Shown: one piece after another, positions 1 through 64,000 of the stretch
How the letters are laid out: every line of letters begins with the position of its first letter
How positions within the stretch are numbered: the stretch's first letter is position 1
Assembly: GCA_023252195.1 (NCBI GenBank)
Contig: JAHEXI010000008.1
Coordinates: 96,980 to 160,979, forward strand
DNA length: 64,000 bases
Source: Pseudonocardiales bacterium
GTDB lineage: Bacteria > Actinomycetota > Actinomycetes > Mycobacteriales > Pseudonocardiaceae
Direction: 5' to 3'
Translations under genes and position numbers: made by a program
The notes under the pieces: model-generated
What the model was told of the DNA's origin: nothing
The model's input: the letters and a program-made list of their open reading frames with translations, nothing else
Database searches by the model: none

Positions 1-228
1 ACCTGCTACCTGCTGCTGTCCGTGGTGTTCGTGGCGGTGCTGGCCGCCTACGGTGGTGGTCTCGGTAACCGGTTCGGGCTCGCCGAGATCGCCATGCTGG
101 CCACCGCGACCTGGGTGCTGACGGTGTTGCTTGCGCAGGCTATGAGTCGTCGCGGCTACCGCGGGCCGGCTGAGGTGCTTCTTCGCCGCCTTACCTACGG
201 CGCACCGGTGACCGCGTCGCGACGCTAG
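1..228 (+). CDS. C-terminal fragment of a DUF418-like integral membrane protein (5' end outside window)
   Basis: The frame is open from base 1. Hydrophobic helices are followed by a ...[13 protein letters not shown] tail, typical of DUF418/YeiB-family C-termini. Confidence 0.45.
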
Positions 229-238
229 CCTGACGACC

Positions 239-1009
239 ATGCCGACCGCGCTGATTACCGGTCCCACCGCCGGGATCGGGGCCGCCTTCGCCCGCAGGCT
301 CGCCGCCGAAGGCTACGACCTCGTGCTCGTCGCCAGAGACCAGGAACGGCTGCGGAAGCTGTCCGCCGAGCTGTCGCAGCGCCACGGGGTGACCGTTGAG
401 GTCTTGCCCGCGGACCTGGCCAGCGCTAGCGAACGGCAGCTGGTCGAACAGCGGCTGCGCACCGGTGACCCGGTGGACCTGCTGGTGAACAACGCGGGTG
501 TCGGACTCGGCACCGAGTTTCTCGACGCCGACATCGCCGATCTGCAGGCCCAGCTCGACGTCAACGTGACCAGCGTGCTGCGGCTAACTCACGCCGCGCT
601 GCCGTCCATGGTGGACGCCGGGCGCGGTGCGGTGATCAACGTCTCCAGCGTCTCGGCCTTTCTCCCCGGCCGTGGCTCTACCTACGGCGCGAGCAAGGCG
701 TACGTCACAATGCTCTCCGAAGGGCTATCAGTGGCGCTGGCCGGCACCGGGGTACAGGTGCTCGCGCTGTGCCCGGGTTACGTCCGCACCGAGTTCCATG
801 ACCGCGCCGGGATGGACATGACCGGCAGCCCGTCAGCGTTCTGGCTGGACGCCGACACCGTCGTCCGCGACTGCCTGACCGACCTCCGGCGCGGCCGCAC
901 CATCTCGGTGCCAGGCCTGAAGTACCGGGCCCTGGTGGGACTGGTGGACGTGCTGCCTCGCAGTCTGGTCCGGCGCCTGGCCGGGCTCACCGCGCAGGGC
1001 CGCACATGA
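239..1009 (+). CDS. Short-chain dehydrogenase/reductase (SDR family oxidoreductase)
   Basis: N-terminal [28 protein letters not shown] Rossmann motif, NNAG, and a S...YGASK catalytic triad region. 256 aa. Confidence 0.9.
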
Positions 1010-1542
1010 CCCAGGCTCGGGTTCGACTGGCCGCGCTGGTCCGTCAGTTGGCGGTGGTGCACGGTCGGGTCACGCTGTCGTCGGGAGCGCAGGCCGACTA
1101 CTACGTCGACCTGCGCCGCGCCACGTTGCATCACGAGGCCGCGCCGCTGATCGGGCGGCTGCTCCGGGAACTGACCAGCGACTGGTCCTACCAGGCAGTG
1201 GGCGGCTTGACGCTGGGTGCCGACCCGGTCGCCGCCGCCGTGCTGCACGCGCCGGGACCGCCGGTGGACGCCTTTGTGGTGCGAACCGCGACCAAGCCGC
1301 ACGGGATGCAGCGGCGCATCGAAGGCCCCGACGTCGCCGGTCGTCCGGTCCTCGCCGTCGAGGACACCTCCACCACCGGCGCCTCGGTGCTCACCGCCGT
1401 GGCGGCGCTGCGCGAGGCAGGGGCCGACGTCGTCGGCGTGGCCACCGTGGTGGACCGCGACACCGGCGCCCGCGAGGCCATCGAAGCAGTTGGGCTGCCT
1501 TACCGCGCAGTCCTGAGCATGACCGACCTGGGGTTGCGGTGA
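1006..1542 (+). CDS. pyrE: Orotate phosphoribosyltransferase
   Basis: [15 protein letters not shown] and the [18 protein letters not shown]-binding motif. ATGA overlap with the upstream SDR stop. 178 aa. Confidence 0.9.
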
Positions 1543-1606
1543 GCTAGGCGTTTCGGTGTCCGCCCAGCCGTAGATGATCTCCAGTCCGCGCAGTGATCAC
1601 CAGATG

Positions 1607-1643
1607 GGAAGAATCAACCGCGCTGAGCGCGGCTCATTCTTCC
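1607..1643 (+). terminator. Structured stem-loop 65 nt downstream of pyrE (putative U-tail-less terminator or RNA element)
   Basis: GGAAGAAT-caa-CCGCGC-tga-GCGCGG-ctc-ATTCTTCC gives 8+6 bp stems with a symmetric 3x3 internal loop. There is no T-run. Confidence 0.35.
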
Positions 1644-1761
1644 GAGATCGCGATCATGATCCCCATCGGTGCACCCGGCACGGCACCGCTCAGCGCGGCC
1701 GCCGGTCGGATCGAGTGCAGGATGACTAGGGTCGCCGTTGTGGGCAGCGAGTTAGCGGGTC

Positions 1762-2496
1762 TTGCGGGTTGTGGGGAGATCCGTGATTGATGGCATCGCG
1801 CCGAGGCCACCGCTGACCCACGAGCGCTACAGCACTGAACGCCACGCACAGCAGCCGCCACAGTCTGGCCCGACGGAGTGGGGCCAGCAGATCGGCGTCG
1901 GTCCCTGGCCGGGACCGTGGCCCGACGACGAACGCTACGATCCAGAGCTGCTGAGCGACGGCGACCGTCGCAACGTCGTCGACGCCTACCGGTATTGGCG
2001 CCGCGACGCGGTGGTTGCCGCGTTGGACGCCCGCCGCCACCCCGTGCACGTGGCGATCGAGAACTTCGGTCATGACCACAACATCGGCACCGTGGTGCGC
2101 ACCGCGAACGCCTTCGCGGTGGCCGAGGTGCACATCGTGGGCCGCCGCCGGTGGAACCGCCGCGGTGCCATGGTCACCGACCGCTACCAGCACCTGCGCC
2201 ACCATGACGACATCACCGGGTTGCTCACACACGCCGCCACGGCGGAGCTGACCGTGGTGGCGGTGGACAACTCTCCGGGTGCACTGCGGTTGGAAACCGC
2301 CACCCTGCCACGGCACTGCCTGCTGCTGTTCGGGCAGGAAGGCCCTGGCCTGACCGCCCAAGCCCGCAAGGGGGCCGCGTTGACCGTCTCGATCGCCCAG
2401 TTCGGCTCCACCCGGTCGATCAACGCCGGGGTGGCCGCCGGGATCGCCATGCATGCCTGGATCCGCCAGCACGCCGACCTCGGGACAGCCTGGTGA
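1762..2496 (+). CDS. TrmH/SpoU-family RNA 2'-O-methyltransferase
   Basis: HVAIENFGHDHNIGTVVRTANAF, LLFGQEGPGL and SINAGVAAGIAMH are the SpoU motifs 1-3. The start is uncertain; GTG at 1783 follows GGGGAG. Confidence 0.85.
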   Translation: MRVVGRSVIDGIAPRPPLTHERYSTERHAQQPPQSGPTEWGQQIGVGPWPGPWPDDERYDPELLSDGDRRNVVDAYRYWRRDAVVAALDARRHPVHVAIENFGHDHNIGTVVRTANAFAVAEVHIVGRRRWNRRGAMVTDRYQHLRHHDDITGLLTHAATAELTVVAVDNSPGALRLETATLPRHCLLLFGQEGPGLTAQARKGAALTVSIAQFGSTRSINAGVAAGIAMHAWIRQHADLGTAW

Positions 2497-3539
2497 GCGT
2501 GTGGGCGGCCCGCGCGGCCGCCGCGGAACGCGCGGTGCACACCCGGCACCTGCACTGGCTGTGGAGCCTGCCGGACACCCGGTTGGGACGACCCGGCTGG
2601 CCGGGACGCTCAGCGCACTGGCATTACTGGTGGCAGGCGCACCTGCTGGACTGCACGCTCGACGCCTACCAGCGCGCCCCGACGCAATGGCGGCGCGACA
2701 CCTCCGCCGCGCTGGTCCGCGGGGTGCGGGTGCGCAACGTCACCGGCTGGGTCAACGACTACTTCGACGACATCGCCTGGCTCGGCCTGGCGTTGCAGCG
2801 CAGCGCGACGCTGGCTGGGATCCGCAAGGCGGGCGCGGAGCAGGCCATCATGCGCCGGCTGCGCTTCGGTCGGGGCCCGAGCGGAGGGATGCGGTGGCGG
2901 GTCGGCGACGATTTCATCAACGTCCCGGCCACCGGGCCGGCCGCGATCTTCTACGCCCGCCGGGGCAACCTTGGTATCGCCGCGTCGCTGGCCAACTGGA
3001 TTCTCGAGCAGCTGATCGACCCGAGCACCGGCCTGGTCTTCGACGGGGCGCGGGTGAACCCCGACGGCTCGGTGCGCACCGTCGAGCGCGCGCTCTACAG
3101 CTACTGCCAAGGCGTGTTGCTGGGTGCCTGCATCGAGCTGGGCACCGCCACCAGTGACCCGCGCTGGTGGCAACAGGCCGACCGAACGGTGCACGCGGTC
3201 GCCGGGCACCTCACCGATGGCGGCGTGCTGCGCGGGCACGGCGGCGGCGATGGTGGGCTGTTCAGCGGCATCCTGGCCCGCTACCTCACAGTGGCCGCAA
3301 CGGCCCGGCCGGCCGAACCGTCCAGCAAGATCGCGACGCGACTGGTGCTGGACTCCGCCGAGGCGGCGTGGCGCAACCGGGGCGTCGCCGACGGCGGTCC
3401 GGTATTCGGCCCGCAGTGGACGGTTGCCGCCCAGCCGCCCAGCCCGGATCGCCCCGAGGGCGACCTGTCCGTACAGCTGTCGGGGTGGATGCTGCTCGAG
3501 GCTGCCGCCGTGCTGTCCCGCCGGCCCGAGCTGAGTTGA
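2493..3539 (+). CDS. Glycoside hydrolase family 76-like protein (alpha-1,6-mannanase fold)
   Basis: WWQAHLLDCTLDAY...NDYFDDIAWLGLAL... pattern as in GH76 proteins. GTGA overlap with the TrmH stop. 348 aa. Confidence 0.65.
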   Translation: MSVWAARAAAAERAVHTRHLHWLWSLPDTRLGRPGWPGRSAHWHYWWQAHLLDCTLDAYQRAPTQWRRDTSAALVRGVRVRNVTGWVNDYFDDIAWLGLALQRSATLAGIRKAGAEQAIMRRLRFGRGPSGGMRWRVGDDFINVPATGPAAIFYARRGNLGIAASLANWILEQLIDPSTGLVFDGARVNPDGSVRTVERALYSYCQGVLLGACIELGTATSDPRWWQQADRTVHAVAGHLTDGGVLRGHGGGDGGLFSGILARYLTVAATARPAEPSSKIATRLVLDSAEAAWRNRGVADGGPVFGPQWTVAAQPPSPDRPEGDLSVQLSGWMLLEAAAVLSRRPELS

Positions 3540-3542
3540 CTG

Positions 3543-4580
3543 GTGGAGATCGTGGACGCGCAGCGGCTGTGGTCTGCCCAGCCGGGTTGGCTGAACACAG
3601 CGAGCTACGGGTTGCCGCCAACGCCGGCGTGGGACGCATTGCAGTCCGTACTGGCCGATTGGCGGTCCGGACAGACCAGTTGGGAGAAGTGGGGCGAGGC
3701 GACCGACCGCTCGCGGGAATCGTTCGCGCGTCTGGTTGATGTACGCACCGACCAGGTCGCGGTCGGTGCGACCGTCTCGGAGCTGATCGGGTTGGTGGCG
3801 GCGGGCGCACCCGACCGCGCCCGAGTGGTGACCGCAGAGGGCGACTTCACCTCACTGCTGTTCCCATGGCTGGTCCACGCCGATCGAGGCATCGACGTGC
3901 ACACGGTCCCGGTGGCCAGCCTCGCCGACGCCGTGGACCGCACCACTACGGTGGTCGCGTTCAGCCTGGTGCAGTCCGCGACCGGCCAGATCGCCGATCT
4001 CGACGCCGTCGTGCAGGCGGCCCAGGCTCACGACGCGCTCGTCGTCGTCGACGCTACCCAGGCCTGCGGCTGGCTGCCGGTCACCGCCACTGGAATCGAT
4101 GCGCTGGCGTGCGGAGCCTACAAGTGGTTGATGTCGCCTCGGGGCAGTGCGTTTCTCGCCGTCAGTGACCGGCTGCGGGATCGGCTGCGCCCGCTGCACG
4201 CCGGCTGGTACGCCGGCGAGGACGTGCACGCCTCCTATTACGGACTTCCGTTGCGGCTAGCCCGCTCCGCCCGGCGGTTCGACACCTCACCCGCCTGGTT
4301 CAGCTGGGTGGGCACCGCGCCCGCGCTGGAGGTCGTCGAACAGATCGGTGTCGAGGCGATCCACGCGCACAACCTGGCCCTGGCCAACCGGTTCCGCGCC
4401 GGTCTGGGCTTGGCCGATGGTGACAGCGCGATCGTGTCCGCTGCCATTCCCGACGCTGACCGCAAGCTCACCGCAGCCGGTATCCGAGCAGCGACCCGCG
4501 CAGGTGAACTGCGGGTCTCATTTCACATCTACTCCACCGAAGACGACGTCGACACCGCCTTGAATGCCCTCACCGGCTAA
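3543..4580 (+). CDS. Class V aminotransferase-fold PLP-dependent enzyme (cysteine desulfurase/selenocysteine lyase-like)
   Basis: VVDATQACGWLP...ACGAYKWLMSPRG has the PLP-lysine context. 345 aa. Confidence 0.8.
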   Translation: MEIVDAQRLWSAQPGWLNTASYGLPPTPAWDALQSVLADWRSGQTSWEKWGEATDRSRESFARLVDVRTDQVAVGATVSELIGLVAAGAPDRARVVTAEGDFTSLLFPWLVHADRGIDVHTVPVASLADAVDRTTTVVAFSLVQSATGQIADLDAVVQAAQAHDALVVVDATQACGWLPVTATGIDALACGAYKWLMSPRGSAFLAVSDRLRDRLRPLHAGWYAGEDVHASYYGLPLRLARSARRFDTSPAWFSWVGTAPALEVVEQIGVEAIHAHNLALANRFRAGLGLADGDSAIVSAAIPDADRKLTAAGIRAATRAGELRVSFHIYSTEDDVDTALNALTG

Positions 4581-4625
4581 CGCTGGAACGACAGCGAGTA
4601 TGAAGGTGGCCCGTTCGGCTCGATC

Positions 4626-5021
4626 CTAACTCGAACGGTGATCACCAGATGGCGCCTGGCTGAGGTCGACTATGCAGAACGGATTGCCGTCCGGGTCTCC
4701 GAGGACGATGAAGTCCGGCTCCGGCGGATACAGCCCCCAGTCGAGCTTGCTTGCCCCTAGTCCGACGAGCCGGTCAACCTCGGCTTCCTGCTCGGCAGTG
4801 GTGTCCACGAACAGGTCAAGGTGGATACGCGGACGCGCCTCCACGGGCGACTCGCTGCGCTGTAAGCCGAGCGCTCGGCCGGACCCGTCTGCGTAGTACA
4901 GAGTGACCCAGTCGTCGCTCTGCCATTCCTCAGAGGCCACGAGGTTGAGCACCGCCGTCCAAAACGCAACGGCCCGGGGCATGTCGACCACACCGATCAC
5001 CGCGAACCCGAGTCTGAGCAC
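4626..5021 (-). CDS. VOC/glyoxalase-family protein
   Basis: 131 aa. Has FAVIGVVDMPRAVAFW..., HLDLFVD... and DPDGNPFCIV beta-alpha-beta-beta-beta module signatures. Confidence 0.8.
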   Translation of the reverse strand: MLRLGFAVIGVVDMPRAVAFWTAVLNLVASEEWQSDDWVTLYYADGSGRALGLQRSESPVEARPRIHLDLFVDTTAEQEAEVDRLVGLGASKLDWGLYPPEPDFIVLGDPDGNPFCIVDLSQAPSGDHRSS

Positions 5022-5272
5022 GGCTTTGAGCCTAGGACTCCGCTTGCTCGGTCGCTGGCCAGCGCCGGCCCATGCGTTGGGGACGTGACTGACCGCTCAG
5101 CGATCCGCGACCGGACGGGGCAGTTCGCCTGGCCTCGGTCAGTAGGGCTGCCCGAGGTACCACTGGGAGGCAACCGTCCAGCCGCTGTCCGGTAACCCGC
5201 GCGCCTGGGAGACGAGGCACAGCGACCGCGCGGATTGCGTGTGCCGGTAGGCGAACCCCCACCGGCTGTCTC

Positions 5273-5968
5273 TCAGCACGCGCGGGAGTCGAGGTAGCGG
5301 AGCAGGACCACGTTCCCGATCTGCCGGGTCTCCGCGAGTGTCATCGGATGCGCGGCGTCCTGGGGGAATTGGCCCGGATGCACGAAGCGGGGGGCACCGA
5401 CGTCACCGACGAAGAACGGCGCGATCACGAGGTGGAGCTCGTCCACGAGTCCGGCAGTGAGGAACTTGGTATGGACGGTGCCGCCACCCTCCACCATCAG
5501 GCGCTCGACCTTGCGCTCGGCGAGGTCCTCCAGCACGACACCCAGATCAATCGGCGTTCCGGCACCGACCACGGTCGCGACCTTCCCGAACGCCTCACGA
5601 AGAGCCGACACTGCAGGATCGCGCGTATAGATGAGCTTTTCGCCGTCACCCGCGAAGAAAAACCGTGCTTCGGCGTTCAGATCACCACTAGCGGTCAGCG
5701 TCACCTTGATGGGATGCGGAGCAACGCCGCGGCGCACTCGCTCCTGCTGGCGCTCCAGGGAGCGGATCAGCAACCAGGGATTGTCACGGCGGATCGTGTT
5801 CGCCCCCACCAGAATGGCATCCACACTGGCCCGTACCTCATCGACCCGATCGAAGTCCTCATCGTTGGACAACATCAACCGAGCATCGCGCATATCGTCG
5901 ATGTAGCCGTCGACGGACATCGCCACCGAGAGCAGAACATACGGACGTGCTGTCAAGGTGGCACCCAT
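5273..5968 (-). CDS. RibD C-terminal domain / dihydrofolate-reductase-like family protein
   Basis: YVLLSVAMSVDGYIDD...ILVGANTIRRDNPWLL...MVEGGGTVHTKFL matches the RibD_C reductase pattern. 231 aa. Confidence 0.8.
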   Translation of the reverse strand: MGATLTARPYVLLSVAMSVDGYIDDMRDARLMLSNDEDFDRVDEVRASVDAILVGANTIRRDNPWLLIRSLERQQERVRRGVAPHPIKVTLTASGDLNAEARFFFAGDGEKLIYTRDPAVSALREAFGKVATVVGAGTPIDLGVVLEDLAERKVERLMVEGGGTVHTKFLTAGLVDELHLVIAPFFVGDVGAPRFVHPGQFPQDAAHPMTLAETRQIGNVVLLRYLDSRAC

Positions 5969-6189
5969 TGCCGATCTCCGACTATCTGCCTGGAAGCGTG
6001 CCCGGCGTCGGTGGTGTCGAGGCCCGCGCCGCGAGGCACACTGCGCCCATGGGATCGCGACGCCATGATCAGGTTTCTGCGCGAGATCCTACTCGGTGCC
6101 GCTAGCCTGGAGGTTCCTCGTCATCGGGATTCACGCCCCGGGGTAGCTCCCGGGGGCCTCGGTGAGGGGCCGGGGAGGAGTGGGCTCTC

Positions 6190-7436
6190 ATGGAGGTTGA
6201 GGAAGCACGGACGATCGATGTGCGTGCTCGCACGATCCGCCGTCGTCGCGGGCTTAGTCTGGACGTGGCGGCTGGGCTGGCTGGGATCACTAAGGGCTAC
6301 CTATCGATGCTGGAACATGGCCAGCGCGGGTTTAACCGCCGTGGCTTGCTTGAGGATTTGGCCGCTGCGCTCGGCTGTTCAGTGGTCGACCTGACCGGCC
6401 AGCCGTACCTGCCACCTGACCGGACCTCGGCCGAAACATTGGCGGCGCTGCCCGGTATCCGCGAGGTCATCTACGACTCGACCGTGGACAAGGCGCCTCA
6501 AGTTCAGGTCCGCCCGTCGAGCAACTCGGCGCCGCGGTCCGGCGCGCAAATGAGTTCCGCGACGCTGGACGCTACGGCCCTGCTGCGCGCGAGTTGGGAG
6601 CCCTTCTAGCCGAGCTGCACGCATACACGTCCGCTGGCGGCGATGCTGGCCGGGCGGCGTTGCCGGTCTTGGTGGAGGCTTGCCACGTGGCCGCAGCGGT
6701 ATCCGAGGTGGTCGGTCACCAGGATCTCGCCCTGGCTTGCGCGGTGCGTGAAGCCGACGCGGCCGAGGCGCTCGGTGACGATTGCGCTCTCGCCTCGCTC
6801 TCGGCCCGCAGCCTCGGGCAAACGTGGTTGAAGGTCGGCGCCCGCAGACAGGCAGCGACCACCTTCGCCAAGGCCGTCGATGCGAGCACCAGCGCAGATC
6901 CAGATTCTGGGAACACGGCGGCGGCGGAGATGGCGGGCATGGTGCAGCTCGGTTCGGCGCTGCTGGGCGCCCGCACCGGCGACCGCGACGCAGTCACCAC
7001 CCACCTAGCCGAGGCTGCTTCGCTGGCCGAACGAACCGGCGAACGCAATACCCAGCTACAACATTTCGGTCCGATCAACGTGGCGCTGTGGAAGGTCGCG
7101 CTAGCCGTTGAGCTGGGAGACGGGACCGCCGTCGTCGAAGCCCTTGAGGCCGATCCCATCCCGGTGAAGTTGCTCGGTAGCCCGCTGCGGTCGGCCAACC
7201 TGTCGTTGGACGTTGCCCGCGGATGGGCGCAAGCAGGAGGGGATCGCGACGAGCGCGCGATACGTGCGTTGGACGCCGCCGATCGTGCTGCGCCCGCCAT
7301 GGTGCGCAACCATCCGCTCGCCCGCGAGCTGCTCGCCGATCTGTGCGGTCGCGTCCGGCGTCGCATGTGGGAGCTGGACAGCTTGCGGAACCGCTTCGAC
7401 ATCGACAACCAGGGTCCACGGAGTGCGAACAACTAG
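6190..7436 (+). pseudogene. XRE-family HTH regulator with C-terminal helical-repeat domain, split by a frameshift near 6500-6520
   Basis: The HTH (LSLDVAAGLAGITKGYLSMLEHGQRGF) is in frame 1 up to about 6510. The natural continuation EQLGAAVRRANEFRDAGRYGPAARELGALLAELH... is open in frame 3 from 6519 and runs to 7436. Confidence 0.6.
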
Positions 7437-7462
7437 CGCGATCTTCACCGCATTGTTGTCGG

Positions 7463-7708
7463 GTGAACGCAGCAGAGCCGCCGCCAGGAAGAGAGGATCA
7501 GTCCCTCACGCTCGGTGAGGCGCTGGCGAAGCTGTTCCTTGATAACGCCGACCGGGGCGCGAACGCCGCGAACGACGAGCTAATCGAAGAACTCCAGCAA
7601 CGAAGCCGGGCGCTCTGCAAGACCCGTAAAGGCCCCGACCGGCCGCCGGTGGAGCGCAGCCCCCCGTCAGCTCCTGGCGGCCGGTCGGCACCACAGTGGC
7701 CGCAGTGA
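7463..7708 (+). CDS. Hypothetical small protein (81 aa), weakly supported
   Basis: High GC3 in this frame across the XRE/methyltransferase spacer (..SLTLGEALAKLFLDNADRGANAANDELIEELQQRSRAL..). GTG start with no clear SD. Confidence 0.25.
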   Translation: MNAAEPPPGREDQSLTLGEALAKLFLDNADRGANAANDELIEELQQRSRALCKTRKGPDRPPVERSPPSAPGGRSAPQWPQ

Positions 7709-7880
7709 TCCCGGCCCCGGCGCGGTAGAAAGGCGGTGATCAGATGGGTGGCAACGGCAAGGACGATGATGCTGAGGCGAAAGACGGCGGCAGGCACGAT
7801 GTGGGAAGGGACGGCGAAACTGGTAAGACTGGCGATGATATTGACCCTAGTAAGTACGGAACCTATGAAAACGACGACGA

Positions 7881-9047
7881 GTGACCACCGACATCACCGC
7901 ACTGGCTGACACACTCCAGGCGAAGGGACATCTTCCGAACGACTGGGACGAGGCGTTTCGCTCGGTGTTACGGGAGCGGTTCATTCCGGACCGAATCTGG
8001 GTGGATGAGCACGACGACGGCCACGATGTCGCGCTGGACCGCGCCAGCGAGCCGCAACGGTGGCGGGCAGCGGTGTACTCGAACCGCGTGATCGTCACCC
8101 AGTTCGATGACGGTGACACGGTGTGGCCGGACGTGGGCTACCGGCCTACGTCATCGTGTTCGATGCCCTCAGCGGTGCTCGGGATGTTGGATGCCCTCGA
8201 CGTGCGTGCGGGGATGCGGGTGTTGGAGATCGGCACTGGGACTGGCTACAACGCTGCCCTGCTGGCCGCGCGCCTGGGTGATGAGCAGGTGGCCACGGTC
8301 GAGGTCGACCCGGTGCTAGCCGAGCAAGCCCGGTCTTCGCTGATCGCCATCGGATGCACATCGACGGTGGTTTGCGGAGATGGTGCGGCGGGTTGGCGCG
8401 TTGGGGCCCCGTTCGACCGGGTCATCGTGACCGCTGCGGTGAAGCTCGGCCGAGTGCCGTACTCGTGGGTCAAGCAGACCACTCCTGGTGGGGTTATCCT
8501 CACCCCGCTCAAGACCGACTTCACCACCGGACCGTTGCTGGCTTTCGTAGTTGGCCAAGACGGCACCGCGACCGGCCGTGCTGTGCCGCTGCGTGTGGCG
8601 TTCATGGAAATGCGGGCGCAACGCACCCCGGTGATTAACTGGGACGGTATGCGCTGGGATGACCCTGACGCTGACCTTTCTCATACTGACGTGATGCCAT
8701 GGACGACGCTGGGCAACGAAGCGCCGCGGTGGGCCACCGCCGTCGCCGTACCCTCGTGCCGCTACGAGCTGTGGCCACGCACGCCTGGTCGCAATCCCCG
8801 CCACGGCGTGGCGTGGTTGGGTGACCCGCTGTCGGGGTCATGGGCCAGCGTCATCCCAGCCGAAACCGACGACCGGTATGAAGTCCGCCAGAGTGGTCCC
8901 CGCCGCTTATGGGATGAGGTGGAGGCCGCCTACAGCTGGTGGCTGGACCAGGGCAAACCGACGTTGGACCAGTGGCGGTTCACCGTGTCACCAGATCGCC
9001 AGACGGCTACGGTGGCGACAATCGCTGACCACGGCGCTCTTCGTTAG
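7881..9047 (+). CDS. Protein-L-isoaspartate O-methyltransferase (PIMT)-fold methyltransferase with extra C-terminal domain (RiPP-system-type architecture)
   Basis: SAM motif VLEIGTGTGYNAALLA and post-I/II motifs VATVEVD, GDGAAGW, FDRVIVTAA. 388 aa, with a C-terminal domain of about 170 aa beyond the PIMT core. Confidence 0.8.
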   Translation: MTTDITALADTLQAKGHLPNDWDEAFRSVLRERFIPDRIWVDEHDDGHDVALDRASEPQRWRAAVYSNRVIVTQFDDGDTVWPDVGYRPTSSCSMPSAVLGMLDALDVRAGMRVLEIGTGTGYNAALLAARLGDEQVATVEVDPVLAEQARSSLIAIGCTSTVVCGDGAAGWRVGAPFDRVIVTAAVKLGRVPYSWVKQTTPGGVILTPLKTDFTTGPLLAFVVGQDGTATGRAVPLRVAFMEMRAQRTPVINWDGMRWDDPDADLSHTDVMPWTTLGNEAPRWATAVAVPSCRYELWPRTPGRNPRHGVAWLGDPLSGSWASVIPAETDDRYEVRQSGPRRLWDEVEAAYSWWLDQGKPTLDQWRFTVSPDRQTATVATIADHGALR

Positions 9048-9062
9048 CCCGTTGCCCTACGG

Positions 9063-9126
9063 CTCCCGAGCTCCACAGCAGGGTTGCTCTGGCGGTCTCG
9101 GACAGCTCTGTAGTGGAGTTCGGGAG
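9063..9126. repeat. Family-A 64-bp palindromic element, copy A1
   Basis: CTCCCGAGCTCCACAGCAG...CTCTGTAGTGGAGTTCGGGAG form inverted arms. Same architecture as copies at 37781, 40279, 49128 and 57538. Confidence 0.75.
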
Positions 9127-9128
9127 CT

Positions 9129-10319
9129 GTGGAGCTGTGCAGTGACTGCACCAACTCGTCGGTCAGTGGATTTCGGCGCCACGCGGGTTATCGGGCGGCG
9201 TGGTCGCGAGCACAGCGTCCGAAGCCGACCAAGCTCTCGCGGCTACCAGGGTTGGCTGCGATGCCGCCGTCGGCGGCGGACCTGCCCCGGCGCGCGGCCG
9301 AGTTGGTCGCCAGCCAGTTCGACAAGGTCGCCGCGGCGGCCGAGGGATGTGACGTGCTGGTGGCGACCGGAGTGATGCCGACCGCGGCCAGCACGCGGTC
9401 GGTGGCCGAGAAACTGGGCATCCGCTCCGTGTCCGTGACCTTCCAGCAGCTCACCCTGCCGTCGCCGCACCACCCGCCGCTGGCGTATCCGGGCCGGCCG
9501 TTCCCGCCGGAGGTGACCGACAACCGGGTGCTGTGGGACCTAGACGCCCAGAACATCAACGCGCTGTTCGGTGCGGCGCTCAACACGAACCGGGCGTCGA
9601 TCGGCCTGCCACCGGTGGACAACGTCCGCGACTACGTCATCGGCGACCAGCCGTGGCTGGCGACGGATCCGACCCTGGATCCGTGGCAGGAGACGGCGGA
9701 CCTCGACGTCGTGCAGACCGGCGCGAGGATCCTGCCCGACGTTCGCCCACTCCCGGCTGAGCTGGTGGCGTTCCTGGACGCCGGCACACCACCGGTGTAC
9801 GTGGGCTTCGGCAGCATGGCAATGCAGACCCCGGCACTGCGCGCCCCGAAGGACATCGCCCGGGTGGCCATCGAGGCGATCCGCGCGCAGGGCCGCCGCG
9901 CACTCGTCTCCCGCGGCTGGGCCGACCTGGCCCTGATCGACGACCGGGACGACTGCTTCAGCGTCGGCGAGGTCAACCAGCAGGCACTGTTCACCCGGGT
10001 GGCCGCCGTCGTGCACCACGGCGGCGCGGGCACCACGACGACGGCCACCCGGGCCGGCGCACCTCAGGTGGTGGTACCCCAGGCGGCAGACCAGCCGTAC
10101 TGGGCCGGCCGGGTGGCCGACCTGGGCATCGGCACGGCACACGACGGTCCGACTCCGACCACCGAGTCCCTGTCAGCCGCGCTCAGGACGACCCTGACCC
10201 CCGAGACCCGTGCCCGAGCAACCGCCGTAGCCAGCACGATCCGCACCGACGGAGCAACGGTGGCCGCGACGCTGCTGCTCGACGCGATCAGCCGGGAAAA
10301 GCCGCCAGTGCCCGCGTGA
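9129..10319 (+). pseudogene. 5'-truncated GT1 glycosyltransferase, GtfB/vancomycin-group-like (N-terminal Rossmann half-start missing)
   Basis: From about residue 50 the protein tracks my recollection of GtfB-type GT1 enzymes (FDKVAAAAEGCDVLVATG...SVAEKLGI...IGLPPVDNV...VQTGA.ILPD.RPLP.EL.AFLDAG.PPVY.GFGS...HHGGAGTT...ADQPYWAGRV...). The first roughly 55-70 residues, including the MRVL..GSRGD motif, are absent. They are replaced by repeat A1-derived sequence. Confidence 0.6.
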
Positions 10320-10412
10320 ACCACGCGGGATCGTCGAGCCAGGGAAAGTGCCCGGCGTTCGCCAAAGCGCTAAGGAGGGGGTTGCGCCACGCCGGGAACG
10401 TAGGGTCAAGGC

Positions 10413-11237
10413 ATGCAGATGCCGCGGCTGGTCGCCACCGACGTTGACGGCACCTTGCTGGACCCGACCGACCAGGTTTCTGAGCGTACTCGGGCCGCGG
10501 TGCATCGGGTGGTAGCGGCCGGGGTGCCGTTCGTACTGGTCACCGGTCGGCCGCCGCGGTGGATCCCGCCGATCGTAGAGCAACTTGGCCACGCCGGGCC
10601 GGCGGTGTGCGCCAACGGCGCGGTGCTCTACAACGCTGCGACCGACCAGGTCAGCTACATGGTGACGCTGGATCCGATGCAGCTGCGGGATGCGGCGGAG
10701 GTGATCGCCACCGCGCTGCCGGGCGCGAAGCTTGCGGTCGAGCTGCCCGCCGCAGGCGCCGCGCGCAACGGTGCCGAGCAGTTCCTCGCCGAACCGGGCT
10801 ACACCCACCCCTGGCCGGGCGGGGACTCCGTCGACGCGCCGCGCGATGTGCTGCTCGGCCGACCGGCGATCAAGTTGCTGGTCCGCCAGCCGAATGCCAG
10901 CAGTGACCTGATGGCCGCCGCGGTTCGCGAGCTACTCGGTGCCGCATCAGGGGGCCGCCTCGACGTCACGTACTCCACCGGCTACGGCCTGATCGAGCTC
11001 TCCGCGCCCGGCGTCACCAAGGGCACCGGGCTGGCCCGGCTGGCCGGGCAGCTGGGAGTCGCGCCGGCCGATGTGCTGGCTTTGGGTGACATGCCCAACG
11101 ACCTGTCGATGCTGCGCTGGGCGGGGCACGGAGTGGCCATGGCCAATGCCCATCCCGCCGTGCTCGAGGCCGCCGACGAGATCACTGCGGGTAACTCCGA
11201 GGACGGTCTCGCGATGATACTCGAGAGGTGGTTCTGA
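10413..11237 (+). CDS. Cof-type HAD-IIB family hydrolase (sugar phosphatase-like)
   Basis: LVATDVDGTLLD motif I, VLVTGRP motif II and LGDMPNDLSML motif IV. 274 aa. Confidence 0.85.
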   Translation: MQMPRLVATDVDGTLLDPTDQVSERTRAAVHRVVAAGVPFVLVTGRPPRWIPPIVEQLGHAGPAVCANGAVLYNAATDQVSYMVTLDPMQLRDAAEVIATALPGAKLAVELPAAGAARNGAEQFLAEPGYTHPWPGGDSVDAPRDVLLGRPAIKLLVRQPNASSDLMAAAVRELLGAASGGRLDVTYSTGYGLIELSAPGVTKGTGLARLAGQLGVAPADVLALGDMPNDLSMLRWAGHGVAMANAHPAVLEAADEITAGNSEDGLAMILERWF

Positions 11238-11403
11238 TCCGAGCTAGACGCCTCTAGAGCGGCTCGGCCGGGTCAAATGTGACCTGATTGTGATGAATTA
11301 GGGCGAACTGGTACGAGGGAGCCGGCGAAAGCTAGGCTGCTCCCTTCCACGCGACCGGTAACAGCGCGTGAGATTGAACTCCCACCAGCCGCTTGGAGGT
11401 TTT

Positions 11404-12210
11404 GTGCAGAACAAGATCGATGAAGGCAGGTTCCGAGAGCTCCTGGAAGAATCGGACGATCTGCAGTCCGACGCGATGCGTACTGCTCGGACGGGTCTGA
11501 ATGACTATGTCGAGGCCGCTCGGGAGGCCTGTGTGTCCGCCGGCCGAGATGCTTCTCGCTGGGGAACCGTCGCCGCCGCGGCCGGTGTCGCCGGAGGGGT
11601 AATGCTGCTGAGCAGCCCGACGGCGTGGGCCGCGGCTGGTGACGACGTGGCAGCGTTGCAGACCGCAGCCGGCCTGGAGAACCTCGCGGTGTTGACCTAC
11701 CAGACCGCGTTGACGTTGCCGTTCGTTGGCGGGAGTTCGGCGAACCCGGTAGTCAAAGCCTTTGCGACCAAGACAATGGGCCAGCACAGCGAGCACGCGA
11801 TGGCGTTCAACGCCGCGGTCCAGCGGCTGGGAGGCAAGCCCCAGACGGGCTCGGACCCGAAGTACGCGGAAGTGGTGAAGGCAGCGGTGCCCAAGCTTAA
11901 GGGCGCGGCTGACGTCATCGGCTTGGCGATCACGCTGGAGGACGTGGCCGCGCAGACCTACGTCAAAGACGTCGGGCTGGTCACCACCGCGGAGTTGCGG
12001 CAGCTGTTCGCCAGCGTGGCCGGGGTGGAATCCCAGCACAAGGCGATCCTGCTAGCCGTGCAGGCGCTGGTGAAAGCCAATCAGCCGCAGCTGATCGCGC
12101 TACCCCCGGACATCGCGAAGCTGCCCGCCGCAGCGGGCAGCGTGGGCTTCCCTGACTCGTTCTACCCGACCACCATGGCCGCTCCGGTCGAGGAAGGAGC
12201 CATCCGATGA
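11404..12210 (+). CDS. Ferritin-like domain protein with N-terminal helical extension and signal-anchor-like segment
   Basis: LQTAAGLENLAVLTYQTAL...HSEHAMAFN...LEDVAAQTYV...ESQHKAIL is a four-helix ferritin-like E/H pattern. GTG 11404 lies 4 nt after GGAGG; the ORF is open from 11368. It is a paralog of the next gene. Confidence 0.6.
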   Translation: MQNKIDEGRFRELLEESDDLQSDAMRTARTGLNDYVEAAREACVSAGRDASRWGTVAAAAGVAGGVMLLSSPTAWAAAGDDVAALQTAAGLENLAVLTYQTALTLPFVGGSSANPVVKAFATKTMGQHSEHAMAFNAAVQRLGGKPQTGSDPKYAEVVKAAVPKLKGAADVIGLAITLEDVAAQTYVKDVGLVTTAELRQLFASVAGVESQHKAILLAVQALVKANQPQLIALPPDIAKLPAAAGSVGFPDSFYPTTMAAPVEEGAIR

Positions 12211-13028
12211 GCATCTTTCCCCACCGCCCTCGTAGCGCAGAGATGGCGATCAGCGAGCACGAACTGTCTGGGCTGACGCGCGAGCTCGATGACCTCCACG
12301 AGTCGACATTCCCGCAGGTACGCAAGGCTCTCGACGAGTTGACCGCGAACCTGGGGCACGTGGTGGCCAAGCCGTCCACCCGGCGTGGCTTCTTCCTCGG
12401 CGCGGCCGGTGCTGTCGCCCTCGGCGCAGCTGCGGCGTGCTCCGGCGGCTCCTCAGGGGCACCGAAGCCATCGGGCTCGGCGCCAGCGGTCCCGACCTCG
12501 CCCCCGGCCCCGCCAGAGACCTACACCGGGGACCTGAAGGTGGTGGCGCTGGCGACGGCGTTGGAGAATCTGGCCGTCAGCGCCTACAGCGGTGCGTTGC
12601 AGAAGGCCGGCGCCGGGCAGCTGGGGACGGTGCCACCGGCGGTGGCCACCTTCATCCAAACCGCGATGAAGCAGCACTCCGACCACGCGCAGGCCTGGAA
12701 CGCGGTGCTGGCCAAAGCGGGGAAACCGACCATCAACGATGCACCGTTGTCGATCACTCAAGATCAGGTGAACATGCTCAACGCGGCGACCTCGGTGCCC
12801 GACGTGGCCAAGCTGGCGCTGAACCTGGAAAATGTCGCTGCGCAGACCTACACCTTCGCCACCGCGAACGTGACTGATGTCGGCGGGATCATGACGGCTG
12901 CCACCATCCAACCGGTGGAGACCATGCACGCCGCGATCCTGAACTTCATCCTGGGCCAGTACCCGATCCCAGACTCGTTCATCGGTATCGGCAATTCACT
13001 CAAGCCCGACATGTTGACGGTAAAGTGA
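12207..13028 (+). CDS. Ferritin-like domain protein, Tat-type (RRGFFLG) lipoprotein-like signal after a ~55-aa N-terminal extension
   Basis: TRRGFFLGAAGAVALGAAAAC is a twin-arginine plus lipobox-like motif. It also has ALENLAVSAYSGAL...HSDHAQAWN...LENVAAQTY...ETMHAAIL. ATGA overlap with an upstream GGAAGGAG SD. Confidence 0.65.
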   Translation: MSIFPHRPRSAEMAISEHELSGLTRELDDLHESTFPQVRKALDELTANLGHVVAKPSTRRGFFLGAAGAVALGAAAACSGGSSGAPKPSGSAPAVPTSPPAPPETYTGDLKVVALATALENLAVSAYSGALQKAGAGQLGTVPPAVATFIQTAMKQHSDHAQAWNAVLAKAGKPTINDAPLSITQDQVNMLNAATSVPDVAKLALNLENVAAQTYTFATANVTDVGGIMTAATIQPVETMHAAILNFILGQYPIPDSFIGIGNSLKPDMLTVK

Positions 13029-13032
13029 TTCC

Positions 13033-13434
13033 ATGATTACCTCGCCCACCGCCGCGATCCGGTTGCGCCCAACCGCGATTGTGCTCACCATGCTGGTCGC
13101 CGTACTGGGACTTGTGCTGGGTTGTGGCGGTGGCGCGGGTAGCCCGGCGGGCGGGGGTGGCGGCCCAGCCGCCACCCCTAGCGCCCCTGACACGATAGTT
13201 ATCAAGAATTTCACGTTCATGCCTGCCTCGTTGACCGTCGCGCCTGGAACGAAGATCGCGGTCATCAACCAGGATCAGGCGCCGCACACCGTGACTGCCG
13301 ACGACAAATCCTTCGATAGTCGCACCATCTCCGGTGGACAACGTGGCGAAATCACCGCCCCCACCAAGCCGGGTAGCTACCCCTACATCTGCACCATCCA
13401 CCAGTACATGAAGGGCACGCTGATCGTGCAGTGA
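13033..13434 (+). CDS. Cupredoxin (plastocyanin/amicyanin-like type-1 copper) lipoprotein
   Basis: Lipobox LVLGCGGG. Has a HTVT...YPYICTIHQYMKGTL Cu-ligand set (H..C..H..M). 133 aa. Confidence 0.8.
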   Translation: MITSPTAAIRLRPTAIVLTMLVAVLGLVLGCGGGAGSPAGGGGGPAATPSAPDTIVIKNFTFMPASLTVAPGTKIAVINQDQAPHTVTADDKSFDSRTISGGQRGEITAPTKPGSYPYICTIHQYMKGTLIVQ

Positions 13435-13880
13435 GCGGGCCATCGTCGCCATCCGGGCGGTTTCGACACCGCCCAGTGAGCGAGGTCGTTGCTCGGGTCG
13501 TGGTCGCAGCCGGATTGGGCTACGACGCGTATGTCCACTTCGATCTCGCCGGTAATTTCGACGCAAATCGGGCGCTGATCAGCCAGGGCATACTCTTCCG
13601 CGTCGAGGCAGCGGCTGCCATCCTCGCCGCCCTGTTGGTGCTGCTCATCCAGCACCGAGCAGCGGTGTCGTTCGCCGTAGTGATCGCCGGCAGCGCGCTG
13701 GGCGCCGTGCTGCTCTATCGCTATGTCGACCTGGGAGCCCTCGGCCCGCTACCGGACATGTACGAACCAAGCTGGTACCCGGAAAAGACCTACAGCGCCA
13801 TAGTCGAAGCCGCCGCCGTTTTCGCTGCGGCTGCGCTGCTCTTCTCAAGCGATGCAAGGCAGGTGCCCCCGCCCGACTGA
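13431..13880 (+). CDS. Four-helix integral membrane protein, unknown function
   Basis: GTGA overlap with the cupredoxin gene. Four hydrophobic segments. High GC3. Confidence 0.6.
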   Translation: MSGPSSPSGRFRHRPVSEVVARVVVAAGLGYDAYVHFDLAGNFDANRALISQGILFRVEAAAAILAALLVLLIQHRAAVSFAVVIAGSALGAVLLYRYVDLGALGPLPDMYEPSWYPEKTYSAIVEAAAVFAAAALLFSSDARQVPPPD

Positions 13881-13898
13881 CGCCGGGCGGGGGCACCT
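13861..13898. terminator. Bidirectional GC-rich hairpin between convergent genes
   Basis: AGGTGCCCCCGCCCG-actgacgc-CGGGCGGGGGCACCT is a perfect 15-bp stem. The stop codon of the + gene lies in the loop. Confidence 0.6.
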
Positions 13899-13916
13899 GT
13901 GGAAGCGTCTCCGCGC

Positions 13917-14111
13917 TTAGAGAATGTCGCCGAGACCTTCGAGCAGTCCCTCGCGGTCGTGACGACCGTAGTGTTCCTCGCGGCCGTACCCGTTATGGCG
14001 ACGGTAGCTGCTTTCGTGCCAGTTGTTGTCGCCATGCCGGTGACCGTGGTCATGGCCGCCGCCGCCGCAGTCTCCGCCTCCGCCACGTGAGAAGATGTCT
14101 GAAACCCTCAT
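13917..14111 (-). CDS. Small Gly/His/Arg-rich protein (64 aa), possible metal-binding or stress peptide
   Basis: The ATG is preceded by cGAGGAGGggcac (strong SD, about 6 nt spacing). Sequence: MRVSDIFSRGGGGDCGGGGHDHGHRHGDNNWHESSYRRHNGYGREEHYGRHDREGLLEGLGDIL. Confidence 0.6.
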   Translation of the reverse strand: MRVSDIFSRGGGGDCGGGGHDHGHRHGDNNWHESSYRRHNGYGREEHYGRHDREGLLEGLGDIL

Positions 14112-14125
14112 GTGCCCCTCCTCGA

Positions 14126-14163
14126 TCGTTCTTTCCCTGGGACAAATCGTTTTCCCTGGGACA
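14126..14163 (-). promoter_or_regulatory. Two direct repeats (TCGTT-TTTCCCTGGGACA) in the leader/operator region of the His-rich peptide gene
   Basis: tcgttcTTTCCCTGGGACA (14126-14144) and tcgtTTTCCCTGGGACA (14147-14163), with a period of about 20 bp, lie 15-52 nt upstream of the ATG at 14111. Confidence 0.35.
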
Positions 14164-14377
14164 CCTCTTCAGGGTGACGCAGTTGCGTTCCCCTGCTCGC
14201 GTCGACGTAACGTCGAACCGGCCCTCAGAAGATCATTTCTGACCGGCCGCAACGCCCCCAAGGCGGTCGCGCACGAACTTCCACACCTTTAGGCTTACTA
14301 CCGACTTTCACGCCTCGCAACCCGAATTACTGACGTTATACTTCTGTAATGAAACAGAGTGTGAGCATACGTAGACG

Positions 14378-14406
14378 TTGAGTGAGAATTGGCTGTTACA
14401 TACCAT
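14378..14406 (+). promoter_or_regulatory. Candidate sigma-70-type promoter in the AT-richest stretch of the window
   Basis: TTGAGT, then 17 nt, then TACCAT (TAnnnT), about 140 nt upstream of the TPM-domain gene. Confidence 0.25.
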
Positions 14407-14548
14407 ACAAAATCGCTGACCCCGAGGCCGATCGCCGGCGACTGAGCGCGTCACCAGGCCGGTGGGCAGCGGTCCGCCCTGCACTAGGATCGTGCCTGGA
14501 GTTCAGCAGGTTCTAGGCAGCGAAGGGGCCAGAGTGACAGTGCCCGAG

Positions 14549-15436
14549 GTGAGTGTGCAGCGTCGGATGTTGCGCCTGACAGTGCCGATCGGGGCGCTGG
14601 TCGCGGTGTTGGCCCTGGCAGCACCGGCGTGGGCGAGCACGGTGCAGATCCAGGACGACGCCCACGTCTTGAATGCCACGGTGGTGCAGAATGAGGCAGC
14701 CACCTTGCCTGTCGGCGTGTACATCTGGGCCACCACCCAGGACGCGGCCAGCAAGTCGACCTTCGATACCGACGTCCGGAACAAGGTCAACGCGACCTTC
14801 CCGATCGTGATCGGGATCAATACCCAGTCCCGGCACGAGTCGATCCAGATCGGTTCGCAAGCTCGGGTCCCGCAGAGCACCGCGGTGGCGGCGGAATCCG
14901 ACGCGAGCAGCGCGTTTCTTGCGAACATGCAGACCAGCCACGACTACACCACCGCGGTCACGGCCGCGCTGGGCAAGTTGCGCACCAGTTTGGTGGGGGC
15001 CAACCGGGGACGTGTCCCTGGGCGGCGCGTTGCGACTCACAACTCCGGCGGCGGCCTCGTCGGGATCATGATCGTGCTGGCCGTGGTCGTCTTCGCCGTG
15101 ATCGTGGTCAGCCGGCGGCGTCGCCGGTCCGGCTTCCGGATGGGGCCGCCCCTGATGGGTTCCGGGCCGCCCCCGATGGACTCCTACGGTGGCTACGGCC
15201 CCGGCTACCGGTCGGGAATGAGCCCAGGAGCAGCCGGCGCCATGGGTGCGGTGGGCGGCGGCCTGCTGGGCTACGAGCTCGGCAAGATGCAGGGCGAGAA
15301 CCAGCAGTACCGCCAGGACGAGCTGATGGATCGAGGCGGCCAGTACGACTCTCCCGACCAGGGCAACTGGGTCGTCGGCCAGGATGGTGACTTCGGCGGC
15401 GGCTCAGACTCTTCAGGCGGCAGCGGAGACTGGTGA
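14549..15436 (+). CDS. Secreted/membrane-anchored TPM-domain-like protein with Gly-rich C-terminal tail
   Basis: Signal peptide MLRLTVPIGALVAVLALAAPAWA. DDAHVLN... TPM-like domain, TM helix GLVGIMIVLAVVVFAVIVV followed by RRRRR, then a G/P/Y-rich tail. The start is GTG 14549 or ATG 14567; the ORF is open from 14462. Confidence 0.6.
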   Translation: MSVQRRMLRLTVPIGALVAVLALAAPAWASTVQIQDDAHVLNATVVQNEAATLPVGVYIWATTQDAASKSTFDTDVRNKVNATFPIVIGINTQSRHESIQIGSQARVPQSTAVAAESDASSAFLANMQTSHDYTTAVTAALGKLRTSLVGANRGRVPGRRVATHNSGGGLVGIMIVLAVVVFAVIVVSRRRRRSGFRMGPPLMGSGPPPMDSYGGYGPGYRSGMSPGAAGAMGAVGGGLLGYELGKMQGENQQYRQDELMDRGGQYDSPDQGNWVVGQDGDFGGGSDSSGGSGDW

Positions 15437-15634
15437 GTTAAGTTTGCCGCACTTCACCCGCGGGTATGCGTTGCCGTCCAAGCGGCCACCAACCACGACA
15501 TCGAGCTGGCCGACGAGTTCGACGTCGACCGGGGCGTGTCGTCGCGCACTTCGCCACCGCCAAGGCACACATTTCGTCGTAGCCGGTGTTGGCCGACGAC
15601 CTGCTCCGGGTGAGGGTGTCCGGCTAGGGTCGAT

Positions 15635-16882
15635 CTAGTGGCGTAGCGGGTTGGTGAGGGGTCGACGGTCGGGGTTGATGATCGTGGGTGGTCGGAATTT
15701 GACGCGTCCACCGGTGATGGTGATGTCCCAGCCTTGCAGGTGTACTTGCTGGTGGTGGGCGGGGCAGAGCAGGCAGCAGTTTCCTACCTTGGTCTCGCCA
15801 AGATCAATCCAGTGTCGCACGTGGTGCGCGGCGCAGAGTCCCGGAGGCCGGTCGCAGCCGGGGAAACTGCACCCGCCGTCTCGGGTGATCAGGGCGCGGC
15901 GGATGCCCAGCGGGACGGTGCGCATCGCGCGGCCGACGTCGAGGGGTTCGGAGTCGCTGCCCAGGACCACTGGGATCAGTTTGCAGTCACAGGCCAGGCA
16001 GCGGGCGTCGCCGGCGCTGATCAGCTGCCCATAATCCAGGGTGGCGGCGCCCAGGGCGGTGCGCAGTGCGTCCCAGGTGGTGGTGACCGTCACATGCGGG
16101 GGCTCGCCCGCGGTGCTGGGGAACTCGTCGCTGGCGCGGGCCCGGTCGCACAGTTCGATGAGCGCATCAGCGTGGCGCTGCGGCACGGTAGAGGTGTCCG
16201 GCTCGCCGTCGGTGGTGGTGGGGCGGCCGGCGAGTTGCTCGATCAGGGCACGGACCATGCTGCCGTGCTCGGCATCGAGCCAGCCCTCCAGACCCACGCC
16301 ACCGTCGCGGCGATCCCGCAGCCACAATTCGCCGCGGACCGGTGATGTCGCGGTGGGATCCGCGCTCGGTGGTGGGCCATCCGGATCCAGGGTGGCGACC
16401 AGCCGCTGGGCGATGATCCGCAGGCGTCGCGGGTCGAAGTCGCGTGCGTAGCCAGCCAGGTCCGCCTCCGCCCGCTCCCGCGCCAGCGGTGGGACCGATG
16501 CGGGCAACGCCGCGATCGTCTCGGTGATCACCCGTAGCTGCCCCGACCCGATCTCGCCAGCGGCCAGCGCGGCCGCGGTCGCCGGCAACCGCGGCGCCAA
16601 CGTCTGCCCGGTGATCGTCCGGCGGGGGCCCACCATGGCCGCGTGCTCCACCCGCATCCGCGCCTCAGCCGCGGACAGCTGCAGCATCCCGGCCAGCAGC
16701 CTCTGGGTAGTGCTGAAACCCTCCCGGACTGCGATACCCCGAGCGTCGATCTCGGCGATCACCTCAAGCATCACCGACTGCGTTTGCCGGGACAGCTTTT
16801 CGATATCCCGCAGCGTCTGAGCGATCCCCTTGTCATCCAGGCCACCCAGCGTTTCGCGCACGTTATCCAGGCAGCTCGACAT
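15635..16882 (-). CDS. DUF222 + HNH endonuclease protein (REP13E12-like family)
   Basis: N-terminal DUF222-type helical region. The C-terminal part reads RDGGCSFPGCDRP...AHHVRHW...NCCLLCPAHHQQVH (HNH). ATG at 16882; the ORF is open to 16981. Confidence 0.85.
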   Translation of the reverse strand: MSSCLDNVRETLGGLDDKGIAQTLRDIEKLSRQTQSVMLEVIAEIDARGIAVREGFSTTQRLLAGMLQLSAAEARMRVEHAAMVGPRRTITGQTLAPRLPATAAALAAGEIGSGQLRVITETIAALPASVPPLARERAEADLAGYARDFDPRRLRIIAQRLVATLDPDGPPPSADPTATSPVRGELWLRDRRDGGVGLEGWLDAEHGSMVRALIEQLAGRPTTTDGEPDTSTVPQRHADALIELCDRARASDEFPSTAGEPPHVTVTTTWDALRTALGAATLDYGQLISAGDARCLACDCKLIPVVLGSDSEPLDVGRAMRTVPLGIRRALITRDGGCSFPGCDRPPGLCAAHHVRHWIDLGETKVGNCCLLCPAHHQQVHLQGWDITITGGRVKFRPPTIINPDRRPLTNPLRH

Positions 16883-17225
16883 CGCCACCACGGATTCGTG
16901 CACTGCCACGGTCACAAGTCGATTCTCGCACCCACCCCTGACAGTCTCCGGGGCCTCGAACCGGAGCCGAATTCCCCGCAAAGCGAACAGCCGGGCCTCA
17001 TCGGTGAATCTCTGGCGGTTGCGGTGCCCCAGGTCAGCGGAGGAGGCTGCGCCATGGCGGCAGCTTCGAGGACGTGCACCGGCCGACTTAGGCGCGGAGG
17101 GCGCCGTGACCTGTGAGCGTTTGCGTCGCTTTGGATCGACTCGGTTGGGGTCGTCGCTGGACCATTGTCGTCAGAAAGTGACCGCAAGTAGTGTATTGCT
17201 TCATCACCTATTCGAGGAGCTAGGG

Positions 17226-17645
17226 ATGGTTGAATCACAGGACGTTGCAACGCAACTGCTGGAGGCATTCAACTCCGCTGACTGGGAGCGCTTCCGCGGC
17301 CTGCTCGGCCCGGATGCGGTCTATCAGGAGACCGGGACCGGTCGGCGGGTAACGGGCGAGGGGTACGTCGAGTTGTGCCAGGGCTGGAGGGAAACGTTCC
17401 CCGACTGCCTCGGGGAGGTTCGCACGACGATCGCACAGGGCAACCAGGTGGCGCAGCAGGTGCATTGGACTGGCACGCATCAGGGGGTCCTGCGGGGCCC
17501 GAACCTCGAGCTGCCAGCCACCGGGAAGAGCGTGGAGGTCGACGCGACGCTCTGGACCCGAGTCGAGAACGGCAAGGTCGTCGAGCAACACCATCACCTC
17601 GACGTCCTCACGATGCTCGGGCAGATTGGCGCGCTGCCGAGCTGA
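17226..17645 (+). CDS. SnoaL-like ester cyclase / NTF2-fold protein
   Basis: ATG 17226 lies after GAGGAG. Has LLEAFNSADWERFRGLL...YVELCQGWRETFPD...ENGKVVEQHHHLDVLTMLGQIG. 139 aa. Confidence 0.8.
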   Translation: MVESQDVATQLLEAFNSADWERFRGLLGPDAVYQETGTGRRVTGEGYVELCQGWRETFPDCLGEVRTTIAQGNQVAQQVHWTGTHQGVLRGPNLELPATGKSVEVDATLWTRVENGKVVEQHHHLDVLTMLGQIGALPS

Positions 17646-17868
17646 CAAGACGGACCGCGCTGCTGGCTCGGGGTCGAGGTCACAGCCGACGCGTGCAGCC
17701 TGCGCCTAGAGTGGACTCGCGTGGGCCAGGCGGCCGCCGCCGCGGCCAGGAGATCGCTGCACCGTAATTGGCGCAGTCCCACCCGAGCAGCAGCAGGGTC
17801 GCCTTGCATCGCTGTCGGTCCGGTCTGCGAGGATCTGCGCGAAGTGGCCGACGCGCGAAAGGGATCTT

Positions 17869-19941
17869 GTGACAACCCAGGAAACGGTCGGTCCGGAGGG
17901 CCTGGTGATGGGCGAACCCAACGACCCGGTCGAGGTTCCGACGGCGATCGAGCGCGCCGCCCGGCGAGAAGCGGCGCGCACCAACGCGGCAGACAGCAAA
18001 CTGTCCGACGTCAGCTCGCTGCAGATCGGTCCAGCCGCCGGGATGGTCGCACCGCAGCGTGTCCTGCACCGCGTGGTGATGCCCCGGGCGGATGATCCGC
18101 CGGAGGTACGCCCGCTGTACCTCGATGAACCAGAGACGTCACACGGACGCACCGCGGAGGTCGTCAACCGATCGACGGTGACCCTGCCGCCCGCCTGCCA
18201 ACTGTCGTTCGCGACCTACTTCAACGCTTTCCCGGCCAGTTACTGGAAGCGCTGGACCCGGGTGGAGGAGGTGGCGCTGCGGCTGACCGTGCGGGGCGCC
18301 GGACGAGTGGACCTCTACCGCTCGAAGTCCAACGGCGACGTCGTGCACCTCGAAGGCAAGCAGCTCGACGCGGCGGCCGAGCCAGTCCAGCTGGAGTTCC
18401 GCGAGTCGTTGGCGCCGTTCGAGGACGGTGGCTGGGTCTGGTTCGACGTGGCCACCGAGCGTGGCTCGCTGACCGTCACCGACGCCGCGTGGATCGTCGA
18501 CGAGCCGCTGCCGGCCCGTCCGCTGGCGGTGGCGATCACGACCTTCAACCGGCCGGCGGACTGTGTCACCGCGCTGGCCGCGCTGGCCGAGGAGCAGGCG
18601 GTCCTCGACGTCGTCGCGAAGGTATTCGTCGTCGATCAGGGCAGCGTCAAGGTGCGTGATCACCAGCGGTTCGCTGATGTCGCGGTCCAGCTCGGCGACC
18701 GGCTGGTGGTGATCGACCAGGAGAACCTCGGTGGCTCGGGTGGGTTCAGCCGGGGCATGCTCGAGGCGCTGCGCACCACCGGCGTGGAGCACGTGATGTT
18801 GATGGACGACGACGTCCGCCTGGAACCGGACAGTGTGCTGCGGGTCCATGCGTTCGCCAGCGCGACGTCATCGCCGGTGATCGTCGGCGGGCAGATGCTC
18901 AACCTGCAGGTTCGCAGCCAGCTGCACGCCATGGGTGAGATCGTGGACCTGCAGACCAGCTTCTGGCGGCCGGCACCCGGGTCGGTCTACGAGCACGATT
19001 TCGCCAAGCTGACGCTGCGCGAACAACGTTTGCTGCACGCCCGCATCCACTCCACCTACAACGGCTGGTGGATGTGTCTGTTTCCCCGCGAGGTGCTCGA
19101 ACGCACCGGACTGCCGTTGCCGCTGTTCATCAAATGGGACGATGCCGAGTACGCCTTGCGGGCGGCTGAGTGCGGTTTTCCGACTGTCACCCTGCCTGGC
19201 TCGGCGATCTGGCACATGCCCTGGACCGACAAGGACGACGCGACCGACTGGACGGCCTATTTCCACCTGCGAAACCGGCTGATCACCCTGGCGTTGCACA
19301 GCCCGTATGACGTCCGCAGGGCGCTTGTGCAAGATGGCCTGCGTACCACCTTCAAACACCTGATGGCGATGGAGTACTCGACCGTCGCGCTGCACCACAA
19401 GTCGATCGAGGATTTCCTCGCCGGCCCGGAACGTCTGTTTGCGTCGCTGCGCGACGGGCTGCCCGCCGTCCGCAGCTTGCGCGAGGGTTACGACGACGCT
19501 CGGATCCTTCCGTCGGCCCAGCAACTGCCGATGCCGTTGTTCGATCCGGTTCGCATCGAGCGCCTGCTCGACCCGCCGGTGCACCCGGCCGCCATTGCCA
19601 AGCGTGCGCTGTCCACGATCGCCCATCACCTGCGTTCACCGGCACCGCCGACCCGCGACCGCCCCCAGATCAACGTGCCGGCCCGCAACGCCCGCTGGTT
19701 CGTGCTCGGCATGGTCGACTCAGCCACAGTCTCGAACTCCGATGGCAGCGGTGTCGCCTTCCGCAGGCGGGATCCGCAGCAATTCCGTGCCTTGCTCGCC
19801 CGCACGATCGTGCTCTACCGGCAGCTGGTCGCGGAGTGGAGTGTGACGGCGCAACGCTACCGCGGCGCGGTACCAGAGCTCACCTCTGTCGATTCCTGGG
19901 AGCAGATGTTCAAGGGTGGCGAACCGCCGCGGTGCCCTTGA
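17869..19941 (+). CDS. GlfT2-like bifunctional galactofuranosyltransferase paralog (GT2)
   Basis: SFATYFNAFPASYWKRWT, TTFNRPADCV, ENLGGSGGFSRGM and MLMDDDV (DDD) are collinear with the glf-linked GlfT2 at 27977-29980. The N-terminal start is uncertain. Confidence 0.8.
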   Translation: MTTQETVGPEGLVMGEPNDPVEVPTAIERAARREAARTNAADSKLSDVSSLQIGPAAGMVAPQRVLHRVVMPRADDPPEVRPLYLDEPETSHGRTAEVVNRSTVTLPPACQLSFATYFNAFPASYWKRWTRVEEVALRLTVRGAGRVDLYRSKSNGDVVHLEGKQLDAAAEPVQLEFRESLAPFEDGGWVWFDVATERGSLTVTDAAWIVDEPLPARPLAVAITTFNRPADCVTALAALAEEQAVLDVVAKVFVVDQGSVKVRDHQRFADVAVQLGDRLVVIDQENLGGSGGFSRGMLEALRTTGVEHVMLMDDDVRLEPDSVLRVHAFASATSSPVIVGGQMLNLQVRSQLHAMGEIVDLQTSFWRPAPGSVYEHDFAKLTLREQRLLHARIHSTYNGWWMCLFPREVLERTGLPLPLFIKWDDAEYALRAAECGFPTVTLPGSAIWHMPWTDKDDATDWTAYFHLRNRLITLALHSPYDVRRALVQDGLRTTFKHLMAMEYSTVALHHKSIEDFLAGPERLFASLRDGLPAVRSLREGYDDARILPSAQQLPMPLFDPVRIERLLDPPVHPAAIAKRALSTIAHHLRSPAPPTRDRPQINVPARNARWFVLGMVDSATVSNSDGSGVAFRRRDPQQFRALLARTIVLYRQLVAEWSVTAQRYRGAVPELTSVDSWEQMFKGGEPPRCP

Positions 19942-19952
19942 GCTCGGCGGAG

Positions 19953-21278
19953 CTATCCGTCTCCTGAGGCCTTCCTCGCCAGGCTGGCGCGGACGGTGAC
20001 GGCCATGATCACGACCACCACGGCCGGTCCGGCGAGTTGCGCCGCCACCGCGGCCAGCAGCGGGGCAGTCGGGGCGAACAGCAGCGCGCCGAAGACGACG
20101 GTGCCGACGATCCACGCCGACATCGCCGTCCGGTGCTCGCCCAGCGCCACCAGCGCGGGCTGCAGGACCTGCGCGATCATCATGATCACCGTGCTCAGCC
20201 CGAGCAGGGCGGCGACCAGCCAGGGGAGCTCGAAGGGAGCGTTGAAGAACACGCGAGCGGCCCAGGGGCCGGCGATCGCCGCGCCCACGACGCCCAACAG
20301 GCCGATCGCACCCGTCACGCCGACCACGGACCGGATTTGCCGCCACACCCGCGCGGTCTCTCCGCGCTCGACGGCAGCGGTGAGCGACGGCAGCAGGAAT
20401 GCCTGCACGGGTGAGAACAGGAACAGCGGGATCCTGGCGAGCACGAACAGCGAGACGAAGCTGGCCGCCGTGCCGGGATCGTCGGTGAGTCGCGAGGTCA
20501 GCACCACCGGCGCGATGTTTGCCAGTAGCAGGGTCAGTGCCGAGGCGGCCGCGAGAAACCCGACGCCACGAGCCATCCGTGGCAGACCCAGCGGCGGTCC
20601 AGGGGCGCCGGGGCGGACCCCACCGACCGTCGCCGCGACGGCCAGCACCGTTCCGAGCGCGAACGCGAACCCGAACGCCGCCGTACCAGCTTCAGTACCA
20701 GCGATACCTACCCAGACCAGCACCACCGACGGGATCAGCCGGGCCAACCCCTCGGCTGCGAGGCTGGCCCCGTACCAGCCGTACCGCTGCTGCCCGCTGA
20801 ACAGACCCCGGACAACGTGCACCGACGCGGACCCGGCGACGGCGACGACTACCGCGACAAGCAACGACCACGCCCCACCGAACACCCGGTGCACCAGCAG
20901 TGGAGACAGCGCGAGCAGCAGGGCGAGCACCGCGGCCGCGAGCACCGCGCTGGTCACCGTGGCGGACCGCAGCACTGGCCGAGTTGGGCGGTCGGTGGAG
21001 ATCCGGCTGCTGACCTCCCGGCTGGTCTCCTGCTCGACAGCCACGAAGACGCCAGGTCCGACCACCGCAGTGAGCAAGTACAGCGACGCCACCGCCGCGT
21101 ACGCGCGAGGCGCCAGCGCATGACCGGCGAGGCCGAGGAAGGCATACGCGGAGATACCGAGCAGGCCTAGCCCGGCGCCGACCGGTGCGACATCCGGGAG
21201 CCGCGCGCGCAGCTGAGCCAGCGCGGAGCTGCTGTTCGGGTCCAGCGCGGAGCTGCTGTTTGGCCCTAGTCGCAGCAC
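19953..21278 (-). CDS. Polysaccharide/oligosaccharide flippase (MOP/Wzx-like, multi-TM)
   Basis: 441 aa, about 12-14 hydrophobic helices, Ala/Leu/Val-rich. Located in a glycan cluster. The start is uncertain. Confidence 0.65.
   Translation of the reverse strand: MLRLGPNSSSALDPNSSSALAQLRARLPDVAPVGAGLGLLGISAYAFLGLAGHALAPRAYAAVASLYLLTAVVGPGVFVAVEQETSREVSSRISTDRPTRPVLRSATVTSAVLAAAVLALLLALSPLLVHRVFGGAWSLLVAVVVAVAGSASVHVVRGLFSGQQRYGWYGASLAAEGLARLIPSVVLVWVGIAGTEAGTAAFGFAFALGTVLAVAATVGGVRPGAPGPPLGLPRMARGVGFLAAASALTLLLANIAPVVLTSRLTDDPGTAASFVSLFVLARIPLFLFSPVQAFLLPSLTAAVERGETARVWRQIRSVVGVTGAIGLLGVVGAAIAGPWAARVFFNAPFELPWLVAALLGLSTVIMMIAQVLQPALVALGEHRTAMSAWIVGTVVFGALLFAPTAPLLAAVAAQLAGPAVVVVIMAVTVRASLARKASGDG
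21218..21265. repeat. 24-bp tandem duplication at the 5' end of the flippase ORF
   Basis: CCAGCGCGGAGCTGCTGTTCGGGT / CCAGCGCGGAGCTGCTGTTTGGCC encodes (G/D)PNSSSAL twice if translated. Confidence 0.8.
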
Positions 21279-21344
21279 GCCGCAACGGTACGGGATCCAA
21301 CATTGAGGACCCGCGCGGCCAGTACCTGCTCCTGATCCGCATCG

Positions 21345-23441
21345 GTGAGGAGTGACCGGCTAATGTGCCGCGTGCCCGACGTACTGCTCCTGCTGGTGGC
21401 GTTGCTGGTCTGCTACCTGCCTGGGCTGGCGTTGATGGCGGCGTTGGGCGTGCGGTCCGGCGTGCTGCTGATGGGTCTTGCGCCTGCGGTGTCGGTGGGC
21501 GTGGCGGTGGTAACCGGCGTCGGGACTGCGATCCTCGGGGTGGCCTTCGGTGCCACCCCGCTGGGGGTGGTCACAGCCGTGATGTTCGCGGTTGCCGCCG
21601 GACTCGAGGTGCGCCGGCGCTCAAAGCAGGGACGTCAAAGAGGACGTGGGCGCCCCGCCACCGGGTGGGTGGTGCAGGCGGTCGGTGCGGTGCTGGTGGC
21701 CGCCGGCGCCGCCGCCGGCGTCGGCACCTGGTTGCGGGGGATAGGTCCATTGTCGACCGTCCCCCAAGAGCACGACATGATTGTCCATGCCGTGCTGTCG
21801 GCGTACATCCAACGCACCGGTCATGCGGCCCCATGGCAGCTGATGCCAGCCGATGTCCTGACCGGCGCGCCGGTGGTTTTCTACCCGGCGGGGCTGCATC
21901 TGCTGGTGGCGGTCGCTGGCGGCCTCACCGGTGGCACCGTACCGGCGCTCAACGCCGTGACCGTCGTCGTGCTGGCAGTGAGCCTGTCGCTGTCAGCGGC
22001 GACCCTGACTGTGGTGGCGGCCCGCCAGCTACGGCTAGGTCTCCCAACTGCGATGCTCGCGGCCGGCGTCGCGGCGCTGGTGGCGTCGGGGCTGTACCGG
22101 CCGACCTTCCAGCTGATGCACGACGGCGGCCTGCTCACCGGCGGCGCCGCTCTGGCGCTGACGCCGGGCGTGGTCGCCGGGGTACTGATGTTGCCTAGAC
22201 TGCCGCGCAGATCGGCGGTGGCGGTCGGGGCGGCGTGCGCCGGTGTGGTGGCTGTGCATCCCAGCGCAGCGGTCTCGGTGGGAGTGACGGTCATCGCGTG
22301 GTGGGTGGGGCAGGCGCTGACCCGCCAGGGGCGCCAGCAGCTGCGCGGCCAGCGCCATCTGGTCGGGTTGCTGGTCACAGCCGGGACAGCGGTGATGCTC
22401 GGTGCCGGAACACTCGCAGGGGCGATGGCGGCCGGTGGGCGAACCAACGGGTGGCCGCCGGACATCTCGCCTACCCCGTTCGGCGATGCGGTGGGCAGCA
22501 CACTGGCGCTGTCCTACGGCGGGCATCTCGACCCGCACCGCTCCCTGGGCCAGCTCGTGGCGGCCGTTCTCGTCGCGCTCGGCGTGGTCGCGGTGGTCGC
22601 GCTGCGCCGCGGGTTCGGCCCGGTGACCGCCTGGGCGGCGTGGAGCCTGGTGACGATCGGTGCGTTCCTGAGCCCCGGCTCATGGCCGGTGTCCCTGATC
22701 ACCGGGTTCTTCTACAACGCACAGCTGCGCGTGTGGTCACATGTATCGCTGCTGGCACCGGTACTCGCGGCACTCGGAGTGGTGCTCACCGCGAACCAGT
22801 GCGCCGTGTGGTTGCGCCGGCACTGTCCCGTCCCGGTTTTGGCCCTTACCCCGGTCCGGGCGGCGGCGGCCATGCTCGTGGTGTTGGCCTGGCTGGGATA
22901 TCTGCTGGGGCCGGCCTCGCGCTATGCCCACACCAACGTCACGGCGGTGGCGTCGCGCTACCTGACCCCCGACTTCGTCCGGGTGAACGCCGATGACCAG
23001 CGCGCCATCAGCTGGCTAGCCGGACACATCCGCCCTGGTCAGCGGGTTCTGAACTCGGCCAACGACGGTTCCACCTACCTGTACGTCGAGCGCGGCGTGC
23101 CGGTGTTGAATGTCAACACCCTGGGAGTGCAAGGCCTGCCCTACACATATCGGCTGCTGGAGTCCTTCCGCTCGTACCCGACCGACAGGCAGCTGCGCGC
23201 CGTCCTGCTGCGGTACAACGTGGCCTGGGTGTATGTCGACTCCCGGGCGCCGACGATCGGTTCCGCTGGATCGCCCGAGAACTGGGCGGGGACCGCAGGT
23301 TTCACCCTGGCGCCGGGTCTTGCCGATCTAGCCGGGCTGCCTGGGCTGGTTCCCGTGTTCATCAGCGGCTCGGTCACCGTCTATTCCCTCGACCTCAGCG
23401 TGCTGCGGACGCTATCGGGGCGCACAGTGCGCATGCGGTAG
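21345..23441 (+). CDS. Large polytopic membrane protein with C-terminal extracytoplasmic domain (GT-C-like glycosyltransferase/polymerase candidate)
   Basis: 698 aa. About 14 TM helices are followed by a soluble tail of about 170 aa (..NVAWVYVDSRAP..). Divergent from the flippase gene. Confidence 0.5.
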   Translation: MRSDRLMCRVPDVLLLLVALLVCYLPGLALMAALGVRSGVLLMGLAPAVSVGVAVVTGVGTAILGVAFGATPLGVVTAVMFAVAAGLEVRRRSKQGRQRGRGRPATGWVVQAVGAVLVAAGAAAGVGTWLRGIGPLSTVPQEHDMIVHAVLSAYIQRTGHAAPWQLMPADVLTGAPVVFYPAGLHLLVAVAGGLTGGTVPALNAVTVVVLAVSLSLSAATLTVVAARQLRLGLPTAMLAAGVAALVASGLYRPTFQLMHDGGLLTGGAALALTPGVVAGVLMLPRLPRRSAVAVGAACAGVVAVHPSAAVSVGVTVIAWWVGQALTRQGRQQLRGQRHLVGLLVTAGTAVMLGAGTLAGAMAAGGRTNGWPPDISPTPFGDAVGSTLALSYGGHLDPHRSLGQLVAAVLVALGVVAVVALRRGFGPVTAWAAWSLVTIGAFLSPGSWPVSLITGFFYNAQLRVWSHVSLLAPVLAALGVVLTANQCAVWLRRHCPVPVLALTPVRAAAAMLVVLAWLGYLLGPASRYAHTNVTAVASRYLTPDFVRVNADDQRAISWLAGHIRPGQRVLNSANDGSTYLYVERGVPVLNVNTLGVQGLPYTYRLLESFRSYPTDRQLRAVLLRYNVAWVYVDSRAPTIGSAGSPENWAGTAGFTLAPGLADLAGLPGLVPVFISGSVTVYSLDLSVLRTLSGRTVRMR

Positions 23442-23492
23442 TGCCGGCACCAGGCGGGTTGAAACAGTAAGGTCCCCGCTAGCCTGCAAGCC

Positions 23493-24449
23493 ATGCGGGC
23501 GGTGGTGACCGGGGGGGCCGGCTTCATCGGTTCGAACATCGTCGATGGTCTCGTTGACGCCGGGGCCGAGGTGCTGGTCGTCGATGATCTGAGCCAGGGT
23601 TCGCGGGCCAATCTCGAGCTCGCGCTCAGTCGCACCGCCCGCCTGATCGAGTTGGATGTCCGCGATGGTCTCGCTGTCGACGAGGTATTCCGGTCGTTCC
23701 GGCCGGAGCTGGTGTTCCACCTCGCCGCCCAGATCGACGTGCGGGTCTCGATGGACGAACCCGCGCGCGACGCGGCCGTCAACGTGCTGGGGTCGGTGAA
23801 TGTGTTCGCCGCCGCCCACGCCGTCGGCGCGCGCCGGGTGGTGAACACCTCAACCGGTGGCGCGATCTACGGCGAGTCGGCAGTGGTGCCCACCTCGGAA
23901 GCCGTTGCAGCCGACCCCGTCTCAGCCTACGGACTGAGCAAGCTCACCGCGGAGCGCTACGCCCGCTGGTTTCACCGGATGCACGGGCTAGACGTGGTGA
24001 CGTTGCGGTACGGCAACGTCTACGGCCCCCGGCAGGATCCCCGCTGCGATGCCGGTGTCATCGCGATCTTCTGCGATCGAGTCCTCGCTGGGCGCAGACC
24101 AATCGTCTACGGCGATGGGCGCCAGACCCGCGATTACGTCTTCGTGGCCGACATCGTGGCGGCCAACCTGGCCATCGCCCGGGCCGTTGCGCCAGCGCAC
24201 CGCGAGTACAACGTGGGTACCGGCACCGAGGTCACGGTGCTGGAGCTGGCCCAGGCGGTTGCGACGGCGGCGGGCGTTGACCCGGTGGACTTCGAGCCGG
24301 ACTTCGTACCTGCCCGCCCCGGCGAACTCCTCCGCAGCTGCCTCGACGTCACCCGCGCCCGATCCGATCTGGGCCTGCAGCTTCCCACGCCGCTGCCCGA
24401 AGGGCTCGCTTGCACCGTGGATTGGGTCCGCTCGGTGGACGTCCGCTAA
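23493..24449 (+). CDS. NAD-dependent nucleotide-sugar epimerase/dehydratase (GalE-like)
   Basis: VTGGAGFIGSN, YGLSK catalytic YxxxK, and the extended SDR pattern. 318 aa. Confidence 0.9.
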   Translation: MRAVVTGGAGFIGSNIVDGLVDAGAEVLVVDDLSQGSRANLELALSRTARLIELDVRDGLAVDEVFRSFRPELVFHLAAQIDVRVSMDEPARDAAVNVLGSVNVFAAAHAVGARRVVNTSTGGAIYGESAVVPTSEAVAADPVSAYGLSKLTAERYARWFHRMHGLDVVTLRYGNVYGPRQDPRCDAGVIAIFCDRVLAGRRPIVYGDGRQTRDYVFVADIVAANLAIARAVAPAHREYNVGTGTEVTVLELAQAVATAAGVDPVDFEPDFVPARPGELLRSCLDVTRARSDLGLQLPTPLPEGLACTVDWVRSVDVR

Positions 24450-25351
24450 TTCCGACCGTACGTCGCTACGACTTCGTGTAGGCGCGACAGCAGGTGCCTA
24501 TCGGCTGCTCGGGCCGCCCTGGCCCAGCCGTGACGAGTGAGTTCTGCGCTGATCTCCCGGTAATACCGGCGTTCTTCCTCGAAGCGTCGACCGGTGCGCG
24601 CTCTGGTCGATGAGTCGTTGCTGGCATGTCGACGGTAATGAAATGCGATCTCCGCAGGTAGTGCGATGGTACCGCCAACCATGAGCATATCGATCGTGTG
24701 GCTGAGATCGGAGATCGCATCGACATCGCGGTGTGCCCGGGTCCGTTCGATGACGTCTCGACGGAAAGCTAGGGAGGGAAGGTATGTCCAGTTCCCCCGC
24801 AGCAAGCTCGTGACGGCATCCTCGCCGCCGATCTCGCCACGGCGGCGCGCCGCCCAGGACGCAGCCCGTTTGACTCGATCCGCGAGTGGGGTGATGGGCT
24901 CGTCGTGTTCGCCGACGACGGCCACGCCCGGTTGAACGATGATGGCGCTCGGGTGGTCGAGAAATGCTCTCTCGATCACATCGATATAGTTGGGGAGGAG
25001 CAGATCGTCTGCGCCCAAGCTCGTGACATAGCGGGCTGTGCTCTCAGCACCAAGCTGGAATGCCCGGTATAGGTTGCCCGCTATGCCGAGGTTGCATTCG
25101 TTTCGTAGATACCGTATACGCGCGTCATCGAGTTGATCAATATGGTCGGCGGCCTTCGTGTCCGGGTTACAGTCATCGATGACGGTCATTGTCCAGTCAG
25201 CCCGATTGAGCCGTTGAGCGCTCGCGATCGTGGCGAACAAGTAGTGATCTGCGCCGTAAAAGGGTATGACGAAATGGACGGTGGCAAGGTTGCCCGAGTG
25301 CGGTGTCACGGCCGCAGGATAGAGCAACTCGCCTCGCCGGCTCCACCGCAC
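24446..25351 (-). CDS. Glycosyltransferase family 2
   Basis: HFVIPFYGADHYL...VIDDCNPD...LGADDLL has the GT-A DxD features. It converges on the epimerase gene with a 4-nt overlap. Confidence 0.75.
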   Translation of the reverse strand: MRWSRRGELLYPAAVTPHSGNLATVHFVIPFYGADHYLFATIASAQRLNRADWTMTVIDDCNPDTKAADHIDQLDDARIRYLRNECNLGIAGNLYRAFQLGAESTARYVTSLGADDLLLPNYIDVIERAFLDHPSAIIVQPGVAVVGEHDEPITPLADRVKRAASWAARRRGEIGGEDAVTSLLRGNWTYLPSLAFRRDVIERTRAHRDVDAISDLSHTIDMLMVGGTIALPAEIAFHYRRHASNDSSTRARTGRRFEEERRYYREISAELTRHGWARAARAADRHLLSRLHEVVATYGRN

Positions 25352-25385
25352 CGAGTCGGATCTGACGCCGAGCAGGCGAGAGCGC

Positions 25386-25808
25386 TCACTGAGTTTTGGA
25401 CGACCGAGTTTGGGACGACTGGGGCTCGGTGACCAGTGGCTCGGTGACCAGTGGCTCGGTGACCAGCCCGCGGTCGCGGTTGGTCAGCTCGGCGTCCCGC
25501 AACGCCACGGTACGAGCCAGATCGGTCAGGTGGTTGCTGATCTCGCGCTGGCGAAGGTAGGTGTTCAGCATGCCGAACACGAAGGCGACGACCAACAGAT
25601 ACACCACCAGATCGGTGCCACGCCCGACGCCAATCTGCTGCGCGGTCCACGTCATATCGTCGGGCCGCAGCACCGCGTAGATGTTCACCACGATGAACGC
25701 GAAGAACGCGATCCGCTTGCTCGCGCGGATGTGGACGTTGTGCGCCAAGCGTACGAAGTAAACTAGAGCGCCGAGTGCCGCGAGGACGAGAAGGACCTGC
25801 ACGATCAT
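25386..25808 (-). CDS. DUF2304-family small membrane protein (Rv3632-like)
   Basis: 140 aa with three TM helices (MIVQVLLVLAALGALVYFV...). Immediately downstream of a PpgS-like GT2, as in M. tuberculosis Rv3631-Rv3632. Confidence 0.7.
   Translation of the reverse strand: MIVQVLLVLAALGALVYFVRLAHNVHIRASKRIAFFAFIVVNIYAVLRPDDMTWTAQQIGVGRGTDLVVYLLVVAFVFGMLNTYLRQREISNHLTDLARTVALRDAELTNRDRGLVTEPLVTEPLVTEPQSSQTRSSKTQ
25390..25467. repeat. In-frame 15-bp tandem repeats in the DUF2304 C-terminal tail
   Basis: GGCTCGGTGACCAG(T/C) x3 (25423-25467, encoding LVTEP x3), plus GAGTTT(T)GGACGAC x2 (25390-25419). Confidence 0.75.
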
Positions 25809-25815
25809 GGCACGC

Positions 25816-26508
25816 TCACCTCTGGTCGCGCACGGCCAGGTCGAACAGGATGTTGATCCCGTTGATGAGGGGCTGGCCCTTGCTTGTTGAGTATTCGGTG
25901 TAACGGATCGTCACCGGTAGCTCCCGCACTGTCCACGACGACCGTGCCAGCAGCGAGACGAGCTCCGATGCGTGAGCCATGCCGTTCATCCTGATGCGCA
26001 GCTGCCCCGCGACCGCGCGGTTGAAGACCCGCAGCCCGTTGTGTGCATCGGTGAGGTGCATCTTGCGCGCCACCGGACTCAGCGCCACCACCAGGCCCAG
26101 CGTGATGCGCTTGAGCAGCGGCACCCGGTGTGGCCGGCCCTCGTGCTGATCGAGGAAACGGGAGCCCAGGACGACGTCGGCAAAACCGCTGCGGGCCGCG
26201 TCGACCATGCGGCCGGCATCGGCGACCCGATGCTGACCGTCCGCGTCGAAGGTCACGAAGAACCGACCGCCCGGACGGGCCAGCGCGTAGCACAACCCGG
26301 TCTGCAAGGCCGCACCCTGTCCCAGGTTGATCGGGTGCCGAACCAGGTGCGCCGCGGTCGTGGCGATCTGCGCCGCGGATCCATCGGTGCTGCCGTCGTC
26401 CACGCACACAATGTTGCGGAACGTCGTGTGAAGGTCGGCGACAACTTGCGCGATCACGGTCACCTCGTTGTACACGGGGATGATCACCCACGTGTCGTCA
26501 TTGGCCAT
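25816..26508 (-). CDS. GT2 polyprenyl-phosphate glycosyltransferase (PpgS/Rv3631-like, DPM1-type)
   Basis: ATG 26508 lies 6 nt after AGGAG. Has WVIIPVYNEV...VCVDDGSTDGS...FDADGQH. 230 aa; the ORF is open to 26679. Confidence 0.75.
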   Translation of the reverse strand: MANDDTWVIIPVYNEVTVIAQVVADLHTTFRNIVCVDDGSTDGSAAQIATTAAHLVRHPINLGQGAALQTGLCYALARPGGRFFVTFDADGQHRVADAGRMVDAARSGFADVVLGSRFLDQHEGRPHRVPLLKRITLGLVVALSPVARKMHLTDAHNGLRVFNRAVAGQLRIRMNGMAHASELVSLLARSSWTVRELPVTIRYTEYSTSKGQPLINGINILFDLAVRDQR

Positions 26509-26552
26509 CTGCGACTCCTGATCGCCGGGCGAGGCGTCGTCGCGCAGGGTAG

Positions 26553-27866
<1,314 letters not shown>

Positions 27867-27976
27867 ACTGCGGACACGTCATGGAGGGGTAGCCGACCCG
27901 TTACGGGTCGCTGCCGAGGGCTACCCTCTGGCGACGTCAACACCGAGTCCGTCACACCGCCAGTACTGGGGAGTCC

Positions 27977-29980
27977 ATGCCCACCAGCACCGTCTGGAGC
28001 CCGGAAGAGTCGTTCGCCAGCGCGCCCGTCGAGCCGTTCTCGACGCTGCTGCAGCGCGTGTTACTGCCCCGCCGGGGAGACCCGATGGCCGTCCGGGCGC
28101 TGTACGTCGACGAGCAGTCGGCCACGGCCCGGCGGGTGTGGCCACCGGCCGGTGCTACCGGTGCCCCTGATCGGCGTGACGTCGACATCGAAATCACCCT
28201 GGCCAACCCCAACGCTCGGCGGGCGCGCGCGCTGTCGCGCACCAGCGTGGCAGTGCCCGAGCAGACCGAGGTGTCCTTCGCGGCGTACTTCAACGCCTTC
28301 CCGGCCAGCTACTGGCGGCGCTGGACCGCGCTGCGCACCGTGCGGCTGCGCCTGGACGTCGAGGGCGCCGGCCGGGTTGATGTCTACCGATCCAAGGCCG
28401 ACGCCACGGTCATCCACACGCACGGCGAACTGGTCGAGGGGCGCCGCCAGCTCGACATCGAGCTGGACTTGACCCCGTTCGAGGACGGCGGCTGGTACTG
28501 GTTCGACCTCAGCACCGAGGACTCCGAGCTAATCGTGCACTCCGGCGGCTGGCACGCGCCGATCGAGGCGCCCGGGCGCGCCGCGGTGACCATCGGCATG
28601 CCCACCTTCAACCGCCCCACCGACTGCGTGGCCACCCTGCGCGCGATCGGCGAGGACGAGCTAGTCCGCTCCATCGTCACCGCGGTGGTGATCCCCGACC
28701 AAGGCGCCAACAAGGTCCGAGACCAGGGGGGTTTCGCGCAGGCGCAGGCCGTGCTGGGCGACCGGCTGCGGATCATCGACCAGCCCAACATCGGTGGCTC
28801 CGGCGGGTACGCGCGGGTGATGTACGAGGCGCTGGAGAACACTGACTGCGAGCAGATCCTCTACATGGACGACGACATCGTCCTGGAACCCGACTCGATC
28901 CTGCGCGCGGTGGCGTTCTCCCGGTTCGCCCGCCGGCCGATGCTGGTCGGTGGGCAGATGCTGCAGGCTCAGGCCCGTTCCCGGCTGCACGCCTGGGGCG
29001 AGATCGTCGACCGGCAGCGGATGCGGTGGAACAAGGCGCCGGGCACCGAATACGACCACGACTTCGCCCAGCACTCGCTGCGCGAGACCGCCTGGATGCA
29101 CCGGCGCACCGACGTCGACTACAACGCCTGGTGGATGTGCCTGATCCCGCGCACCATCGCCGAGGACATCGGGCTGCCGCTGCCGCTGTTCATCAAATGG
29201 GACGACGTCGAGTACGGGCTGCGGGCGCGCGACGCCGGCTATCCCACCGCGACCGTGCCCGGCGTGGCGATCTGGCACATGTCCTTCGCCGACAAGGACG
29301 ACGCCACCGACTGGCAGGCTTATTTCCACCTGCGCAACCGGCTGGTCGGCGCGGCGCTGCACGGCACCGAGGAGCGACCTACGGCGATGTTCGCCGACAG
29401 CCTCAAACACGCCCTGAAACACGCCCTGGCGATGGAGTACTCCACCCTGGCGCTGCAGGAAATGGCGATCCGGGACTTCCTGGCCGGACCGGAAGCGTTG
29501 TTCGACAAGCTACCCACGGCGCTGGGTGAGGTACGGGCCCGCTGCGCGGAGTTCACCGACGGCCAGGTGGTGGACTCCCAAGAGCTGCCACTGCCAGCCG
29601 CCGGGGCGGTTGCGGCGCAGCGGATGCTCAAACCGCCCACCAACCCGGTCACCATCGGGGCGACCCTGCTCAAGCGCTTGGCGCATCAGCTGCGCCCGGT
29701 CGATGCCCAGGCCCAGCACCGCCCGCAGCTGTCGCTGGCCCGGACCGACGCCCGGTGGTTCGTGCTCTCCGGGCTGGACGGGGTGACCGTGTCCACCGCG
29801 GACGGCCGTGGCGTCACCTACCGCAAGCGTGATCCCCAGGCGTTTCGCTCGATGCTGGCCCGATCGGTGGCGCTGCACCGGGAACTCGCCCGGGACTTTC
29901 CCCGGCTGCGCAAGCGCTACCGCGACGCCGCACCGGGGCTTACTGACCGGACCGGCTGGAAAAGGGTATTCGACGCGTGA
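27977..29980 (+). CDS. glfT2: Galactofuranosyltransferase GlfT2 (galactan polymerase)
   Basis: SFAAYFNAFPASYWRRWT, PTFNRPTDCV, PNIGGSGGYARVM and LYMDDDI. Conserved glf-glfT2-PAP2-ubiA synteny (Rv3809c-Rv3806c). Confidence 0.9.
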   Translation: MPTSTVWSPEESFASAPVEPFSTLLQRVLLPRRGDPMAVRALYVDEQSATARRVWPPAGATGAPDRRDVDIEITLANPNARRARALSRTSVAVPEQTEVSFAAYFNAFPASYWRRWTALRTVRLRLDVEGAGRVDVYRSKADATVIHTHGELVEGRRQLDIELDLTPFEDGGWYWFDLSTEDSELIVHSGGWHAPIEAPGRAAVTIGMPTFNRPTDCVATLRAIGEDELVRSIVTAVVIPDQGANKVRDQGGFAQAQAVLGDRLRIIDQPNIGGSGGYARVMYEALENTDCEQILYMDDDIVLEPDSILRAVAFSRFARRPMLVGGQMLQAQARSRLHAWGEIVDRQRMRWNKAPGTEYDHDFAQHSLRETAWMHRRTDVDYNAWWMCLIPRTIAEDIGLPLPLFIKWDDVEYGLRARDAGYPTATVPGVAIWHMSFADKDDATDWQAYFHLRNRLVGAALHGTEERPTAMFADSLKHALKHALAMEYSTLALQEMAIRDFLAGPEALFDKLPTALGEVRARCAEFTDGQVVDSQELPLPAAGAVAAQRMLKPPTNPVTIGATLLKRLAHQLRPVDAQAQHRPQLSLARTDARWFVLSGLDGVTVSTADGRGVTYRKRDPQAFRSMLARSVALHRELARDFPRLRKRYRDAAPGLTDRTGWKRVFDA

Positions 29981-30531
29981 TGCTGCAACTGATGCTCCAA
30001 CGGCGAGCCACCACCGACGACCAAGAGACCGCAGTGCTCGCTGCTGTGCAGCGCAGAATTGCGGTGCCGCAGGTGGTGGCCCTCGCCCGCGGGATGTCAC
30101 ATTTCGGCGAGCACGCCCTGGGCTGGTTGGCGCTGGGTGCGCTGGGTGCGCTAATCGATCGACGGCGCCGCCGGGACTGGCTGGTTTCGGTGGCCACGGT
30201 GGCGGCCGCGCACGGCACGTCGATCGCGGTGAAGCGGGTGGTGCGCCGGCCGCGCCCGGTTGATCCGTCCGTCGCGGTGCTGGCTGACACCCCGAGCCAG
30301 CTGTCCTTCCCCTCCTCGCATGCCGCGTCGACCACCGCGGCGGCGATTCTTTACGGCGGCTTGCTGCGTCGCCGGCTGACCCCGCTGTTGGTGCCCCCGA
30401 TGCTGATCAGCAGACTGGTGCTCGGCGTGCACTACCCGAGCGACGTCCTGGTGGGCTCCGCGCTCGGCGCGGCCATCGGTACCGCGATGCGACGACGGTT
30501 GCGCGGCAACACTCTGAGAGGACGGCGATGA
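29977..30531 (+). CDS. PAP2-family phosphatase (decaprenylphosphoryl-5-phosphoribose phosphatase, Rv3807c-like)
   Basis: KRVVRRPRP...SFPSSHA...SRLVLGVHYPSDV are the PAP2 motifs C1-C3. Overlaps glfT2 and ubiA by 4 nt each. Confidence 0.8.
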   Translation: MMLQLMLQRRATTDDQETAVLAAVQRRIAVPQVVALARGMSHFGEHALGWLALGALGALIDRRRRRDWLVSVATVAAAHGTSIAVKRVVRRPRPVDPSVAVLADTPSQLSFPSSHAASTTAAAILYGGLLRRRLTPLLVPPMLISRLVLGVHYPSDVLVGSALGAAIGTAMRRRLRGNTLRGRR

Positions 30532-31436
30532 CCACCACCGCGCCGGGTCAGATCCGGGCGACGCGAGGCGACAACGCGCTGTTCGGGCTGGTTCGCACCA
30601 TGCGGCCCCGGCAATGGGTGAAGAACGTCCTGGTGCTGGCGGCGCCGTTCGCTGGCGGCACCATCTTCCACCTGCCCGTTGTCATCGCCGTCGGGATCGC
30701 GTTTATCGCGTTCTCGCTCGCCGCGTCCGGCGTGTACCTGGTCAACGATGTCCAGGACGTCGAGGCCGACCGCGCGCACCCAACCAAGCGCAACCGGCCG
30801 ATCGCCGCCGGAGTGGTGCCACCGCGGCTGGCCCTGGCCGTCGCAGCCGCGCTGTTCGTGGCGGCGATCGGGGTGTCTTTCCTGGCGTCGACCGACCTGG
30901 TCCTGGTCACCGTGGTCTACATCGCGGTGCAGCTGTCCTACTGTTTGTGGCTCAAACACCAGCCGGTGGTGGACATCTCCATCGTCGCGTCCGGCTTTCT
31001 GCTGCGGGCGATCGCGGGCGGCGCTGCCGCGGGGATCGCACTGTCCCAGTGGTTCCTGCTGACCACTGCATTCGGATCACTGTTCATGGTGGCCGGTAAG
31101 CGCTATGCCGAGATCCGGCTCGCTGAGCGGACCGGCGCGAAGATCCGCAAGTCGCTGGAGCGCTACACCGCTTCCTACCTGCGCTTCGTGTGGACTCTCT
31201 CCGCCACCGGCGTGATCATGACCTACGGTTCGTGGGCGTTTCAGCTCAGCCAGACCAACCACTCGCGCTGGCCGGTAATCTCCCTGGTTCCCTTCGTCAT
31301 AGCCATCCTGCGCTATGCCGTAGATGTCGACGGCGGCAACGGCGGCGAACCCGAAGAGATCGCCCTAGGTGACCGCACCCTGCAGGTACTAGGCGCCGCG
31401 CTAGTCTTCACCCTCATCGCCGCCGTCTACTTCTAA
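30528..31436 (+). CDS. ubiA: Decaprenyl-phosphate phosphoribosyltransferase (UbiA family, Rv3806c-like)
   Basis: RPRQWVKNVLV, YLVNDVQDVEADRAHPTKRNRPIA (NDxxD prenyltransferase motif). 302 aa, multi-TM. Confidence 0.9.
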   Translation: MTTTAPGQIRATRGDNALFGLVRTMRPRQWVKNVLVLAAPFAGGTIFHLPVVIAVGIAFIAFSLAASGVYLVNDVQDVEADRAHPTKRNRPIAAGVVPPRLALAVAAALFVAAIGVSFLASTDLVLVTVVYIAVQLSYCLWLKHQPVVDISIVASGFLLRAIAGGAAAGIALSQWFLLTTAFGSLFMVAGKRYAEIRLAERTGAKIRKSLERYTASYLRFVWTLSATGVIMTYGSWAFQLSQTNHSRWPVISLVPFVIAILRYAVDVDGGNGGEPEEIALGDRTLQVLGAALVFTLIAAVYF

Positions 31437-31450
31437 CGGGGCTGGTGCGT

Positions 31451-31525
31451 GTCGTGAACTCGACAGCACCGACCTTTTTCGTGCGCTCGCAGGTCGGTTT
31501 TGTCCGTGAACTCGACAGCACCGAC
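31451..31525. repeat. Family-B element locus B1: two direct copies of the left arm (one truncated element plus one solo arm)
   Basis: GTCGTGAACTCGACAGCACCGAC (31451-31473) ... GTCGGT(truncated) ... CGTGAACTCGACAGCACCGAC (31505-31525). Confidence 0.7.
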
Positions 31526-31618
31526 GTTCTTGCTGCTGCCTGTGGATGGTGCGGTGGGTGTGGATAGGTTGGCCTGCTAGAGGGCGCGTTGGCGGGGGCG
31601 TGGTGCAGGGTCTGAGGT

Positions 31619-32509
31619 GTGATCGACGAACTGACCCTCGGCGCTACGCCCTTCCGGGGATCCGGTGCTGTGCAGCGCGGGCTGCTCACCGAGCGGACGC
31701 TCCGCGGCCCCCGGTACCGGCGACTGTTCCCCGACATCTACCTGCTCGCCGATGTACCGACTGATCTCGCCACCCGATCGCAGGCGGCGCTGCTGCTCGT
31801 TCCGGGGCAGCGCGTACTGTCCGGTTACTCGGCAGCCGAACTGCTCGGGGCGGGTTGCGCGCCAGCGGAGGCTAACGCCGAGCTGACGGTGCCTGGCGGT
31901 GACTTCCGGGAACAACCGGGGCTCACTATCCACCGTGATCTGCTCGCGAACGACGAGATCGGCGACTGCGGCGGCGTCCCCGTCACTACAGCGCTGCGGA
32001 CGGCGTGGGACTTGGCCCGGTGGTTGCCCACAGTGGAGGCGGTGGTGGCGATGGACGCGCTGACCAGCGTTGGGCGGTTCACCTCGGCGACCGTGCTGCG
32101 CATCCAGGGTCGGTACCCGCGGGCGCGTTGGTGCCGTCGTGTCCCCGGGGTGATCGACCTGTCCGACCCCCGAGCCGAATCGCCCATGGAGACCCGCTCG
32201 CGGCTTGTGCTCGTGCTGCGCGGCCTGCCGCGTCCTGAACTGCAGTACACCGTGTACACGGCACTCGGGGAGTTCGTCGCCCGCCTGGACATGGCGTACC
32301 CGCTGCTGAAGCTGGCGATGGAGTACGACGGCCGGGGTCACCTCACCGCCTGGCAGCAGCAGTCTGATGCCCGCCGCCTCAACCGGCTGGACGCCTGCGG
32401 CTGGTCAGTACTCCGCTTCACCTCACCAGACGTCCTCCGCACCCCAGACGCCACAGCCGCCCAAGTCCGCGAGGCCATCGCGCGCCGCTCCCGGCGCTCC
32501 GTGTCGTGA
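31619..32509 (+). CDS. DUF559 (Vsr-like endonuclease fold) protein with AbiEi-like N-terminal domain
   Basis: C-terminal ESPMETRSRLVLVLRGLPRPELQY...LDMAYPLLKLAMEYDG..H...D..R.N.L...GW.VLRF is the DUF559 pattern. 296 aa. Confidence 0.8.
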   Translation: MIDELTLGATPFRGSGAVQRGLLTERTLRGPRYRRLFPDIYLLADVPTDLATRSQAALLLVPGQRVLSGYSAAELLGAGCAPAEANAELTVPGGDFREQPGLTIHRDLLANDEIGDCGGVPVTTALRTAWDLARWLPTVEAVVAMDALTSVGRFTSATVLRIQGRYPRARWCRRVPGVIDLSDPRAESPMETRSRLVLVLRGLPRPELQYTVYTALGEFVARLDMAYPLLKLAMEYDGRGHLTAWQQQSDARRLNRLDACGWSVLRFTSPDVLRTPDATAAQVREAIARRSRRSVS

Positions 32510-32567
32510 ACTCGACATTACCGACGGTTTTCGTGCGTTTATGCGTCGGTGGTGTCGAGTTCACGAC
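32503..32567. repeat. Family-B 65-bp palindromic element, copy B2
   Basis: GTCGTGAACTCGACATTACCGAC-19 nt-GTCGGTGGTGTCGAGTTCACGAC fills the gap between the convergent DUF559 and dprE2 genes. The TGA of DUF559 lies inside the left arm. Confidence 0.85.
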
Positions 32568-32572
32568 ACCGA

Positions 32573-33328
32573 TCAGATGGGGAGGCGGCGGAAGATGGGG
32601 CGGGGGACGTGGCGCAGGACGGACATGACGTGGCGCATGGGGGCGGGCGCCCAGGCTTGCTCGCGGCCGTTCGCGACGGCGTCGACGATGACCTCGGCGA
32701 CCTGCTCGGGAGTGACCGACAGTGGAGCGGCTTTCATGCCGGCGGTCATCTTGGTGTGCACGAAGCCCGGTCGGATCACCGAGACCTTGATACCCGCCGG
32801 GCGCAGCGCCTCGGTGAGACCGGTGTAGAAGGCGTCCAAGCCGGCTTTGCTGGCGCCGTAGGCGAAGTTCGACCGGCGGGGCCGTTCGGCGGCGGCCGAC
32901 GACAGTGCGACCAGCGTGCCGTGGCCTTGCCGTTGCAGCGCCTCGGCGAGCAGCACCCCGACCGACACGGCGCCTACGTAGTTGACCTGCGCGAGCTCGA
33001 CGGCGGTGGCGTGGTCGGTCCAGGCCTTCTCCTGGTCGCCGAGCAGCCCGAAGGCGACCAGGGTGAGGTCGATGTCGCCGTCGGCGAAGGCCTTCTCGAT
33101 CGTCGCGGCGTGCGATGCGGTGTCGGCCGCGTCGAAGGGCAGCGTCGTCACCGTGGCGCCGGCGCGGTCCAGCGGCTGCGCGGCGGCGTCCAGCCGCGGC
33201 GACGGGCGGGCGGCCAGGATCACCCGCAGCGGCCGCCGGGTGGCGTAGCGCTCCGCGGTGGCCAGCGCGATTTCGGAGGTGCCGCCGAGCAGCAGCAGGG
33301 ACTGGGGGTTGCCGACAGCATCGATCAC
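32573..33328 (-). CDS. dprE2: Decaprenylphosphoryl-2-keto-beta-D-erythro-pentose reductase
   Basis: SDR with [12 protein letters not shown], a YGASKAG catalytic motif, and an ATGA overlap with dprE1. 251 aa. Confidence 0.9.
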
Positions 33329-34677
33329 AGTTCGAGTCTCCTGGAGAGGTCAGAGGCGAAGATCCCGTCGGGGTCGGCGGCGGCGCGGACCTTGCGCCAC
33401 TCGTCGATCCGCGGGTACATGCGGTGCAGTGTGGCCGCGGACGTCCGTGACTCCTTGGCCAGGTAGAGCCGACCACCGGCGTCGAGCACCTGCTCGTCGA
33501 GACGGTCGCAGAACTCGGCGAGACCCTGGCGGATCGGGAAGTCCACCGTGATCGTCCAGCCGGGCTGGGGGAACGACAGCGGCGCCTGGCTGGCTTCGCC
33601 GAATCGTTTGAGCACGTTGAGAAACGACACGTGGCCTGATCGTGCGACCTGTTCCACGATGCCGCGGAAGGAGTCTTGCGCGCTCAGCGGTACCACGAAC
33701 TGGTACTGCAGGAACCCCCGTGAGCCGTACGCCCGGTTCCATTCGCCGATCATGTCCAGCGGGTGGTAGAAGGTGGTCAGGTTCTGTACCTCGCCGCGGC
33801 GGCGCTTCGGTGCCTTGCGGTACCAGGCCTGGGTCAGCGCGCCGAAGATCGCCCGGTTGGCCAGGCCGTTGGGGAACGCGTTGGGTGCGGTGAGCAGTTG
33901 CGGCGCGTCGAAGGCCAGCGGGGCGCGGCGCAGCTTCGGGGGCAGCTCGTCCCGCTGGGCGATGGAGCCGCGGGTGAGCACCGCGCGGCCCAGCTTCGCG
34001 CCGGTGGAGATCGCGTCGAACCAGGCGGCGGAGTAGTCGTAGCGGTCGTCGGAGCCGTCGGTGAGCAGCGCCATCAGCTCGTCGAGGTTGGCGGTGCGGT
34101 CGGTGTCGACGACGAAGTACGCCGACTCGACGTGGGTGAGCGCGATCGTGGCGCGCACGATGATCCCGGTCAGCCCCATGCCGCCGACGGTGGCCCAGAA
34201 CAGCTCGTCGTCGGGGGTCAGGGTAGCGACCGAGCCGTCGGCGGTGACCAGATCCAGGGACCGGACGTGATTGCCGAAGCTGCCCGCGCTGTGGTGGTTC
34301 TTGCCGTGGATGTCGGCCGCAATCGCGCCACCGACGGTGACCTGCCGGGTTCCCGGCAGTACCGGAACCCACAGACCGAACGGCAGCGCCGCGCGCATCA
34401 GCGCGTCGAGGCTGACTCCGGCGTCCACCACGGCCAGACCGCTGTCGGCATCGAGACAATGGATCCGGTTGTAGCCGGTCATGTCGATGACCAGCCCACC
34501 CGCGTTCTGTGCCGGGTCGCCGTAGGAGCGCCCCAGCCCCCGCGCGATCACACCCCGGCTGCCCGGATCCCGGACCGCCTGCTGAATCGACTCCAGAGTC
34601 GGCTGCACGAGCACCCGAGCACTGCTAGACGCAGTCCTCCCCCACCCACTCAACGCACGCACCACGATCTCAGACAT
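33325..34677 (-). CDS. dprE1: Decaprenylphosphoryl-beta-D-ribose 2'-oxidase (FAD-dependent)
   Basis: LSGWGRT...[10 protein letters not shown]...[30 protein letters not shown]... matches the DprE1 pattern. ATG 34677 gives 450 aa; the ORF is open to 34755. Confidence 0.9.
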
Positions 34678-34720
34678 CGCCCGCAGGCTACCTCCACCCC
34701 GACATGGGGGCATATCGGGG

Positions 34721-37700
34721 CTATCGGGCCTGGTATAGCCCCGACATGTCCCCATATCGGGAGGACGGGACGTGGCTGGTGGTGTGCTGGTAGGTGTCGT
34801 GGGCGGCGGTGTCGGCGGAGAGTTGTAGGGCGCCCCAGTCGACGTCGGGGTGGCCGATCAGGCGGGTGGGGACTTCGTAGAGGCGGCCGTAGGGGCGGAT
34901 CGCGGCGAAGTCGCCACCCTGGTCCTGGGCCGTGGTGATCGCCGAGAGCCGGCCGAGGCGGCGGGGCGCCTCGATCACCACCCGGGGCGCATCGGCCAAC
35001 CCGTCGGCGACCCCGACGATGTCGCGCACGCAGGGGAACAGGAATGCCTGCGGCCAGCTCACCAGCACCGGCCCGCGGCCTGCCAGGAACTCGTTGAACC
35101 CGACGACGCTGCGCAGCCGGGGACCGGTGACGGCCAGCCAACCGTCCGGGTCGGTGCTGGCATCGGTCGCGCGGATCCGGACGCGGTCCGCGCCGACCGG
35201 GATCTGCGCCGCGTCGAGCCCGATGGACCGCCACGGGAGATAGTCCGGTGGGCCGTCCAGATGGTCCTGGTTGAGACGTACCCGGTCGTACGGGACGCGG
35301 TCCCCCATCGTGGTGACGCCGCCGTACCGAGCGCGGCCGAACTCCAGAACCAGCTTGTTGCCCCGATCGGTACGGCCCGACACCGAGACCGCCACCCCAC
35401 TGGCCGTTGGCTGCCGGAACCACGGGCTGGTCAGGGTTCCGGTGCTCCGCGGTCCGCCGACCAGACTTCCCCAGAGCTCGGTGGAGATCCCGGTGCCGGG
35501 CGCGTCCGGTGGTGGCGCCGCGGGATCGAAGCCGGCCAGGGCGGTGAACCCGGTCAGTTGCTGCGCGGGACCGGGGCCGAACACGCCAACAGGGGACAGT
35601 ACGGGGCCGTCGGGCAGCACCTGGATGTCGTCGGCCAGGCCGCAGAACGGGCCGCCGGTCAGCCGATGCAGGTTCATTAGCGCGAGGGAACCGGCTGGCC
35701 GACGCAGCGGTGCGGCCAGCAACGAGCCGAGCAGTACCGCCACCGCGGTACCGGCCGCCGCCACCGCGAGCATTGCGGGCGTAGCGACCAGCGTTGGCCG
35801 GCTGACGCGGGCGGCGGCGAGCACCGCGTAACCCACCACCAGCGCGCCGAGCCACAGCAGTGGAGAGTCCAGCGGCAGCCCGATCGGGCGCACCGGGCCG
35901 GCTGCCCATGGCACGTCGTAGACCGCCGGCTGCCACCAGGCGTTCGGGCCGGCGAAGGCCAGCCCGGCTGCCGCGGCCACCAGTACGCCCCCGGCCACGC
36001 CGATCGTCTGGGACATCCGGTCGGCCCCCGGCGCCCTGGCGCGCCGCACCAGCAAGACCACAGCCAGCACCAGGAAGGATGCGAACAAGCCGGCCAGGGC
36101 GCCGAAGTGATGCGACCATTTCGACGGCGTCAACCACAGCAGCGCCAGTGCGGTGGCTACCACAGCAGCCGACCGCGCAGCGGCGCCGCCATAGACGTCG
36201 GCTCGCTCGGCCCGGCGGGCCAGCAGCACCCCGACCACCGGCAGTAGCGCGAGCGTGAGCAGAACCGGGATTCGTTTGGTAGCGCTGCCGTCCTGGTCAT
36301 TTCCGAGCAGGAAACGGTACCGGTCCGGCTCCTGGTACCAGGGCAGCGACGGCCCGAAAAAGGTGTGCCAGCGGGTCGCGGTCACCAGCCCATACCAGGT
36401 CTGGTCAGCGAAGATCACGGTAAGGCCGACCGCGCCGACGCAACCCAGAAGCAGCACCCGCGCCGCCACCTCAGCCCGCCCGCGCGCCGACTCGCGCAGG
36501 ATCGCCACGGTGCGCGGCGCGAACACCACGATCGGGGCGGCGACGAGCAGTCCGCTGGGGCTGATCGGGATGGTCAGTCCGGCGACCAGTGCAGCCCACC
36601 CCAGCGCGGGGAGTCCACGAGCTCGCCACAGCAGCGCCAGTACAGCGGTGACGCCGAACGCCACGTACGGCTCGGGGCGCACCCCGAGGTTGTAGGGCAG
36701 CCAAGCGGCGAGCAGGCACACCGCCGCCAGCAGCCGGATCCGGACGGTGCCCGCCACCGCGGGCAGCGCCGCGCCGAGCACCCCCCGGCTCAGCACGAAC
36801 CAGGTCGCGATAGCCAGCACGGTGCTGGGCAGCCGCAGCCACAGCGGCGCCAGGCTGATCTGGGTCAGCGGGGCGAGCAGTTGCTCGGTCAGCGCGAACG
36901 GTGTCTCCGAGGCGTTCCACCACCGGTAGTAGTTGCCGATGTTGCCGGTCCGCGCGGCGTTGCGGGCGATCGTGGTGGCGAAGCCGTCGTCGTCGGTCAG
37001 CGGACCGATGATCGCCCAGCCGGCCAGTACGCTGAGCACTCCCACGTCGACCCAGGCCGTGCGCCACCAACCGATGCGTGGGCGCGCGGGATCCTTGGCA
37101 GCACGACGAGCGCGGGCCAGCAGGCCGAGCCCGATCAGCGCGGTGAGCAGTTGCGCGGCGATGAGAACGATCTTGACCCGGCTCGGGCTGGTGGCGAATG
37201 GGCTGGCGATGCGGGCGGTAACGGCCATCCCAGCGGCTTGCCCGGCGTCGAGGTCGGTACGGAAGGCGAACACCTTGGGCACCGGTTCATCGGCCAGCTT
37301 GATCGTCTTAGTGCTCCCGATGGTGATCACTGCACCGGTCGGGTCGGCGTGCACCTGGGTCCGGCAGTCGCTGAAGGTTCCGGCCACCGGCTGGGTGCTC
37401 ACCACCCGGCGACCCAACACCAGCTGGGCCACGCCGGCTTCGGTCCGCAGCACCAACCCTTCCCCGTCCGGGCCGGTCGCCAGCACGGTGACGACACCGC
37501 CCCGGTCGGTCGCGGCGCGAATCGCCGAACACGGCACCGTCGCAGTCAGCTCCGCCGGCCGGTACGGCGCGAAAAACGCCGTACTCGACACCACGGGGTG
37601 CTGAGGCGCGGGCCAGGTCACCGCGGTCTGGTCCGCGATCACTGGCAGGAACGGCAGCACCAACGCCACCAACACCCCCAGCAGTCCCACCAGCAAGGCG

Positions 37701-37795
37701 AGTGCGGTGCCGGTAGACCGATGCGCAACCCTGGACAGCGCCAAGCCTCCCGCGGCGATCGTTCCTACCTCAGCTCTACCGTTCCCGAACTCCAC
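34721..37795 (-). CDS. Emb-family GT-C arabinosyltransferase, paralog 1
   Basis: About 1024 aa. First-loop DD motif [28 protein letters not shown], 13+ TM helices and a C-terminal carbohydrate-binding domain. The annotated GTG start lies inside repeat A2, so the true start is uncertain. Confidence 0.9.
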
Positions 37796-37844
37796 AGCAG
37801 AGCTGCCAGATCCTCCTCAGACAACTCTGTTGTGGAGTTCGGGA
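37781..37844. repeat. Family-A 64-bp palindromic element, copy A2
   Basis: GTTCCCGAACTCCACAGCAG-26 nt-CTGTTGTGGAGTTCGGGA lies between the helD stop and the Emb paralog 1 start. Confidence 0.85.
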
Positions 37845-37867
37845 TGCTGAGAGTACCGAGAGGCGCG

Positions 37868-40198
37868 TCAGGCGAGGTTGGGGGCGAGCACAGGGGGCAG
37901 GTCGCTGGGGTGCACGATGCACAGCCGTTGCGTCGAGCGGGTCAGAGCCACGTAGAGGTCGTTGAGACCGCGGGGTGACTCGGCCACGATCGCCGCCGGA
38001 TCGACCAGCACGACCGCGTCGAACTCCAGGCCCTTGGCCTGGTGCACGGTCAGCACGGTCACCGGTGCATCGAGGTCGTCGACGCCCGGCGCGCTCTGCT
38101 CTGATGACCCCAAGATCGTGCGCAGCTCGTCCACCCCAGCCGCCGGCGCGAGCACGGCGAGCCGGCCGTCGCCTACCGCGGTGGCCTCCTCGGCGACCAC
38201 CGCGGGCAACTCGTCGGCCAACGAGCCCACCCGAACCGCGCGGGGCGCCACGCCGCTGCGGCGCACCGACCGCGGCGGCGTGATGTCGACGTCGATGGCG
38301 GCTAGCACGCGGTCGGCGAGCTCCGCGATCTCGGCCGGGTTCCGGTAGTTGATCGTCAGCTCTTCCAGGTGCCACCGCTGCGCCACGTACGGACCGAGCA
38401 CGTCCTGCCACGAGGCCGCGCCGGCCCGGGACCCGGTCTGAGCGAGGTCCCCGACCACCGTCATCGAACGGCTCGGGCAGCGCCGCATGAGCACTCGCCA
38501 CGCCATCGGGGACAGCTCTTGGGCCTCGTCGATGATGATGTGACCGTAGGTCCAGGTGCGGTCCGCCGCGGCGCGCTCAGCGGTACTCTCGTAGCCGCGC
38601 GCCCGCTGCCGGTCGGCCAGCCGGTCGGCGTCGATCAGGTCGGTGGCGCGCAGCAGCTCAGGGTCGAGGTCCTCGTCGAGGTCCAGGATGTCCAGCACGC
38701 CCTGGGCGTACTGCAACTCCGCGCGCAGCGCGGCGGCCTCCCGGGCGGCCTCGGTGCTGCCGTCGGAGCCGAGCAGCTCGGCGGTCTCGTCCAGCAACGG
38801 CACGTCGGCGGGGGTCCACACCAGCTCGGGGTCGACGTCCGGGCTGGGCGCGGATCGCGCTAGCAGGTCGCGTTCCTGGTCCGGTAGCACCCGGTGGGTG
38901 GCGCTGGCCAGCCGCTGCGGATCGAAGTAGAGGTCGGTGAGCAGCTGCTCCGGCGACAGCGTGGGCCACAGCGTGTCCAGCGCAGCGGTCAGCTCGGGGC
39001 TCCCCCGTAACTCGGTGCGGATGTCCGCCAGGTCGCCACGGTTCAGAACGTCGCCGCCCAGGCCGTTGGCGATGCGGTCGGCGAGTACCGTCACGACCTC
39101 CTGGTGAAAGATCCGCTTGGCCTCGTTGTGTGGCCGGTGCGAACGCCGAGCCCTGGTGCGAGCCGGCTGGCACACCGCGCTGTCGAGCTGGATTCGCTGG
39201 GCCTCGACGGTGAGCTCGATCGGTTCGGTGGGTACCTGCTGGCGGTCCCGGATCGCTGCGGCCAGCACCTTCGCCATCTCCAGGCGACCCTTGACGGCGG
39301 CGGTCTCGTCGGGCTCGACGCCGCGGGCGTGCAACCCCGGATGCAGCTGCGCCACCGTGCACAGCAGCACGCTGGTCTCGCCTAGGGAGGGCAGCACGTG
39401 CCCGATGTAGCGCAGGAACGTCGAGTTGGGCCCGACGACCAGCACGCCGCGCTTGGCGAGCTGTCGGCGGTGGGTATAGAGCAGGTACGCGGCCCGGTGC
39501 AGCGCGACCGCGGTCTTGCCGGTGCCCGGCCCACCCTGGACGACGAGCACTCCCTGCGGCTTGGCCCGGATGATCCGGTCCTGCTCAGTCTGGATGGTCG
39601 CGACGATGTCGGCCATCTGGCCGGTGCGGCTCGCCGTCAGCGCGGCCATCAGCGCCGCCTCGCTGGTCAGGCTGACCCGGGTGGCGCTGTGCTCGACACC
39701 ACCGTCAGGTAGCACGTCGAGCACTTCGTCCTCGACGGCGAGCACCGTCCGGCTCCGAGTCCGGATGTGTCGGCGGCGGCGAACACCCTCGGGGCGCGCG
39801 GCGGTCGCGGTGTAGAACGGGCGGGCCGCGGGTGCCCGCCAGTCGATCAGCAGCGGTCGGTAGTCGTGTTCCTCGTCGAGCAGTCCGAGCCGCCCGATGT
39901 AACGCAGACCGTCCTCGTCATCGTCCTCATCACCGGAGCTGTGCAGGTCCAGCCGCCCGAAGCACAGGCCCTGCTCGACGCCGTCGAGGGTGGCGAGTTG
40001 GTCTGCGTACATCGCGGCGGCGGCGTCGCGTTCGCTGCGCGCTTGGGGGGTGTTCGCGTTGGGTGCTCTCAGGACTTGGGTGAGCCGCCCCACGGTGTAG
40101 CGGCGGCGCTCATCGAGATGCTGGTAGAGCAGGGTGAGGTAGTCCTGCTCTGCCGCCACCACGTCGGGCGTTGTTGTGGGAACCGACACGCGATGCAA
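37868..40198 (-). CDS. helD: HelD/HelR-type UvrD-like SF1 ATPase (RNA polymerase recycling/protection factor, actinobacterial class II)
   Basis: N-terminal RYIGRLGLLDEEHDYRPLLIDWRAPAARPFYTATAARPEGVRRRRHI, Walker A VVQGGPGTGKTAVALHR, IIIDEAQE, and C-terminal VHQAKGLEFDAVVLV. 776 aa. Confidence 0.85.
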   Translation of the reverse strand: MHRVSVPTTTPDVVAAEQDYLTLLYQHLDERRRYTVGRLTQVLRAPNANTPQARSERDAAAAMYADQLATLDGVEQGLCFGRLDLHSSGDEDDDEDGLRYIGRLGLLDEEHDYRPLLIDWRAPAARPFYTATAARPEGVRRRRHIRTRSRTVLAVEDEVLDVLPDGGVEHSATRVSLTSEAALMAALTASRTGQMADIVATIQTEQDRIIRAKPQGVLVVQGGPGTGKTAVALHRAAYLLYTHRRQLAKRGVLVVGPNSTFLRYIGHVLPSLGETSVLLCTVAQLHPGLHARGVEPDETAAVKGRLEMAKVLAAAIRDRQQVPTEPIELTVEAQRIQLDSAVCQPARTRARRSHRPHNEAKRIFHQEVVTVLADRIANGLGGDVLNRGDLADIRTELRGSPELTAALDTLWPTLSPEQLLTDLYFDPQRLASATHRVLPDQERDLLARSAPSPDVDPELVWTPADVPLLDETAELLGSDGSTEAAREAAALRAELQYAQGVLDILDLDEDLDPELLRATDLIDADRLADRQRARGYESTAERAAADRTWTYGHIIIDEAQELSPMAWRVLMRRCPSRSMTVVGDLAQTGSRAGAASWQDVLGPYVAQRWHLEELTINYRNPAEIAELADRVLAAIDVDITPPRSVRRSGVAPRAVRVGSLADELPAVVAEEATAVGDGRLAVLAPAAGVDELRTILGSSEQSAPGVDDLDAPVTVLTVHQAKGLEFDAVVLVDPAAIVAESPRGLNDLYVALTRSTQRLCIVHPSDLPPVLAPNLA

Positions 40199-40278
40199 TC
40201 CACCTTCTGCGCTTCGACGGGGAACCTGGCACTAGAACCAGTGGGCGGCTTCGGGCATTCCAAGACACCGCGGGCCTT

Positions 40279-40335
40279 CAACTCTACAGTTCCCGAACTC
40301 CACAGCTGCAGGCCGAGGGCCTGCCAGATCTCCTC
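40279..40335. repeat. Family-A element, partial copy A3 (left arm and internal segment only)
   Basis: CAACTCTACAGTTCCCGAACTCCACAGCTGCAG..CTGCCAGATCTCCTC shares the internal CTGCCAGATC(C)TCCTC with A2. No right arm was found. Confidence 0.6.
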
Positions 40336-40560
40336 GAAAGCCGTAGGCCTAGCCGCCGCCTGAAGCAACCGTTGTAACGGCAGGAAGCCTCCTCATGTTC
40401 TGCACGCGGTCCGAGGTATCGTCGACTCGATACCACAGTAAACGGCCGGTCAGAGAAATCGGTAGTGATCTGTCGGTGGTGGCGGTTAGTGTCGGTGCTC
40501 GATCTACCAGCGCAACCTGCGCTGCCAACACCCCCATCGATGCCGTGAGGTGGCCTCCGC

Positions 40561-42054
40561 ATGACCGAGCCGTCAGCGCTCGCTGCGCCGACACCCGACC
40601 CGGCCGCCGCGGTCAGCCGCCCCGGACTCGTCATCGGGCTGCTCGTGGTGTCCGCGTTCGTCATGATTCTCAACGAGACGATCCTGAGCGTGGCGTTGCC
40701 TCACCTGATTGTCGCCCTGGATGTCTCAGCCACTACCGTGCAGTGGCTGACCAGCGGTTTCCTGCTGACGATGGCTGTCGTCATCCCGACCACGGGTTTC
40801 CTGCTGCAGCGGATCACACCGCGCCAGGTGTTCCTGACCTCGATGACGCTGTTCAGCGCGGGCACGCTGATCTGCGCGCTCGCGCCGGGCTTTCCGGTGC
40901 TGCTCGTGGGGCGGGTCGTCCAGGCCTGCGGGACGGCGGTGATGATCCCACTGCTAATGACCACGGTGATGACGCTGGTCGCGGCCGAACGGCGCGGCGC
41001 CATGATGGGCAACATCACGCTGGTCATCGCGGTCGCGCCGGCGATCGGGCCGACGATCGGGGGTCTGGTCCTGGCCTCACTGGACTGGCGATGGATGTTC
41101 TGGAGCGTCCTGCCGCTCGCCGTCGTCATGCTCACCTTGGGTCTTGGTCTCATGCGCCTGAGCTCCGATACCCGATCGGTGCCCCTTGACCTCGTCTCCG
41201 TGCTGATCTCCGCGGCGGCGTTCAGCGGCATTGTGTACGGCTTCTCGGCCATCGGTGTGGCCGCCCAAGGCGGCGGGGGGGTGCCTCCATGGATCCCGAT
41301 CGTCGTGGGGGTGGTCGCGCTCATGGTGTTCGTGGCGCGCCAGTTGCGCCTGCAGCGAGCGGAACGAGCCCTCCTCGATCTGCGGCCCTTCACTCACCGT
41401 CCCTTCGTGGTGGCTGTCGTGCTGTCCGGCCTGGTTTTCATGTGCTTGCTCGGAACCGCCATCCTGCTGCCGCTCTATCTGCAGAGCGTGCTCGGCGTCG
41501 GCCCGCGTACCACCGGCCTCGCCCTGCTGCCCGGAGGTCTCGTGCTGGGCTTGCTCGGGCGGCCGGTCGGACGGCTCTACGACCGGTTCGGGGCGCGTCC
41601 GCTGCTCGTCCCGGGCTCGATCGCGATGGCGATCTCGCTGTGGCTGTTCGCCGCGCTGGGCGCGGGCGCTGCGCTCGCCGCGGTGATTGCGGTGCACATC
41701 CTGCTTATGGCCGCGCTCGGGCTGATGATGACGCCGCTGTTCGCCGAGGCCCTCGCGGTCCTCCCGAACACGCTGTACTCGCACGGCAGCGCCATCATGG
41801 CCACGCTGCAGCAGGTCGCTGGGGCCGCTGGCACCGCGGCCTTTGTCACTGTCGCCGCCGTCGCCTCGAACGGCCCACCGGGAGCCCTGGACGCCACCGG
41901 CCTACGGGCAGGGTTCATCGCTGCGGGAGTCATCGGCCTCTTGGCGGTCGTGACGTCCCTGTTCGTCCGCGGCAAGCAGCCCGACGATCCGAGCCGCGAG
42001 GTGGATGCAGACGCGGGGGTGAGCGAGAGTCCGACACTGGTCGTCGGCCACTGA
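40561..42054 (+). CDS. MFS transporter, DHA2 (14-TMS EmrB/QacA-like) drug:proton antiporter family
   Basis: 497 aa with 14 predicted helices. Has LNETILSVALPHL...GRVVQACGTAVMIPL. Confidence 0.85.
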   Translation: MTEPSALAAPTPDPAAAVSRPGLVIGLLVVSAFVMILNETILSVALPHLIVALDVSATTVQWLTSGFLLTMAVVIPTTGFLLQRITPRQVFLTSMTLFSAGTLICALAPGFPVLLVGRVVQACGTAVMIPLLMTTVMTLVAAERRGAMMGNITLVIAVAPAIGPTIGGLVLASLDWRWMFWSVLPLAVVMLTLGLGLMRLSSDTRSVPLDLVSVLISAAAFSGIVYGFSAIGVAAQGGGGVPPWIPIVVGVVALMVFVARQLRLQRAERALLDLRPFTHRPFVVAVVLSGLVFMCLLGTAILLPLYLQSVLGVGPRTTGLALLPGGLVLGLLGRPVGRLYDRFGARPLLVPGSIAMAISLWLFAALGAGAALAAVIAVHILLMAALGLMMTPLFAEALAVLPNTLYSHGSAIMATLQQVAGAAGTAAFVTVAAVASNGPPGALDATGLRAGFIAAGVIGLLAVVTSLFVRGKQPDDPSREVDADAGVSESPTLVVGH

Positions 42055-42100
42055 CGCGCACCGGCGGGTCGGCGGCCAGTTCGGCACCGGGGTCGGCGGA

Positions 42101-45100
42101 TCAGCCGGTGTAGACGCGGCCGGTGTAGCGCTGCCCGATCAGCGTGGGAAGCCGGGTCCAGCCGGCCCGTCGCAGCGTCTCGACGTGCAAGTCCACCAGA
42201 TCCACGGGGTGGAGGTAGATCACCTCGTCGACGTGGCCCCAGCCCAGCGTGGGGGCCCCCGGCGGGGTGAGCTGGGAGGGCAGCTCGACGAACTTGGCGG
42301 TGCGGTCGACCTGCAGCAGCGTGCCGCCGTTGTCGGCGAACGTCGAGTTGTAGAGGATCGAGCCCTCCATGCCGTCCGCGGCCCGTAGCCGCAGCGCGGG
42401 AGGCTGCACCAGGCCGTCTCGCACGGCGATCTGCTGCTCGCAGGGCCACAGGGCGGCGGAAACCTGGTCGGCGAACACCGGCCGGCCAGCGATGATGTCG
42501 GTGACCGGGCGGGGCGCGGTCAGTCGGGGTTGCGCGATCGCCAGCCAACTGTTCGGACCGGCCACGCGGTCCTGGGCCACCACCCGCACCGCGGTCGGCG
42601 CGGCCAGACCGGCGTCGGCCAGCGCCACGGTCAGCTCGGTCCAGTCGGGTTTGTCCCCGACTGCGGGCAGCGGCACCGTACGCACCTGCCCCGGTGTGGC
42701 CGGATCGCCGGTGGTCGGATCGCCGGTTGTCACCTGCACGGCCAGCCACTGTTCCTGGTTGAGCTTGCCCCGCATCGGCACGGTCACCGAGGCATCGACA
42801 AGGTGACCGGGCAGCGGGTACCAGGGAGTCTGCAGGGACCCGGTGCCAGTGCCGCTGGGCACGTCGTCGTGCCACACCGTGCTGTTCGGCGGTGCGCGCA
42901 GCGGTACCGGCGTCGATTCCGGCAGCGGTGCTGCCCGCATGTCGCCGGTCAGCGCCGCGGTCCCGACCGCTGGCCCTAACCCTGGTTTAGCGGTGGTGAG
43001 TGCCTGCACCGCCGGGGCCAAGCCGCAGGTCCGGCCGGTGAGCGCTCGCAGGTTCATCAGCGTCACCGAGGTGCCCGGGTACTGACGCAGCGGCGCGACG
43101 GTGAACACCAGCAGCATCAGCACCACTCCGAGGCCGGTCGCGGTGACCAGCACGGCCCGGGTTGGTCCCAGCCGGCGCAGCCACCACCAGCCCACTGCGG
43201 CCACGGCCAGCCACAGCAGCGGGTTGCGCAACGCCAGTGGTCCCAACGACGGCGCGAGCAAGCTCTGGTCGTAGGGCCTGTCGATGAGCAGGTGGTTGCC
43301 GAAGGGCTGACCCCAGTCCGACAACGGGCGCCACAGGTTGGGCCCAGCGAAGGCGACCGACACGGCGGCCACCAGCCCGGCGCTGCCGATGGCCATCGTC
43401 GCGGCGCTAACCCGACGAGGTAGCGGTGATCGGATCAGCGCAGCGGCCAGCAGCACGGTGGCCGGCGCTGCGACGGCCTCGAAGTGGTTCACCCATTTCG
43501 TCGGAGTGAGCGCCAACACGGCCAGGCCCAGCGCGGTGATCGCCGCTGCCTCACCCAGTAGCCGGCCGCTGCGCCCTGCGGTGCCGGGACGCCGCCCCGC
43601 GCCCAGTGCCACGGCTAGCAGCACACCCAGCGTCAGCAACACCGGCAGCCGCTTGCCCCACGCCCCCCGCTCGTCGGGCACCAGCAGGTCGGCGTAGTGC
43701 AGGTACTCGTCGTACCAAGCGTATTGACGGTAGTACCAGCGGTGCACCGCAACCGATTCCAGCACGTCGCCCAGGGTGGCGTCGGCGAAAGCGACCGGGA
43801 TGACGATCGAGGCGGCGGCGCCCACCAACAGCACCGCCGTGACCCGGCTGCGCGCAGACTCGGCCCGCCACCACTGCCACAGCCACGGCAGGCACACCAC
43901 CAACGGTGCGGCGGCGACCAGACCGGTGGGCGACGCCGTCACGGTGAGCGCAGCGACGGCGACGGCGACGGCGAACACCCCCACCGACCGACGCCGGCGG
44001 GCCAACTCGGACAACACGAGCACCCCTGCGGTGCCCAGCGCGATCAGCGGTTCGGGACGCAGCGTCATGCCGTAGGGCAGCCACCACAGCAGGTGCGCGG
44101 CCGCCACCGCCCACGCCGCCAAGGATCGCTGGGCCACCCGGCCAAGCGCCGTTGCGACCAGCACCCGGAGCAGGGCGTAGGTCGCCAGCCCGTAGGCCAG
44201 CGGCAGCAACCGCATCCAGCCCAGGCTCCAGTCGCCGCCGAGGGCGCCCCAGGCCTGCATGACGTACTGACTGGCGACAAACGGGTTCTCGGTGACGTTG
44301 AACTGGTAGATGACATTGCCGAGGTAGCCCGACTGCATCGCGTTGCGAGCCATCAGCAGATACCAGGAGTCGTCGATGTTGACCGGTCCCGCTAACACCC
44401 AGAACAGCGACACCGCGACGACCACAGCATCGGCCCAGGACGGGCGCGGTCGGACCAGGCCGGGTCCGGCGCCGCGCCACCACCGCCAGGCCAGCACGAG
44501 CAGTGCCGCCAGCGCGAGACCGTGCGCGACCAGCAATGCCGTCTTGAGCAACGTGGGATGTGACTGGTACCGCGCGTCAGTGTGCAGCTGTACCGAAAGA
44601 CCGCTGGCCCCCACCGCGTCCGTCTGCAGCTCAGCGACCTGCGGCACCAGCAGATCCGTCCGCGTGCCGATGCCGGCACCGTCCCTGGTCACTCGCACGC
44701 CGCCCGCATCGGCGAGCACCTGGTAGGAGCAGGGGCCGCCGGGCAGCGCCTGACGTAGCACCTCGGCACCGGAGGCGGTGACCGTCACGACACCCTGGTC
44801 CGCGGTCACCACCAGGCCCTCGCCCGGGGCGGTGCCCACGTCGGCGGGCACCGTGCGCAGTGCCTCACCCCCACCCGGGCGGGCGTCCAGCGCTCGCAGC
44901 GTCGCGCACGGAACCGTCGCGGTGAGCTGCAACGGGCGGTAGGGCGACAGTGGCAGCACCGTCGAGCTGGGTTGCTGTCCAGCACGTGGCCAGCTCACCA
45001 CCGGATCGTCGGCGATCACCGGCGCGAGCATCACCAGGATCCCCAACACCCCGGTGACCAGCGCCAGCGCCGCGATCACCCATCCCAGCCGGCGTCGATC

Positions 45101-45130
45101 CCCGACGTCGCGGCCAGCGCGGATAGGCAC
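42101..45130 (-). CDS. Emb-family GT-C arabinosyltransferase, paralog 2
   Basis: 1009 aa. Has GPVNIDDSWYLLMARNA, LTPTKWVNHF and a C-terminal CBM-like domain. It is closest to paralog 3. Confidence 0.9.
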   Translation of the reverse strand: MPIRAGRDVGDRRRLGWVIAALALVTGVLGILVMLAPVIADDPVVSWPRAGQQPSSTVLPLSPYRPLQLTATVPCATLRALDARPGGGEALRTVPADVGTAPGEGLVVTADQGVVTVTASGAEVLRQALPGGPCSYQVLADAGGVRVTRDGAGIGTRTDLLVPQVAELQTDAVGASGLSVQLHTDARYQSHPTLLKTALLVAHGLALAALLVLAWRWWRGAGPGLVRPRPSWADAVVVAVSLFWVLAGPVNIDDSWYLLMARNAMQSGYLGNVIYQFNVTENPFVASQYVMQAWGALGGDWSLGWMRLLPLAYGLATYALLRVLVATALGRVAQRSLAAWAVAAAHLLWWLPYGMTLRPEPLIALGTAGVLVLSELARRRRSVGVFAVAVAVAALTVTASPTGLVAAAPLVVCLPWLWQWWRAESARSRVTAVLLVGAAASIVIPVAFADATLGDVLESVAVHRWYYRQYAWYDEYLHYADLLVPDERGAWGKRLPVLLTLGVLLAVALGAGRRPGTAGRSGRLLGEAAAITALGLAVLALTPTKWVNHFEAVAAPATVLLAAALIRSPLPRRVSAATMAIGSAGLVAAVSVAFAGPNLWRPLSDWGQPFGNHLLIDRPYDQSLLAPSLGPLALRNPLLWLAVAAVGWWWLRRLGPTRAVLVTATGLGVVLMLLVFTVAPLRQYPGTSVTLMNLRALTGRTCGLAPAVQALTTAKPGLGPAVGTAALTGDMRAAPLPESTPVPLRAPPNSTVWHDDVPSGTGTGSLQTPWYPLPGHLVDASVTVPMRGKLNQEQWLAVQVTTGDPTTGDPATPGQVRTVPLPAVGDKPDWTELTVALADAGLAAPTAVRVVAQDRVAGPNSWLAIAQPRLTAPRPVTDIIAGRPVFADQVSAALWPCEQQIAVRDGLVQPPALRLRAADGMEGSILYNSTFADNGGTLLQVDRTAKFVELPSQLTPPGAPTLGWGHVDEVIYLHPVDLVDLHVETLRRAGWTRLPTLIGQRYTGRVYTG

Positions 45131-45293
45131 CGCGGCAGGGTACGACTAACGGAGTTGTCCCGTGTGGTGGGTGTCGGTCGCGACGGGTGCGGTGGCCTAG
45201 GGTGAGTGGAGGTGCGCCGGGAAGGCTGGTCGGCAGTGGCTGTCGGATGTCTTCAGGAGGTTGTCGTGTCTGCCGCCTTGACCTGGTCGCCGG

Positions 45294-46787
45294 GTGATTT
45301 CGGGGTCTGCGGTGGATGACGTCGTCCCGTTCGGTGTGGTCATCGCCATCATCAGCGTGGCTGGGCTGCTGGCGGTGTTGTCGAACCGGGTCAGCGAACG
45401 GATCCGGGTGCCGGCTCCAGCGATCTTCCTGGTAGCCGCCGCGGTTGCTTCGGACCTGGTACCGGCGCTGGGGCGGGTGCCCATTCTCACGGTGCAGCGG
45501 GTGGTCACCGTGATGCTGATCTTGTTGTTGTTCGACGGTGGTATGCACATCGGCTGGCGGCGGTTTCGCGCCGCTGGCGGCGGGGTGTTGTGGATCGGTG
45601 TGGTCGGCACTGTGGTCACCGCGGTGGGGGTGGCGGTGCTGGCGCACCTGGTGTTCGGGTTCGACTGGCGGGCCGGGCTGCTGCTGGGTGTCGCGGTGGC
45701 CCCTACTGACCCGGCCGTGGTGTTCTCGGTGTTGGGCCGCCGGGAGATCTCCGGCCGGTCGGGCACCCTGCTGGAGGGTGAGTCCGGGGTGAACGACCCG
45801 GTCGGTATCGCCGCGATGGCCGCGCTGCTGGCTGCCGGAACCGCCGGTGGCTGGCACGCCGTGGGCGCCGGGGTAGGCGAGTTCGCCCTGGAGATGGTCG
45901 TCGGTGCCGCGATCGGCATCGCGGCCGGGTACGCGTTGTCGGTGGCGATGCGCCGGGTACCACTGCCCAGCGGGGCGCTGTACCCGCTGCGGACCCTGTT
46001 GGGTGCCGGGGCGATCTACGGGCTGGCCAACCTGGCCCACGGGTCGGGGTTTCTCGCCGTGTTCGTCGCCGGAATCCTCGTCGGGGACCTGCGCGCCCCG
46101 TACAAGGCCGACATCGAACGGTTCCACTCGTCACTGGCCAGCTTGGCGGAAATCGTCGCGTTCGCCATGCTCGGCCTGACTGTGTCCCTGACTGGGCTGG
46201 CTCACGGCACCGCCTGGTGGGTCGGTCTGGCCTTGGCGGTGCTGCTGGCCCTGGTGGTGCGCCCGGTGCTGGTCGGGCTGCTCCTGCTGCCCATCAAGAT
46301 CAATAATGGTGAGCGGGTGTTCGTGATGTGGTCCGGGCTCAAAGGCGCGGTGCCTATCCTGCTGGGCACCTACATCCTGTCCGCCGGCGTACCAGGGGCC
46401 GACCGCCTGTACCAGATCGTGGTCGTCGTGGTGGCGTTCTCGGTGATCGTGCAGGGCGGCCTGGTGCCTACCGTGGCCCACCACACGGGAGTGCCCATGC
46501 GGGTCCTGCAACCCGAACCCTGGGCGCTGGGCATGCGTTTCCGCGACGAGCCCACCGGCTTGCACCGCTACGACGTCACCGCCGGCGCTCCCGCGGACGG
46601 CTGCACCATCGCCGACCTCGCGCTGGGCGAGGACACCTGGATCAGCATGATCAACCGGAACGGTGTCCTGGTACCCGTCCGCGGCGGCACCGTGCTGCAG
46701 GCCGGTGACGAGGTGCTGCTGCTGGCCGACCCGGACACCGACACCGACCCGCAGCCGCTGTTCACTCCGCGTCGCTCGACGTCGTGA
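45294..46787 (+). CDS. CPA1-family K+(Na+)/H+ antiporter with C-terminal RCK_C (TrkA-C) domain
   Basis: LLFDGGMH..., APTDPAVVFSVL, LLEGESGVNDPVGI, and C-terminal ...GGTVLQAGDEVLLLA. 497 aa. The stop codon lies within repeat B3. Confidence 0.85.
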   Translation: MISGSAVDDVVPFGVVIAIISVAGLLAVLSNRVSERIRVPAPAIFLVAAAVASDLVPALGRVPILTVQRVVTVMLILLLFDGGMHIGWRRFRAAGGGVLWIGVVGTVVTAVGVAVLAHLVFGFDWRAGLLLGVAVAPTDPAVVFSVLGRREISGRSGTLLEGESGVNDPVGIAAMAALLAAGTAGGWHAVGAGVGEFALEMVVGAAIGIAAGYALSVAMRRVPLPSGALYPLRTLLGAGAIYGLANLAHGSGFLAVFVAGILVGDLRAPYKADIERFHSSLASLAEIVAFAMLGLTVSLTGLAHGTAWWVGLALAVLLALVVRPVLVGLLLLPIKINNGERVFVMWSGLKGAVPILLGTYILSAGVPGADRLYQIVVVVVAFSVIVQGGLVPTVAHHTGVPMRVLQPEPWALGMRFRDEPTGLHRYDVTAGAPADGCTIADLALGEDTWISMINRNGVLVPVRGGTVLQAGDEVLLLADPDTDTDPQPLFTPRRSTS

Positions 46788-46844
46788 ACTCGACAGCACG
46801 GACGTTTCGGCGCCGAAAAATGTCGGTACCGTCGAGTTCACGAC
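46781..46844. repeat. Family-B 64-bp palindromic element, copy B3
   Basis: GTCGTGAACTCGACAGCACGGAC-18 nt-GTCGGTACCGTCGAGTTCACGAC lies between the convergent antiporter and vapC. Confidence 0.85.
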
Positions 46845-46865
46845 ATGGACCACCGGCGGCTGGGT

Positions 46866-47246
46866 TTAGCGGATGATCTGGATGGGGATGTCGACGTCGA
46901 GGGCGGCCCAGGCAGTGTGGGCGGTGACCGTGGTCAGGTCCAATCTGGCGGCCAAGGCCAGGCAGCATCGATCGCCCAGAGACAACCCCGCCGCGCGGGT
47001 GCTCGTCCACATGCGCGCGGCGGTGACCGCGTCGGCTTCGGTGAGCGGTTCTACCCGAACCCCGAGGGTGCGCAACCGGCTGGTGGCTCGCCCGGCGTCG
47101 GCGCCATGCTGGTGGAGCTTTTGCCAGGTCTCTGACCAGTTCGCCGCAGACATGACCGCGACGGGGAGCAGCGGGTGCACCACGTTGGCGCCGGGTTCGT
47201 CACGCAGCCACGCCAGCACCGCTGAGGCATCCAACACGACCGTCAC
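46866..47246 (-). CDS. vapC: PIN-domain ribonuclease toxin VapC
   Basis: VVLDASAVLAWL...E...D.. acidic PIN residues. 126 aa. ATGA-type 4-nt overlap with the upstream antitoxin. Confidence 0.85.
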   Translation of the reverse strand: MTVVLDASAVLAWLRDEPGANVVHPLLPVAVMSAANWSETWQKLHQHGADAGRATSRLRTLGVRVEPLTEADAVTAARMWTSTRAAGLSLGDRCCLALAARLDLTTVTAHTAWAALDVDIPIQIIR

Positions 47247-47554
47247 GATTGATCCTCACGGGTCGCTTCAGCGCGGCGGTCGGCGATGAGTTCGTCCACC
47301 ACTGATCCCCCACCTGCCCAAGCGGCGGCGACGTCACGACGGATGCGGTCGGCCAGCTGCTCACGAGTTTCAATTACCACCCGGCCGTCTTCGACGTATG
47401 CCACCAACGGCACTCCAGCCTCGATTCCCGCGGCGCGGCGCACCTGTGCCGGGATCGTCACTCGTCCCTGCTCGTTGACAGAGATTTCGACACCCGGCCA
47501 CTCTGACGGGATATGTGTCACAAGCTGAGAGTACCTGCCATGCGGCGGCTTCAC
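47243..47554 (-). CDS. vapB: AbrB/SpoVT-fold antitoxin VapB
   Basis: NEQGRVTIPAQVRRAAGIEAGVPLV..EDGRVVI is a swapped-hairpin motif. The start is uncertain (GTG 47554 or GTG 47521). Confidence 0.75.
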   Translation of the reverse strand: MKPPHGRYSQLVTHIPSEWPGVEISVNEQGRVTIPAQVRRAAGIEAGVPLVAYVEDGRVVIETREQLADRIRRDVAAAWAGGGSVVDELIADRRAEATREDQS

Positions 47555-47556
47555 GG

Positions 47557-50500
47557 TCAGTCGGTGGCGTTTCCGTGGTAGCTCTTGGCGGCGAGGGTGG
47601 GAAGGCGCGTCCAGCCGGCCCTGCGGACCGCGTGGACGTGCAGGTCGACCAGCCCGACGGGGTGGTCGTAGACGACCCGCTCGACCCGGCCCCAGGGCAA
47701 CGTGGGCGGCCCGCTGGGCACCAGCCGGGCGGGCATCCGCACGGCAGTGCCGGAGCGGCTCACCGGCACCTCAGTGCCGCCCCGGTGCAGCTCGAACCCG
47801 AGATCGAGGAAGCCCCGGCCGAAATCCTCGTCGCTAAGCAGCAGCACCTGGGGGGCACGGGCGATGCCATGATCGACGCCGACCTGGTCGAGGCAGGGCA
47901 ACAGCGCCGCGGTGAGCTGGTCGACGTACACCGGCCGGCTGGCGATAAACGTCGTCAGCGGACGCCACGTGGCCAGCCGCGGCTGGCCTACCGCAAGCCA
48001 GCTGTCGGCATCGGTCTCCATCCAGTCGCGGATCACCACCCGCACGCTCGACGGCCGCTGCTTGCCGAGCCGGTCCAGGGCAACGGCTGCTTGGTGCCAC
48101 TGGGTCCTGGGCACGGCCGGGTCCGGCCGCAGCGATGCGCTGCCCGCCACGGCGGGGTTGCGCCCAGCGGCGGTGGCGTACTCCAGGGTCAGCTGCTGGG
48201 CGGCTCGAGCGCCGAGCAGCGGGACCAGCAGGGTGCTGCCACCATCGGGTGGCAGCGCGAACCACGGCGTGACGAGCAAGCCCGCCGGGCTCGTCAGTGA
48301 GCTCGTGTCCGGGTCGCTGCGCAGGTCGGTGTCGACGGCGTCGTGCCAGACCAGCGTGCCCGGATTCGGCGCGGGCACTGGCTCGGGTAACGGCCGGTTC
48401 GCGGCAGCGGCGAACCCACCCTCGGTGATCGCCGATCCGACCGGCACCGGTTGTGCCGGTATGTCGACTAGGACCTGTGCGTAGTCGGCCAGTGAGCACG
48501 GTTGGCCTTGGACCGCCCGAACCGCAGACAGGGCCACCGACCAGCCCGGATACTGCCGCAACGGCGCCCACCAGAAGACCACGATGATCATCACCACCAT
48601 CGCCGTCGAGCCGGTCAGCAACACCGCTCGGTCGGGAGTCAGTGCCGAGTCCCGATCGCGGCGCCGCCGCCACCACATCCATCCGCCTGCGGCCACCGCG
48701 ACCGCCACCCAGACCAGCGGGTTTGCCAGCTGCACGGGGCCCAGCTTCGGGCGCATGCCCACCAGGTCGGGGTGGTCCGCGGACGCGGTGAGGTGGTTGC
48801 CGAAGGGCTGGCCGCGGTCGGAATAGGGCCGCCACAGGTTGGGCCCGGCGAAACTCCAGGACACCGCACCGATCATCAGCGCTGTCCCCACCGTGGCCGC
48901 GAGGACGCTGGCACGATGGCGCCGCAGACCAGCCTGCACCGCGGCCAACAGCGGGGAGCGCAGCAGCGCGGCGGCGAGCAACACCATGGGCGCGGCCGCC
49001 GCCGCCCCGAAGTGGTTGACGAACTTCGTCGGCGTCGGAGCCAGTAGCGCCAAGGCCAACGCCGAGCACCCCGCACTGCTCACCAGCAACCGCCGCACCG
49101 GATCGTCGCGGTCCCCGTTGCCTGACTCTGCGCTTCCCGAACTGCACAGCAGTGCTGTCCGCAGCCGGGTGAACAGCGCTGCTGTGGAGCTCGGGAAGCG
49201 CAGCGCACGTGAGCAGTTCAGAGCGACGACTAGCAGGACGGCGATTGTGAGCACCACAGGGGCTCGGCGGGCCCACTGGCTGGAATCCTCGAAGCTCAGG
49301 ATCGTCTTGTAGTGGACGTTCTCCTGGTACCAGGAGAACGTCTGGTAGTACCACCGGTGCACTGCGGCGGACTCGAGCACGTCGCCGAGCGTCGCGTCGG
49401 CGAATCCCACCAGCACCAGGCTGGTGCTCGCGGCGGCCAGTACCAGGACCGCAGCCACCCGCGCCGCGGCGCGCTGTGCGCGCAGCCACCGCCACAGCCA
49501 CGGCAGGGCCAGCACCAGCGGTGCGATGGCGACCAGCCCGGACGGGGAGACCGACATCGCTAGCGCGGCGGTGGCGGTGGCGGCGGCGAGCGCGCCGACC
49601 GAGCGGCGTCGCCGGGCCAGCTCCGCCAGCAGCAGCGTCGCAGCGGCCAGCAGCACGATCAGCGGTTCGGGACGCAGCGTCATTCCGTAGGGCAGCCACC
49701 ACAGCAGGTAGGCCACCAGCAGCGCCCAGGTAGCCCGGCTGGTGTCCAGCTCGCGACCGAAACCCGCAACGAGCAGCAGGCGCAGCAGCAGCCAGGTGAC
49801 CAGCCCGTAGGCCAGCGGCACCAGCCGCATCCACGCCAGGCCCCACCCGCCGAGCGAACCCCACAGCTGCAGCACGTACTGGCTGGCCACGAAGGGGTTC
49901 TCGGTAACGTTGAACATGTAGATCGCATTGCCGACCGACCCTGAGGCGTTGGCACCGCGGGCCATCTGCATGTACCAGGAGTCGTCGAAGTTCGTCGGAG
50001 CCAGCAGCACCCACATCGCCGAGACGACGACTAGCACGGCGTCAGCGACGTGTAGGCGAAGTCGCGCGGGTGCAGCGGTTATCGGCTGGGCGCCCCACCA
50101 CCGCCAGGCCAACCCGAGCAGCATCAGCAGGGCCGCGGCGCAGGTCACTAGCAGTCCGGTCTTCAGCGCTGTCGGGGTGGATTCATAGCGGGCATCGGTG
50201 TGTAGCGACACCGCCAACCCCGACGCCGCCGGCTGGCCGTCCAGCTCGGTGGTCAGCTCGCTGACCTCCGGTACCTGCACCGACGCAGAGCCGCGTCGCA
50301 GCCCGTCGCGCAGTACCCGCACGCCGCCGGCGTCGGCCAATACCCGGTAGGTACACCCGCCGTCCGGCAGCACCTCGCGCAGCACCGTCCGGCCCGAGGC
50401 GGTCACCTGCACCGTGCCGCCGTGGACCGCGACGACCAGACCCTGGCTGAGCTGGCCCGGCTTGCCGGCGGTGGCGGGCAGGGTGCGCAGCGCGTCGCCG

Positions 50501-50757
50501 CCGCCGCGTTGACGGTCCAGCGCGGACAGCGCGGCGCACGGCACCCGGGCGGTCAGGCTCACCGGTCGGTAGGGCACCAGCGGCAGCACCGTGGAGCGCG
50601 CCGGCTGGCCGGCCGGTGGCCAGCTGACCACCGGGTCCTGGGCGGTCACCGGGGCCAGCAGCACTCCGATCGCCGCGACCAGGGTCAGCGCGGCCAGCCC
50701 GGCGAGCACGCCCGCTCGGGAGGTCACGGAGCGTTGCACGTCGGCGGCCGCAAGCAC
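47557..50757 (-). CDS. Emb-family GT-C arabinosyltransferase, paralog 3, carrying an in-frame repeat-element insertion
   Basis: 1066 aa. Has APTNFDDSWYMQMARGA, PTPTKFVNHF and an intact C-terminal domain. It has about 29 extra residues relative to paralog 2 at the position of repeat A4. Confidence 0.9.
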   Translation of the reverse strand: MLAAADVQRSVTSRAGVLAGLAALTLVAAIGVLLAPVTAQDPVVSWPPAGQPARSTVLPLVPYRPVSLTARVPCAALSALDRQRGGGDALRTLPATAGKPGQLSQGLVVAVHGGTVQVTASGRTVLREVLPDGGCTYRVLADAGGVRVLRDGLRRGSASVQVPEVSELTTELDGQPAASGLAVSLHTDARYESTPTALKTGLLVTCAAALLMLLGLAWRWWGAQPITAAPARLRLHVADAVLVVVSAMWVLLAPTNFDDSWYMQMARGANASGSVGNAIYMFNVTENPFVASQYVLQLWGSLGGWGLAWMRLVPLAYGLVTWLLLRLLLVAGFGRELDTSRATWALLVAYLLWWLPYGMTLRPEPLIVLLAAATLLLAELARRRRSVGALAAATATAALAMSVSPSGLVAIAPLVLALPWLWRWLRAQRAAARVAAVLVLAAASTSLVLVGFADATLGDVLESAAVHRWYYQTFSWYQENVHYKTILSFEDSSQWARRAPVVLTIAVLLVVALNCSRALRFPSSTAALFTRLRTALLCSSGSAESGNGDRDDPVRRLLVSSAGCSALALALLAPTPTKFVNHFGAAAAAPMVLLAAALLRSPLLAAVQAGLRRHRASVLAATVGTALMIGAVSWSFAGPNLWRPYSDRGQPFGNHLTASADHPDLVGMRPKLGPVQLANPLVWVAVAVAAGGWMWWRRRRDRDSALTPDRAVLLTGSTAMVVMIIVVFWWAPLRQYPGWSVALSAVRAVQGQPCSLADYAQVLVDIPAQPVPVGSAITEGGFAAAANRPLPEPVPAPNPGTLVWHDAVDTDLRSDPDTSSLTSPAGLLVTPWFALPPDGGSTLLVPLLGARAAQQLTLEYATAAGRNPAVAGSASLRPDPAVPRTQWHQAAVALDRLGKQRPSSVRVVIRDWMETDADSWLAVGQPRLATWRPLTTFIASRPVYVDQLTAALLPCLDQVGVDHGIARAPQVLLLSDEDFGRGFLDLGFELHRGGTEVPVSRSGTAVRMPARLVPSGPPTLPWGRVERVVYDHPVGLVDLHVHAVRRAGWTRLPTLAAKSYHGNATD
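49128..49203. repeat. Family-A palindromic element, copy A4, located inside the Emb paralog 3 coding sequence
   Basis: CTGCGCTTCCCGAACTGCACAGCAGTGCTG-16 nt-CAGCGCTGCTGTGGAGCTCGGGAAGCGCAG is translated in-frame as LRFPSSTAALFTRLRTALLCSSGSA. Confidence 0.85.
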
Positions 50758-50780
50758 CGCGCGAGGGTAACCGGCCGCCC

Positions 50781-51248
50781 ATGTCGGTACCCTGCTCGGA
50801 CCGGATCACATCCGGCGAGAAGCCTGAAGGGAGACCCCGGTTGGCCGCACCGCAGCTGCAGGCGAGGTCGCGCCTGTCGACCCAGCTGACCCGTTTCGTC
50901 CTGGTCGGCGGGGTCGCCGCCGTGGTGGACTACAGCATCTACCAGGCGTTGCTGGCCACCGGCCTGTGGGTGCACCTGGCCAAGGCGCTGAGTTTCATCG
51001 CCGGCACGACCACCGCGTACCTGATCAACCGCAGGTGGACGTTCCAGGGCACGGGTGGGCGCGGGGAGTTCGCCTCGGTGATGGCGTTGTACGGCATCAC
51101 CTTTGTCGTTCAAGTGGGCATGAACGCGGTGATGCTGGCGCTGCTGCCGCCGATCCGCGGCGAGATCACTTGCGCATTCATCGTGGCTCAGGGCATCGCC
51201 ACGAGTATTAACTTCATCGTGCAGCGCACCGTGATCTTCCGTGATTGA
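50781..51248 (+). CDS. GtrA-family membrane protein (Rv3789-like)
   Basis: RFVLVGGVAAVVDYSIYQAL...RRWTF...INFIVQRTVIF is the GtrA pattern with four TM helices. 155 aa. Confidence 0.8.
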   Translation: MSVPCSDRITSGEKPEGRPRLAAPQLQARSRLSTQLTRFVLVGGVAAVVDYSIYQALLATGLWVHLAKALSFIAGTTTAYLINRRWTFQGTGGRGEFASVMALYGITFVVQVGMNAVMLALLPPIRGEITCAFIVAQGIATSINFIVQRTVIFRD

Positions 51249-51390
51249 TCAATGAGAAACGCCCAGATGGGTGGGAACGGCGACGCGCCGCACCATAACG
51301 TACGCGCCACGCCGGGGTATCACTCGCATGGAGCATACCAATAGTGGCACAATGAGACATGCGGGTTCGGGACCCCCAGCCGGATCCGCC

Positions 51391-51430
51391 GCCCCTCGCG
51401 GAACACCTCCCCCTCGTTTCCGCGAGGGGC
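51391..51430. terminator. Hairpin between convergent GtrA and Emb paralog 4
   Basis: GCCCCTCGCGGAA-14 nt-TTCCGCGAGGGGC is a 13-bp perfect stem. Confidence 0.5.
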
Positions 51431-51475
51431 CCCACATGGGCCCGGGATTCCTTGAGTGAGTCACCTCCCGGTCGA

Positions 51476-54400
51476 TCAACGGCCCAGCTGAGAGATCTCG
51501 GCGGTTTGACCCCCACTGCGTAGCGGTCCTGGAGACCACCAGCCGCTTCGCACGGCGGTGCCGGTCTGCAGCACAGGTGCCTCAGCGTCGGGTACTCGCG
51601 GCTGGATCACCATGAGCTTGCCCCAGTCGGTGTCCCAGTTCTCTTTGAGGTAGGTCGGCACCTCCTGCTGGGTGGCCAGGATCTGCAGCCAGCCGATCGG
51701 GCCACCCGCATCTGCCGCTGACCAGCTCTTGCTGTCGTTGGCCAGCATCTTGTCGGGGAGCAGCCGATATTGGGGTATCTCGGCGATGCCATTGCGGATC
51801 GCGAACGGGCGCACACAGGGGTGCACGAAGCCCACCGGCCAGTCCAAGAACACCGGTGGCGTCGGGGCCACCAGGTCGGTCAGCGAGCTCAGCACCGGTA
51901 CCCGGGGCGCGGAGAACGCGAGCCACCCGTCATCGGTGACGTCGGCGTCGGTGGCGACCAACCGCACGGCGTCCGCCCCGGCAGAGGCCCGACCGGCCAA
52001 TCCGAGGCGGTAGTCCCGCCATCCCGGCCCATCGGCAGTGGCGCGCCCGCCGATCTCCATGTGGTCGACGACGCGGAAGCCGCGGTCGGTGCGGCGGGCG
52101 AACTCGGCGACCAGCGGTGTGGTGGCTGACAGTCGACCCGCGACGGAGACCACCACCGGCGCGGTGCCTTGGCGGGCCGCGGCGGGCAGGGCGTACCAGG
52201 TGGAGCGCAGGATGCCGGTGCCGGGAGTGTCGGGGGAGAAGCTGCTCCAGATCGGGATCTCGGGACCACCGAGCCCGATCGGCGGTTTGTCAACGGGGTT
52301 GCTCCCGTCGTCGCCCGGCTTGGGTATGCGGTCGCCCCTGGCACCCTGATTGTCCGCCCGGTCGTTGGTCCCGGAGCCGGTGAGCTGGGAGGGCGGACTG
52401 GTTGGCAGTGCCTGCTCTAGCGGGGACCGGTTGGTTTCGAAGCCGCGTTGCAGCGGGATGTCGGCGAGCAGCGTTGTGCGCAACGGGCGCAGCGCACCGG
52501 CACGCCGGTCAGCCTCGACCAACACCGCATCGGTGAGGTTGCAACTGTGCCCGGTTATCTCAGCGAAGTTGGCTGCGCCCATGCTGTAGCCGTGGCGCTG
52601 CTTGACTATCGCCTTGGCCATGGCGCCGACCTCGGCGAGCACCAGCAGGCCGCAGAACACCGCCAGCGGGGCTGACCCGATCAGCAGGGCGCGGCGCCGC
52701 CCATTGCGCCGTTGCGGCTGTGGTGGCCCAGGTGGCGGCACAGCGCCCGGCTCGTGCCGCAATCCCTCGATCACCGCGATCAGGCCAGCCAGCACGGCGC
52801 CCACGATCAGCAGCGTGCTGGCTTGGATGCCATGCACCGAGGGGGGCTTGTCGTACCAGGGCACCCCGTACTGCGATACGTACCACGGTGCGTTGGGTCC
52901 GGTCGCCGACATCGCCAGGATCACCAGCAGGCCCGACAGGAACCACCACCGGTTGCGCGCTGAGCGCAGCACGCTGGAGCTGGCGGTCAGCGCGGTCAGC
53001 GCGGCCAGCGCGGCACCGATCGAGGCGAACGCCCCGAAGTGGTGCGTCCACTTCGTCGGGGTCAACGCCAGCAGCACCAGCGACGCTCCCGCGGTGCCGA
53101 TCAGCCGGCGGCTCGGGCCCAGGCCGGCGCCCGGGATGCGGCCCCGGCGCAACAGCACCACCCCGGTAGTGCCCAGGCACAGCAGCAACAGCAGGACCGG
53201 GAAGCGACGGGCCAAGGCACCGTCGGGCAGGTTGCTGAACAGCTCCTCGTAGCGCATCGGCTCCTGGAACCAGGACAGGTTGGGACCGATCTCGGTGCGG
53301 ATCCGGGAGGCTTCCAGCACCCCGGCCAGCGTCTGGTCGGCGAAGCACACCACGAGCACCAGCAGCCCGGCACCGAGGATCGGCCCAAGCACCGCGGCGC
53401 GGCCGGAAACCGTGATGTGTTGGCGCACCAGCCGCACCAGCGGCCGCAGCGACACCAGGAACGGTGCGATCGCGATGAAACCGGTCGGTGTCGCGGCGAC
53501 GGTGAACGCTGCCGCCAGTAGCGCCAACGCCAGCGGCAGCACCCGGCGGGTGGCTACCGCGCGCTCCACTCCGCACAGCGCGAGCAGCGAACCGATGGCC
53601 ACCACCGGCTCCAGGCGCAGCCCGTTGTTGTAGGGCAGCCAGAAGGCCAGGAACACCGCGGCGGCGGCCCATCCGGCGGCGGCGCTGCGGCGGACCTCCC
53701 GACCCAGTCGCGGCATCACCTCACGGCTGATCAGCATCCAGCTCACCCCGCCCATCGCGAAGGAGGGCAGCCGCAGCCACGGTGGCACCGTGCTGATCTG
53801 AGACCACAGCGCATACAGCTCGTAGGGCCAACTGAACGGTGCCTCGGGGGCGTTGAACCATCGGTAGTAGTTGCCGATGTAGCCCATCTCCGCACGAGTG
53901 CGGATCATCGTCAGGATGTAGCCGTCGTCGGAGGTGATCCCGCCGATGACCACCCAGACGGCGAGCACCGCGAGTACCGCGGCGTCCCGTCCGGTGGGTC
54001 GCCACCAGCCCGAGGGAAGTACTCGGGGAGCCCGGCGCCCGATCCGCCGGTCCAGTCGATGCATCAGGATCAGACTGACCAGCACGGCCAGTACGGCGGC
54101 CGCGATGGCAGCGAGCTTGATCGGGTGCGGGACGGATTGGAACCGGGTGTCCGCGGTGATCCGCACTGCCAGCCCACGGACCGGGTCGCGTTGGTCGATC
54201 AGGGCCGAGTAGATACCGGTCACCTGCGGCCGGACGTCCTGGTCGACCTTGACGAACCGCAGGGCGCCAGCCGACGCCGTGGTGCCCCGGGCGTCCGAGG
54301 AGACCTGGATCATGCACTGCCGCGGAGACGGCGGGATGGTGCTCAACAGGACGTTGCCCAGCGCCTGGCCCCGGCTGATCAGGGTCAACTTCCCGGCGTC

Positions 54401-54799
54401 GACCTGCAGCACCATCCCGACCGCGGCACCGTCGGTCGACCCGGGCGGGGTGGTGGCCAGCAGCGAGGCAGGCTGCGGCGACCGCGCATCCAACGAGACT
54501 GCCGCAGCGCACGGGATCGTGGCGGTCATGTTCTGCGGCTGGTAGGTGACCAGCGGCGCGTTGACCGGCGCGAGGTCTCCCGAGCGTGGCCAGGTGATCA
54601 CGGTGGTGTCCTGGATCACCGGCAGCAGCGGCACCGCAATGGCGAGCAGAGCTCCGAGCAGGCCGAAGAATGCCGCGGCGAACCCGAGTAGCCGGGAGCC
54701 GCGGTTGCGCTTGTTGCCAGTGTCGGCGGTCGGATCGGTAGCGTCGCCGCCAGTACTCGAGCGGCGGCGCGAGATCTCGATGTGCCCAGAGGTCAGCAC
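51476..54799 (-). CDS. Emb-family GT-C arabinosyltransferase, paralog 4 (longest; EmbC-like length)
   Basis: 1107 aa. Has GGITSDDGYILTMIRTRA, LTPTKWTHHF and a C-terminal CBM-like domain. Confidence 0.9.
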   Translation of the reverse strand: MLTSGHIEISRRRSSTGGDATDPTADTGNKRNRGSRLLGFAAAFFGLLGALLAIAVPLLPVIQDTTVITWPRSGDLAPVNAPLVTYQPQNMTATIPCAAAVSLDARSPQPASLLATTPPGSTDGAAVGMVLQVDAGKLTLISRGQALGNVLLSTIPPSPRQCMIQVSSDARGTTASAGALRFVKVDQDVRPQVTGIYSALIDQRDPVRGLAVRITADTRFQSVPHPIKLAAIAAAVLAVLVSLILMHRLDRRIGRRAPRVLPSGWWRPTGRDAAVLAVLAVWVVIGGITSDDGYILTMIRTRAEMGYIGNYYRWFNAPEAPFSWPYELYALWSQISTVPPWLRLPSFAMGGVSWMLISREVMPRLGREVRRSAAAGWAAAAVFLAFWLPYNNGLRLEPVVAIGSLLALCGVERAVATRRVLPLALALLAAAFTVAATPTGFIAIAPFLVSLRPLVRLVRQHITVSGRAAVLGPILGAGLLVLVVCFADQTLAGVLEASRIRTEIGPNLSWFQEPMRYEELFSNLPDGALARRFPVLLLLLCLGTTGVVLLRRGRIPGAGLGPSRRLIGTAGASLVLLALTPTKWTHHFGAFASIGAALAALTALTASSSVLRSARNRWWFLSGLLVILAMSATGPNAPWYVSQYGVPWYDKPPSVHGIQASTLLIVGAVLAGLIAVIEGLRHEPGAVPPPGPPQPQRRNGRRRALLIGSAPLAVFCGLLVLAEVGAMAKAIVKQRHGYSMGAANFAEITGHSCNLTDAVLVEADRRAGALRPLRTTLLADIPLQRGFETNRSPLEQALPTSPPSQLTGSGTNDRADNQGARGDRIPKPGDDGSNPVDKPPIGLGGPEIPIWSSFSPDTPGTGILRSTWYALPAAARQGTAPVVVSVAGRLSATTPLVAEFARRTDRGFRVVDHMEIGGRATADGPGWRDYRLGLAGRASAGADAVRLVATDADVTDDGWLAFSAPRVPVLSSLTDLVAPTPPVFLDWPVGFVHPCVRPFAIRNGIAEIPQYRLLPDKMLANDSKSWSAADAGGPIGWLQILATQQEVPTYLKENWDTDWGKLMVIQPRVPDAEAPVLQTGTAVRSGWWSPGPLRSGGQTAEISQLGR

Positions 54800-54890
54800 G
54801 CCAGGAGGCTAGCCCAACGGGACTAACCCCATACCCCCCGTCCCACTACATTGACCAGAACGTTACGACCCGCGCACTGTGGGCGCACCA

Positions 54891-55772
54891 TCAGTGCCGG
54901 TAGAAGCGCTCCGCGCGCCCTTGCCGAAGCAGCTTGAGCCACTGCCGGAAGGCCCGCGGGTCCCGCTTGGTGCCCAGGAAGTACAACCCGAATCGGAACA
55001 CTTCGAGCATTCCGATCCGTCGCATGCCGGGCTGCGACAGTAGGTAGCCGCGGTTGCGGTAGGTGTAGTAGCGCTTGATCTCGTCGGTGGGGTCCTGGGC
55101 GTGGAAGTGCCCACGCAGCATCGGCTTGAACTCCGCTGAGCCGTCCGGGTGCGCGTAGGAGGCCCGCAACGTCGTGCCGAAGCGCAGCCCGGAGCGGACC
55201 ACCCGGCGGTGCAGTTCCACCTCGTCGCCCCGGACGAACAGCCGGTAGTCCGGCACCCCGACGACGTCCAGCGCGTCAGCGCTGAACAGCGCGCCGTTGA
55301 AGAAGCTCGCGATGCCGGGCAGGAAGTCGGTCCCCAGTTCGCTGCGGCGGCGCTTCCAGGTCAGCCCCCGGCGCAGCGGGAACGCCAGCCGTTCCGGGTC
55401 ATCGATGTTGACCACCACCGGGGAGATCACCGCGAGGTCCCGGCGCTTGGCCTCCTCGAGCAAGGTCTGCAGGACCCGGACGTCGGCGGGGCAGCCGTCG
55501 TCGTCTGCCAGCCACACCCAGTCCGCGCCCAGGGCCAGGGCGTGCAGGATCCCCAGCGCGAACCCGCCCGCGCCACCCAGATTGCGCAGCGAGGGCAGGT
55601 ACGTCGACGGGATCGGGCAGTCCGCGACGACGTCGTGGGCCGGGTCGTCCGGGCCGTTGTCCACCACCACCAGCTGGTCCGGTGCCCGGGTCTGCGCCGC
55701 GATCACCGCCAACGACTTCCCTAGCAACTCCCGCCGGTGCCGCGTCACCACAACGGTGACCACCATGGTCAT
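54891..55772 (-). CDS. glfT1: Galactofuranosyltransferase GlfT1 (GT2, Rv3782-like)
   Basis: ATG 55772 overlaps the rfbE stop (ATGA). Has VVVTRHRRELL..., VVVDNGPDD and WLADDDG. rfbD-rfbE-glfT1 synteny. 293 aa; the ORF is open to 55913. Confidence 0.85.
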   Translation of the reverse strand: MTMVVTVVVTRHRRELLGKSLAVIAAQTRAPDQLVVVDNGPDDPAHDVVADCPIPSTYLPSLRNLGGAGGFALGILHALALGADWVWLADDDGCPADVRVLQTLLEEAKRRDLAVISPVVVNIDDPERLAFPLRRGLTWKRRRSELGTDFLPGIASFFNGALFSADALDVVGVPDYRLFVRGDEVELHRRVVRSGLRFGTTLRASYAHPDGSAEFKPMLRGHFHAQDPTDEIKRYYTYRNRGYLLSQPGMRRIGMLEVFRFGLYFLGTKRDPRAFRQWLKLLRQGRAERFYRH

Positions 55773-56572
55773 CTGGTTGCTTCCGCGACGCGGGTGAGGG
55801 CTTCTGGGCTGAGGTTCTCGTAGGGGTCTTTGCCTTTGTAATGGGACAGCACTGCGCGCAGGTCGCCCTGTTCCCGGATCTGTCCGTGGTCGAGCCACAA
55901 CCCGGAGCTGCACAGCTCGATGAGGAACTCGTCGGAGTGTGAGGCGAACACCAGAATTCCGGATCGCTCAACCAGCGCGGTGAGCCGCTCGCGGGCCTTC
56001 TCCAAGAACGCCGCGTCCACCGCGCCGATACCCTCGTCGAGCAGCAGGATCTCCGGGTCGATGCTGGTCACAACCCCTAGCGCGAGCCGGACCCGCATGC
56101 CGGTCGAGTAGGTGCGCAGCGGCATCGACAGGTAGTCGCCCAGTTCGCTGAACTCGGCGATCTCCTCGGTGCGGGCCTCCATTTGCTTGCGGGTCATCCC
56201 CAGGAACAGCCCGCGGATGATGATGTTCTCGTAGCCGGAGATCTCCGGGTCCATGCCGACGCCCAGGTCGAACACCGGGGCGACCTTCCCGACGATCCGG
56301 GAGACGCCCATGGTCGGCTCGTAGATCCCGGACAGCAGCCGCAGCAGGGTCGACTTGCCCGCCCCATTGTGCCCGATCAGACCGACCCGGTCGCCGTGGC
56401 GCAGCGACAGGGTGATGTCCCGCAGCGCCTCGATGACCGGCACCTTGGCGTCCATCCCGATCTTGCCGCCGGCCCGTCCTACGGTGCCCAGCAAGGCCTT
56501 CTTCAACGACCGGGTCTTCGCATCGAAGATCGGGAAGTTGACGCAGGCACCGCGCACGTCGATGGAGACCAT
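55769..56572 (-). CDS. rfbE: ABC transporter ATP-binding protein (Wzt/RfbE-type polysaccharide export)
   Basis: Walker A GHNGAGKST, signature YSTGMRVRL and Walker B ILLLDE. 267 aa. Confidence 0.9.
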   Translation of the reverse strand: MVSIDVRGACVNFPIFDAKTRSLKKALLGTVGRAGGKIGMDAKVPVIEALRDITLSLRHGDRVGLIGHNGAGKSTLLRLLSGIYEPTMGVSRIVGKVAPVFDLGVGMDPEISGYENIIIRGLFLGMTRKQMEARTEEIAEFSELGDYLSMPLRTYSTGMRVRLALGVVTSIDPEILLLDEGIGAVDAAFLEKARERLTALVERSGILVFASHSDEFLIELCSSGLWLDHGQIREQGDLRAVLSHYKGKDPYENLSPEALTRVAEATR

Positions 56573-56595
56573 GATCTTTTAACACCCAGTCCTGA

Positions 56596-57456
56596 TCATA
56601 CCCAGTAGGAGACTCGGGCCCGGTAGTTGCGCAGGATCAGTAGTGCTGCCGCCCACCCCACCACAGTGATGGCCAAGGTCACCACCCAGTGCCGGGGTTC
56701 GAACGACTGACCGATCATCGGGCGTCGCAGGATCTCGACGAAGTGCAGGAACGGGTTGAGCTCGGCCAGCCGGGCCCGCTCCGCTCCCGGACCGCCCTTG
56801 CTGATCAGATCCTGGTAGTTCCAGACGATCGGCGTCATGAAGAACATCAGGGTGACGACGCTGGTGGTCACCGGGGGGATGTCGCGGTAACGGGTCGCAA
56901 TGATCCCGATCAGGATCGCCACCCAGGCCCCGTTGAGCACGATCACCGCCAATGCCGGCAGCGCCATCAGGCTGCCCCACCCCAGGTGCGTTCGGAAAAT
57001 CACCACCAGGGCCGCCCAGACCAGCACGTTATGCCCGAAGAACAGCAGTTGTCGCCAGACCAGCCGGAACACATGCACACTCAGCGGCGCGGGCAGATGC
57101 TTGATCAGGCCCTCGTTGCGGATGAAGACCTCGGCGCCTTCGTTGATGCAGCTCGCCATGAACTGCCAGATAATCAGCCCGACGGCCAGGTAGGGCAGGA
57201 AGAACGCGATCGGTTGACCGAACAGTGCCGCATAGAGCAGCCCCATACCCAGCGCCTGGACTCCCAGGCTGATCGTGATCCACAACGGTCCGATCACCGA
57301 GCGCCGGTAACCCTGCCTGATGTCCTGCCAGCCCAGATGGCCCCACAGCCGACGTTGCTGCCAGCCGGCCCGCAGATCACCGAATGCCCGAGACCAGCTC
57401 CGGGATGACAGCGCCCGGTCCGCGGTGATCTCCGGTGCCGCTGCGGTGTACTGCAT
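56596..57456 (-). CDS. rfbD: ABC-2 type transporter permease (Wzm/RfbD-type)
   Basis: ATG 57456 gives 286 aa with 6 TM helices (..YRRSVIGPLWITISL..). The longer ORF (to 58050) reads through repeat A5 and is rejected. Confidence 0.85.
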   Translation of the reverse strand: MQYTAAAPEITADRALSSRSWSRAFGDLRAGWQQRRLWGHLGWQDIRQGYRRSVIGPLWITISLGVQALGMGLLYAALFGQPIAFFLPYLAVGLIIWQFMASCINEGAEVFIRNEGLIKHLPAPLSVHVFRLVWRQLLFFGHNVLVWAALVVIFRTHLGWGSLMALPALAVIVLNGAWVAILIGIIATRYRDIPPVTTSVVTLMFFMTPIVWNYQDLISKGGPGAERARLAELNPFLHFVEILRRPMIGQSFEPRHWVVTLAITVVGWAAALLILRNYRARVSYWV

Positions 57457-57537
57457 GGTCCGCGAGGGTACCCGTGCGGTCTCCGGACCCCCGGCCTGCG
57501 GGTGCGCCAGCCGCTGCCCGCGCCCGGTCCACCAAGC

Positions 57538-57601
57538 TTCCCGAACTCCACAGCGGAGCTGTCCGACGTTGATCAAACAGCGCTGCTGTGGAGTTCGGGA
57601 C
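57538..57601. repeat. Family-A 64-bp palindromic element, copy A5
   Basis: CTTCCCGAACTCCACAGCGGAGCTGTCC-11 nt-ACAGCGCTGCTGTGGAGTTCGGGAC lies 82 nt upstream of the rfbD start. Confidence 0.85.
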
Positions 57602-57649
57602 ACCCAGAGTTCGGGGGACGCAGGGCACGCGAGTGCGGAGGGGGGAACT

Positions 57650-58122
57650 TTGCGCTTGGGTACCACGGTCGTCTCGGCGTTCAGCGCGCTGACGGTCGCG
57701 GCACTGGGACCCGGTGTCGCCCCGGGCGGCGCCGCTGCGCAGACGACGTCGACGTTCCAGCAGCGGCGACCCACGTCACGGCGGCGGCCGTGGTCGCGGC
57801 CTCCGCGGTGGTGGAGAAGTGCCCGCGGGCGGGCGGCAACTCGCTGGTGTCTTCGGCGAACACCGCCTATCCGGCGCACCCGGATGACGTGCAGCGCTTC
57901 TGCCGGTATCTGACCGAGGTCTGTGATAGCACTACTTCGGCTGAGGTGGTCGAGGCCTACGTCCAAGGGTTGGTCCAGCTGCCGGGGTGGCTGACCGGCC
58001 TGCCCGGTGGACGGCCACGGGGCTGCTCGCTGGCGGGTGCTGGTCAGCACCGCGCCGCCGGCTTGCTTTGCTTCCCAAATCGGGCCGGTGTCCAGGAGGT
58101 CAGCGCCTCCTCGCTCTGCTAA
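57650..58122 (+). pseudogene. Small secreted Cys-rich protein, apparently frameshifted near 57725-57745
   Basis: TTG 57650 lies 5 nt after GGAGGGGGG. Signal peptide LRLGTTVVSAFSALTVAALGPGVAPGGAAAQ is in one frame. The high-GC3, protein-like continuation DDVDVPAAATHVTAAAVV...EKC..RFC..EVC... is in another frame, ending at 58122. Confidence 0.35.
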
Positions 58123-58184
58123 CGGGAGTGTTGAACAGCTGCTAACGGATTTTTTGGCCGGCTGCTAATGGGCGGGCTCCTCGT
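58116..58184. repeat. Three phased direct repeats CTGCTAAYGG with an exact 23-bp period
   Basis: Copies at 58116, 58139 and 58162, between or overlapping the convergent 3' ends. A T6 run lies in unit 2. Confidence 0.5.
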
Positions 58185-59409
58185 TGACGTCGAGGTCGGG
58201 TTGTTCGGCGTAGCTGAAGGTGATGGGGGCGACCTCGGTGCGCGGGTGGTACGAGGGGTCGAGCCGGACGAGGTCCCACTCGTTGATCCAGGCCCGCACG
58301 TACTGGCGCATCCGGGTGGTGCCCAGGCGTTCCAAGCCGGTCACCTCCGGGGCGTTCCAACCGAATGCCTCGGAGTGCAGGGCCTTGAGCCGCTGGTAGG
58401 CGTAGTCGAGCTCGTCGGCGTCGGGGGTGGTGAGCAGCAGCATGTCGCGCTCGATCAGACCCATGGCGGTCTGCGCCCGGGTGGCGATCTCGTCCCATTC
58501 GGCTACCTGCTTGGCGCGCAGCTTCGCCGGGACCACCTCCCGGTCGTTCTTCGCCGTGAGCACCGCGGCGTCGAAGTCGTCGGTCATGGCCAGCACGGTC
58601 GCCAGCGGCGACGCGGGGTCGTCAGTGTCGGGTTGCAGCCACTGGGCCAGCTCGGCGTAGGAGCGGCCGCGTTGCTGCAAGGTGTAGCGCCCGATCAGCT
58701 CGACCTCGTCGAACAGCAGTACCCAGCCCTCGCAGCCGGCGGTGACGAGCAGCCGGGCCAGGAAGCGGAATCGCTGACGGGCCAGCTCCCGCGCGGGCAC
58801 CGGGGCCAGCGCCGGACGTCCCAGCCCGGCGAACTTGGCGTGCCGGCGTACTTCAGCGACGGCCAGACGATCCCCGGACCAGAACCTGACGATCGCGTCG
58901 GCGAAGTTGTCCTCGCTGGCCTGCACCCGCGGGAACAGGGTCAGCGTCAAGGGAAACCACTCGTCGACCGGGGCGCCGGCGCCACCGGCCCAGCGCACCA
59001 GCTCGGCGAAGGCCACGCCGTCGGGATCCAGGCCTGCGGCTGCCTCGGCCATCGCGCCGACCGACCCGTCGGGCAACACCGCGGATTCCACCGCGGCGCG
59101 CAGCACCTTGGCCGGGTCGTGCAGCGGCGTCTCCTTGCTGACCACGATGCGGCTCACCGCGTACCCGCGGTCCAGGGCCAGGTGGGTCAGGTGTTCCAGG
59201 ACGTGGCTCTTGCCCGCGCCGAACCCGCCACCGAGCAGCAGCCCCCGTGGTCCGGAGCGGACCTGACCGATCCCGTCGATCAAGGTGGTGAACCGGTCCT
59301 CGATGTCGGACTGGCCGCTGCCCAGCGCGGTCACCGCGTCCCTGCTGGGCACCCCCGCCCGCAGGGCCTCGACCGCGCGCCGCGCGGTGAGCCGGACCGA
59401 CGTATTCAT
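58165..59409 (-). CDS. DUF2791/BrxC-BrxD(PglY)-type P-loop ATPase (third gene of orphan cassette)
   Basis: ARRAVEALRAGVPSRDAVTALGSGQ.., Walker A LLLGGGFGAGKSHVLEHL and Walker B GWVLLFDEVELIG. 414 aa. ATGA overlap with the upstream gene. Confidence 0.7.
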   Translation of the reverse strand: MNTSVRLTARRAVEALRAGVPSRDAVTALGSGQSDIEDRFTTLIDGIGQVRSGPRGLLLGGGFGAGKSHVLEHLTHLALDRGYAVSRIVVSKETPLHDPAKVLRAAVESAVLPDGSVGAMAEAAAGLDPDGVAFAELVRWAGGAGAPVDEWFPLTLTLFPRVQASEDNFADAIVRFWSGDRLAVAEVRRHAKFAGLGRPALAPVPARELARQRFRFLARLLVTAGCEGWVLLFDEVELIGRYTLQQRGRSYAELAQWLQPDTDDPASPLATVLAMTDDFDAAVLTAKNDREVVPAKLRAKQVAEWDEIATRAQTAMGLIERDMLLLTTPDADELDYAYQRLKALHSEAFGWNAPEVTGLERLGTTRMRQYVRAWINEWDLVRLDPSYHPRTEVAPITFSYAEQPDLDVNEEPAH

Positions 59410-60413
59410 CGAACCACCTCCAGGCGGGTCTCCAGCCGGACCAGCGCGGCGAACGGGTTGGCGCGGCGGCGGTCCCGGATCTCGTCGACGACCCGCAGGT
59501 GCAGGGCGCTGTAGGCGGGCAGGCCACGGGTGTCGTCAGTGACCAGCTCAGGTGGCACCGTCACCGCGACGAACGCGCTGCGCAGGTTGTCGGTGGCATC
59601 GACGAGCTGGCGCAGCACCTCGTAGGCATCGAGCACTGCGGCCTTGCTGTAGTAGTGGCCGGCGCGCTGTTCCAGCGGGGGGCGGCGGGCAACTGCGAGC
59701 CGGCTCAGGTCGACGTCCAGTACCAGGCCCGACCCCGTGACGCGGGCCCGCCACGCCGCCAGCGACACCAGCAGCGACCGCGCGTTGTGCCGGGCGACCC
59801 GCCCGTACAGGGTTGCGGACTTCAGCATCCGCAGTGCGACCGGCTCGACCCGCAGCCAGGCCAGCACCGCATCGCGTTCGGTGTCGAGGACGTCGCCGGT
59901 GGCGAGCTCGCACTGGCACAGCCGCAATACCGCCAGCCGGAACTCCCGGTCCAGCGACGGGTCGCGCAGCAACGCGGCCTCCAGGTGCCGGCGCATGCTC
60001 CGGGCAGCCTCCGGCACGGCGACGTCGTGGTGCGCGGCGACCGTGGCCACCGCCAGCTCGTCAGGCGCGGACGGGGGCAGACCCAGCGATTCCCACCCGG
60101 CGCGCACCTGGCGTCGTGCGAGATCGCACCAGTCGACCTGGCGGGCGACGGCGGCGAAGACCTGATCGATCAGGTGCACCCGGTGATCCGCCGCGTCCAC
60201 CGCGACGCACAGGTAGCCCTCTGCGTCGGCGATGGACGCCAGGCTGCGGTGCCAGCGAACCGCAACCTCGTCGCTGCCGGCCACGACGAAGCGCACCGCG
60301 GCCCCGCCAGCGCGGACGTAGTCGCCCAGGTACTCCTTGGCCACGAATTCGGCGTACTCCTCGGGTCCCAACCCGATCCCGCCCGCAGGCAGGCCGCCAC
60401 GGATCTCGCTCAC
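59406..60413 (-). CDS. Hypothetical protein, apparent Walker-A-less paralog of the adjacent ATPase (second gene of cassette)
   Basis: 335 aa. AVRFVVAGSDEVAVRW..AEGYLCVAVDAA..VHLIDQVFAAVA aligns by eye to the ..LLLGGGFGAGKSH..DRGYAVSRIVVS..LHDPAKVLRAAV core of the ATPase. GLVLDVDLS sits at the Walker-B position. GTGA overlap upstream. Confidence 0.55.
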   Translation of the reverse strand: MSEIRGGLPAGGIGLGPEEYAEFVAKEYLGDYVRAGGAAVRFVVAGSDEVAVRWHRSLASIADAEGYLCVAVDAADHRVHLIDQVFAAVARQVDWCDLARRQVRAGWESLGLPPSAPDELAVATVAAHHDVAVPEAARSMRRHLEAALLRDPSLDREFRLAVLRLCQCELATGDVLDTERDAVLAWLRVEPVALRMLKSATLYGRVARHNARSLLVSLAAWRARVTGSGLVLDVDLSRLAVARRPPLEQRAGHYYSKAAVLDAYEVLRQLVDATDNLRSAFVAVTVPPELVTDDTRGLPAYSALHLRVVDEIRDRRRANPFAALVRLETRLEVVR

Positions 60414-61300
60414 CCTGTGTCCTCCTCACCCCGACCGGACTCACTGCCGGTAGGGCCCGACTCGACCGCGATGCCCCAGTACCGCTGTTGCTGCCCGCTC
60501 ATGGCCACCGTGGTGAGTACACCGGCCTGGCGGGTGCCCGAACTCGCAGCCCAGCGCAGCCGCCGCCCGCCGGGACCGGCGGTCTCACCGCTCTGGTCGA
60601 GCAGGTACAGATCGCGGGCGAACTCGGCGCGGGTGTAGTCCCGGGACTGCCCGGGCAGCAGCGTCAGAGCGTTGTAGACCTCAAGCAGCCGCACCACCGA
60701 GCCCGGCGGCTTGGCCTGCCCGGCGACGACGAGATCGTAGGCGCCGACCAGGCTCGCCAGGAACGGCGCCGGCTTGAACCGGGGCCCGGCCCGCTGTGCC
60801 TTGGCGAGCTGTGCGACCACGACCGATGGTCGGATCCCGCGGGCCCGCTTGCGGTCGATCTCCAGCGCGAGGTCGCCGGGCAGCACCCGCACGATCGACG
60901 GGTAGCACAGCAGCCGGTCGTCCTCGGCGAACATAGCGACGTCCGCGGCTTCGGCCTCGGCGAGCAGCTCCTTGGCGTAAGCACCAGAGCCGAGCATGTC
61001 GACTTCGTCGACGTCGTAGGCAGTGGCCGCAGCGCCCACTCGCTGCACGACCTCACCGGCCATCGCCTGCACCGCGTCCAGGGCCCGGCGCAACTCCCTC
61101 ACCTGGCCCGACGCGGCCGCAGCGTGGGCCCGCTTCAGCTCGCGAGTCAGCGAGGCGACGGCCTTGCTGCTGGTCTCCACCGCACGCTCCACCCTGGTGA
61201 GCGCGCCCTCCAGACCGGCCGTGTCCTGGCTGCTGCTTGCTTCCTCGTCCTGCATGGGCGACAGGGTATCCACCAGCTCGCCGCACGATGCCCCGCCCAC
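60410..61300 (-). CDS. Hypothetical coiled-coil protein (first gene of cassette)
   Basis: 281-296 aa (GTG 61300 or ATG 61255). The N-terminal helical/coiled-coil half reads LTRVERAVETSSKAVASLTRELKRAH... The C-terminal half is globular (..VVRLLEVYNALTLLPGQSRDYTRAEFARDLYLL..). I recognise no family. Confidence 0.55.
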   Translation of the reverse strand: MGGASCGELVDTLSPMQDEEASSSQDTAGLEGALTRVERAVETSSKAVASLTRELKRAHAAAASGQVRELRRALDAVQAMAGEVVQRVGAAATAYDVDEVDMLGSGAYAKELLAEAEAADVAMFAEDDRLLCYPSIVRVLPGDLALEIDRKRARGIRPSVVVAQLAKAQRAGPRFKPAPFLASLVGAYDLVVAGQAKPPGSVVRLLEVYNALTLLPGQSRDYTRAEFARDLYLLDQSGETAGPGGRRLRWAASSGTRQAGVLTTVAMSGQQQRYWGIAVESGPTGSESGRGEEDTG

Positions 61301-61384
61301 ATGCCTGAGTTGAGATTGCCGCTCGACGCGGGGTCTTCGGCAGCGTCGCCCCGAGATCGTCGGGGTGCGCCGAAGACGGTCGCT

Positions 61385-61449
61385 GCCGTGAACTCGACGG
61401 TACCGACATTTCGCTGGGCGAAAAGGTACGTATTGTCGAGTTCACGGCA
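61385..61449. repeat. Family-B 65-bp palindromic element, copy B4
   Basis: GCCGTGAACTCGACGGTACCGAC-19 nt-GTACGTATTGTCGAGTTCACGGC lies in the divergent spacer between the cassette and the CocE-like gene. Confidence 0.8.
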
Positions 61450-61541
61450 ATTGGGTACCGGGAGGTGTTTCTCAGCGGCGGCGCGAGTTACTCGATAGGG
61501 CGACCGAACGCATAGCGTTTGACGGTGCGGGTAGTCGGCTG

Positions 61542-63497
61542 GTGCCGTGCTTGCCGACGTCGGGGGGTCGATCTGTGGTGAGACGGGTCAGCAGGTCTGT
61601 GGGGCGCGCGGGGACGACCCTGGCCAGCTTCGCTCTGGTAGCGGGTCTGCTGGCGTGCTCCGGTCCCAGCGGTGGCATGGGGTGGCCGCCGAGCACCGGG
61701 GCGGGGCCATGCCAGGTGACCAAACAGGCCGACGTGCCAGCGCGGATGCGTGATGGAATCGTGCTCAAGGCCGATGTCTACCGGCCTGCGGTACACGAGG
61801 CAGTGCCGGTGATTCTAATGCGCACCCAGTACGGCAAGGCCGGCGCGGACATCCAACCATCCCGGCTCCAGACGCCGTCCTGGTTCGCCTCGCAGTGCTA
61901 CCTGGTCGTGGTGCAGGACATCCGCGGCCAGGGTGCTTCCGGCGGGACCTTCTACGAGTACGCGAACGACGCCGACGACGGCTACGACACCGTGGAGTGG
62001 GCCGCAGCGCTGCCGGGCTCGAACGGCAAAGTCGGCATGTACGGCACGTCGTATGTAGGCGCCACCCAGTGGCTGGCGGCGATCCGTACTCCACCGCACC
62101 TGGTCACGATCGTGCCGACGAACACCTCATCGGACTACTACCAGAACTGGACCTATGAGGACGGCGCGTTCCGGCTGGCGTTCATCGAACCGTGGACGAT
62201 GGGCTCGATCGCGCGCAGCGCGGCCCGCCAGCGCGGCGACCTGACGACTGTCGCCGAGTTGACCGAGGCGGTGCACAACGCGGCGAGCTGGGAGCACTAC
62301 CGGCCCTACGCCAGCTTCCCACCGCTACACCCGGACGACCCGGCGGTGGCGCCGTACTTCTTCGACGCGATCCGACACCCGACCTACGACGAGTACTGGA
62401 AGCGCTGGAGCATCCGCGGGCACTACGACCAGGTGACGGTCCCGGTGTTGCACTTCGAGGGCTGGTACGACGCCTTCCTGGCCGGCGGGGTGGAGAACTT
62501 CGCCGGGATGGTCGCCCACGGCGCAACGGCTGCGGCACGCGCCGGGCAACGGATCGTCATCGGGCCGTGGGACCACATCGGCTGGGGTCGGCCCGGCAGT
62601 ATCGAGGCGCCGATGCTCAAGGACATCGGCCCGGTCGCCAACAGTCCGATCAACGAGCTGATGCTGGCCTGGTTCGACCACTACCTCAAAGGCCAACCCA
62701 GTGGCGTGGCCGGGTCCGGGCCGACCGTGGACTACTTCGAGATGGGTGCTAACCGGTGGCGATCCAGCACCGCCTGGCCGGTGCCGGGCACCCGATTCAC
62801 CCGCTACTACCTGGGCTCGGGTGGGCACGCGAACACCTCCATCGGGAACGGCACGCTGTCGGCGCAGGCACCCGGAGCCGGCGGCCCGACCGACACCTAC
62901 CGCTACGACCCGTCTGATCCGGTACCCAGCGTCGGCGGGCACTCCTGCTGCGCGGCGATTTCCGGCCCGCAGGGTCCCTACGATCAGGGACCGGTCGAGC
63001 AACGTCCGGACGTGCTCGTCTACACCACTGCGCCGCTGACCGAAGACACCGAGGTGACCGGACCGATCACGGTCACCCTGTATGCGGCGACCTCCGCACC
63101 GGACACCGACTTCACCGCCAAGCTGGTGGCCCTGCGCGCGGACGGGACCGCGCTGAACCTGAACAATGGCATCCAGAATGCCCGGTTACGGACCTCACTG
63201 GAGCGTGCCGAACCGGTCATCCCTGGCCAGATCAACGAGTACACCATCCACGTGTGGCCGACCAGCTACCTGTTCCCTGCCGGGAGCCGGATCCGGCTGG
63301 AGATCTCCAGCAGCGACTTCCCGCAGTTCGCGCCCAACCCGAACACCGGTCAGCCCTTCGGCACCGACGCAACCTGGCAGGCGGCCGACCAGACGATCTA
63401 CCACGATCCCGCCCACCCGTCCTCCGTGCTGCTGCCGATCGTGCCGCCTGACGACCCAGCCGTGCACACCTCAGCCACCTTCCCGATAGACGAGTAG
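61542..63497 (+). CDS. CocE/NonD-family alpha/beta hydrolase (X-Pro dipeptidyl-peptidase S15-like), lipoprotein signal
   Basis: Lipobox LLACSG. Has MRDGIVLKADVYRP, RTQYGK, VVVQDIRGQGASGG and GMYGTSYVG (nucleophile GxSYxG), plus a C-terminal jelly-roll (..YHDPAHPSSVLLPIV). 651 aa. Confidence 0.85.
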   Translation: MPCLPTSGGRSVVRRVSRSVGRAGTTLASFALVAGLLACSGPSGGMGWPPSTGAGPCQVTKQADVPARMRDGIVLKADVYRPAVHEAVPVILMRTQYGKAGADIQPSRLQTPSWFASQCYLVVVQDIRGQGASGGTFYEYANDADDGYDTVEWAAALPGSNGKVGMYGTSYVGATQWLAAIRTPPHLVTIVPTNTSSDYYQNWTYEDGAFRLAFIEPWTMGSIARSAARQRGDLTTVAELTEAVHNAASWEHYRPYASFPPLHPDDPAVAPYFFDAIRHPTYDEYWKRWSIRGHYDQVTVPVLHFEGWYDAFLAGGVENFAGMVAHGATAAARAGQRIVIGPWDHIGWGRPGSIEAPMLKDIGPVANSPINELMLAWFDHYLKGQPSGVAGSGPTVDYFEMGANRWRSSTAWPVPGTRFTRYYLGSGGHANTSIGNGTLSAQAPGAGGPTDTYRYDPSDPVPSVGGHSCCAAISGPQGPYDQGPVEQRPDVLVYTTAPLTEDTEVTGPITVTLYAATSAPDTDFTAKLVALRADGTALNLNNGIQNARLRTSLERAEPVIPGQINEYTIHVWPTSYLFPAGSRIRLEISSSDFPQFAPNPNTGQPFGTDATWQAADQTIYHDPAHPSSVLLPIVPPDDPAVHTSATFPIDE

Positions 63498-63534
63498 CGC
63501 GAGCGCCGCGCGAGCCGGCCAGTGACGGGGGCCG

Positions 63535-64000
63535 TCATGCGCTCACACTGTGGATCGCGGCGGCGGCAACGACTTCGGCAAGGCTTCCGCCGCGCCGCCA
63601 CACCGCGCGCTGCAGCGCCGAACCGTTGCCTCGGCCGAACACTGTGTCGGTGAGGTCCTGGACAGCGGCAACCTCGCCGAAGTCTTCGAGGGCCGGTGTG
63701 ACGTGCTCGATCAGCGCCCGCACCACACACCGAGCCGGAGCGGGCTGGCCGTCTGCACCGATGAGACTGCCGTCGAGGCCGGATCGGGCGGACCGCCACC
63801 CCGCCAGGCGAAGCAACTCCACTCGCATCGGAGTCGGGGGCTGGTCCTGCCGCCACGCTCGGGCCGCGGTTTCTACCAGTGCTCTGGTCAAGCCAGCAAC
63901 CAGGACCGCGTCGTCGGAGTGCAGACAAACATCGGCCACCCGCACCTCGACCGTGGGATAGTTGTGGGACAGGCGAGCGTTGAAGTAGATCATTGCTTCG
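63535..64000 (-). CDS. Carboxylate-amine ligase YbdK / GCS2 family, C-terminal part (5' end outside window)
   Basis: YFNARLSHNYPTVEVRVADVC... is the GCS2 motif. The frame is open to the window edge. Confidence 0.7.
   Translation of the reverse strand, partial: EAMIYFNARLSHNYPTVEVRVADVCLHSDDAVLVAGLTRALVETAARAWRQDQPPTPMRVELLRLAGWRSARSGLDGSLIGADGQPAPARCVVRALIEHVTPALEDFGEVAAVQDLTDTVFGRGNGSALQRAVWRRGGSLAEVVAAAAIHSVSA

Follow-up and report, generated by a model that had tools for sequence, protein, structure and literature searches.

A 64,000-nucleotide stretch of Pseudonocardiales DNA (the window) carries five copies of a palindromic repeat, here called family A, and raises the question of what these repeats are and what moves them. 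Our preferred reading, to which we assign a probability of roughly 0.6, is that family A is a REP/MITE-like family of selfish hairpins of ~82 bp, and that its partner is a PD-(D/E)XK nuclease, which would mobilise it, rather than a RAYT transposase.

The family A repeat and its copies in the window

All five predicted sites are present, as four full copies and one half copy. Allowing up to two mismatches, the arm motif CCCGARCTSCACAGC has 12 matches in the window, approximately 8-fold above chance: over 100 dinucleotide shuffles the mean was 1.48 and the highest count 5, and none reached 12. The arms are therefore not chance similarities. A repeat search of the window recovers the inverted arms of A4 (49128–49203; 31 nt, 90% complementary), A2 (37783–37844; 28 nt, 86%) and A5 (57539–57600; 24 nt, 92%). 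An nhmmer profile built from 31 family A copies matches the four full copies with E-values of 1e-20 to 8e-18 and gives one partial match at 3e-4. The conserved unit is ~82 bp rather than the 64–76 bp originally estimated, and has the consensus RCNCT-nnnn-YT-CCCGAACTCCACAGCAGNGCTGTYC-loop-GRACAGCNCTGCTGTGGAGTTCGGG-AR-nnnn-AGNGY. It is almost wholly stem, with a short loop between two ~36-nt inverted arms; the outer GCNCT and inner AGNGC pentamers of the arms show no covariation. Folded as single strands, the four full copies reach energies between -24 and -38 kcal/mol, with z scores against shuffles between -3.1 and -6.9. Both proposed loop subtypes hold, with CTGCCAGATC(C)TCCTC common to A2 and A3, and GCTGTCCG...AACAGCGCTGCTG common to A4 and A5.

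The copies occupy diverse positions. A1 (9053–9136) lies where a PCMT-like methyltransferase gene (7881–9047) ends and an EryCIII-like glycosyltransferase gene (9129–10319) starts, both named from Pfam. It matches the profile at E 8e-18 and folds at -24.4 kcal/mol (z -3.1); an orthologous copy is present in L003, relative to which the window has a ~3-kb indel 31 bp away. A2 (37772–37854, z -5.4) is flanked by the stop codon of a UvrD-like helicase gene (37868–40198, minus strand) and by the start of a paralog of the Emb arabinosyltransferases (34721–37795, minus strand). A3 (40279–40335) is truncated to the left arm and an A2-like loop, lacks the right arm, matches the profile only in part (40281–40317, E 3e-4) and does not fold significantly (z -1.7 against shuffles). 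Its position, with the UvrD-like gene on one side and an MFS transporter gene on the other, is variable, and in L023 is occupied by ~950 bp with an HTH_17 ORF; a comparable half copy occurs in L113. A4 (49125–49207, minus strand), a full nhmmer match, has the most stable hairpin (-38.1 kcal/mol, z -6.9). A5 (57530–57616, z -5.5) comprises a copy (nhmmer 57530–57610) followed by a 16-nt local duplication not present in L012. An ABC-2 permease gene lies ~80 nt downstream, and A5 sits at one edge of a ~4-kb accessory island (57523–61518) that is absent in L038.

Family A and the CGTGAACTCGACAG palindromes of the window, here called family B, belong to a single superfamily, the members of which share a GAACTC(C/G)ACAG box, a fixed geometry and covarying stems. 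The box sits 32 nt from its inverted partner, and the inner and outer stems vary between subfamilies with complementarity kept. Among 104 distinct copies, pair 10–51 is CG in 62, GC in 37 and AT in 2 (97% paired against 52% expected), and pairs 2–59, 3–58, 17–44, 20–41 and 21–40 show similar covariation, far above the column-shuffle expectation. The box pattern retrieves 76 metagenome loci, comprising subfamilies A, B, C and D and their hybrids, although the search pattern itself accounts for part of the box's conservation between subfamilies. Family B in the window has the same geometry as family A. B2 (46781–46844, z -2.3) lies between a convergent pair, a Na+/H+ exchanger gene, whose TGA stop falls inside the palindrome, and a PIN toxin gene. 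B3 (61384–61449, z -7.1) marks the other edge of the accessory island. B1 and two isolated left arms flank a nuclease gene that is described below.

Distribution, gain and loss of the repeats

Family A is not confined to the window. A strict two-arm pattern has 35 matching loci, every one of them in a set of seven uncultured Pseudonocardiaceae/Pseudonocardiales MAGs, with a modest 9–18 copies in each of the best-sampled MAGs; family A is also multi-copy in soil metagenomes. The family is thus specific to an uncultured Pseudonocardiaceae clade, and the superfamily extends more widely in actinobacteria. The genes neighbouring the copies are ordinary host genes.

Related genomes differ in whether an orthologous site carries an element. 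At the A2 site both the window and L023 have a copy, whereas L037 has none and L040 is different. At the A5 site the window and L012 have a copy, L038–L040 have none and L041 has a family B element instead. The B2 site is empty in L045 and L038 and holds a half copy in L037. This evidence is comparative, and most of it comes from contigs of MAGs and metagenomes, where repeats can give rise to chimeras. Copies at unrelated loci share near-identical 60-nt sequences, which, together with presence and absence at orthologous sites, indicates copying rather than convergence. The repeats are real, structured and multi-copy, and have been gained and lost at orthologous sites.

The original prediction placed the repeats mostly between genes; A4 is instead inserted in-frame within a coding gene. 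Its host is an Emb-like arabinosyltransferase paralog (47557–50757, minus strand; Pfam Arabinose_trans, Arabino_trans_N and Arabino_trans_C), the ORF of which is uninterrupted across A4 as judged from a paralog alignment and the ortholog set. The insertion is translated as ALRFPSSTAALFTRLRTALLCSSGSAE and falls within a loop between transmembrane segments. A4 is present in 12 of 13 orthologs at ≥81% identity and in none at ≤76%, and has been retained through ~19% protein divergence. In the L036 ortholog exactly 75 nt are missing, in-frame, and the filled L030 has TGCA...TGCA at the flanks; this clean indel appears to result from secondary deletion across the TGCA microhomologies. An HpnG-like PNP_UDP_1 gene of a related MAG carries another in-frame insertion, which uses the same reading frame as A4. 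These two coding insertions (75–87 nt) sit in functional-looking host genes and show that the palindromes are tolerated in-frame. Several copies, A4 among them, are old and vertically inherited, which, like the modest copy number, counts against the preferred reading.

Association of the palindromes with DUF559 nuclease genes

The window was originally said to hold no transposase, which is literally true, yet it does contain a candidate partner gene for the sister family B. This DUF559 / REase_MTES_1575 endonuclease gene (31619–32509, plus strand; assigned from Pfam) lies between ubiA and dprE2. Upstream, family B is represented by two left arms, directly oriented (31450–31531, boxes at 31456 and 31508), the second ~90 nt from the start codon. 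Downstream, the TGA stop of the gene falls within the CGTGAAC box of B1 (32501–32569; -28.8 kcal/mol, z -7.4), and an orthologous arrangement is seen in L127–L130.

The N-terminal part of the protein matches AbiEi in PADLOC (residues 23–155, E 6e-11) and the C-terminal part is a DUF559/Vsr-like nuclease domain (Pfam residues 221–287). In an AlphaFold2 model (pLDDT 91.7), the best whole-chain structural match is Rv2827c (1zel; probability 1.0), and the predicted nuclease domain is closest to the Vsr-like homing endonuclease I-Bth0305I, superposing on its catalytic domain (3r3p) with a TM score of 0.74–0.75. The model thus describes an AbiEi-like winged-helix DNA-binding part joined to a Vsr-like PD-(D/E)XK nuclease, with activity and specificity both predicted. 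No AbiEii toxin gene adjoins it. AbiEi-type proteins bind inverted repeats.

Palindromes are specifically tied to DUF559 genes. All seven distinct variants in the Pseudonocardiaceae data (the window/P0245 orthologs, P0275, P0288, P0341, P0343, P0323 and L055), five of which were chosen by protein homology alone, have a superfamily palindrome overlapping the stop codon or within 25 nt of it, against a background in which 8 of 81 ORFs have a box close to their stop. They are spread over five different genomic sites. A full palindrome of the same subfamily also lies upstream in five of the seven; in the remaining cases the window has its two arms, and L123 has none within 230 nt. The resulting gene-bearing unit of 0.95–1.1 kb reads palindrome, short leader, DUF559 gene, palindrome. 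The protein clades track the palindrome subfamilies, and the unit at the ubiA–dprE2 intergenic site is B-type, C-like or A-type depending on the related genome. The five family A copies of the window are solo, and no A-type DUF559 gene is found in its 64 kb. A rare A10–T51 stem variant is confined to the Emb copies of L037 and L041 and to the palindromes flanking the DUF559 gene of L131, on the same contig as L037, which argues for homogenisation. The protein has 655 homologs, many on 1.1–1.5-kb contigs. In Tsukamurella tyrosinosolvens, DUF559 homologs with 32–34% identity are bracketed by their own 65–78-nt palindromes; one of these palindrome families has solo copies elsewhere in the genome, 1–8 nt from the stop codons of convergent genes. 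Tsukamurella is a cultured organism with the same gene–palindrome arrangement and solo copies.

Judged from sequence and genomic arrangement, a DUF559 nuclease would mobilise the palindromes as follows. The protein would bind the box through its DNA-binding part and cut at or near the hairpin or cruciform. Repair templated by another element, in a homing-like gene conversion, or recombination between palindromes, would then spread, homogenise or delete elements. Once placed after stop codons, the hairpins may double as terminators or mRNA stabilisers. Alternatively, the palindromes beside a DUF559 gene could serve that gene as operator and terminator, and not be substrates for mobilisation.

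Alternative explanations and known systems

The REP/MITE-like reading of the original prediction survives as far as the dispersed palindromic family, site presence and absence, half copies and the 75-nt loss are concerned; its RAYT-type partner is not supported. The rival that we take most seriously, although we consider it unlikely, is that the ~1-kb DUF559 unit inserts and that recombination between its flanks removes the gene, leaving solo palindromes as scars, much like solo LTRs, with the 82-bp element immobile alone. The flanking palindromes are indeed direct repeats 0.95–1.1 kb apart, half and hybrid copies exist, different units swap at one site, and the many homologs on 1.1–1.5-kb contigs are expected of repeat-bounded units. 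However, each in-frame insertion would then require a 1-kb disruption followed by exact, frame-restoring loss, and solo copies are far commoner (~66 copies of family A, compared with 4 flanking a gene). Somewhat less probable still is that the host has selected the hairpins as intrinsic terminators or mRNA-stabilising stem-loops, so that they are alike through function rather than mobility. They are very stable, and many begin <10 nt from a stop codon, often of convergent genes (L008, L014, L015, L028, L034 and L035), as do the Tsukamurella copies. Against this, no T-run follows the stem, no Rfam family matches the hairpins, copies also lie upstream of genes (A1, A5 and L032) and within coding sequence (A4 and L022), and the near-identical copies at unrelated, variably occupied sites are not accounted for.

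The small, dispersed and polymorphic element with its two ~36-nt inverted arms also resembles a classical MITE. Its parent would be an insertion sequence elsewhere in the genome that shares its terminal inverted repeats and whose DDE transposase moves it. We regard this as improbable: the suggested check for a target-site duplication detected none at any offset for lengths of 2 to 8 nt (nor could an insertion footprint be derived), no transposase-like ORF recurs among the 1088 ORFs of the fetched loci, the neighbours are host genes, and the gene bracketed by arms encodes a PD-(D/E)XK nuclease. An operator function, which would make the palindromes a regulon of the AbiEi-like DUF559 protein rather than a repeat family, fits its DNA-binding part and the palindromes upstream of its own gene. 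It is nonetheless very unlikely, since most solo sites lie at gene 3′ ends, between convergent genes or in coding sequence rather than at promoters, and sites are gained and lost between close relatives. Least probable of all is that the repeats are REP/REPINs whose mobilising RAYT (an HUH tyrosine transposase) is encoded outside the sampled DNA. The lifestyle fits, as discussed below, but the arms are not REP-like hairpins, given that the GCNCT/AGNGC pentamers do not covary, a GTAG-type head is absent, and the flanked gene is not a Y1/HUH protein. The suggested RAYT and IS200/IS605 partners were not found in these incomplete genomes.

Among known systems, proteobacterial REP/REPIN–RAYT families share the short palindromes, extragenic bias, lineage-specific subfamilies and a subfamily tied to one repeat-flanked gene, with most copies gene-less. 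They differ in having an HUH/Y1 transposase rather than an AbiEi-like and Vsr-like nuclease as partner, a doublet of 20–40-nt REPs rather than one long hairpin with a ~36-bp stem, a GTAG head, and hundreds rather than tens of copies. Bacterial MITEs (Correia/NEMIS, ERIC, RUP and BOX) are likewise small, non-coding, hairpin-capable, dispersed, strain-polymorphic and near gene ends, whereas our elements are nearly all stem and have yielded no target-site duplication or parent DDE insertion sequence. Rickettsia palindromic elements lie in-frame in protein-coding genes and are translated (review PMC10969869); A4 resembles them as a translated extra loop in an open host gene retained across species. 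They are, however, unrelated in sequence and host phylum, much longer (~150 against ~82 bp), known from dozens of coding insertions against two here, and without an identified partner gene.

Integron cassettes also pair one ORF with one imperfect 60–80-nt palindrome (attC), and appear as inserted units between two direct-orientation palindromes; the ends xxxGAAC...GTTCxxx resemble RYYYAAC...GTTRRRY. The core departs from the attC consensus at one position, however, the ORF is always a nuclease, and there are no arrays, attI or IntI integrase. Vsr-like (EDxHD) homing endonucleases such as I-Bth0305I share the nuclease fold and the selfish-looking, free-standing genes at variable genome places. 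I-Bth0305I is found within a phage gene, in a group I intron, and acts on the allele that lacks the intron (PMC3239194, PMC2677866), whereas DUF559 genes lie between other genes, encode an AbiEi-like DNA-binding part as well, and have flanking palindromes of a kind that is also found without the gene. AbiEi antitoxins and Rv2827c provide the best whole-chain match, but the AbiEi match is limited to the N-terminal half, and the C-terminal region carries the nuclease domain. Given the arrangement of genes and palindromes, a DUF559 endonuclease may be what spreads the palindromes.

The family A palindrome and its relatives

All five repeat sites of the original prediction read as described in the window sequence, as four full copies of family A (A1, 9053-9136; A2, 37772-37854; A4, 49125-49207; A5, 57530-57616 including a 16-nt local duplication) and one half copy (A3, 40279-40335). 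The window has a G+C content of about 69%, and the arm motif CCCGARCTSCACAGC matches it 12 times with up to 2 mismatches, compared with a mean of 1.48 and a maximum of 5 in dinucleotide-preserving shuffles. A repeat search of the window recovered the palindromes at 49128-49203, 37783-37844 and 57539-57600. Single-strand folding of the four full copies gives -24 to -38 kcal/mol, with z scores of -3.1 to -6.9 against shuffles; the fold of the truncated copy at 40279-40335 is not significant on the same comparison. Scans of the window with Rfam (gathering thresholds) and for tRNA gave no matches.

To define the extent of the element, 31 strict copies, drawn from the window and from related genomes, were aligned. 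The conserved unit of about 82 bp reads RCNCT-nnnn-YT-CCCGAACTCCACAGCAGNGCTGTYC-(~10-nt loop)-GRACAGCNCTGCTGTGGAGTTCGGG-AR-nnnn-AGNGY, with inverted arms of about 36 nt in which two variable 4-nt blocks form an internal loop of the hairpin. Most copies carry a T.G wobble at stem position 24/37 on one strand (C.A on the other), and orienting copies by this T24.G37 pair gives most of them a common polarity. Common descent is the best explanation of an asymmetry shared in this way. No consistent target-site duplication was found at any offset for k = 2-8 in the 31 copies (the best excess identity was 0.19, for a 2-mer), and mutual information between flank positions is at noise level. A T-run 3' of the stem is absent at every copy inspected. 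Degenerate extra copies of the arm core lie directly before A3 (CAACTCTACAG, 40279-40290), directly after A1 (CTGTGGAGCTGTG, 9125-9141) and directly after the palindrome at L123, a related-genome locus (cAGTAGAGTTGA), and suggest local duplication of the arm.

Family B is a sister set of palindromes (CGTGAACTCGACAGC...; B1, 32501-32569; B2, 46781-46844; B3, 61384-61449) with geometry identical to that of family A and 11 of the first 14 arm bases in common. A metagenome scan for GAACTCSACAG-N28-32-CTGTSGAGTTC, a pattern that itself fixes the box conserved in the resulting set, returned 76 loci. These fall into several subfamilies, namely A (CCC-box-CAGAGCTGT), B (CGT-box-ACCGACGTTT), C (GCC/CAC-box-CAGCGGGG, on contigs of 70-75% G+C) and D (GAC-box-AAMTGC), and also include hybrids between subfamilies. 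Compensatory stem changes are found across 104 distinct copies: pair 10-51 is CG in 62, GC in 37 and AT in 2 (97% paired vs 52% expected), pair 20-41 occurs as four pair types (88% vs 48% expected), and pairs 1-60, 2-59 and 3-58 are 95-97% paired, outer-triplet hybrids being rare.

Among 185,579 species-representative genomes, the strict two-arm pattern matched 35 contigs, all in uncultured Pseudonocardiaceae/Pseudonocardiales MAGs, a set that does not include the window genome. SMAG_U1456 has 18 family A loci, GZL_FP_2_bin.41 has 9, SMAG_U5637 has 3, RYN_112 has 2, and BP_311, RRmetagenome_bin8 and S3_bin.46 have one each. The best-sampled of these incomplete genomes thus hold 9-18 strict copies, most of them extragenic. 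Contigs of SMAG_U1456 are 95-97% identical to the window, and four of its 18 copies are orthologous to window copies (L003 to A1, L012 to A5, L023 to A2 and L030 to A4). The box pattern had 0 matches in viral contigs, and family A was not found in viral contigs or plasmid records.

Genomic positions, gain and loss

The window is an arabinogalactan-type cell-wall region with four Emb-like arabinosyltransferase paralogs, ubiA, dprE1/dprE2, GtrA, a GT2 glycosyltransferase and an ABC-2/ABC exporter. Family A copies lie singly, kilobases apart, among these core cell-wall genes. A1 separates a methyltransferase gene from a glycosyltransferase gene, and A2 a UvrD-like helicase gene from an Emb paralog; A3 is at a divergent intergenic spot, and A5 about 80 nt upstream of an ABC-2 permease gene. 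At related loci, many copies start less than 10 nt from a stop codon, and the genes on either side are often convergent; several copies lie 5' of genes or within ORFs. The copies had been described as mostly intergenic, and most are indeed extragenic, but A4 lies within the Emb paralog at 47557-50757 (-).

The four Emb-like paralogs (34721-37795, 42101-45130, 47557-50757 and 51476-54799, all on the minus strand) occupy 20 kb. The second and third are 55% identical to each other, and the Pfam Emb model scores the fourth far above the other three. The UvrD-like helicase gene (37868-40198, minus strand; 776 aa) matches Pfam helicase models only in part and gives weak PADLOC hits to GajB and NERD+UvrD, and its position between two Emb paralogs is kept in related contigs. 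An unrelated palindrome with 27-nt arms, 89% complementary (CCCGACATGGGGGCATATCGGGGCTAT / ATAGCCCCGACATGTCCCCATATCGGG), spans the dprE1-Emb paralog junction at 34698-34761; an exact degenerate one-arm pattern found no further copy of it in 140 fetched loci. At 13860-13899, just past an ORF end, a perfect 16-bp G+C-rich inverted repeat with an 8-nt loop (CAGGTGCCCCCGCCCG / CGGGCGGGGGCACCTG) looks like a terminator of the ordinary type, unrelated to family A.

Comparison with related contigs reveals both filled and empty sites. At the A2 site, the window and L023 carry the element, and L037 is empty, with the flanks joined directly; this filled/empty pair has no target-site duplication. At the A5 site, the window and L012 carry the element, L038-L040 are empty, and L041 has a family B element at the same spot. 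The B2 site has no element in L045 and only a half copy in L037, and L113 retains only the right arm where L002 holds a full copy. For four of the five window copies, an indel or island border relative to close relatives is found no more than about 100 bp away. An indel of about 3 kb lies 31 bp from A1, L023 has 950 bp with an HTH_17 ORF at the A3 spot, and A5 and B3 bound an island of about 4 kb (57523-61518) that is not in L038.

This island is differently occupied in L039-L041. Its three co-directional minus-strand genes include two with BrxC/BrxD-like ATPase matches (one also a PADLOC BrxD match) and one with a weak DUF3375 match, and it may be a defence module. A leader of about 100 nt upstream of the ABC-2 permease start (GCGCACCCGCAGGCCGGGGGTCC...GGGTACCCTCGCGGACCATG; 57400-57525 and the orthologous stretches of L012 and L038-L041) is strongly conserved in all related contigs, and the DNA further upstream differs in each. 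The leader matches no Rfam family and may be a regulatory RNA or operator. A PIN-domain toxin gene (46866-47246, minus strand) adjoins B2; at this position a PIN gene is also present in L039, with an 80-aa upstream ORF, and in L045, and none is present in L037 or L038.

Where family A copies lie within coding genes, the reading frame can remain open. The Emb ORF at 47557-50757 continues across A4, and its product has about 29 extra residues at the insert relative to its paralogs, in a variable-length loop between hydrophobic segments. Among 120 Emb homologs, the element peptide ALR(L/F)PNSTAALFTRLRTALLxSSG is present in 12 of 13 with at least 81% identity and in none of about 90 full-length homologs with at most 76% identity. 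The sole exception among the 13, P0005 (90% identity, GZL_FP_2_bin.41), lacks exactly 75 nt (25 codons), a stretch bordered by TGCA...TGCA in the filled ortholog L030. P0005 nests among filled orthologs, so we read the gap as a secondary in-frame loss, via excision or palindrome-stimulated slippage. For L036, whose Emb ortholog has the 75-nt gap, a reading as a pre-insertion empty site was rejected on account of this nesting.

A second in-frame insertion is found in L022 (SMAG_U1456), where a family A element lies in an HpnG-like PNP_UDP_1 gene and is read in the same frame as in the Emb paralog. The orthologs P0121 and P0122 carry the element, P0123 has a partial deletion of it, and P0124, P0128-P0130, P0133, P0136 and P0153 have degenerate versions; most other HpnG-like orthologs are without it. 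In L001 (SQS_PSY) and L021 (CN_hydrolase), the ORF crosses the element in another frame and ends just past it, so that the element supplies a C-terminal tail. The repeats are structured, are copied, gained and lost, and are tolerated in ORFs.

Palindromes bracketing DUF559 genes

At the related locus L055, two family A copies 1069 nt apart enclose a 327-aa ORF that is 54% identical to the window ORF at 31619-32509 (+), a DUF559/REase_MTES_1575 protein by Pfam. The window gene, located between ubiA and dprE2, has two family B arms upstream (31450-31531) and its TGA stop within a full family B palindrome. Further homologs were chosen by protein similarity alone and their flanks read afterwards. 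P0245 (88% identical to the window ORF) occupies the orthologous ubiA-dprE2 site and has a B palindrome over its stop. P0275 (79%), at a cytochrome b / CrcB locus, has a full B-like palindrome about 40 nt before its ATG and an arm over the stop. Two further homologs lie at ubiA-dprE2: P0288 (72%), with two CCGTGAACTCGACA palindromes, and P0341 (56%), on the contig that holds L037, with two full A palindromes. P0343 (56%), at a WD40 / redoxin locus, has a palindrome with a compensated box (GAGTTCGACAG...CTGTCGAACTC) 25 nt after the stop, and P0323 (55%), at a ThiF locus, is flanked by a pair of palindromes from yet another subfamily (GCATGAACGTGACACCAGTCTGG), of which the second overlaps the stop.

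With P0245 and its window ortholog counted as one, an element lies at the stop in 7/7 distinct gene variants at 5 genomic sites; among ordinary ORFs, the background is 8/81 with a box close to the stop codon. In five of the seven variants, a full palindrome from their own subfamily is also present upstream; of the other two, the window gene has its two upstream arms and L123 has no element within 230 nt. The protein clades follow the palindrome subfamilies in the sequences compared: the window protein, P0245, P0275 and P0288 (68-88% identical) have CGTGAAC-type palindromes, P0343, P0341 and L055 (81-82% identical) have A/E-type palindromes, and P0323 stands alone with a type F palindrome. The repeats are specifically linked to DUF559 genes, with subfamily matching protein clade. 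The ubiA-dprE2 intergenic site holds three different units between flanking genes that are about 90% identical between genomes, which indicates replacement and not slow divergence. Many DUF559 homologs lie on contigs of 1.1-1.5 kb, as expected of repeat-bounded multi-copy units. Phage records contained no full-length DUF559 homolog. In the window (31535-31575), L127 and L123, the stretch from the upstream palindrome to the start codon of the DUF559 gene contains a repeated motif (CCTGTGGATGG ... GTGTGGATRG); since the motif is kept between protein clades 55% identical, it may be a promoter or second binding site.

The same layout holds across two actinobacterial orders. The cultured strain Tsukamurella tyrosinosolvens NCTC13231 has two DUF559 homologs (32-34% identity), both with their own 65-78-nt palindromes on both sides in direct orientation, of sequence unrelated to families A and B. 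Solo copies of one of these palindromes are present in seven further records of the genome; each of the three inspected separates convergent genes, at 1-8 nt from a stop codon, and none has a DUF559 gene close by.

The stem variant A10-T51 is rare, being confined to the Emb-embedded copies of L037 and L041 and to the A palindromes flanking the DUF559 gene L131, which lies 12 kb from the L037 Emb copy on the same contig. The Emb-embedded copy is vertically inherited, and the sharing of this paired change with gene-flanking copies suggests, from few cases, within-genome gene conversion or co-evolution.

The window DUF559 protein matches PADLOC AbiEi models at residues 23-155 (E 6e-11) and Pfam DUF559 and MTES_1575 at its C-terminus. 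Its AlphaFold2 model is confident (pLDDT 91.7), and the best PDB match of the model is Rv2827c, an AbiEi-type DNA-binding protein (1zel, probability 1.0). Foldseek aligns it with the catalytic domain of the Vsr-like homing endonuclease I-Bth0305I (3r3p) at TM 0.74-0.75 and with the DUF559 protein NGO0050 (3hrl) at TM 0.69. The catalytic domain is of the Vsr-type PD-(D/E)XK kind, and residues D224, E235, G238 and H241 are invariant in 63 homologs. Together, the AbiEi and DUF559/Vsr-like matches describe a predicted site-specific DNA-binding module fused to a nuclease domain. The nearest solved structural relative of the nuclease domain is I-Bth0305I, a selfish homing enzyme (PMC3239194).

Relation to known repeats and proposed mechanism

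We regard family A as a new repeat family of REP/MITE type. REP and REPIN sequences are imperfect palindromes of 20-40 nt, usually with a GTAG-type head and often arranged as inverted doublets, whereas family A is a single hairpin of about 82 bp with no GTAG head in the 31-copy alignment. A REPIN reading, in which each arm forms its own hairpin, was rejected because the centres of the GCNCT and AGNGC pentamers that would pair within an arm do not covary. REP/REPIN elements are mainly extragenic and of high copy number; the best-sampled, incomplete MAGs here have 9-18 strict copies of family A, most of them extragenic. The gene flanked in REP-RAYT systems encodes an HUH/Y1 (IS200/IS605-like) transposase, and a partner of this RAYT or IS200/IS605 type had been suggested for family A; the palindrome-flanked gene encodes an AbiEi-like module with a Vsr-like nuclease (DUF559/REase_MTES_1575) instead. 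Like MITEs, family A is short (<300 bp), non-coding and bounded by terminal inverted repeats, but MITEs have a target-site duplication at each copy and a parent IS that shares their ends and encodes a transposase. All-against-all clustering of 1088 ORFs from fetched loci gave no recurrent parent transposase, only orthologous host-gene sets, and element-neighbouring ORFs scanned with Pfam had no transposase domain, the neighbours being ordinary genes such as LigD, NeuB, DUF202 and zf-UBP. The bracketed gene is the DUF559 gene.

Rickettsia palindromic elements insert in frame into coding sequence and preserve the ORF (PMC10969869), as family A does in the Emb paralog and the HpnG-like gene. The hosts are Rickettsiales in one case and Pseudonocardiaceae in the other, and the likeness is one of behaviour; family A has no Rfam match. 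Integron attC core sites read RYYYAAC ... GTTRRRY, and the palindrome ends CCCGAAC...GTTCGGG (A) and CGTGAAC...GTTCACG (B) depart from this at the fourth position. Integrons have cassette arrays with intI and attI, whereas family A copies are solitary; no integrase was found in the neighbourhoods scanned. An integron-like reading was rejected on these grounds (no arrays, no integrase, a different core) and on the rarity of outer-triplet hybrids. Intrinsic terminators combine a GC-rich hairpin with a T/U run at the 3' end; the missing T-run argues against a canonical terminator role for family A, some copies of which are 5' of genes, and a putative role of inserted hairpins as terminators or stabilisers is plausible. 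Genes of Vsr-like/EDxHD homing endonucleases lie in an intron, an intein or their own recognition site, and their products cleave the empty allele; the DUF559 genes are intergenic and palindrome-bracketed.

The most far-reaching reading, at a probability of about 0.4, is a previously unrecognised actinobacterial class of mobile element in which an autonomous unit of about 1 kb (a DUF559 gene with its own 65-82-bp palindrome) would coexist with a non-autonomous solo palindrome, and the nuclease would recognise the palindrome and drive its copying, homogenisation and loss. The DUF559 protein would recognise the box and hairpin and cut there, and repair or recombination between palindromes would then spread, homogenise or delete elements. 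Mobility could take two forms. The solo element might move in trans, as in REP-RAYT, or only the 1-kb unit might move and leave solo copies as scars. The in-frame insertions in coding genes speak against an origin of all solo copies by scarring. In the literature, a full-text search with the arm sequence gave only unrelated eukaryotic primer or siRNA matches, and within the library searched, work on Pseudonocardiaceae and actinobacterial palindromic repeats, MITEs, RAYT and DUF559 describes neither the family A sequence, nor any Pseudonocardiaceae repeat family, nor a link between DUF559 and palindromes. A 2024 MITE review makes no mention of Actinobacteria (PMC10969869).

If this reading is true, the unit would be a functional analogue of REP-RAYT built on a different nuclease fold, and a widespread 'domain of unknown function', DUF559, would gain a role. 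A sequence-specific nuclease with a defined hairpin target of about 80 bp may also interest tool builders. If the partnership is real, the DUF559/'very-short-patch-repair-like endonuclease' genes, which Actinobacteria commonly carry in multiple copies, would acquire a concrete function open to testing, and REP-like systems would have arisen with a nuclease unrelated to RAYTs. The palindromes would mark structural variation, which is relevant to the assembly and comparison of genomes in this clade, and the clade would join Rickettsia as a second bacterial lineage with palindromic selfish DNA translated as part of proteins, an Emb paralog among them.

Follow-up and report, generated by a model that had tools for sequence, protein, structure and literature searches.

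Dispersed palindromes and a proposed DUF559 partner gene at a putative arabinogalactan locus of an uncultured Pseudonocardiaceae genus

Taking the account as a whole, we find it fairly probable that the DNA analysed here holds the locus for arabinogalactan/arabinan synthesis in an uncultured genus of Pseudonocardiaceae and that three layers lie on it: permissive spacers, expanded palindromes, and a DUF559 gene that is the partner of one palindrome family. Among relatives the cell-wall genes keep their order while the genes between them change. Palindromes are present or absent at otherwise matching sites, deletions end inside them, and clades of DUF559 proteins pair one to one with palindrome families.

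Results

A cell-wall cluster with accessory genes and palindromes

The genome under study (G000) is a 4.74-Mb, 48-contig metagenome bin from an uncultured soil actinomycete, 97.8% complete and with 0.62% contamination. Base composition is even across the window, the stretch of 64,000 nucleotides that we analysed. Pfam and NCBIfam agree on the genes that a sequence-only reading had named here (ubiA, dprE2-dprE1, four emb paralogues, gtrA, glfT1-rfbE-rfbD and the cargo between them), and place them where that reading did (Table 1). The hallmarks of an arabinogalactan/arabinan cluster are present, namely a DprE1/DprE2 pair, a UbiA-type DPPR synthase and Emb GT-C arabinosyltransferases (four genes, best Pfam score 614 bits), as is the GlfT1 with RfbD/RfbE-like ABC transporter of mycobacterial-type clusters. 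The helD product scored 738 bits against HelR_2 and 664 bits against HelD_MYCSM, both under the NCBIfam cut-off. In mycobacteria the arrangement is dprE1-dprE2-aftA-embCAB, ubiA-glfT2 and glfT1-rfbDE, and the present locus has the same enzyme families (UbiA, DprE1/E2, Emb GT-C, GtrA-like, GlfT1, ABC pair). Its four emb paralogues are split by helD and cargo, whereas the compact cluster of a genome from another family (G030) has three contiguous emb genes and no helD. The stretch at 57611-58164, where a small secreted pseudogene had been proposed, was found only in G000 and its relative G012.

Table 1. Genes and palindromic repeats of the locus, by position in the window
Feature	Position	Strand	Context	Evidence
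A, further copy	9055-9134		outside 30-kb region	
glfT2-like and PAP2 genes	27977-30531		immediately upstream of ubiA	
ubiA-type prenyltransferase	30528-31436	+	core cell-wall gene	Pfam PF01040
B1, two decayed family B copies	31450-31504, 31505-31538		upstream of DUF559	nhmmer 41 and 28 bits
DUF559 gene, B-type	31619-32509	+		Pfam DUF559, PADLOC AbiEi
B2, full family B	32491-32580		between DUF559 stop and dprE2 stop	58 bits, hairpin z = -6.7
dprE2	32573-33328	-	core	Pfam
dprE1	33325-34755	-	core	Pfam
Family D palindrome	about 34697-34761		between emb-a stop and dprE1 start	hairpin scan
emb-a, Emb-family arabinosyltransferase	34721-37795	-		Pfam PF04602, PF14896, PF17689
A2, full family A	37770-37858		between helD and emb-a	71 bits
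helD/HelR-like, RNA-polymerase recycling ATPase	37868-40198	-		NCBIfam
A3, family A left arm alone	40278-40306		left edge of MFS islet	
DHA2-type MFS efflux pump	40561-42054	+		TIGR00711, 257 bits
emb-b	42101-45130	-		Pfam
CPA1 antiporter	45294-46787	+		Pfam
B3, family B	46776-46856		between CPA1 and vapC	
VapBC (PIN/AbrB; vapC, vapB)	46866-47554	-		Pfam
emb-c	47557-50757	-	carries repeat A4	Emb family
A4, family A	49122-49207		in frame within emb-c	
gtrA	50781-51248			Pfam/NCBIfam
emb-d, EmbC-like	51476-54799			Emb family, Pfam/NCBIfam
glfT1	54891-55913			NCBIfam GlfT1 equivalog, 488 bits (cut-off 330)
ABC ATPase and ABC-2 permease (rfbE-rfbD)	55769-57500			ABC_tran, ABC2_membrane
A5, full family A	57525-57610		upstream of ABC-2 permease, left edge of cassette islet	68 bits
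BrxD-like ATPase cassette, three genes	58165-61300	-	accessory, sharp ends	Pfam, PADLOC, NCBIfam BrxD N-terminal match
B4, full family B	61377-61449		divergent spacer ahead of CocE/NonD hydrolase gene	58 bits
CocE/NonD hydrolase gene	61542-63497		beyond B4, divergent spacer between	

Five families of dispersed palindromes (A to E, elements of 65-90 nt) occur in the G000 lineage. They are short and mostly intergenic, as in REPIN systems. By nhmmer and hairpin folding, the copies of families A and B lie where they had been reported. Delimited more narrowly than in Table 1, they span 37773-37853 (A2), 49126-49205 (A4), 57532-57609 (A5), 32502-32569 (B2), 46780-46845 (B3) and 61384-61449 (B4). All full copies are long hairpins, with z between -5.7 and -7.1 in five of the six folded and -2.9 for B3; B1 has no stable fold in G000, and the copy at its position is intact in G048, G049, G006 and G013. 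Across the 4.74 Mb, nhmmer counted 56 loci of family A and 61 of family B. At that density 0.74 copies would be expected in the 30-kb region, where eight were seen (Poisson ~1e-6 per window). This is the genome's densest A/B patch; the runner-up 30-kb window has four.

Several copies recur in relatives. B2 is found at the equal position in G004, G005, G006, G040, G046 and G049, and A2 in G012 and G045, with a family C palindrome taking the place of A2 in G006 and G049. The family D palindrome, overlooked in the sequence-only reading, sits between two core genes; its arm has 22 matches genome-wide. The D-type DUF559 gene that is cognate to it lies at 117.5 kb on contig C41 of G000. Paralogue alignment identifies A4 as a 29-residue in-frame insert in Emb-c. 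By codon alignment it is common to G012, G039 and G004 and missing from G051 and G047, and nhmmer detects it inside emb-c also in G006, G045, G049 and G044. Rickettsia palindromic elements and other in-frame MITEs likewise place a palindromic repeat in frame in a coding gene; A4, kept through speciation, is the one clear case checked here.

Collinear core genes and changing junctions

We mapped the cluster in 16 relatives of the genus, every one a fragmented metagenome bin. The cell-wall genes proved collinear in all of them while the MFS pump, CPA1, VapBC and the ATPase cassette vary, bearing out the expected synteny. Identity is 82-95% for ubiA in those mapped relatives having the gene and 82-96% for dprE2/dprE1 across the genus. 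The block of gtrA, emb-d, glfT1, ABC ATPase and ABC-2 permease (50781-57500) is unbroken in 15 of the 16, the exception being G013, with inserts of 5.3 kb and 2.1 kb. The number of emb genes in the mapped stretches is one in G001, two in G052 and four in G000.

Change is found at five junctions: ubiA/dprE2, emb-a/helD, helD/emb-b, emb-b/emb-c and downstream of the ABC permease. G012 is the sole carrier of the MFS pump among the mapped relatives, CPA1 at the locus is confined to the closest kin, and VapBC is variable. The emb-b/emb-c junction holds CPA1 only in G044, a CPA1-B-vapC remnant in G039, vapBC only and no repeat in G050, a single B in G004 and nothing in G006. At the locus the ATPase cassette occurs only in G012; eight genomes have it in other contexts. 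G044 is without segment 57523-61518, inside which B4 falls, and has no cassette at this site; homology between G000 and G044 stops at 57522, and G044 retains a possible remnant of the right end of A5. The expectation that empty sites keep a single repeat held for some (emb-b-B-emb-c in G004, half a B in G050); G044 keeps collapsed A2 and probable A5 remnants.

Conserved gene pairs that enclose whole-gene cassettes differing from genome to genome, as seen in the 16 relatives, characterize minimal mobile elements. The five junctions may be permissive spacers between operons, which would tolerate change; small accessory modules come, go and decay in them in every species. Such spacers presumably fill up since only they tolerate insertions. 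The cell-wall genes and helD form the fixed part. helD had been listed as an accessory islet, but it adjoins emb-b or dprE1 in all 16 relatives, including those nearly devoid of A/B copies. In this genus it therefore belongs to the constant gene set of the cluster and is not an islet.

Palindromes are mobile and fragile

The palindromes are mobile, as clean presence/absence sites attest. One A copy (L091:2005-2085) is missing in five relatives whose flanks abut, and one B copy (L092:16944-17009) is confined to G000 and G012. Possible target-site duplications of 4-7 nt (GCTGAT; CGCG(G)TCA) come from two filled versus empty sites only. No IS with ends like the palindromes was seen.

The palindromes are also fragile: deletion ends fall inside copies. 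In G044 and G039 a GTTC..GTTC deletion within A2 has collapsed the copy. The A3 truncation differs between G000 and G012; in G012 it reaches deeper into the copy, to GTTC, and 1 kb of different DNA comes next. In G039 most of the DUF559 gene has gone in a deletion that begins within B1. At a C-type locus G012 keeps two C palindromes where G000 has a single one and has lost the gene between them, and an A-type locus in G000 is cut down to one arm. Further islets with B and A as boundaries occur in L092-L094. Outside the cluster, ~7 of 12 repeat copies lie at structural-variant borders against a rough background of ~0.3, in windows picked for repeat density. The palindromes are probably non-autonomous mobile DNA that settles in the permissive spacers too, and in one case in frame within emb-c; they probably act as deletion and rearrangement end points because they are long, palindromic and repeated.

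Each DUF559 clade has its own palindrome family

The DUF559 gene lies between B1 and B2, as stated before, and is the only gene standing alone between two like copies. Its description as unrelated cargo fails, as it always travels with family B. We examined 17 orthologue loci and found family B on the flanks in each, mostly on both sides (one side was detected in G047 and G004); where B-type genes occupy three other genomic contexts, B still adjoins them. In a tree of 39 DUF559 homologues, every one of them flanked by palindromes, each protein clade corresponds to a single palindrome family and each family to a single clade (families B, A, A2, C, D and E). The labels change six times, the minimum, compared with a mean of 20.6 on shuffling, and none of 200 shuffles was as low. 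Paralogues in a single genome carry differing palindromes: B, A, A2 and C in G012, B, A and A2 in G046 and G015, and B, D and E in G000. The genus search returned one match per genome at ≥77% identity, that is, at least that identity, the remaining matches falling in other clades. Flanks of own repeats and a tie between gene type and repeat family are features of REPIN systems, here with DUF559-type genes replacing RAYTs. Against such a tie stands G000, whose 77 family A arms are the highest count in the sample although it has no A-type gene.

A DUF559-type gene is present in 98 of the 121 Mycobacteriales genomes sampled, in up to 13 copies each. In other genera of the order, 14 of 29 sampled loci have matching hairpins on both sides and the other half of the 29 have none; two of the both-side palindromes were checked and are dispersed in their own genomes.

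The DUF559 protein has 290 residues, an AbiEi-like winged-helix DNA-binding part and a Vsr-type PD-(D/E)XK nuclease part (AF2 model, pLDDT 88.6). Its fold matches are the AbiEi antitoxin Rv2827c (PDB 1zel), best for the N-terminal two thirds, the Vsr-type homing endonuclease I-Bth0305I (PDB 3r3p), best for the C-terminal 100 residues, and NGO0050 (3hrl). Three acidic positions, D224, E235 and D250, do not vary among 26 paralogues. We propose that the gene is the cognate partner of the family B palindromes, flanked by them as RAYT genes are by REPINs, and that its nuclease would act on them, probably by both binding and cutting the cognate palindrome. AbiEi-type proteins regulate their own promoters by binding to inverted repeats, and such self-regulation could account for the upstream copy but not for downstream or dispersed ones. 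An AbiE (type IV) toxin-antitoxin system was considered and rejected: no AbiEii toxin gene adjoins the DUF559 gene, which stands alone between B1 and B2 and whose product ends in a nuclease part where AbiEi proteins usually have a different C-terminal part. In the literature searched, we found no AbiEi-like/Vsr fusion tied to dispersed palindromes.

Alternative explanations

The sequence-only reading held that A and B copies are recombination or insertion sites that admit accessory genes, so that cargo comes because the repeats exist. In its favour, the ends of structural variants fall within repeats, loss of the genes that separate two like palindromes has left one copy behind, B- and A-bounded islets exist elsewhere in the genome and a single B marks the empty emb-b/emb-c site of G004. 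Its claim that every islet border carries an A or B copy applies to five of the eight outer borders examined; MFS/emb-b, emb-b/CPA1 and vapB/emb-c are free of repeats of every family, A3 amounts to half a copy, and B3 and A4 lie off the borders. Repeats are not required for colonisation, since G052 and G002 (near-zero A/B) and G001 (a few) accommodate 5-16 kb of other cargo at these junctions, and a hairpin scan of G002 and G052 found no long hairpins at those cargo borders. Likewise, helD and VapBC keep their positions where the repeats are lacking, VapBC in G050, with 0-2 arms of either family; for these two genes or gene pairs, the outcome that the sequence-only reading had named as its refutation is the one observed. 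Many islets have a different family at either end, a pairing incapable of homologous recombination, and the cassette occurs in seven other genomes in differing contexts with no A/B adjoining. Its DNA identity there (90-94%) exceeds that of core genes (75-87%), the sole hint that cassettes may be exchanged through homologous recombination of the flanks. Losses at repeats were seen, not gains, and there is no integrase among the called genes and no tRNA in the window. We regard entry through the repeats as unlikely. An integrase-borne genomic island was rejected on these last two points and on borders with different families or none.

Selection of the palindromes as host regulatory hairpins (terminators, attenuators or mRNA stabilisers) at operon boundaries, with islet borders merely being operon ends, would fit B2 between convergent stops in many species, the emb-a/helD spacer with its A or C palindrome according to species, and the great stability of the hairpins. 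It is nevertheless improbable: copies also occupy divergent promoter spacers (A3, B4), positions upstream of genes (A5), overlapping stop/start codons and the frame of emb-c; they lack a U-tract and match no Rfam family; their presence or absence is clean among close relatives; and terminators are not expected to bracket nuclease paralogues family-specifically. That a chimeric contig joined at repeats created apparent islets is conceivable in a bin of 48 contigs, and assemblies of relatives are indeed interrupted at repeats (that of G039 at A4), but G012, G045, G039, G044 and G004 independently share the gene order across the same junctions, and this, with the even composition and low contamination, makes an artefact extremely unlikely. 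We favour permissive spacers, expanded palindromes and a DUF559 partner.

Discussion

REPIN/RAYT systems were reportedly described in Proteobacteria by Bertels and Rainey in 2011. In these, short dispersed palindromes accompany a partner gene that lies between elements of its own type, and a genome has several partner genes with one element family each, usually one copy per type, at a largely fixed locus (PMC3337134). DUF559 loci share the dispersed palindromes, bracketing by own elements and several family-tied partner genes per genome, as well as the single copy that is usual for each gene type and the largely constant locus of inheritance. They differ in that the partner is an AbiEi-like/Vsr-type fusion, a predicted nuclease, rather than an HUH/Y1 IS200-like transposase, the elements are single 65-90-nt palindromes rather than REP doublets, and the host is an actinomycete. 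REP/RAYT membership proper was rejected: G000 has no match to PF01797 (HUH/Y1), which matched 6 of 14 control genomes, leaving an analogue only. The minimal mobile elements known from Neisseria (Saunders & Snyder 2002; Snyder et al. 2007), as PMC3082526 defines them, differ from our case in being compared among strains, not species of a genus; the junctions here lie within one essential biosynthetic cluster.

It is quite possible, if somewhat short of probable, that AbiEi-like/DUF559 (Vsr-type) nucleases act across Mycobacteriales as cognate enzymes for REPIN-like palindromes of a class not recognised before, each paralogue recognising, and spreading or maintaining, its own family through a homing-like, nuclease-driven mechanism instead of HUH transposition. 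If so, the palindrome density in the cell-wall cluster would partly reflect the resident B-type gene.

DprE1 and the Emb enzymes belong to families that are mycobacterial drug targets, and their cluster is usually regarded as rigid and syntenic. Here the arabinogalactan locus is among the genome's most plastic regions, with one to four emb genes in the stretches mapped, a HelR-like gene built in and a repeat translated in one Emb protein. The DUF559-type family is very common in actinobacteria, where its members, of 'unknown' role, are annotated 'DUF559 domain-containing protein' or 'very-short-patch-repair endonuclease'; the pairing of nuclease and palindrome gives this family a testable function. 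To our knowledge, REPINs and RAYTs have so far been the only long-term partnership of repeat and enzyme. If our proposal is true, this would be a second, mechanistically different one, and it would account for the origin of dispersed palindromes in high-GC actinomycete genomes and for their marking of gene-loss sites.

A collinear cell-wall locus with variable junctions

The sequence-only reading of this arabinogalactan cluster held that repeat-bordered accessory islets (a DUF559 gene, helD with an MFS pump, a CPA1 antiporter with VapBC, and an ATPase cassette) split an essential cell-wall locus. Every gene that it named in the source genome (G000; a bin of 4.74 Mb in 48 contigs, 69% G+C; the window is C26:96980-160979) was verified by Pfam and NCBIfam. 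The cell-wall genes are ubiA, dprE2-dprE1, four genes for Emb-family arabinosyltransferases (emb-a to emb-d), gtrA, GlfT1 and an ABC ATPase/permease pair; the others encode the DUF559 protein, a HelD/HelR-like ATPase, a DHA2 MFS pump, a CPA1 antiporter, a PIN/AbrB VapBC pair and a cassette of three coupled genes, the last product of which has a BrxD-like N-terminus. No tRNA genes were found in the window.

We searched the DNA of 40 genus members and then built gene-and-repeat maps of 16 relatives, the genomes compared being fragmented bins throughout. As the earlier reading anticipated, the cell-wall genes are collinear in the 16 mapped relatives, and five junctions vary: ubiA/dprE2, emb-a/helD, helD/emb-b, emb-b/emb-c and the one downstream of the ABC permease. 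Among mapped relatives, the MFS pump and the ATPase cassette each occur in the cluster only in genome G012, and CPA1 only in G039, G044, G045 and probably G012, other genomes carrying CPA1 elsewhere. VapBC is found in G012 and G045, as a remnant in G039, and also in the distant G050 and G051. The same junctions hold different cargo, of 3-20 kb, in other species. The count of Emb paralogues in the cluster differs too: the source genome has four, G002 three or four and G052 two, and the part mapped in G001 yielded one. The emb-a gene of G048 is inverted relative to the rest. A 5.8-kb stretch holding palindrome A1 is absent from G004 and G045, where its flanks abut, and is thus another small islet; G044 lacks an overlapping 4.4 kb.

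One supposed islet gene proved to be no islet. In all 16 mapped relatives the neighbour of helD is emb-b or dprE1, which makes helD a core gene of this genus's cluster. G030, a genome of another family with a compact, mycobacterium-like cluster, lacks it there. A conserved motif, CACTAGAACCAGTG, precedes helD in all close relatives, as three repeats in G006, and may be an operator of this HelR-like gene.

Coordinates of features in the window and at related loci
Feature	Location	Remark
Small islet	4578-10394	holds A1
Stretch absent from G044	~5980-10357	overlaps small islet
A1	9055-9134	family A
DUF559 gene	31619-32509	between B1 and B2
Family D palindrome	34697-34761	emb-a stop/dprE1 start
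Annotated dprE1 start	34755	
Stretch with the motif before helD	40199-40280	
emb-c	47557-50757	
A4	49122-49207	family A, inside emb-c
Stretch absent from G044	57523-61518	
ATPase cassette	58165-61300	three genes
Stretch with the family A copy in locus L091	1990-2100 (G000:C31:37262-37372)	
A-type DUF559 unit (G032:C169)	L133:2137-3294	ubiA/dprE2 junction
D-type DUF559 gene	G000:C41:117.5 kb	cognate of family D palindrome

Number and placement of the palindromes

The two palindrome families of the earlier reading, A and B, are real. Both fold into long hairpins and share the core GAACTC(C/G)AC(A/G)GC; an Rfam scan of the window matched no family, and exact matches to the family A palindrome came only from metagenome bins labelled Pseudonocardiaceae or Pseudonocardiales. 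Iterated nhmmer searches of the source genome gave 56 loci for family A and 61 for family B. Against an expectation of 0.74 A/B copies per 30 kb, the region has eight plus the half copy A3, making it the densest A/B patch of the genome (the next window has four). The GC3-based gene caller was crude (2769 genes called), and counts of repeats inside genes were therefore set aside.

A repeat had been claimed for every islet border examined. This held for the other borders but failed at MFS/emb-b, emb-b/CPA1 and vapB/emb-c, where no family of repeat is present; a search for further families in the region's repeat-free spacers likewise gave none. B3 lies in the CPA1/vapC spacer, not at an outer islet border. 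A4 sits in frame within emb-c, where it adds 29 residues to a variable loop; this insert is common to G012, G039 and G004 by codon alignment and also to G006, G045, G049 and G044 by nhmmer; it is missing from G051 and G047, and the loop differs in length in G052, G048 and G046. A palindrome of a further family, D (CCCCGACATGGGGGCATATCGGGG...), separates two core genes, and because the annotated dprE1 start overlaps it, the gene probably begins farther downstream than annotated.

A DUF559 gene as putative partner of the palindromes

The DUF559 gene had been counted as unrelated cargo. Its location and co-phylogeny argue that it is most likely the partner gene of the palindromes. Orthologues of at least 77% identity adjoin family B in 17 of 17 loci, on both sides in most and on one detected side in G047 and G004; among the 17 are three at which the orthologue is sited elsewhere (G047:C26, G009:C110, G015:C51). 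At first sight the paralogues seemed to lack such linkage, none lying near family B in the source genome; they carry palindrome families of their own. Genes of a clade at 53-59% identity stand between copies of family A or of its sister family A2, clades at about 40% have family C or D, and a 28% paralogue has family E; families C, D and E are dispersed in the source genome.

In a tree of 39 homologues built with IQ-TREE, the flank labels require six changes, the minimum (shuffle mean 20.6; 0 of 200 shuffles as low); kin share labels, and comparison within a genome is the stronger control. In G012 the B, A, A2 and C paralogues each have their own palindrome, and G046, G015 and the source genome show a like pattern. 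Three paralogues kept by G012 have been lost from the source genome, where the C-type locus is a single palindrome as against palindrome-gene-palindrome in G012, and the A-type locus retains one arm. At the ubiA/dprE2 junction of G032, an A-type paralogue between two family A copies replaces the B-type unit, so that one junction hosts different members of a gene-and-palindrome family.

A sample of 121 genomes from across the order had the DUF559 family in 98. In other genera, matching hairpins stand on both sides at 14 of 29 loci, with sequences that differ genus by genus; the two such palindromes tested were both dispersed in their own genomes. In an AlphaFold model (pLDDT 88.6), a Vsr-type nuclease domain as in the homing endonuclease I-Bth0305I is joined to an AbiEi-like part (Rv2827c, 1zel), and 26 paralogues all share the acidic residues D224, E235 and D250. 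RAYT-REPIN systems are defined by flanking by own repeats, one-to-one specificity and single copy (PMC3337134). All three traits are matched here, but the enzyme differs, and no Y1/RAYT transposase was found in the source genome. Literature searches found no link between DUF559 or AbiEi and repeats, and nothing relevant on palindromic repeats in Pseudonocardiaceae.

Palindromes as mobile passengers

The family A copy in locus L091 is missing in five relatives, whose flanks abut at an overlapping stop and start (GCTGATGCTGAGC); the insert restores a stop and supplies the downstream gene with an ATG, which recalls the MIRU elements within mycobacterial operons. A family B copy in locus L092 is found only in the source genome and G012. 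Palindromes also coincide with breakpoints. A2 has collapsed in G044 and G039 through an internal GTTC..GTTC deletion; A3 breaks off at the hairpin tip in the source genome and at GTTC in G012, with different adjoining DNA; a deletion in G039 starts inside B1 and takes most of the DUF559 gene; and the outer edge of A5 is the exact point at which the gap spanning the cassette in G044 begins. Outside the cluster, about 7 of 12 copies lie at ends of 1-6 kb indels, in a small sample of four 20-kb stretches selected for repeat density.

That the cassette is itself a repeat-bordered mobile unit was rejected. It occurs elsewhere in seven genomes (and as pieces in an eighth), with sharp ends and in unrelated contexts, and no A/B copy adjoins it there. 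Nor is G044 a clean empty site retaining one repeat, as it has 158 bp of unrelated DNA and an A remnant of at most 15 nt. The cassette is 90-94% identical in DNA across the genus, against 75-87% for the core cell-wall genes, and its middle protein is 94-99% identical; this conservation, in surroundings that differ in nearly every genome, suggests that it has been exchanged within the genus.

The sequence-only reading was thus largely right in what it observed, and only partly in its causal claim that the repeats let cargo colonise the locus. Family A arms occur in about half of the genus genomes, reaching a maximum of 77 in the source genome, and family B has a wider spread. A/B copies are almost absent from G052 and G002, and few in G001. 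These genomes nevertheless have cargo of 5-16 kb at the junctions in question, and no long hairpins were found at the cargo borders of G002 and G052; VapBC holds its usual position in G050, where arms number 0-2. The junctions are therefore hot without repeats, and the spacers permissive with or without them. What stands is that the palindromes move and seed deletions: they are mobile passengers, from which deletions also arise.

Follow-up and report, generated by a model that had tools for sequence, protein, structure and literature searches.

About 64-nt palindromes bracket a DUF559 nuclease gene at varying loci in Pseudonocardiaceae, a possible new type of mobile system that pairs repeats with an enzyme

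Many genomes contain short palindromic repeats. Outside Proteobacteria, little is known of how most of them arose, and an enzyme is known only for the RAYT systems. The REP/REPIN-RAYT systems of Enterobacteria and Pseudomonas comprise dozens to hundreds of short palindromic extragenic copies in several families per genome, which are biased toward gene 3′ ends and persist vertically for long at orthologous sites, and a single enzyme gene bracketed by the repeats. The palindromes reported here resemble them in all these points. However, the host is an actinomycete, and the bracketed gene encodes a DUF559 protein (a winged helix plus a PD-(D/E)xK nuclease), not an HUH tyrosine transposase. Unlike a REPIN, which is composed of two inverted REP hairpins, the present element forms a single long hairpin, each arm of which has two conserved blocks, and it lacks a GTAG or CGTC tag, the REP-end criterion of Di Nocera et al. 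(2013). In IS200/IS605 and the palindrome-associated derivatives (PATEs), an enzyme gene also lies between two hairpin-forming ends, target duplications are likewise absent, and short non-autonomous hairpin derivatives exist. However, the enzyme fold differs, and IS200/IS605 has distinct left and right subterminal hairpins, whereas the ends found here are full 64-nt palindromes of identical type. Rickettsia palindromic elements (RPE) can lie in frame within protein-coding genes, as one family A copy does here (49128-49203), but they are longer, occur mainly in coding regions, have no known associated enzyme, and are unrelated to family B in sequence and host.

As a terminator, the closest described analogue of family B is the TRIT ("tuberculosis Rho-independent terminator") of Mycobacterium, which was compared by description only. 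There are about 150 palindromic and bidirectional TRIT copies, conserved in both sequence and structure, which lie at gene termini, often begin in the coding sequence before the stop codon, and were reported to be restricted to Mycobacterium (Gardner et al. 2011, PMC3152330). While the TRIT copies sit tightly at stop codons (about −8), the B copies are scattered more broadly around stops, some of them between divergent genes. For TRIT, unlike for the palindromes here, a link to DUF559 has not been described, and the mycobacterial CGAAA(N19)TTTCG pair was absent from the loci examined. The hosts are related: TRIT is found in Mycobacterium, and the present loci are labelled Pseudonocardiaceae or Pseudonocardiales. 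The GTDB places Pseudonocardiaceae within Mycobacteriales.

The window, a 64-kb stretch of DNA analyzed as a whole, has four B copies and four to five A copies (palindrome coordinates are given without a strand). Family B belongs to a set of palindromic interspersed repeat families (A, B, C, D, and H), with elements of about 62-66 nt, in an uncultured Pseudonocardiaceae lineage; its copies here are dispersed in the DNA of an uncultured actinomycete from soil. The four B loci are present as the first-pass annotation had described them, and the arm GTGAACTCGACAGCACCGAC has seven matches in the window at up to three mismatches, versus 0.02 expected from shuffles. B1 (31451-31525) is rearranged, as had been noted: a left arm (31451-31473) is followed by a loop, the inner right block GTCGGT (31493-31498), and a second left arm (31505-31525) which lies in direct orientation and replaces the outer right arm. 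B1 folds no better than shuffles (z = 0), and its ortholog in locus L042 is an intact element. In contrast, B2, B3, and B4 form 26-29-bp hairpins on either strand, with energies of −37 to −49 kcal/mol and z-scores of −5.8 to −9.7 versus shuffles. The intact B2 (32503-32567) occupies the gap up to a convergent dprE2-like gene (32573-33328, minus strand), and the solo copy B3 (46781-46844) separates a Na+/H+ exchanger gene from a convergent PIN-domain gene. Thus, the statement that B2 and B3 fill convergent gaps holds, and in both the upstream gene, which for B3 is the exchanger gene, ends with the TGA inside GTCGTGAAC. It had also been stated that every B copy sits precisely at a gene end. This fails for B4 (61385-61449), a solo copy in a divergent intergenic promoter region with no gene 3′ end, flanked by the starts of a minus-strand gene (60410-61300) and a plus-strand S15 peptidase gene (61542-63497).

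B1 and B2 are the upstream and downstream termini of a unit containing a DUF559 (MTES_1575) gene of 296 aa (31619-32509, plus strand), which ends with a stop codon in the left arm of B2. The gene was identified by a PF04480 match (34.3 bits, cutoff 20.6), a structure model, and a residue alignment, in which D224, E235, D237, G238, and H241 are invariant. The protein has an N-terminal AbiEi-type winged helix and a C-terminal Vsr-like PD-(D/E)xK nuclease domain. Foldseek matches of its AlphaFold model (pLDDT 91.6) include 3R3P and 3HRL; the C-terminal domain resembles the catalytic domain of I-Bth0305I (target-normalised TM-score 0.76-0.77, rmsd 2.5 Å), while the whole protein matches the winged-helix protein Rv2827c. 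The leader (31526-31618, plus strand) has two TGTGGAT motifs (31541-31547 and 31559-31565) and may be a promoter or operator; related motifs are conserved in the leaders of the group-2 units described below. I-Bth0305I (PD-(D/E)xK, Vsr-like; PDB 3R3P) thus shares the fold of the catalytic domain, and its selfish lifestyle follows from a sequence-specific cut, whereas the DUF559 protein here is presumed to cut. I-Bth0305I is phage-encoded and reportedly lies within an intron. In contrast, the DUF559 gene is free-standing, its product has an AbiEi-type winged helix, and complete palindromes flank the gene. The literature search found no report linking DUF559 to repeats or mobility.

Families A and B had been proposed to be two subfamilies of one element type, and the comparison supports this. 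Family A copies lie between tandem genes (9063-9126), between an Emb-like gene and a UvrD-like helicase gene (37783-37844), and, as an in-frame insertion, in an Emb-like ORF (49128-49203 in 47557-50757, minus strand). A further copy at 57539-57600 was found by the covariance model and folding, and a half copy at 40290-40309 consists of the left arm only. The geometry common to A and B is real, as a covariance model built from B alone matches A copies end to end (9056-9133, 37775-37852, 49127-49204, and 57531-57608; 28-36 bits). Intermediates are also seen (CCCGAGCTCGACAGCAGAGCTG in L041 and TCCGTGAACTCGACAGCAG in L203), L122 carries an A element at the exact site of B2, and DUF559 genes are flanked by A as well as by B. 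The 64-nt geometry recurs in a family C palindrome (CCCGACATGGGGGCATATCGGGG...) at 34698-34761.

Are these repeats common outside the window? The genome scan found further copies, in at least 115 stretches. Among the matches listed, most are from Pseudonocardiaceae or Pseudonocardiales MAGs, and family B is present in many uncultured Pseudonocardiaceae genomes. Single-arm matches in Streptomyces, Bradyrhizobium, and others were rejected as chance matches, inside coding DNA and without a partner arm. Rfam 15 gave no match in the whole window at the gathering threshold and, at permissive thresholds, only sub-threshold miRNA-hairpin look-alikes at B2; a literature search for the arm sequence gave only chance primer matches. 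In the MAG CP_BM_ER_28, a B copy lies within a composite repeat of roughly 265 bp, which has at least five occurrences, roughly 95% identical to each other (about 93-97% by blastn), and looks recently mobile.

Within a set of 69 copies, CGTGAACTCGAC and ACCGAC hardly change, pairing of the 3-nt spacer is seen in only about 55%, the loop is free to vary, and the pair just outside the core covaries (U-A in 26, C-G in 23); the set was ascertained via the conserved arm, so the apparent conservation is inflated. Orthologous sites, which are few but free of this bias, have kept the arms while the loops and intergenic flanks have diverged (B2 in three genomes; L006/L051; L003/L017). The base sequence of the arm is conserved, not merely its pairing. 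The 3′ end of dprE2 was compared among relatives with 80-94% protein identity. B is present there in L125 and L132-L135, half a B in L129, family A in L122, and family D in L120, while nine relatives (L118, L119, L121, L123, L124, L127, L130, L131, and L137) have no palindrome there and L126 has a direct repeat in its place. By a crude codon-position GC method of gene calling in the fetched loci, 49 copies were classified as convergent (23), tandem (21), or divergent (5). Convergent junctions are enriched (23/49 versus 12 expected, p = 0.0008), and about 10% of copies are in divergent regions. Of 70 copies, 8 have a stop codon within the arm, and the remaining copies are 9 to more than 100 nt from the stop.

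It had been suggested that B2 and B3 act as bidirectional terminators. Such a role is conceivable, and the convergent enrichment is compatible with a 3′-end role or with tolerated insertion sites. The hallmarks of a canonical intrinsic terminator, a GC-rich hairpin and a U-tract behind it, are incomplete: there is no U-tract, no T enrichment in the 15 nt past the hairpin in the sense orientation, and no preference for G-U over A-C among sense-strand mismatches (29 versus 30). More broadly, the palindromes may have been selected in place as RNA, as factor-independent bidirectional terminators or 3′-end protectors resembling TRIT, with the nearness of the DUF559 gene being incidental. The hairpins are indeed very stable on both strands, they are concentrated between convergent genes and just past stops, the stops inside arms recall TRIT, which likewise overlaps stop codons (PMC3152330), and the occurrence of different families at one junction across genomes could mean that some hairpin is needed there. 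However, base sequence is kept rather than pairing, with the spacer paired in only about half of the copies, B4, like about 10% of copies, is located between divergent genes, one family A copy forms part of a translated reading frame, nine close relatives do without a palindrome at the dprE2 end, and the DUF559 association described below has a p of about 2e-9. TRIT predictions coincide with only 2-4% of mapped M. tuberculosis transcript ends (bioRxiv 10.1101/2022.06.01.494293). Selection as RNA alone is an unlikely explanation.

Other roles were also considered for the palindromes. The core consensus of integron attC sites is RYYYAAC/GTTRRRY; the AAC...GTT ends recall attC, but the core misfits this consensus and the flanks are convergent housekeeping genes. 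The parS, operator, and dif readings were ruled out by copy number and position.

The distribution of palindromes around DUF559 genes was analyzed across loci. Palindromes of the same family lie on both sides of DUF559 as B/B in the window, L042, L133/L135, and L125, as A/A in the L122 remnant, as A/A-like in L205, as D/D in L200 and L206, and as H/H in L201. L198 (D) and L213 (B) have one palindrome, on the downstream side only, while four homologues (L208, L210, L211, and L214) have no flanking palindrome. Across eight DUF559 loci (47 kb in total), chosen by protein homology alone and without scoring L211 and L213, all strong palindromes (8/8) adjoin the DUF559 gene (binomial p = 2e-9). Group-2 DUF559 genes that are 83-89% identical are found at four different loci, and a group-1 gene 80% identical to that of the window is found at another locus, its stop codon still in a B arm. 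When the four group-2 units were aligned, the homology was found to start at the upstream palindrome in three of four, L198 having no upstream palindrome, and to stop at the downstream palindrome in every unit. There is no one-to-one correspondence between palindrome families and DUF559 clades; B or A accompanies group 1, and D or A accompanies group 2. No DUF559 genes or remnants adjoin the solo B copies, and the genes between other close B pairs are ordinary with none in common (PAP2, ParB/SDR neighbours). Thus, the link is limited to the gene-flanking copies, and the data do not account for the spread of solo copies.

Closely related DUF559 genes were thus found at different chromosomal sites, as is also expected of a free-standing homing endonuclease gene. 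Such a gene may cut a solo palindrome and be copied in by repair, in which case the palindromes would be independent and the flanks would be the target rather than the termini of a unit. This would agree with the palindromes being of the same family wherever both flanks carry one, with a group-2 gene being flanked by A at the ubiA-dprE2 site and other group-2 genes by D, with the resemblance of the catalytic domain to I-Bth0305I, and with the units occupying the usual sites of solo copies, gene 3′ ends. However, classical homing would split the target, while complete palindromes are present on both sides here, and the origin and spread of the solo copies would remain unexplained. Moreover, the stop codon of the gene lies in the downstream arm at two group-1 loci and L201. 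Since these are separate loci, at least the 3′ palindrome travels with the DUF559 gene. I consider homing into independent palindromes somewhat unlikely.

The explanation I prefer, with confidence a little above even, is that these are REP/REPIN-like palindromes whose partner is the DUF559 nuclease, not a tyrosine transposase, and that a "palindrome, leader, DUF559, palindrome" unit occurs at different loci. The conduct of the palindromes is REP/REPIN-like: there are many solo intergenic copies, mostly just past stop codons and between convergent genes, which are inherited vertically for long, with single sites gaining a copy, losing it, or exchanging it for one of another family. The DUF559 protein, as the putative partner enzyme, would recognize the two conserved blocks of the arm, which may be why base sequence rather than pairing is kept, and would cut the palindrome as a duplex or an extruded hairpin. 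Repair of the break, or recombination between palindromes, might then copy palindromes and sometimes the enclosed gene to new sites. Solo copies may persist because a strong hairpin after a stop codon would be harmless or mildly useful as an RNA 3′-end structure. Binding, cleavage, and movement by this protein are thus presumed steps of the model.

Could the palindromes instead be ordinary REP/REPIN elements, mobilized by a RAYT encoded elsewhere in the genome? The copy density, extragenic sites, vertical persistence, and coexisting families fit REPIN-RAYT (PMC3116915 and bioRxiv 10.1101/2021.07.10.451892). However, no GTAG or CGTC tag is conserved (CGTC is present in only some B copies and GTAG is absent), and the flank is G-Y-C, with Y (T/C) covarying with its partner. 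A single arm is not a REP-type hairpin, having at most a 4-bp self-stem (GTCG..CGAC), and the element folds as one hairpin. In the loci examined, as distinct from whole genomes, DUF559 is the only gene repeatedly bracketed by palindromes, and the literature search gave no report of RAYT systems in Actinobacteria. Mobilization by a RAYT is quite improbable. Still less credible is an origin as MITEs, in which a DDE-transposase insertion sequence would have given rise to elements that have terminal inverted repeats and are flanked by target-site duplications. The B copy in the recently mobile-looking composite repeat of CP_BM_ER_28 could be taken in its favor. However, whatever boundary offset was taken, the 69 copies had no consistent flanking direct repeats of 2-8 nt, the whole element is a palindrome instead of unrelated DNA between short inverted ends, and no insertion sequence with matching ends was seen.

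If DUF559 is the partner enzyme, the system would parallel REPIN-RAYT in function while being based on a PD-(D/E)xK homing-type nuclease. Palindromes bracketing a small nuclease gene at varying loci suggest a new kind of repeat-plus-enzyme mobile system. It is more tentative, and falls somewhat short of an even chance in my estimation, that an undescribed class exists in Mycobacteriales-type actinomycetes, in which palindromes of about 64 nt are recognized, cut, and propagated by a cognate DUF559 protein whose gene travels between its own palindromes. If true, DUF559, a large orphan family in Actinobacteria (relatives of pathogens among them), would gain a testable role, and conserved-sequence "terminator" motifs such as TRIT might find an explanation. 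It would also offer a possible cause of rearrangements in the essential cell-wall arabinan cluster. In that cluster, genes have been inserted or lost at the ubiA-dprE2 junction, an emb gene with palindromes at its borders is inverted, and the Emb paralogue carries the in-frame A insertion.

The same layout was found in a cultured organism, Tsukamurella tyrosinosolvens, which would make ordinary experiments possible. It has a DUF559 gene between two 64-nt palindromes, and solo palindromes are found in seven other records of the assembly; all three of the solo copies checked lie between convergent genes.

The four loci of the family B palindrome proposed by the first-pass annotation, at 31451-31525 (B1), 32503-32567 (B2), 46781-46844 (B3), and 61385-61449 (B4), were confirmed by direct inspection of the sequence. 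The 20-nt B arm has seven matches at no more than three mismatches in the window, against 0.02 expected. According to gene models based on Pfam and on gene calls from the same metagenome contig, B1 lies 14 nt past the UbiA stop codon and 93 nt ahead of a DUF559 gene, while B2 overlaps the stop codon of this DUF559 gene, with the stop codon of a convergent dprE2-like gene 5 nt away. B3 overlaps the stop codon of a Na+/H+ exchanger gene, with a convergent PIN gene 21 nt away. The claim that every copy sits at a gene end is incorrect, since B4 is flanked by two divergent gene starts. The hairpins of B2, B3, and B4 proved stable on either strand (26-29 bp, -37 to -49 kcal/mol, z of -5.8 to -9.7), whereas B1, whose outer right arm is replaced by a second left arm, folds no better than shuffled sequences (z = 0). 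The B1 ortholog in the related locus L042 is an intact element. The PIN-domain (VapC-like) gene directly adjoining B3 (46866-47554, minus strand) has a small ORF upstream, probably an antitoxin. Two neighbouring ORFs at 58165-60413 (minus strand) match BrxC/BrxD-like ATPases (BREX-type defence ATPase), and the 296-aa ORF after this pair (60410-61300), which has no Pfam match, adjoins B4.

Does family B extend beyond the window? Scanning one genome per species with GTGAACTCGACNNNACCGAC, I found matches in at least 115 stretches; among the matches listed, the majority came from uncultured Pseudonocardiaceae/Pseudonocardiales MAGs, and many had two arms about 39 nt apart. Single-arm matches in other phyla were dismissed as chance matches inside coding DNA. 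The window itself was matched by metagenome contigs. An Rfam search gave no match for family B, and a literature search found no description of it. In 69 full copies, the GTGAAC cores span 58-59 nt and the G-Y-C flank brings the element to 64-65 nt; palindromy ends 3-5 nt beyond the core. Each arm has two blocks that hardly vary in these copies, CGTGAACTCGAC and ACCGAC (alternatively written GTGAACTCGAC and ACCGAC), a conservation that is partly built in since the alignment was collected via an arm match; comparisons of orthologous sites are free of this bias. The 3-nt spacer separating the blocks is paired in just about 55% of the 69 copies, and their loop is unconstrained, while the flank pair covaries (U-A in 26 and C-G in 23). 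This constraint on the base sequence points to a putative protein that recognizes the arms.

Of 49 classified copies, 23 lay in convergent contexts, 21 in tandem ones, and 5 in divergent ones (p = 0.0008 against 1:2:1), the classes in the fetched loci resting on crude gene calls from codon-position GC. The neighbouring gene has its stop codon in the TGA of GTGAAC in 8 of 70 copies. In tandem copies read along the direction of transcription, G-U mismatches were as frequent as A-C ones (29 vs 30) and no U-tract was found 3′ of the hairpin; nor was a target-site duplication found around B copies. Thus, the element is DNA-symmetric and is no canonical terminator. The palindromes may or may not have some terminator role, but it is unlikely that they act purely at the RNA level as terminators; TRIT, a terminator-like motif of Mycobacterium and the closest analogue, overlaps few mapped transcript ends (bioRxiv 10.1101/2022.06.01.494293). 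That they represent a DDE-type MITE is barely credible.

The suspected relatedness of families A and B was borne out: a covariance model built from B only matches the A copies of the window over their full length, scoring 28-36 bits, and intermediate forms occur in L041 and L203. A palindrome survey of all loci gave at least five families (A, B, C, D, and H) and several more groups, almost all 60-68 nt in length. A GAAC core is common to A, B, and H, and its complement occurs in D. The B model also matches the 64-nt family C palindrome at 34698-34761 (CCCGAYATGGRGACATATCGGGG) with 18 bits over 34691-34768. Family C is retained upstream of dprE1 in several relatives (L125:2398-2463, L133:2536-2600, L121:1057-1120, L006:4294, and L084:4894), while L042 has another palindrome at this site instead (4996-5057). 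In the MAG CP_BM_ER_28, a B copy is embedded in a composite repeat about 265 bp long (L036:4380-4640, L087, L047, L045, and L106). This repeat has at least five copies of about 95% identity (about 93-97%, blastn), sometimes in tandem, and resembles either a larger element that was active recently or a repeat that has picked up a B copy. A perfect 16-bp GC-rich hairpin at 13860-13899 (CAGGTGCCCCCGCCCG...) is not related to the repeat families and looks like an ordinary terminator-type stem.

B2 is shared by the window, L042, and L088, whose flanks are about 81-87% identical in nucleotides; the arms are intact and the loops are unalignable. The same pattern was found in L006/L051 and L003/L017, whose neighbouring intergenic DNA can hardly be aligned. 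With the DprE2-like protein as the query of a metagenome scan, 80 orthologous loci were obtained, and the dprE2 3′ ends were compared among relatives at 80-94% protein identity. The dprE2 stop codon is followed by B in L125 and L132-L135, half a B in L129, a family A element in L122, a fourth family, D, in L120, a direct repeat in L126, and no palindrome in nine loci (e.g. L118, L121, and L131). The ubiA-dprE2 junction ranges from a bare 19-nt spacer (L131) up to B-DUF559-B. Given this variation and the kept orthologs, the elements are long-lived yet gained, lost, and swapped among families. These results showed that family B is a REP-like repeat with conserved arm blocks that combines long persistence with turnover. 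The family itself is new but belongs to an already known kind of repeat.

In the window, B1 and B2 bracket the 296-aa DUF559/MTES_1575 ORF (31619-32509, plus strand), and the B-DUF559-B layout was also found in L042, L133/L135, and L125. L122 retains a DUF559 remnant enclosed by two A copies, and L132 a 45-nt remnant enclosed by two B copies. A search for DUF559 homologues gave several clades, whose loci were selected solely on protein identity. Group 2 proteins share about 57% identity with the window protein (group 1) and 83-89% with one another, and occupy four different loci: the FtsK/MazE-PIN locus of L200 and the WD40/ccdA locus of L206, with D on both sides; the WD40/resA locus of L198, with D downstream and none upstream; and the ubiA/dprE2 locus of L205, with A upstream and an A-like palindrome with three tandem left arms downstream. 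At a ThiF locus (L201), a group 3 gene is enclosed by two perfect palindromes of family H, and a 72% ortholog in L203 by B/A hybrids. In L213, a group 1 gene 80% identical to the window's adjoins a Peptidase_S11 gene and ends in a B arm. Four homologues (L208, L210, L211, and L214 of Tsukamurella) have no flanking palindrome. In the eight DUF559 loci scored (47 kb), each of the 8 strong palindromes adjoins the DUF559 gene (p = 2e-9). Palindrome family and DUF559 clade do not match one to one. Closely related DUF559 genes at different loci show a strong, repeated physical association with palindromes.

In the aligned group 2 units (n = 4), the upstream palindrome marks the start of homology in three, L198 being without one, and the downstream palindrome its end in every unit. 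That the palindromes are homing targets of the DUF559 gene, not unit termini, seems somewhat unlikely. Homology in these units covers the ORF and, between it and the upstream palindrome, a conserved leader about 150 nt long with TGTGGAT motifs. TGTGGAT / TTGTGGAYAACTCGGGGGT motifs at this place, in the window (31541-31565) and in the leaders of L198, L200, and L206, are kept across clades merely 57% identical and might serve as a promoter or as an operator for autoregulation. Tandem left arms beside DUF559 genes, two in B1 (31451-31525) and three in the A-like copy at L205:3385-3500, might be a trace left by the mechanism. No DUF559 remnants were found beside solo B copies, so that the ratio of solo copies to units is roughly 40 to 1.

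The AlphaFold model of the window DUF559 protein (pLDDT 91.6) matches Rv2827c, an AbiEi-type winged-helix DNA-binding protein, over its whole length. Its C-terminal domain resembles the catalytic domain of the homing endonuclease I-Bth0305I (target-normalised TM-score 0.76-0.77), and the model also matches the DUF559 structure 3HRL. D224, E235, D237, G238, and H241 are invariant across the DUF559 clades. The winged helix may read the arm blocks and the nuclease domain may cut the palindrome; repair or recombination would then spread palindromes and, now and then, the gene enclosed by a pair of them, and solo copies would persist where the hairpin is harmless or useful. Mobilization by a RAYT encoded elsewhere is very doubtful. 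A literature search for DUF559 tied to repeats or mobility found no paper, and the DUF559 partnership, if real, would be a new version of the REP-plus-enzyme theme.

In Tsukamurella tyrosinosolvens NCTC13231, two 64-nt palindromes (L215:1339-1402 and 2290-2353; NZ_LR134454.1) exactly bracket a DUF559 gene (32% identity); the palindrome sequence (ACATCTTTCGAAGCGTTCTG...) is unrelated to those of the clade. Solo copies of 81-88% identity were found in seven other records of this assembly, and all three checked lie at convergent junctions, 3-8 nt from a stop codon. This is a cultured species with the palindrome-DUF559-palindrome layout; the 'plasmid' records of its assembly resemble chromosome fragments.

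Around the repeats, a cell-wall arabinan cluster (30528-56000) comprises UbiA, DprE2-like, and DprE1-like genes and four Emb-like arabinosyltransferase paralogues (34721-37816, 42101-45130, 47557-50757, and 51476-54799). Two genes break it up, one for a UvrD-like helicase (37868-40231) and one for an MFS transporter (40549-42054). The Emb-like segment 34780-37678 is inverted relative to a related MAG (L088:2382-5313) and bounded in the window by family C (34698-34761) and family A (37783-37844); no palindromes were found at the corresponding L088 junctions. Another family A palindrome (49128-49203) lies in frame within the Emb-like ORF 47557-50757 (minus strand). It encodes LRFPSSTAALFTRLRTALLCSSGSAE, part of an insertion missing from the three other window paralogues, and the ORF is open over all three Pfam domains despite this insertion.
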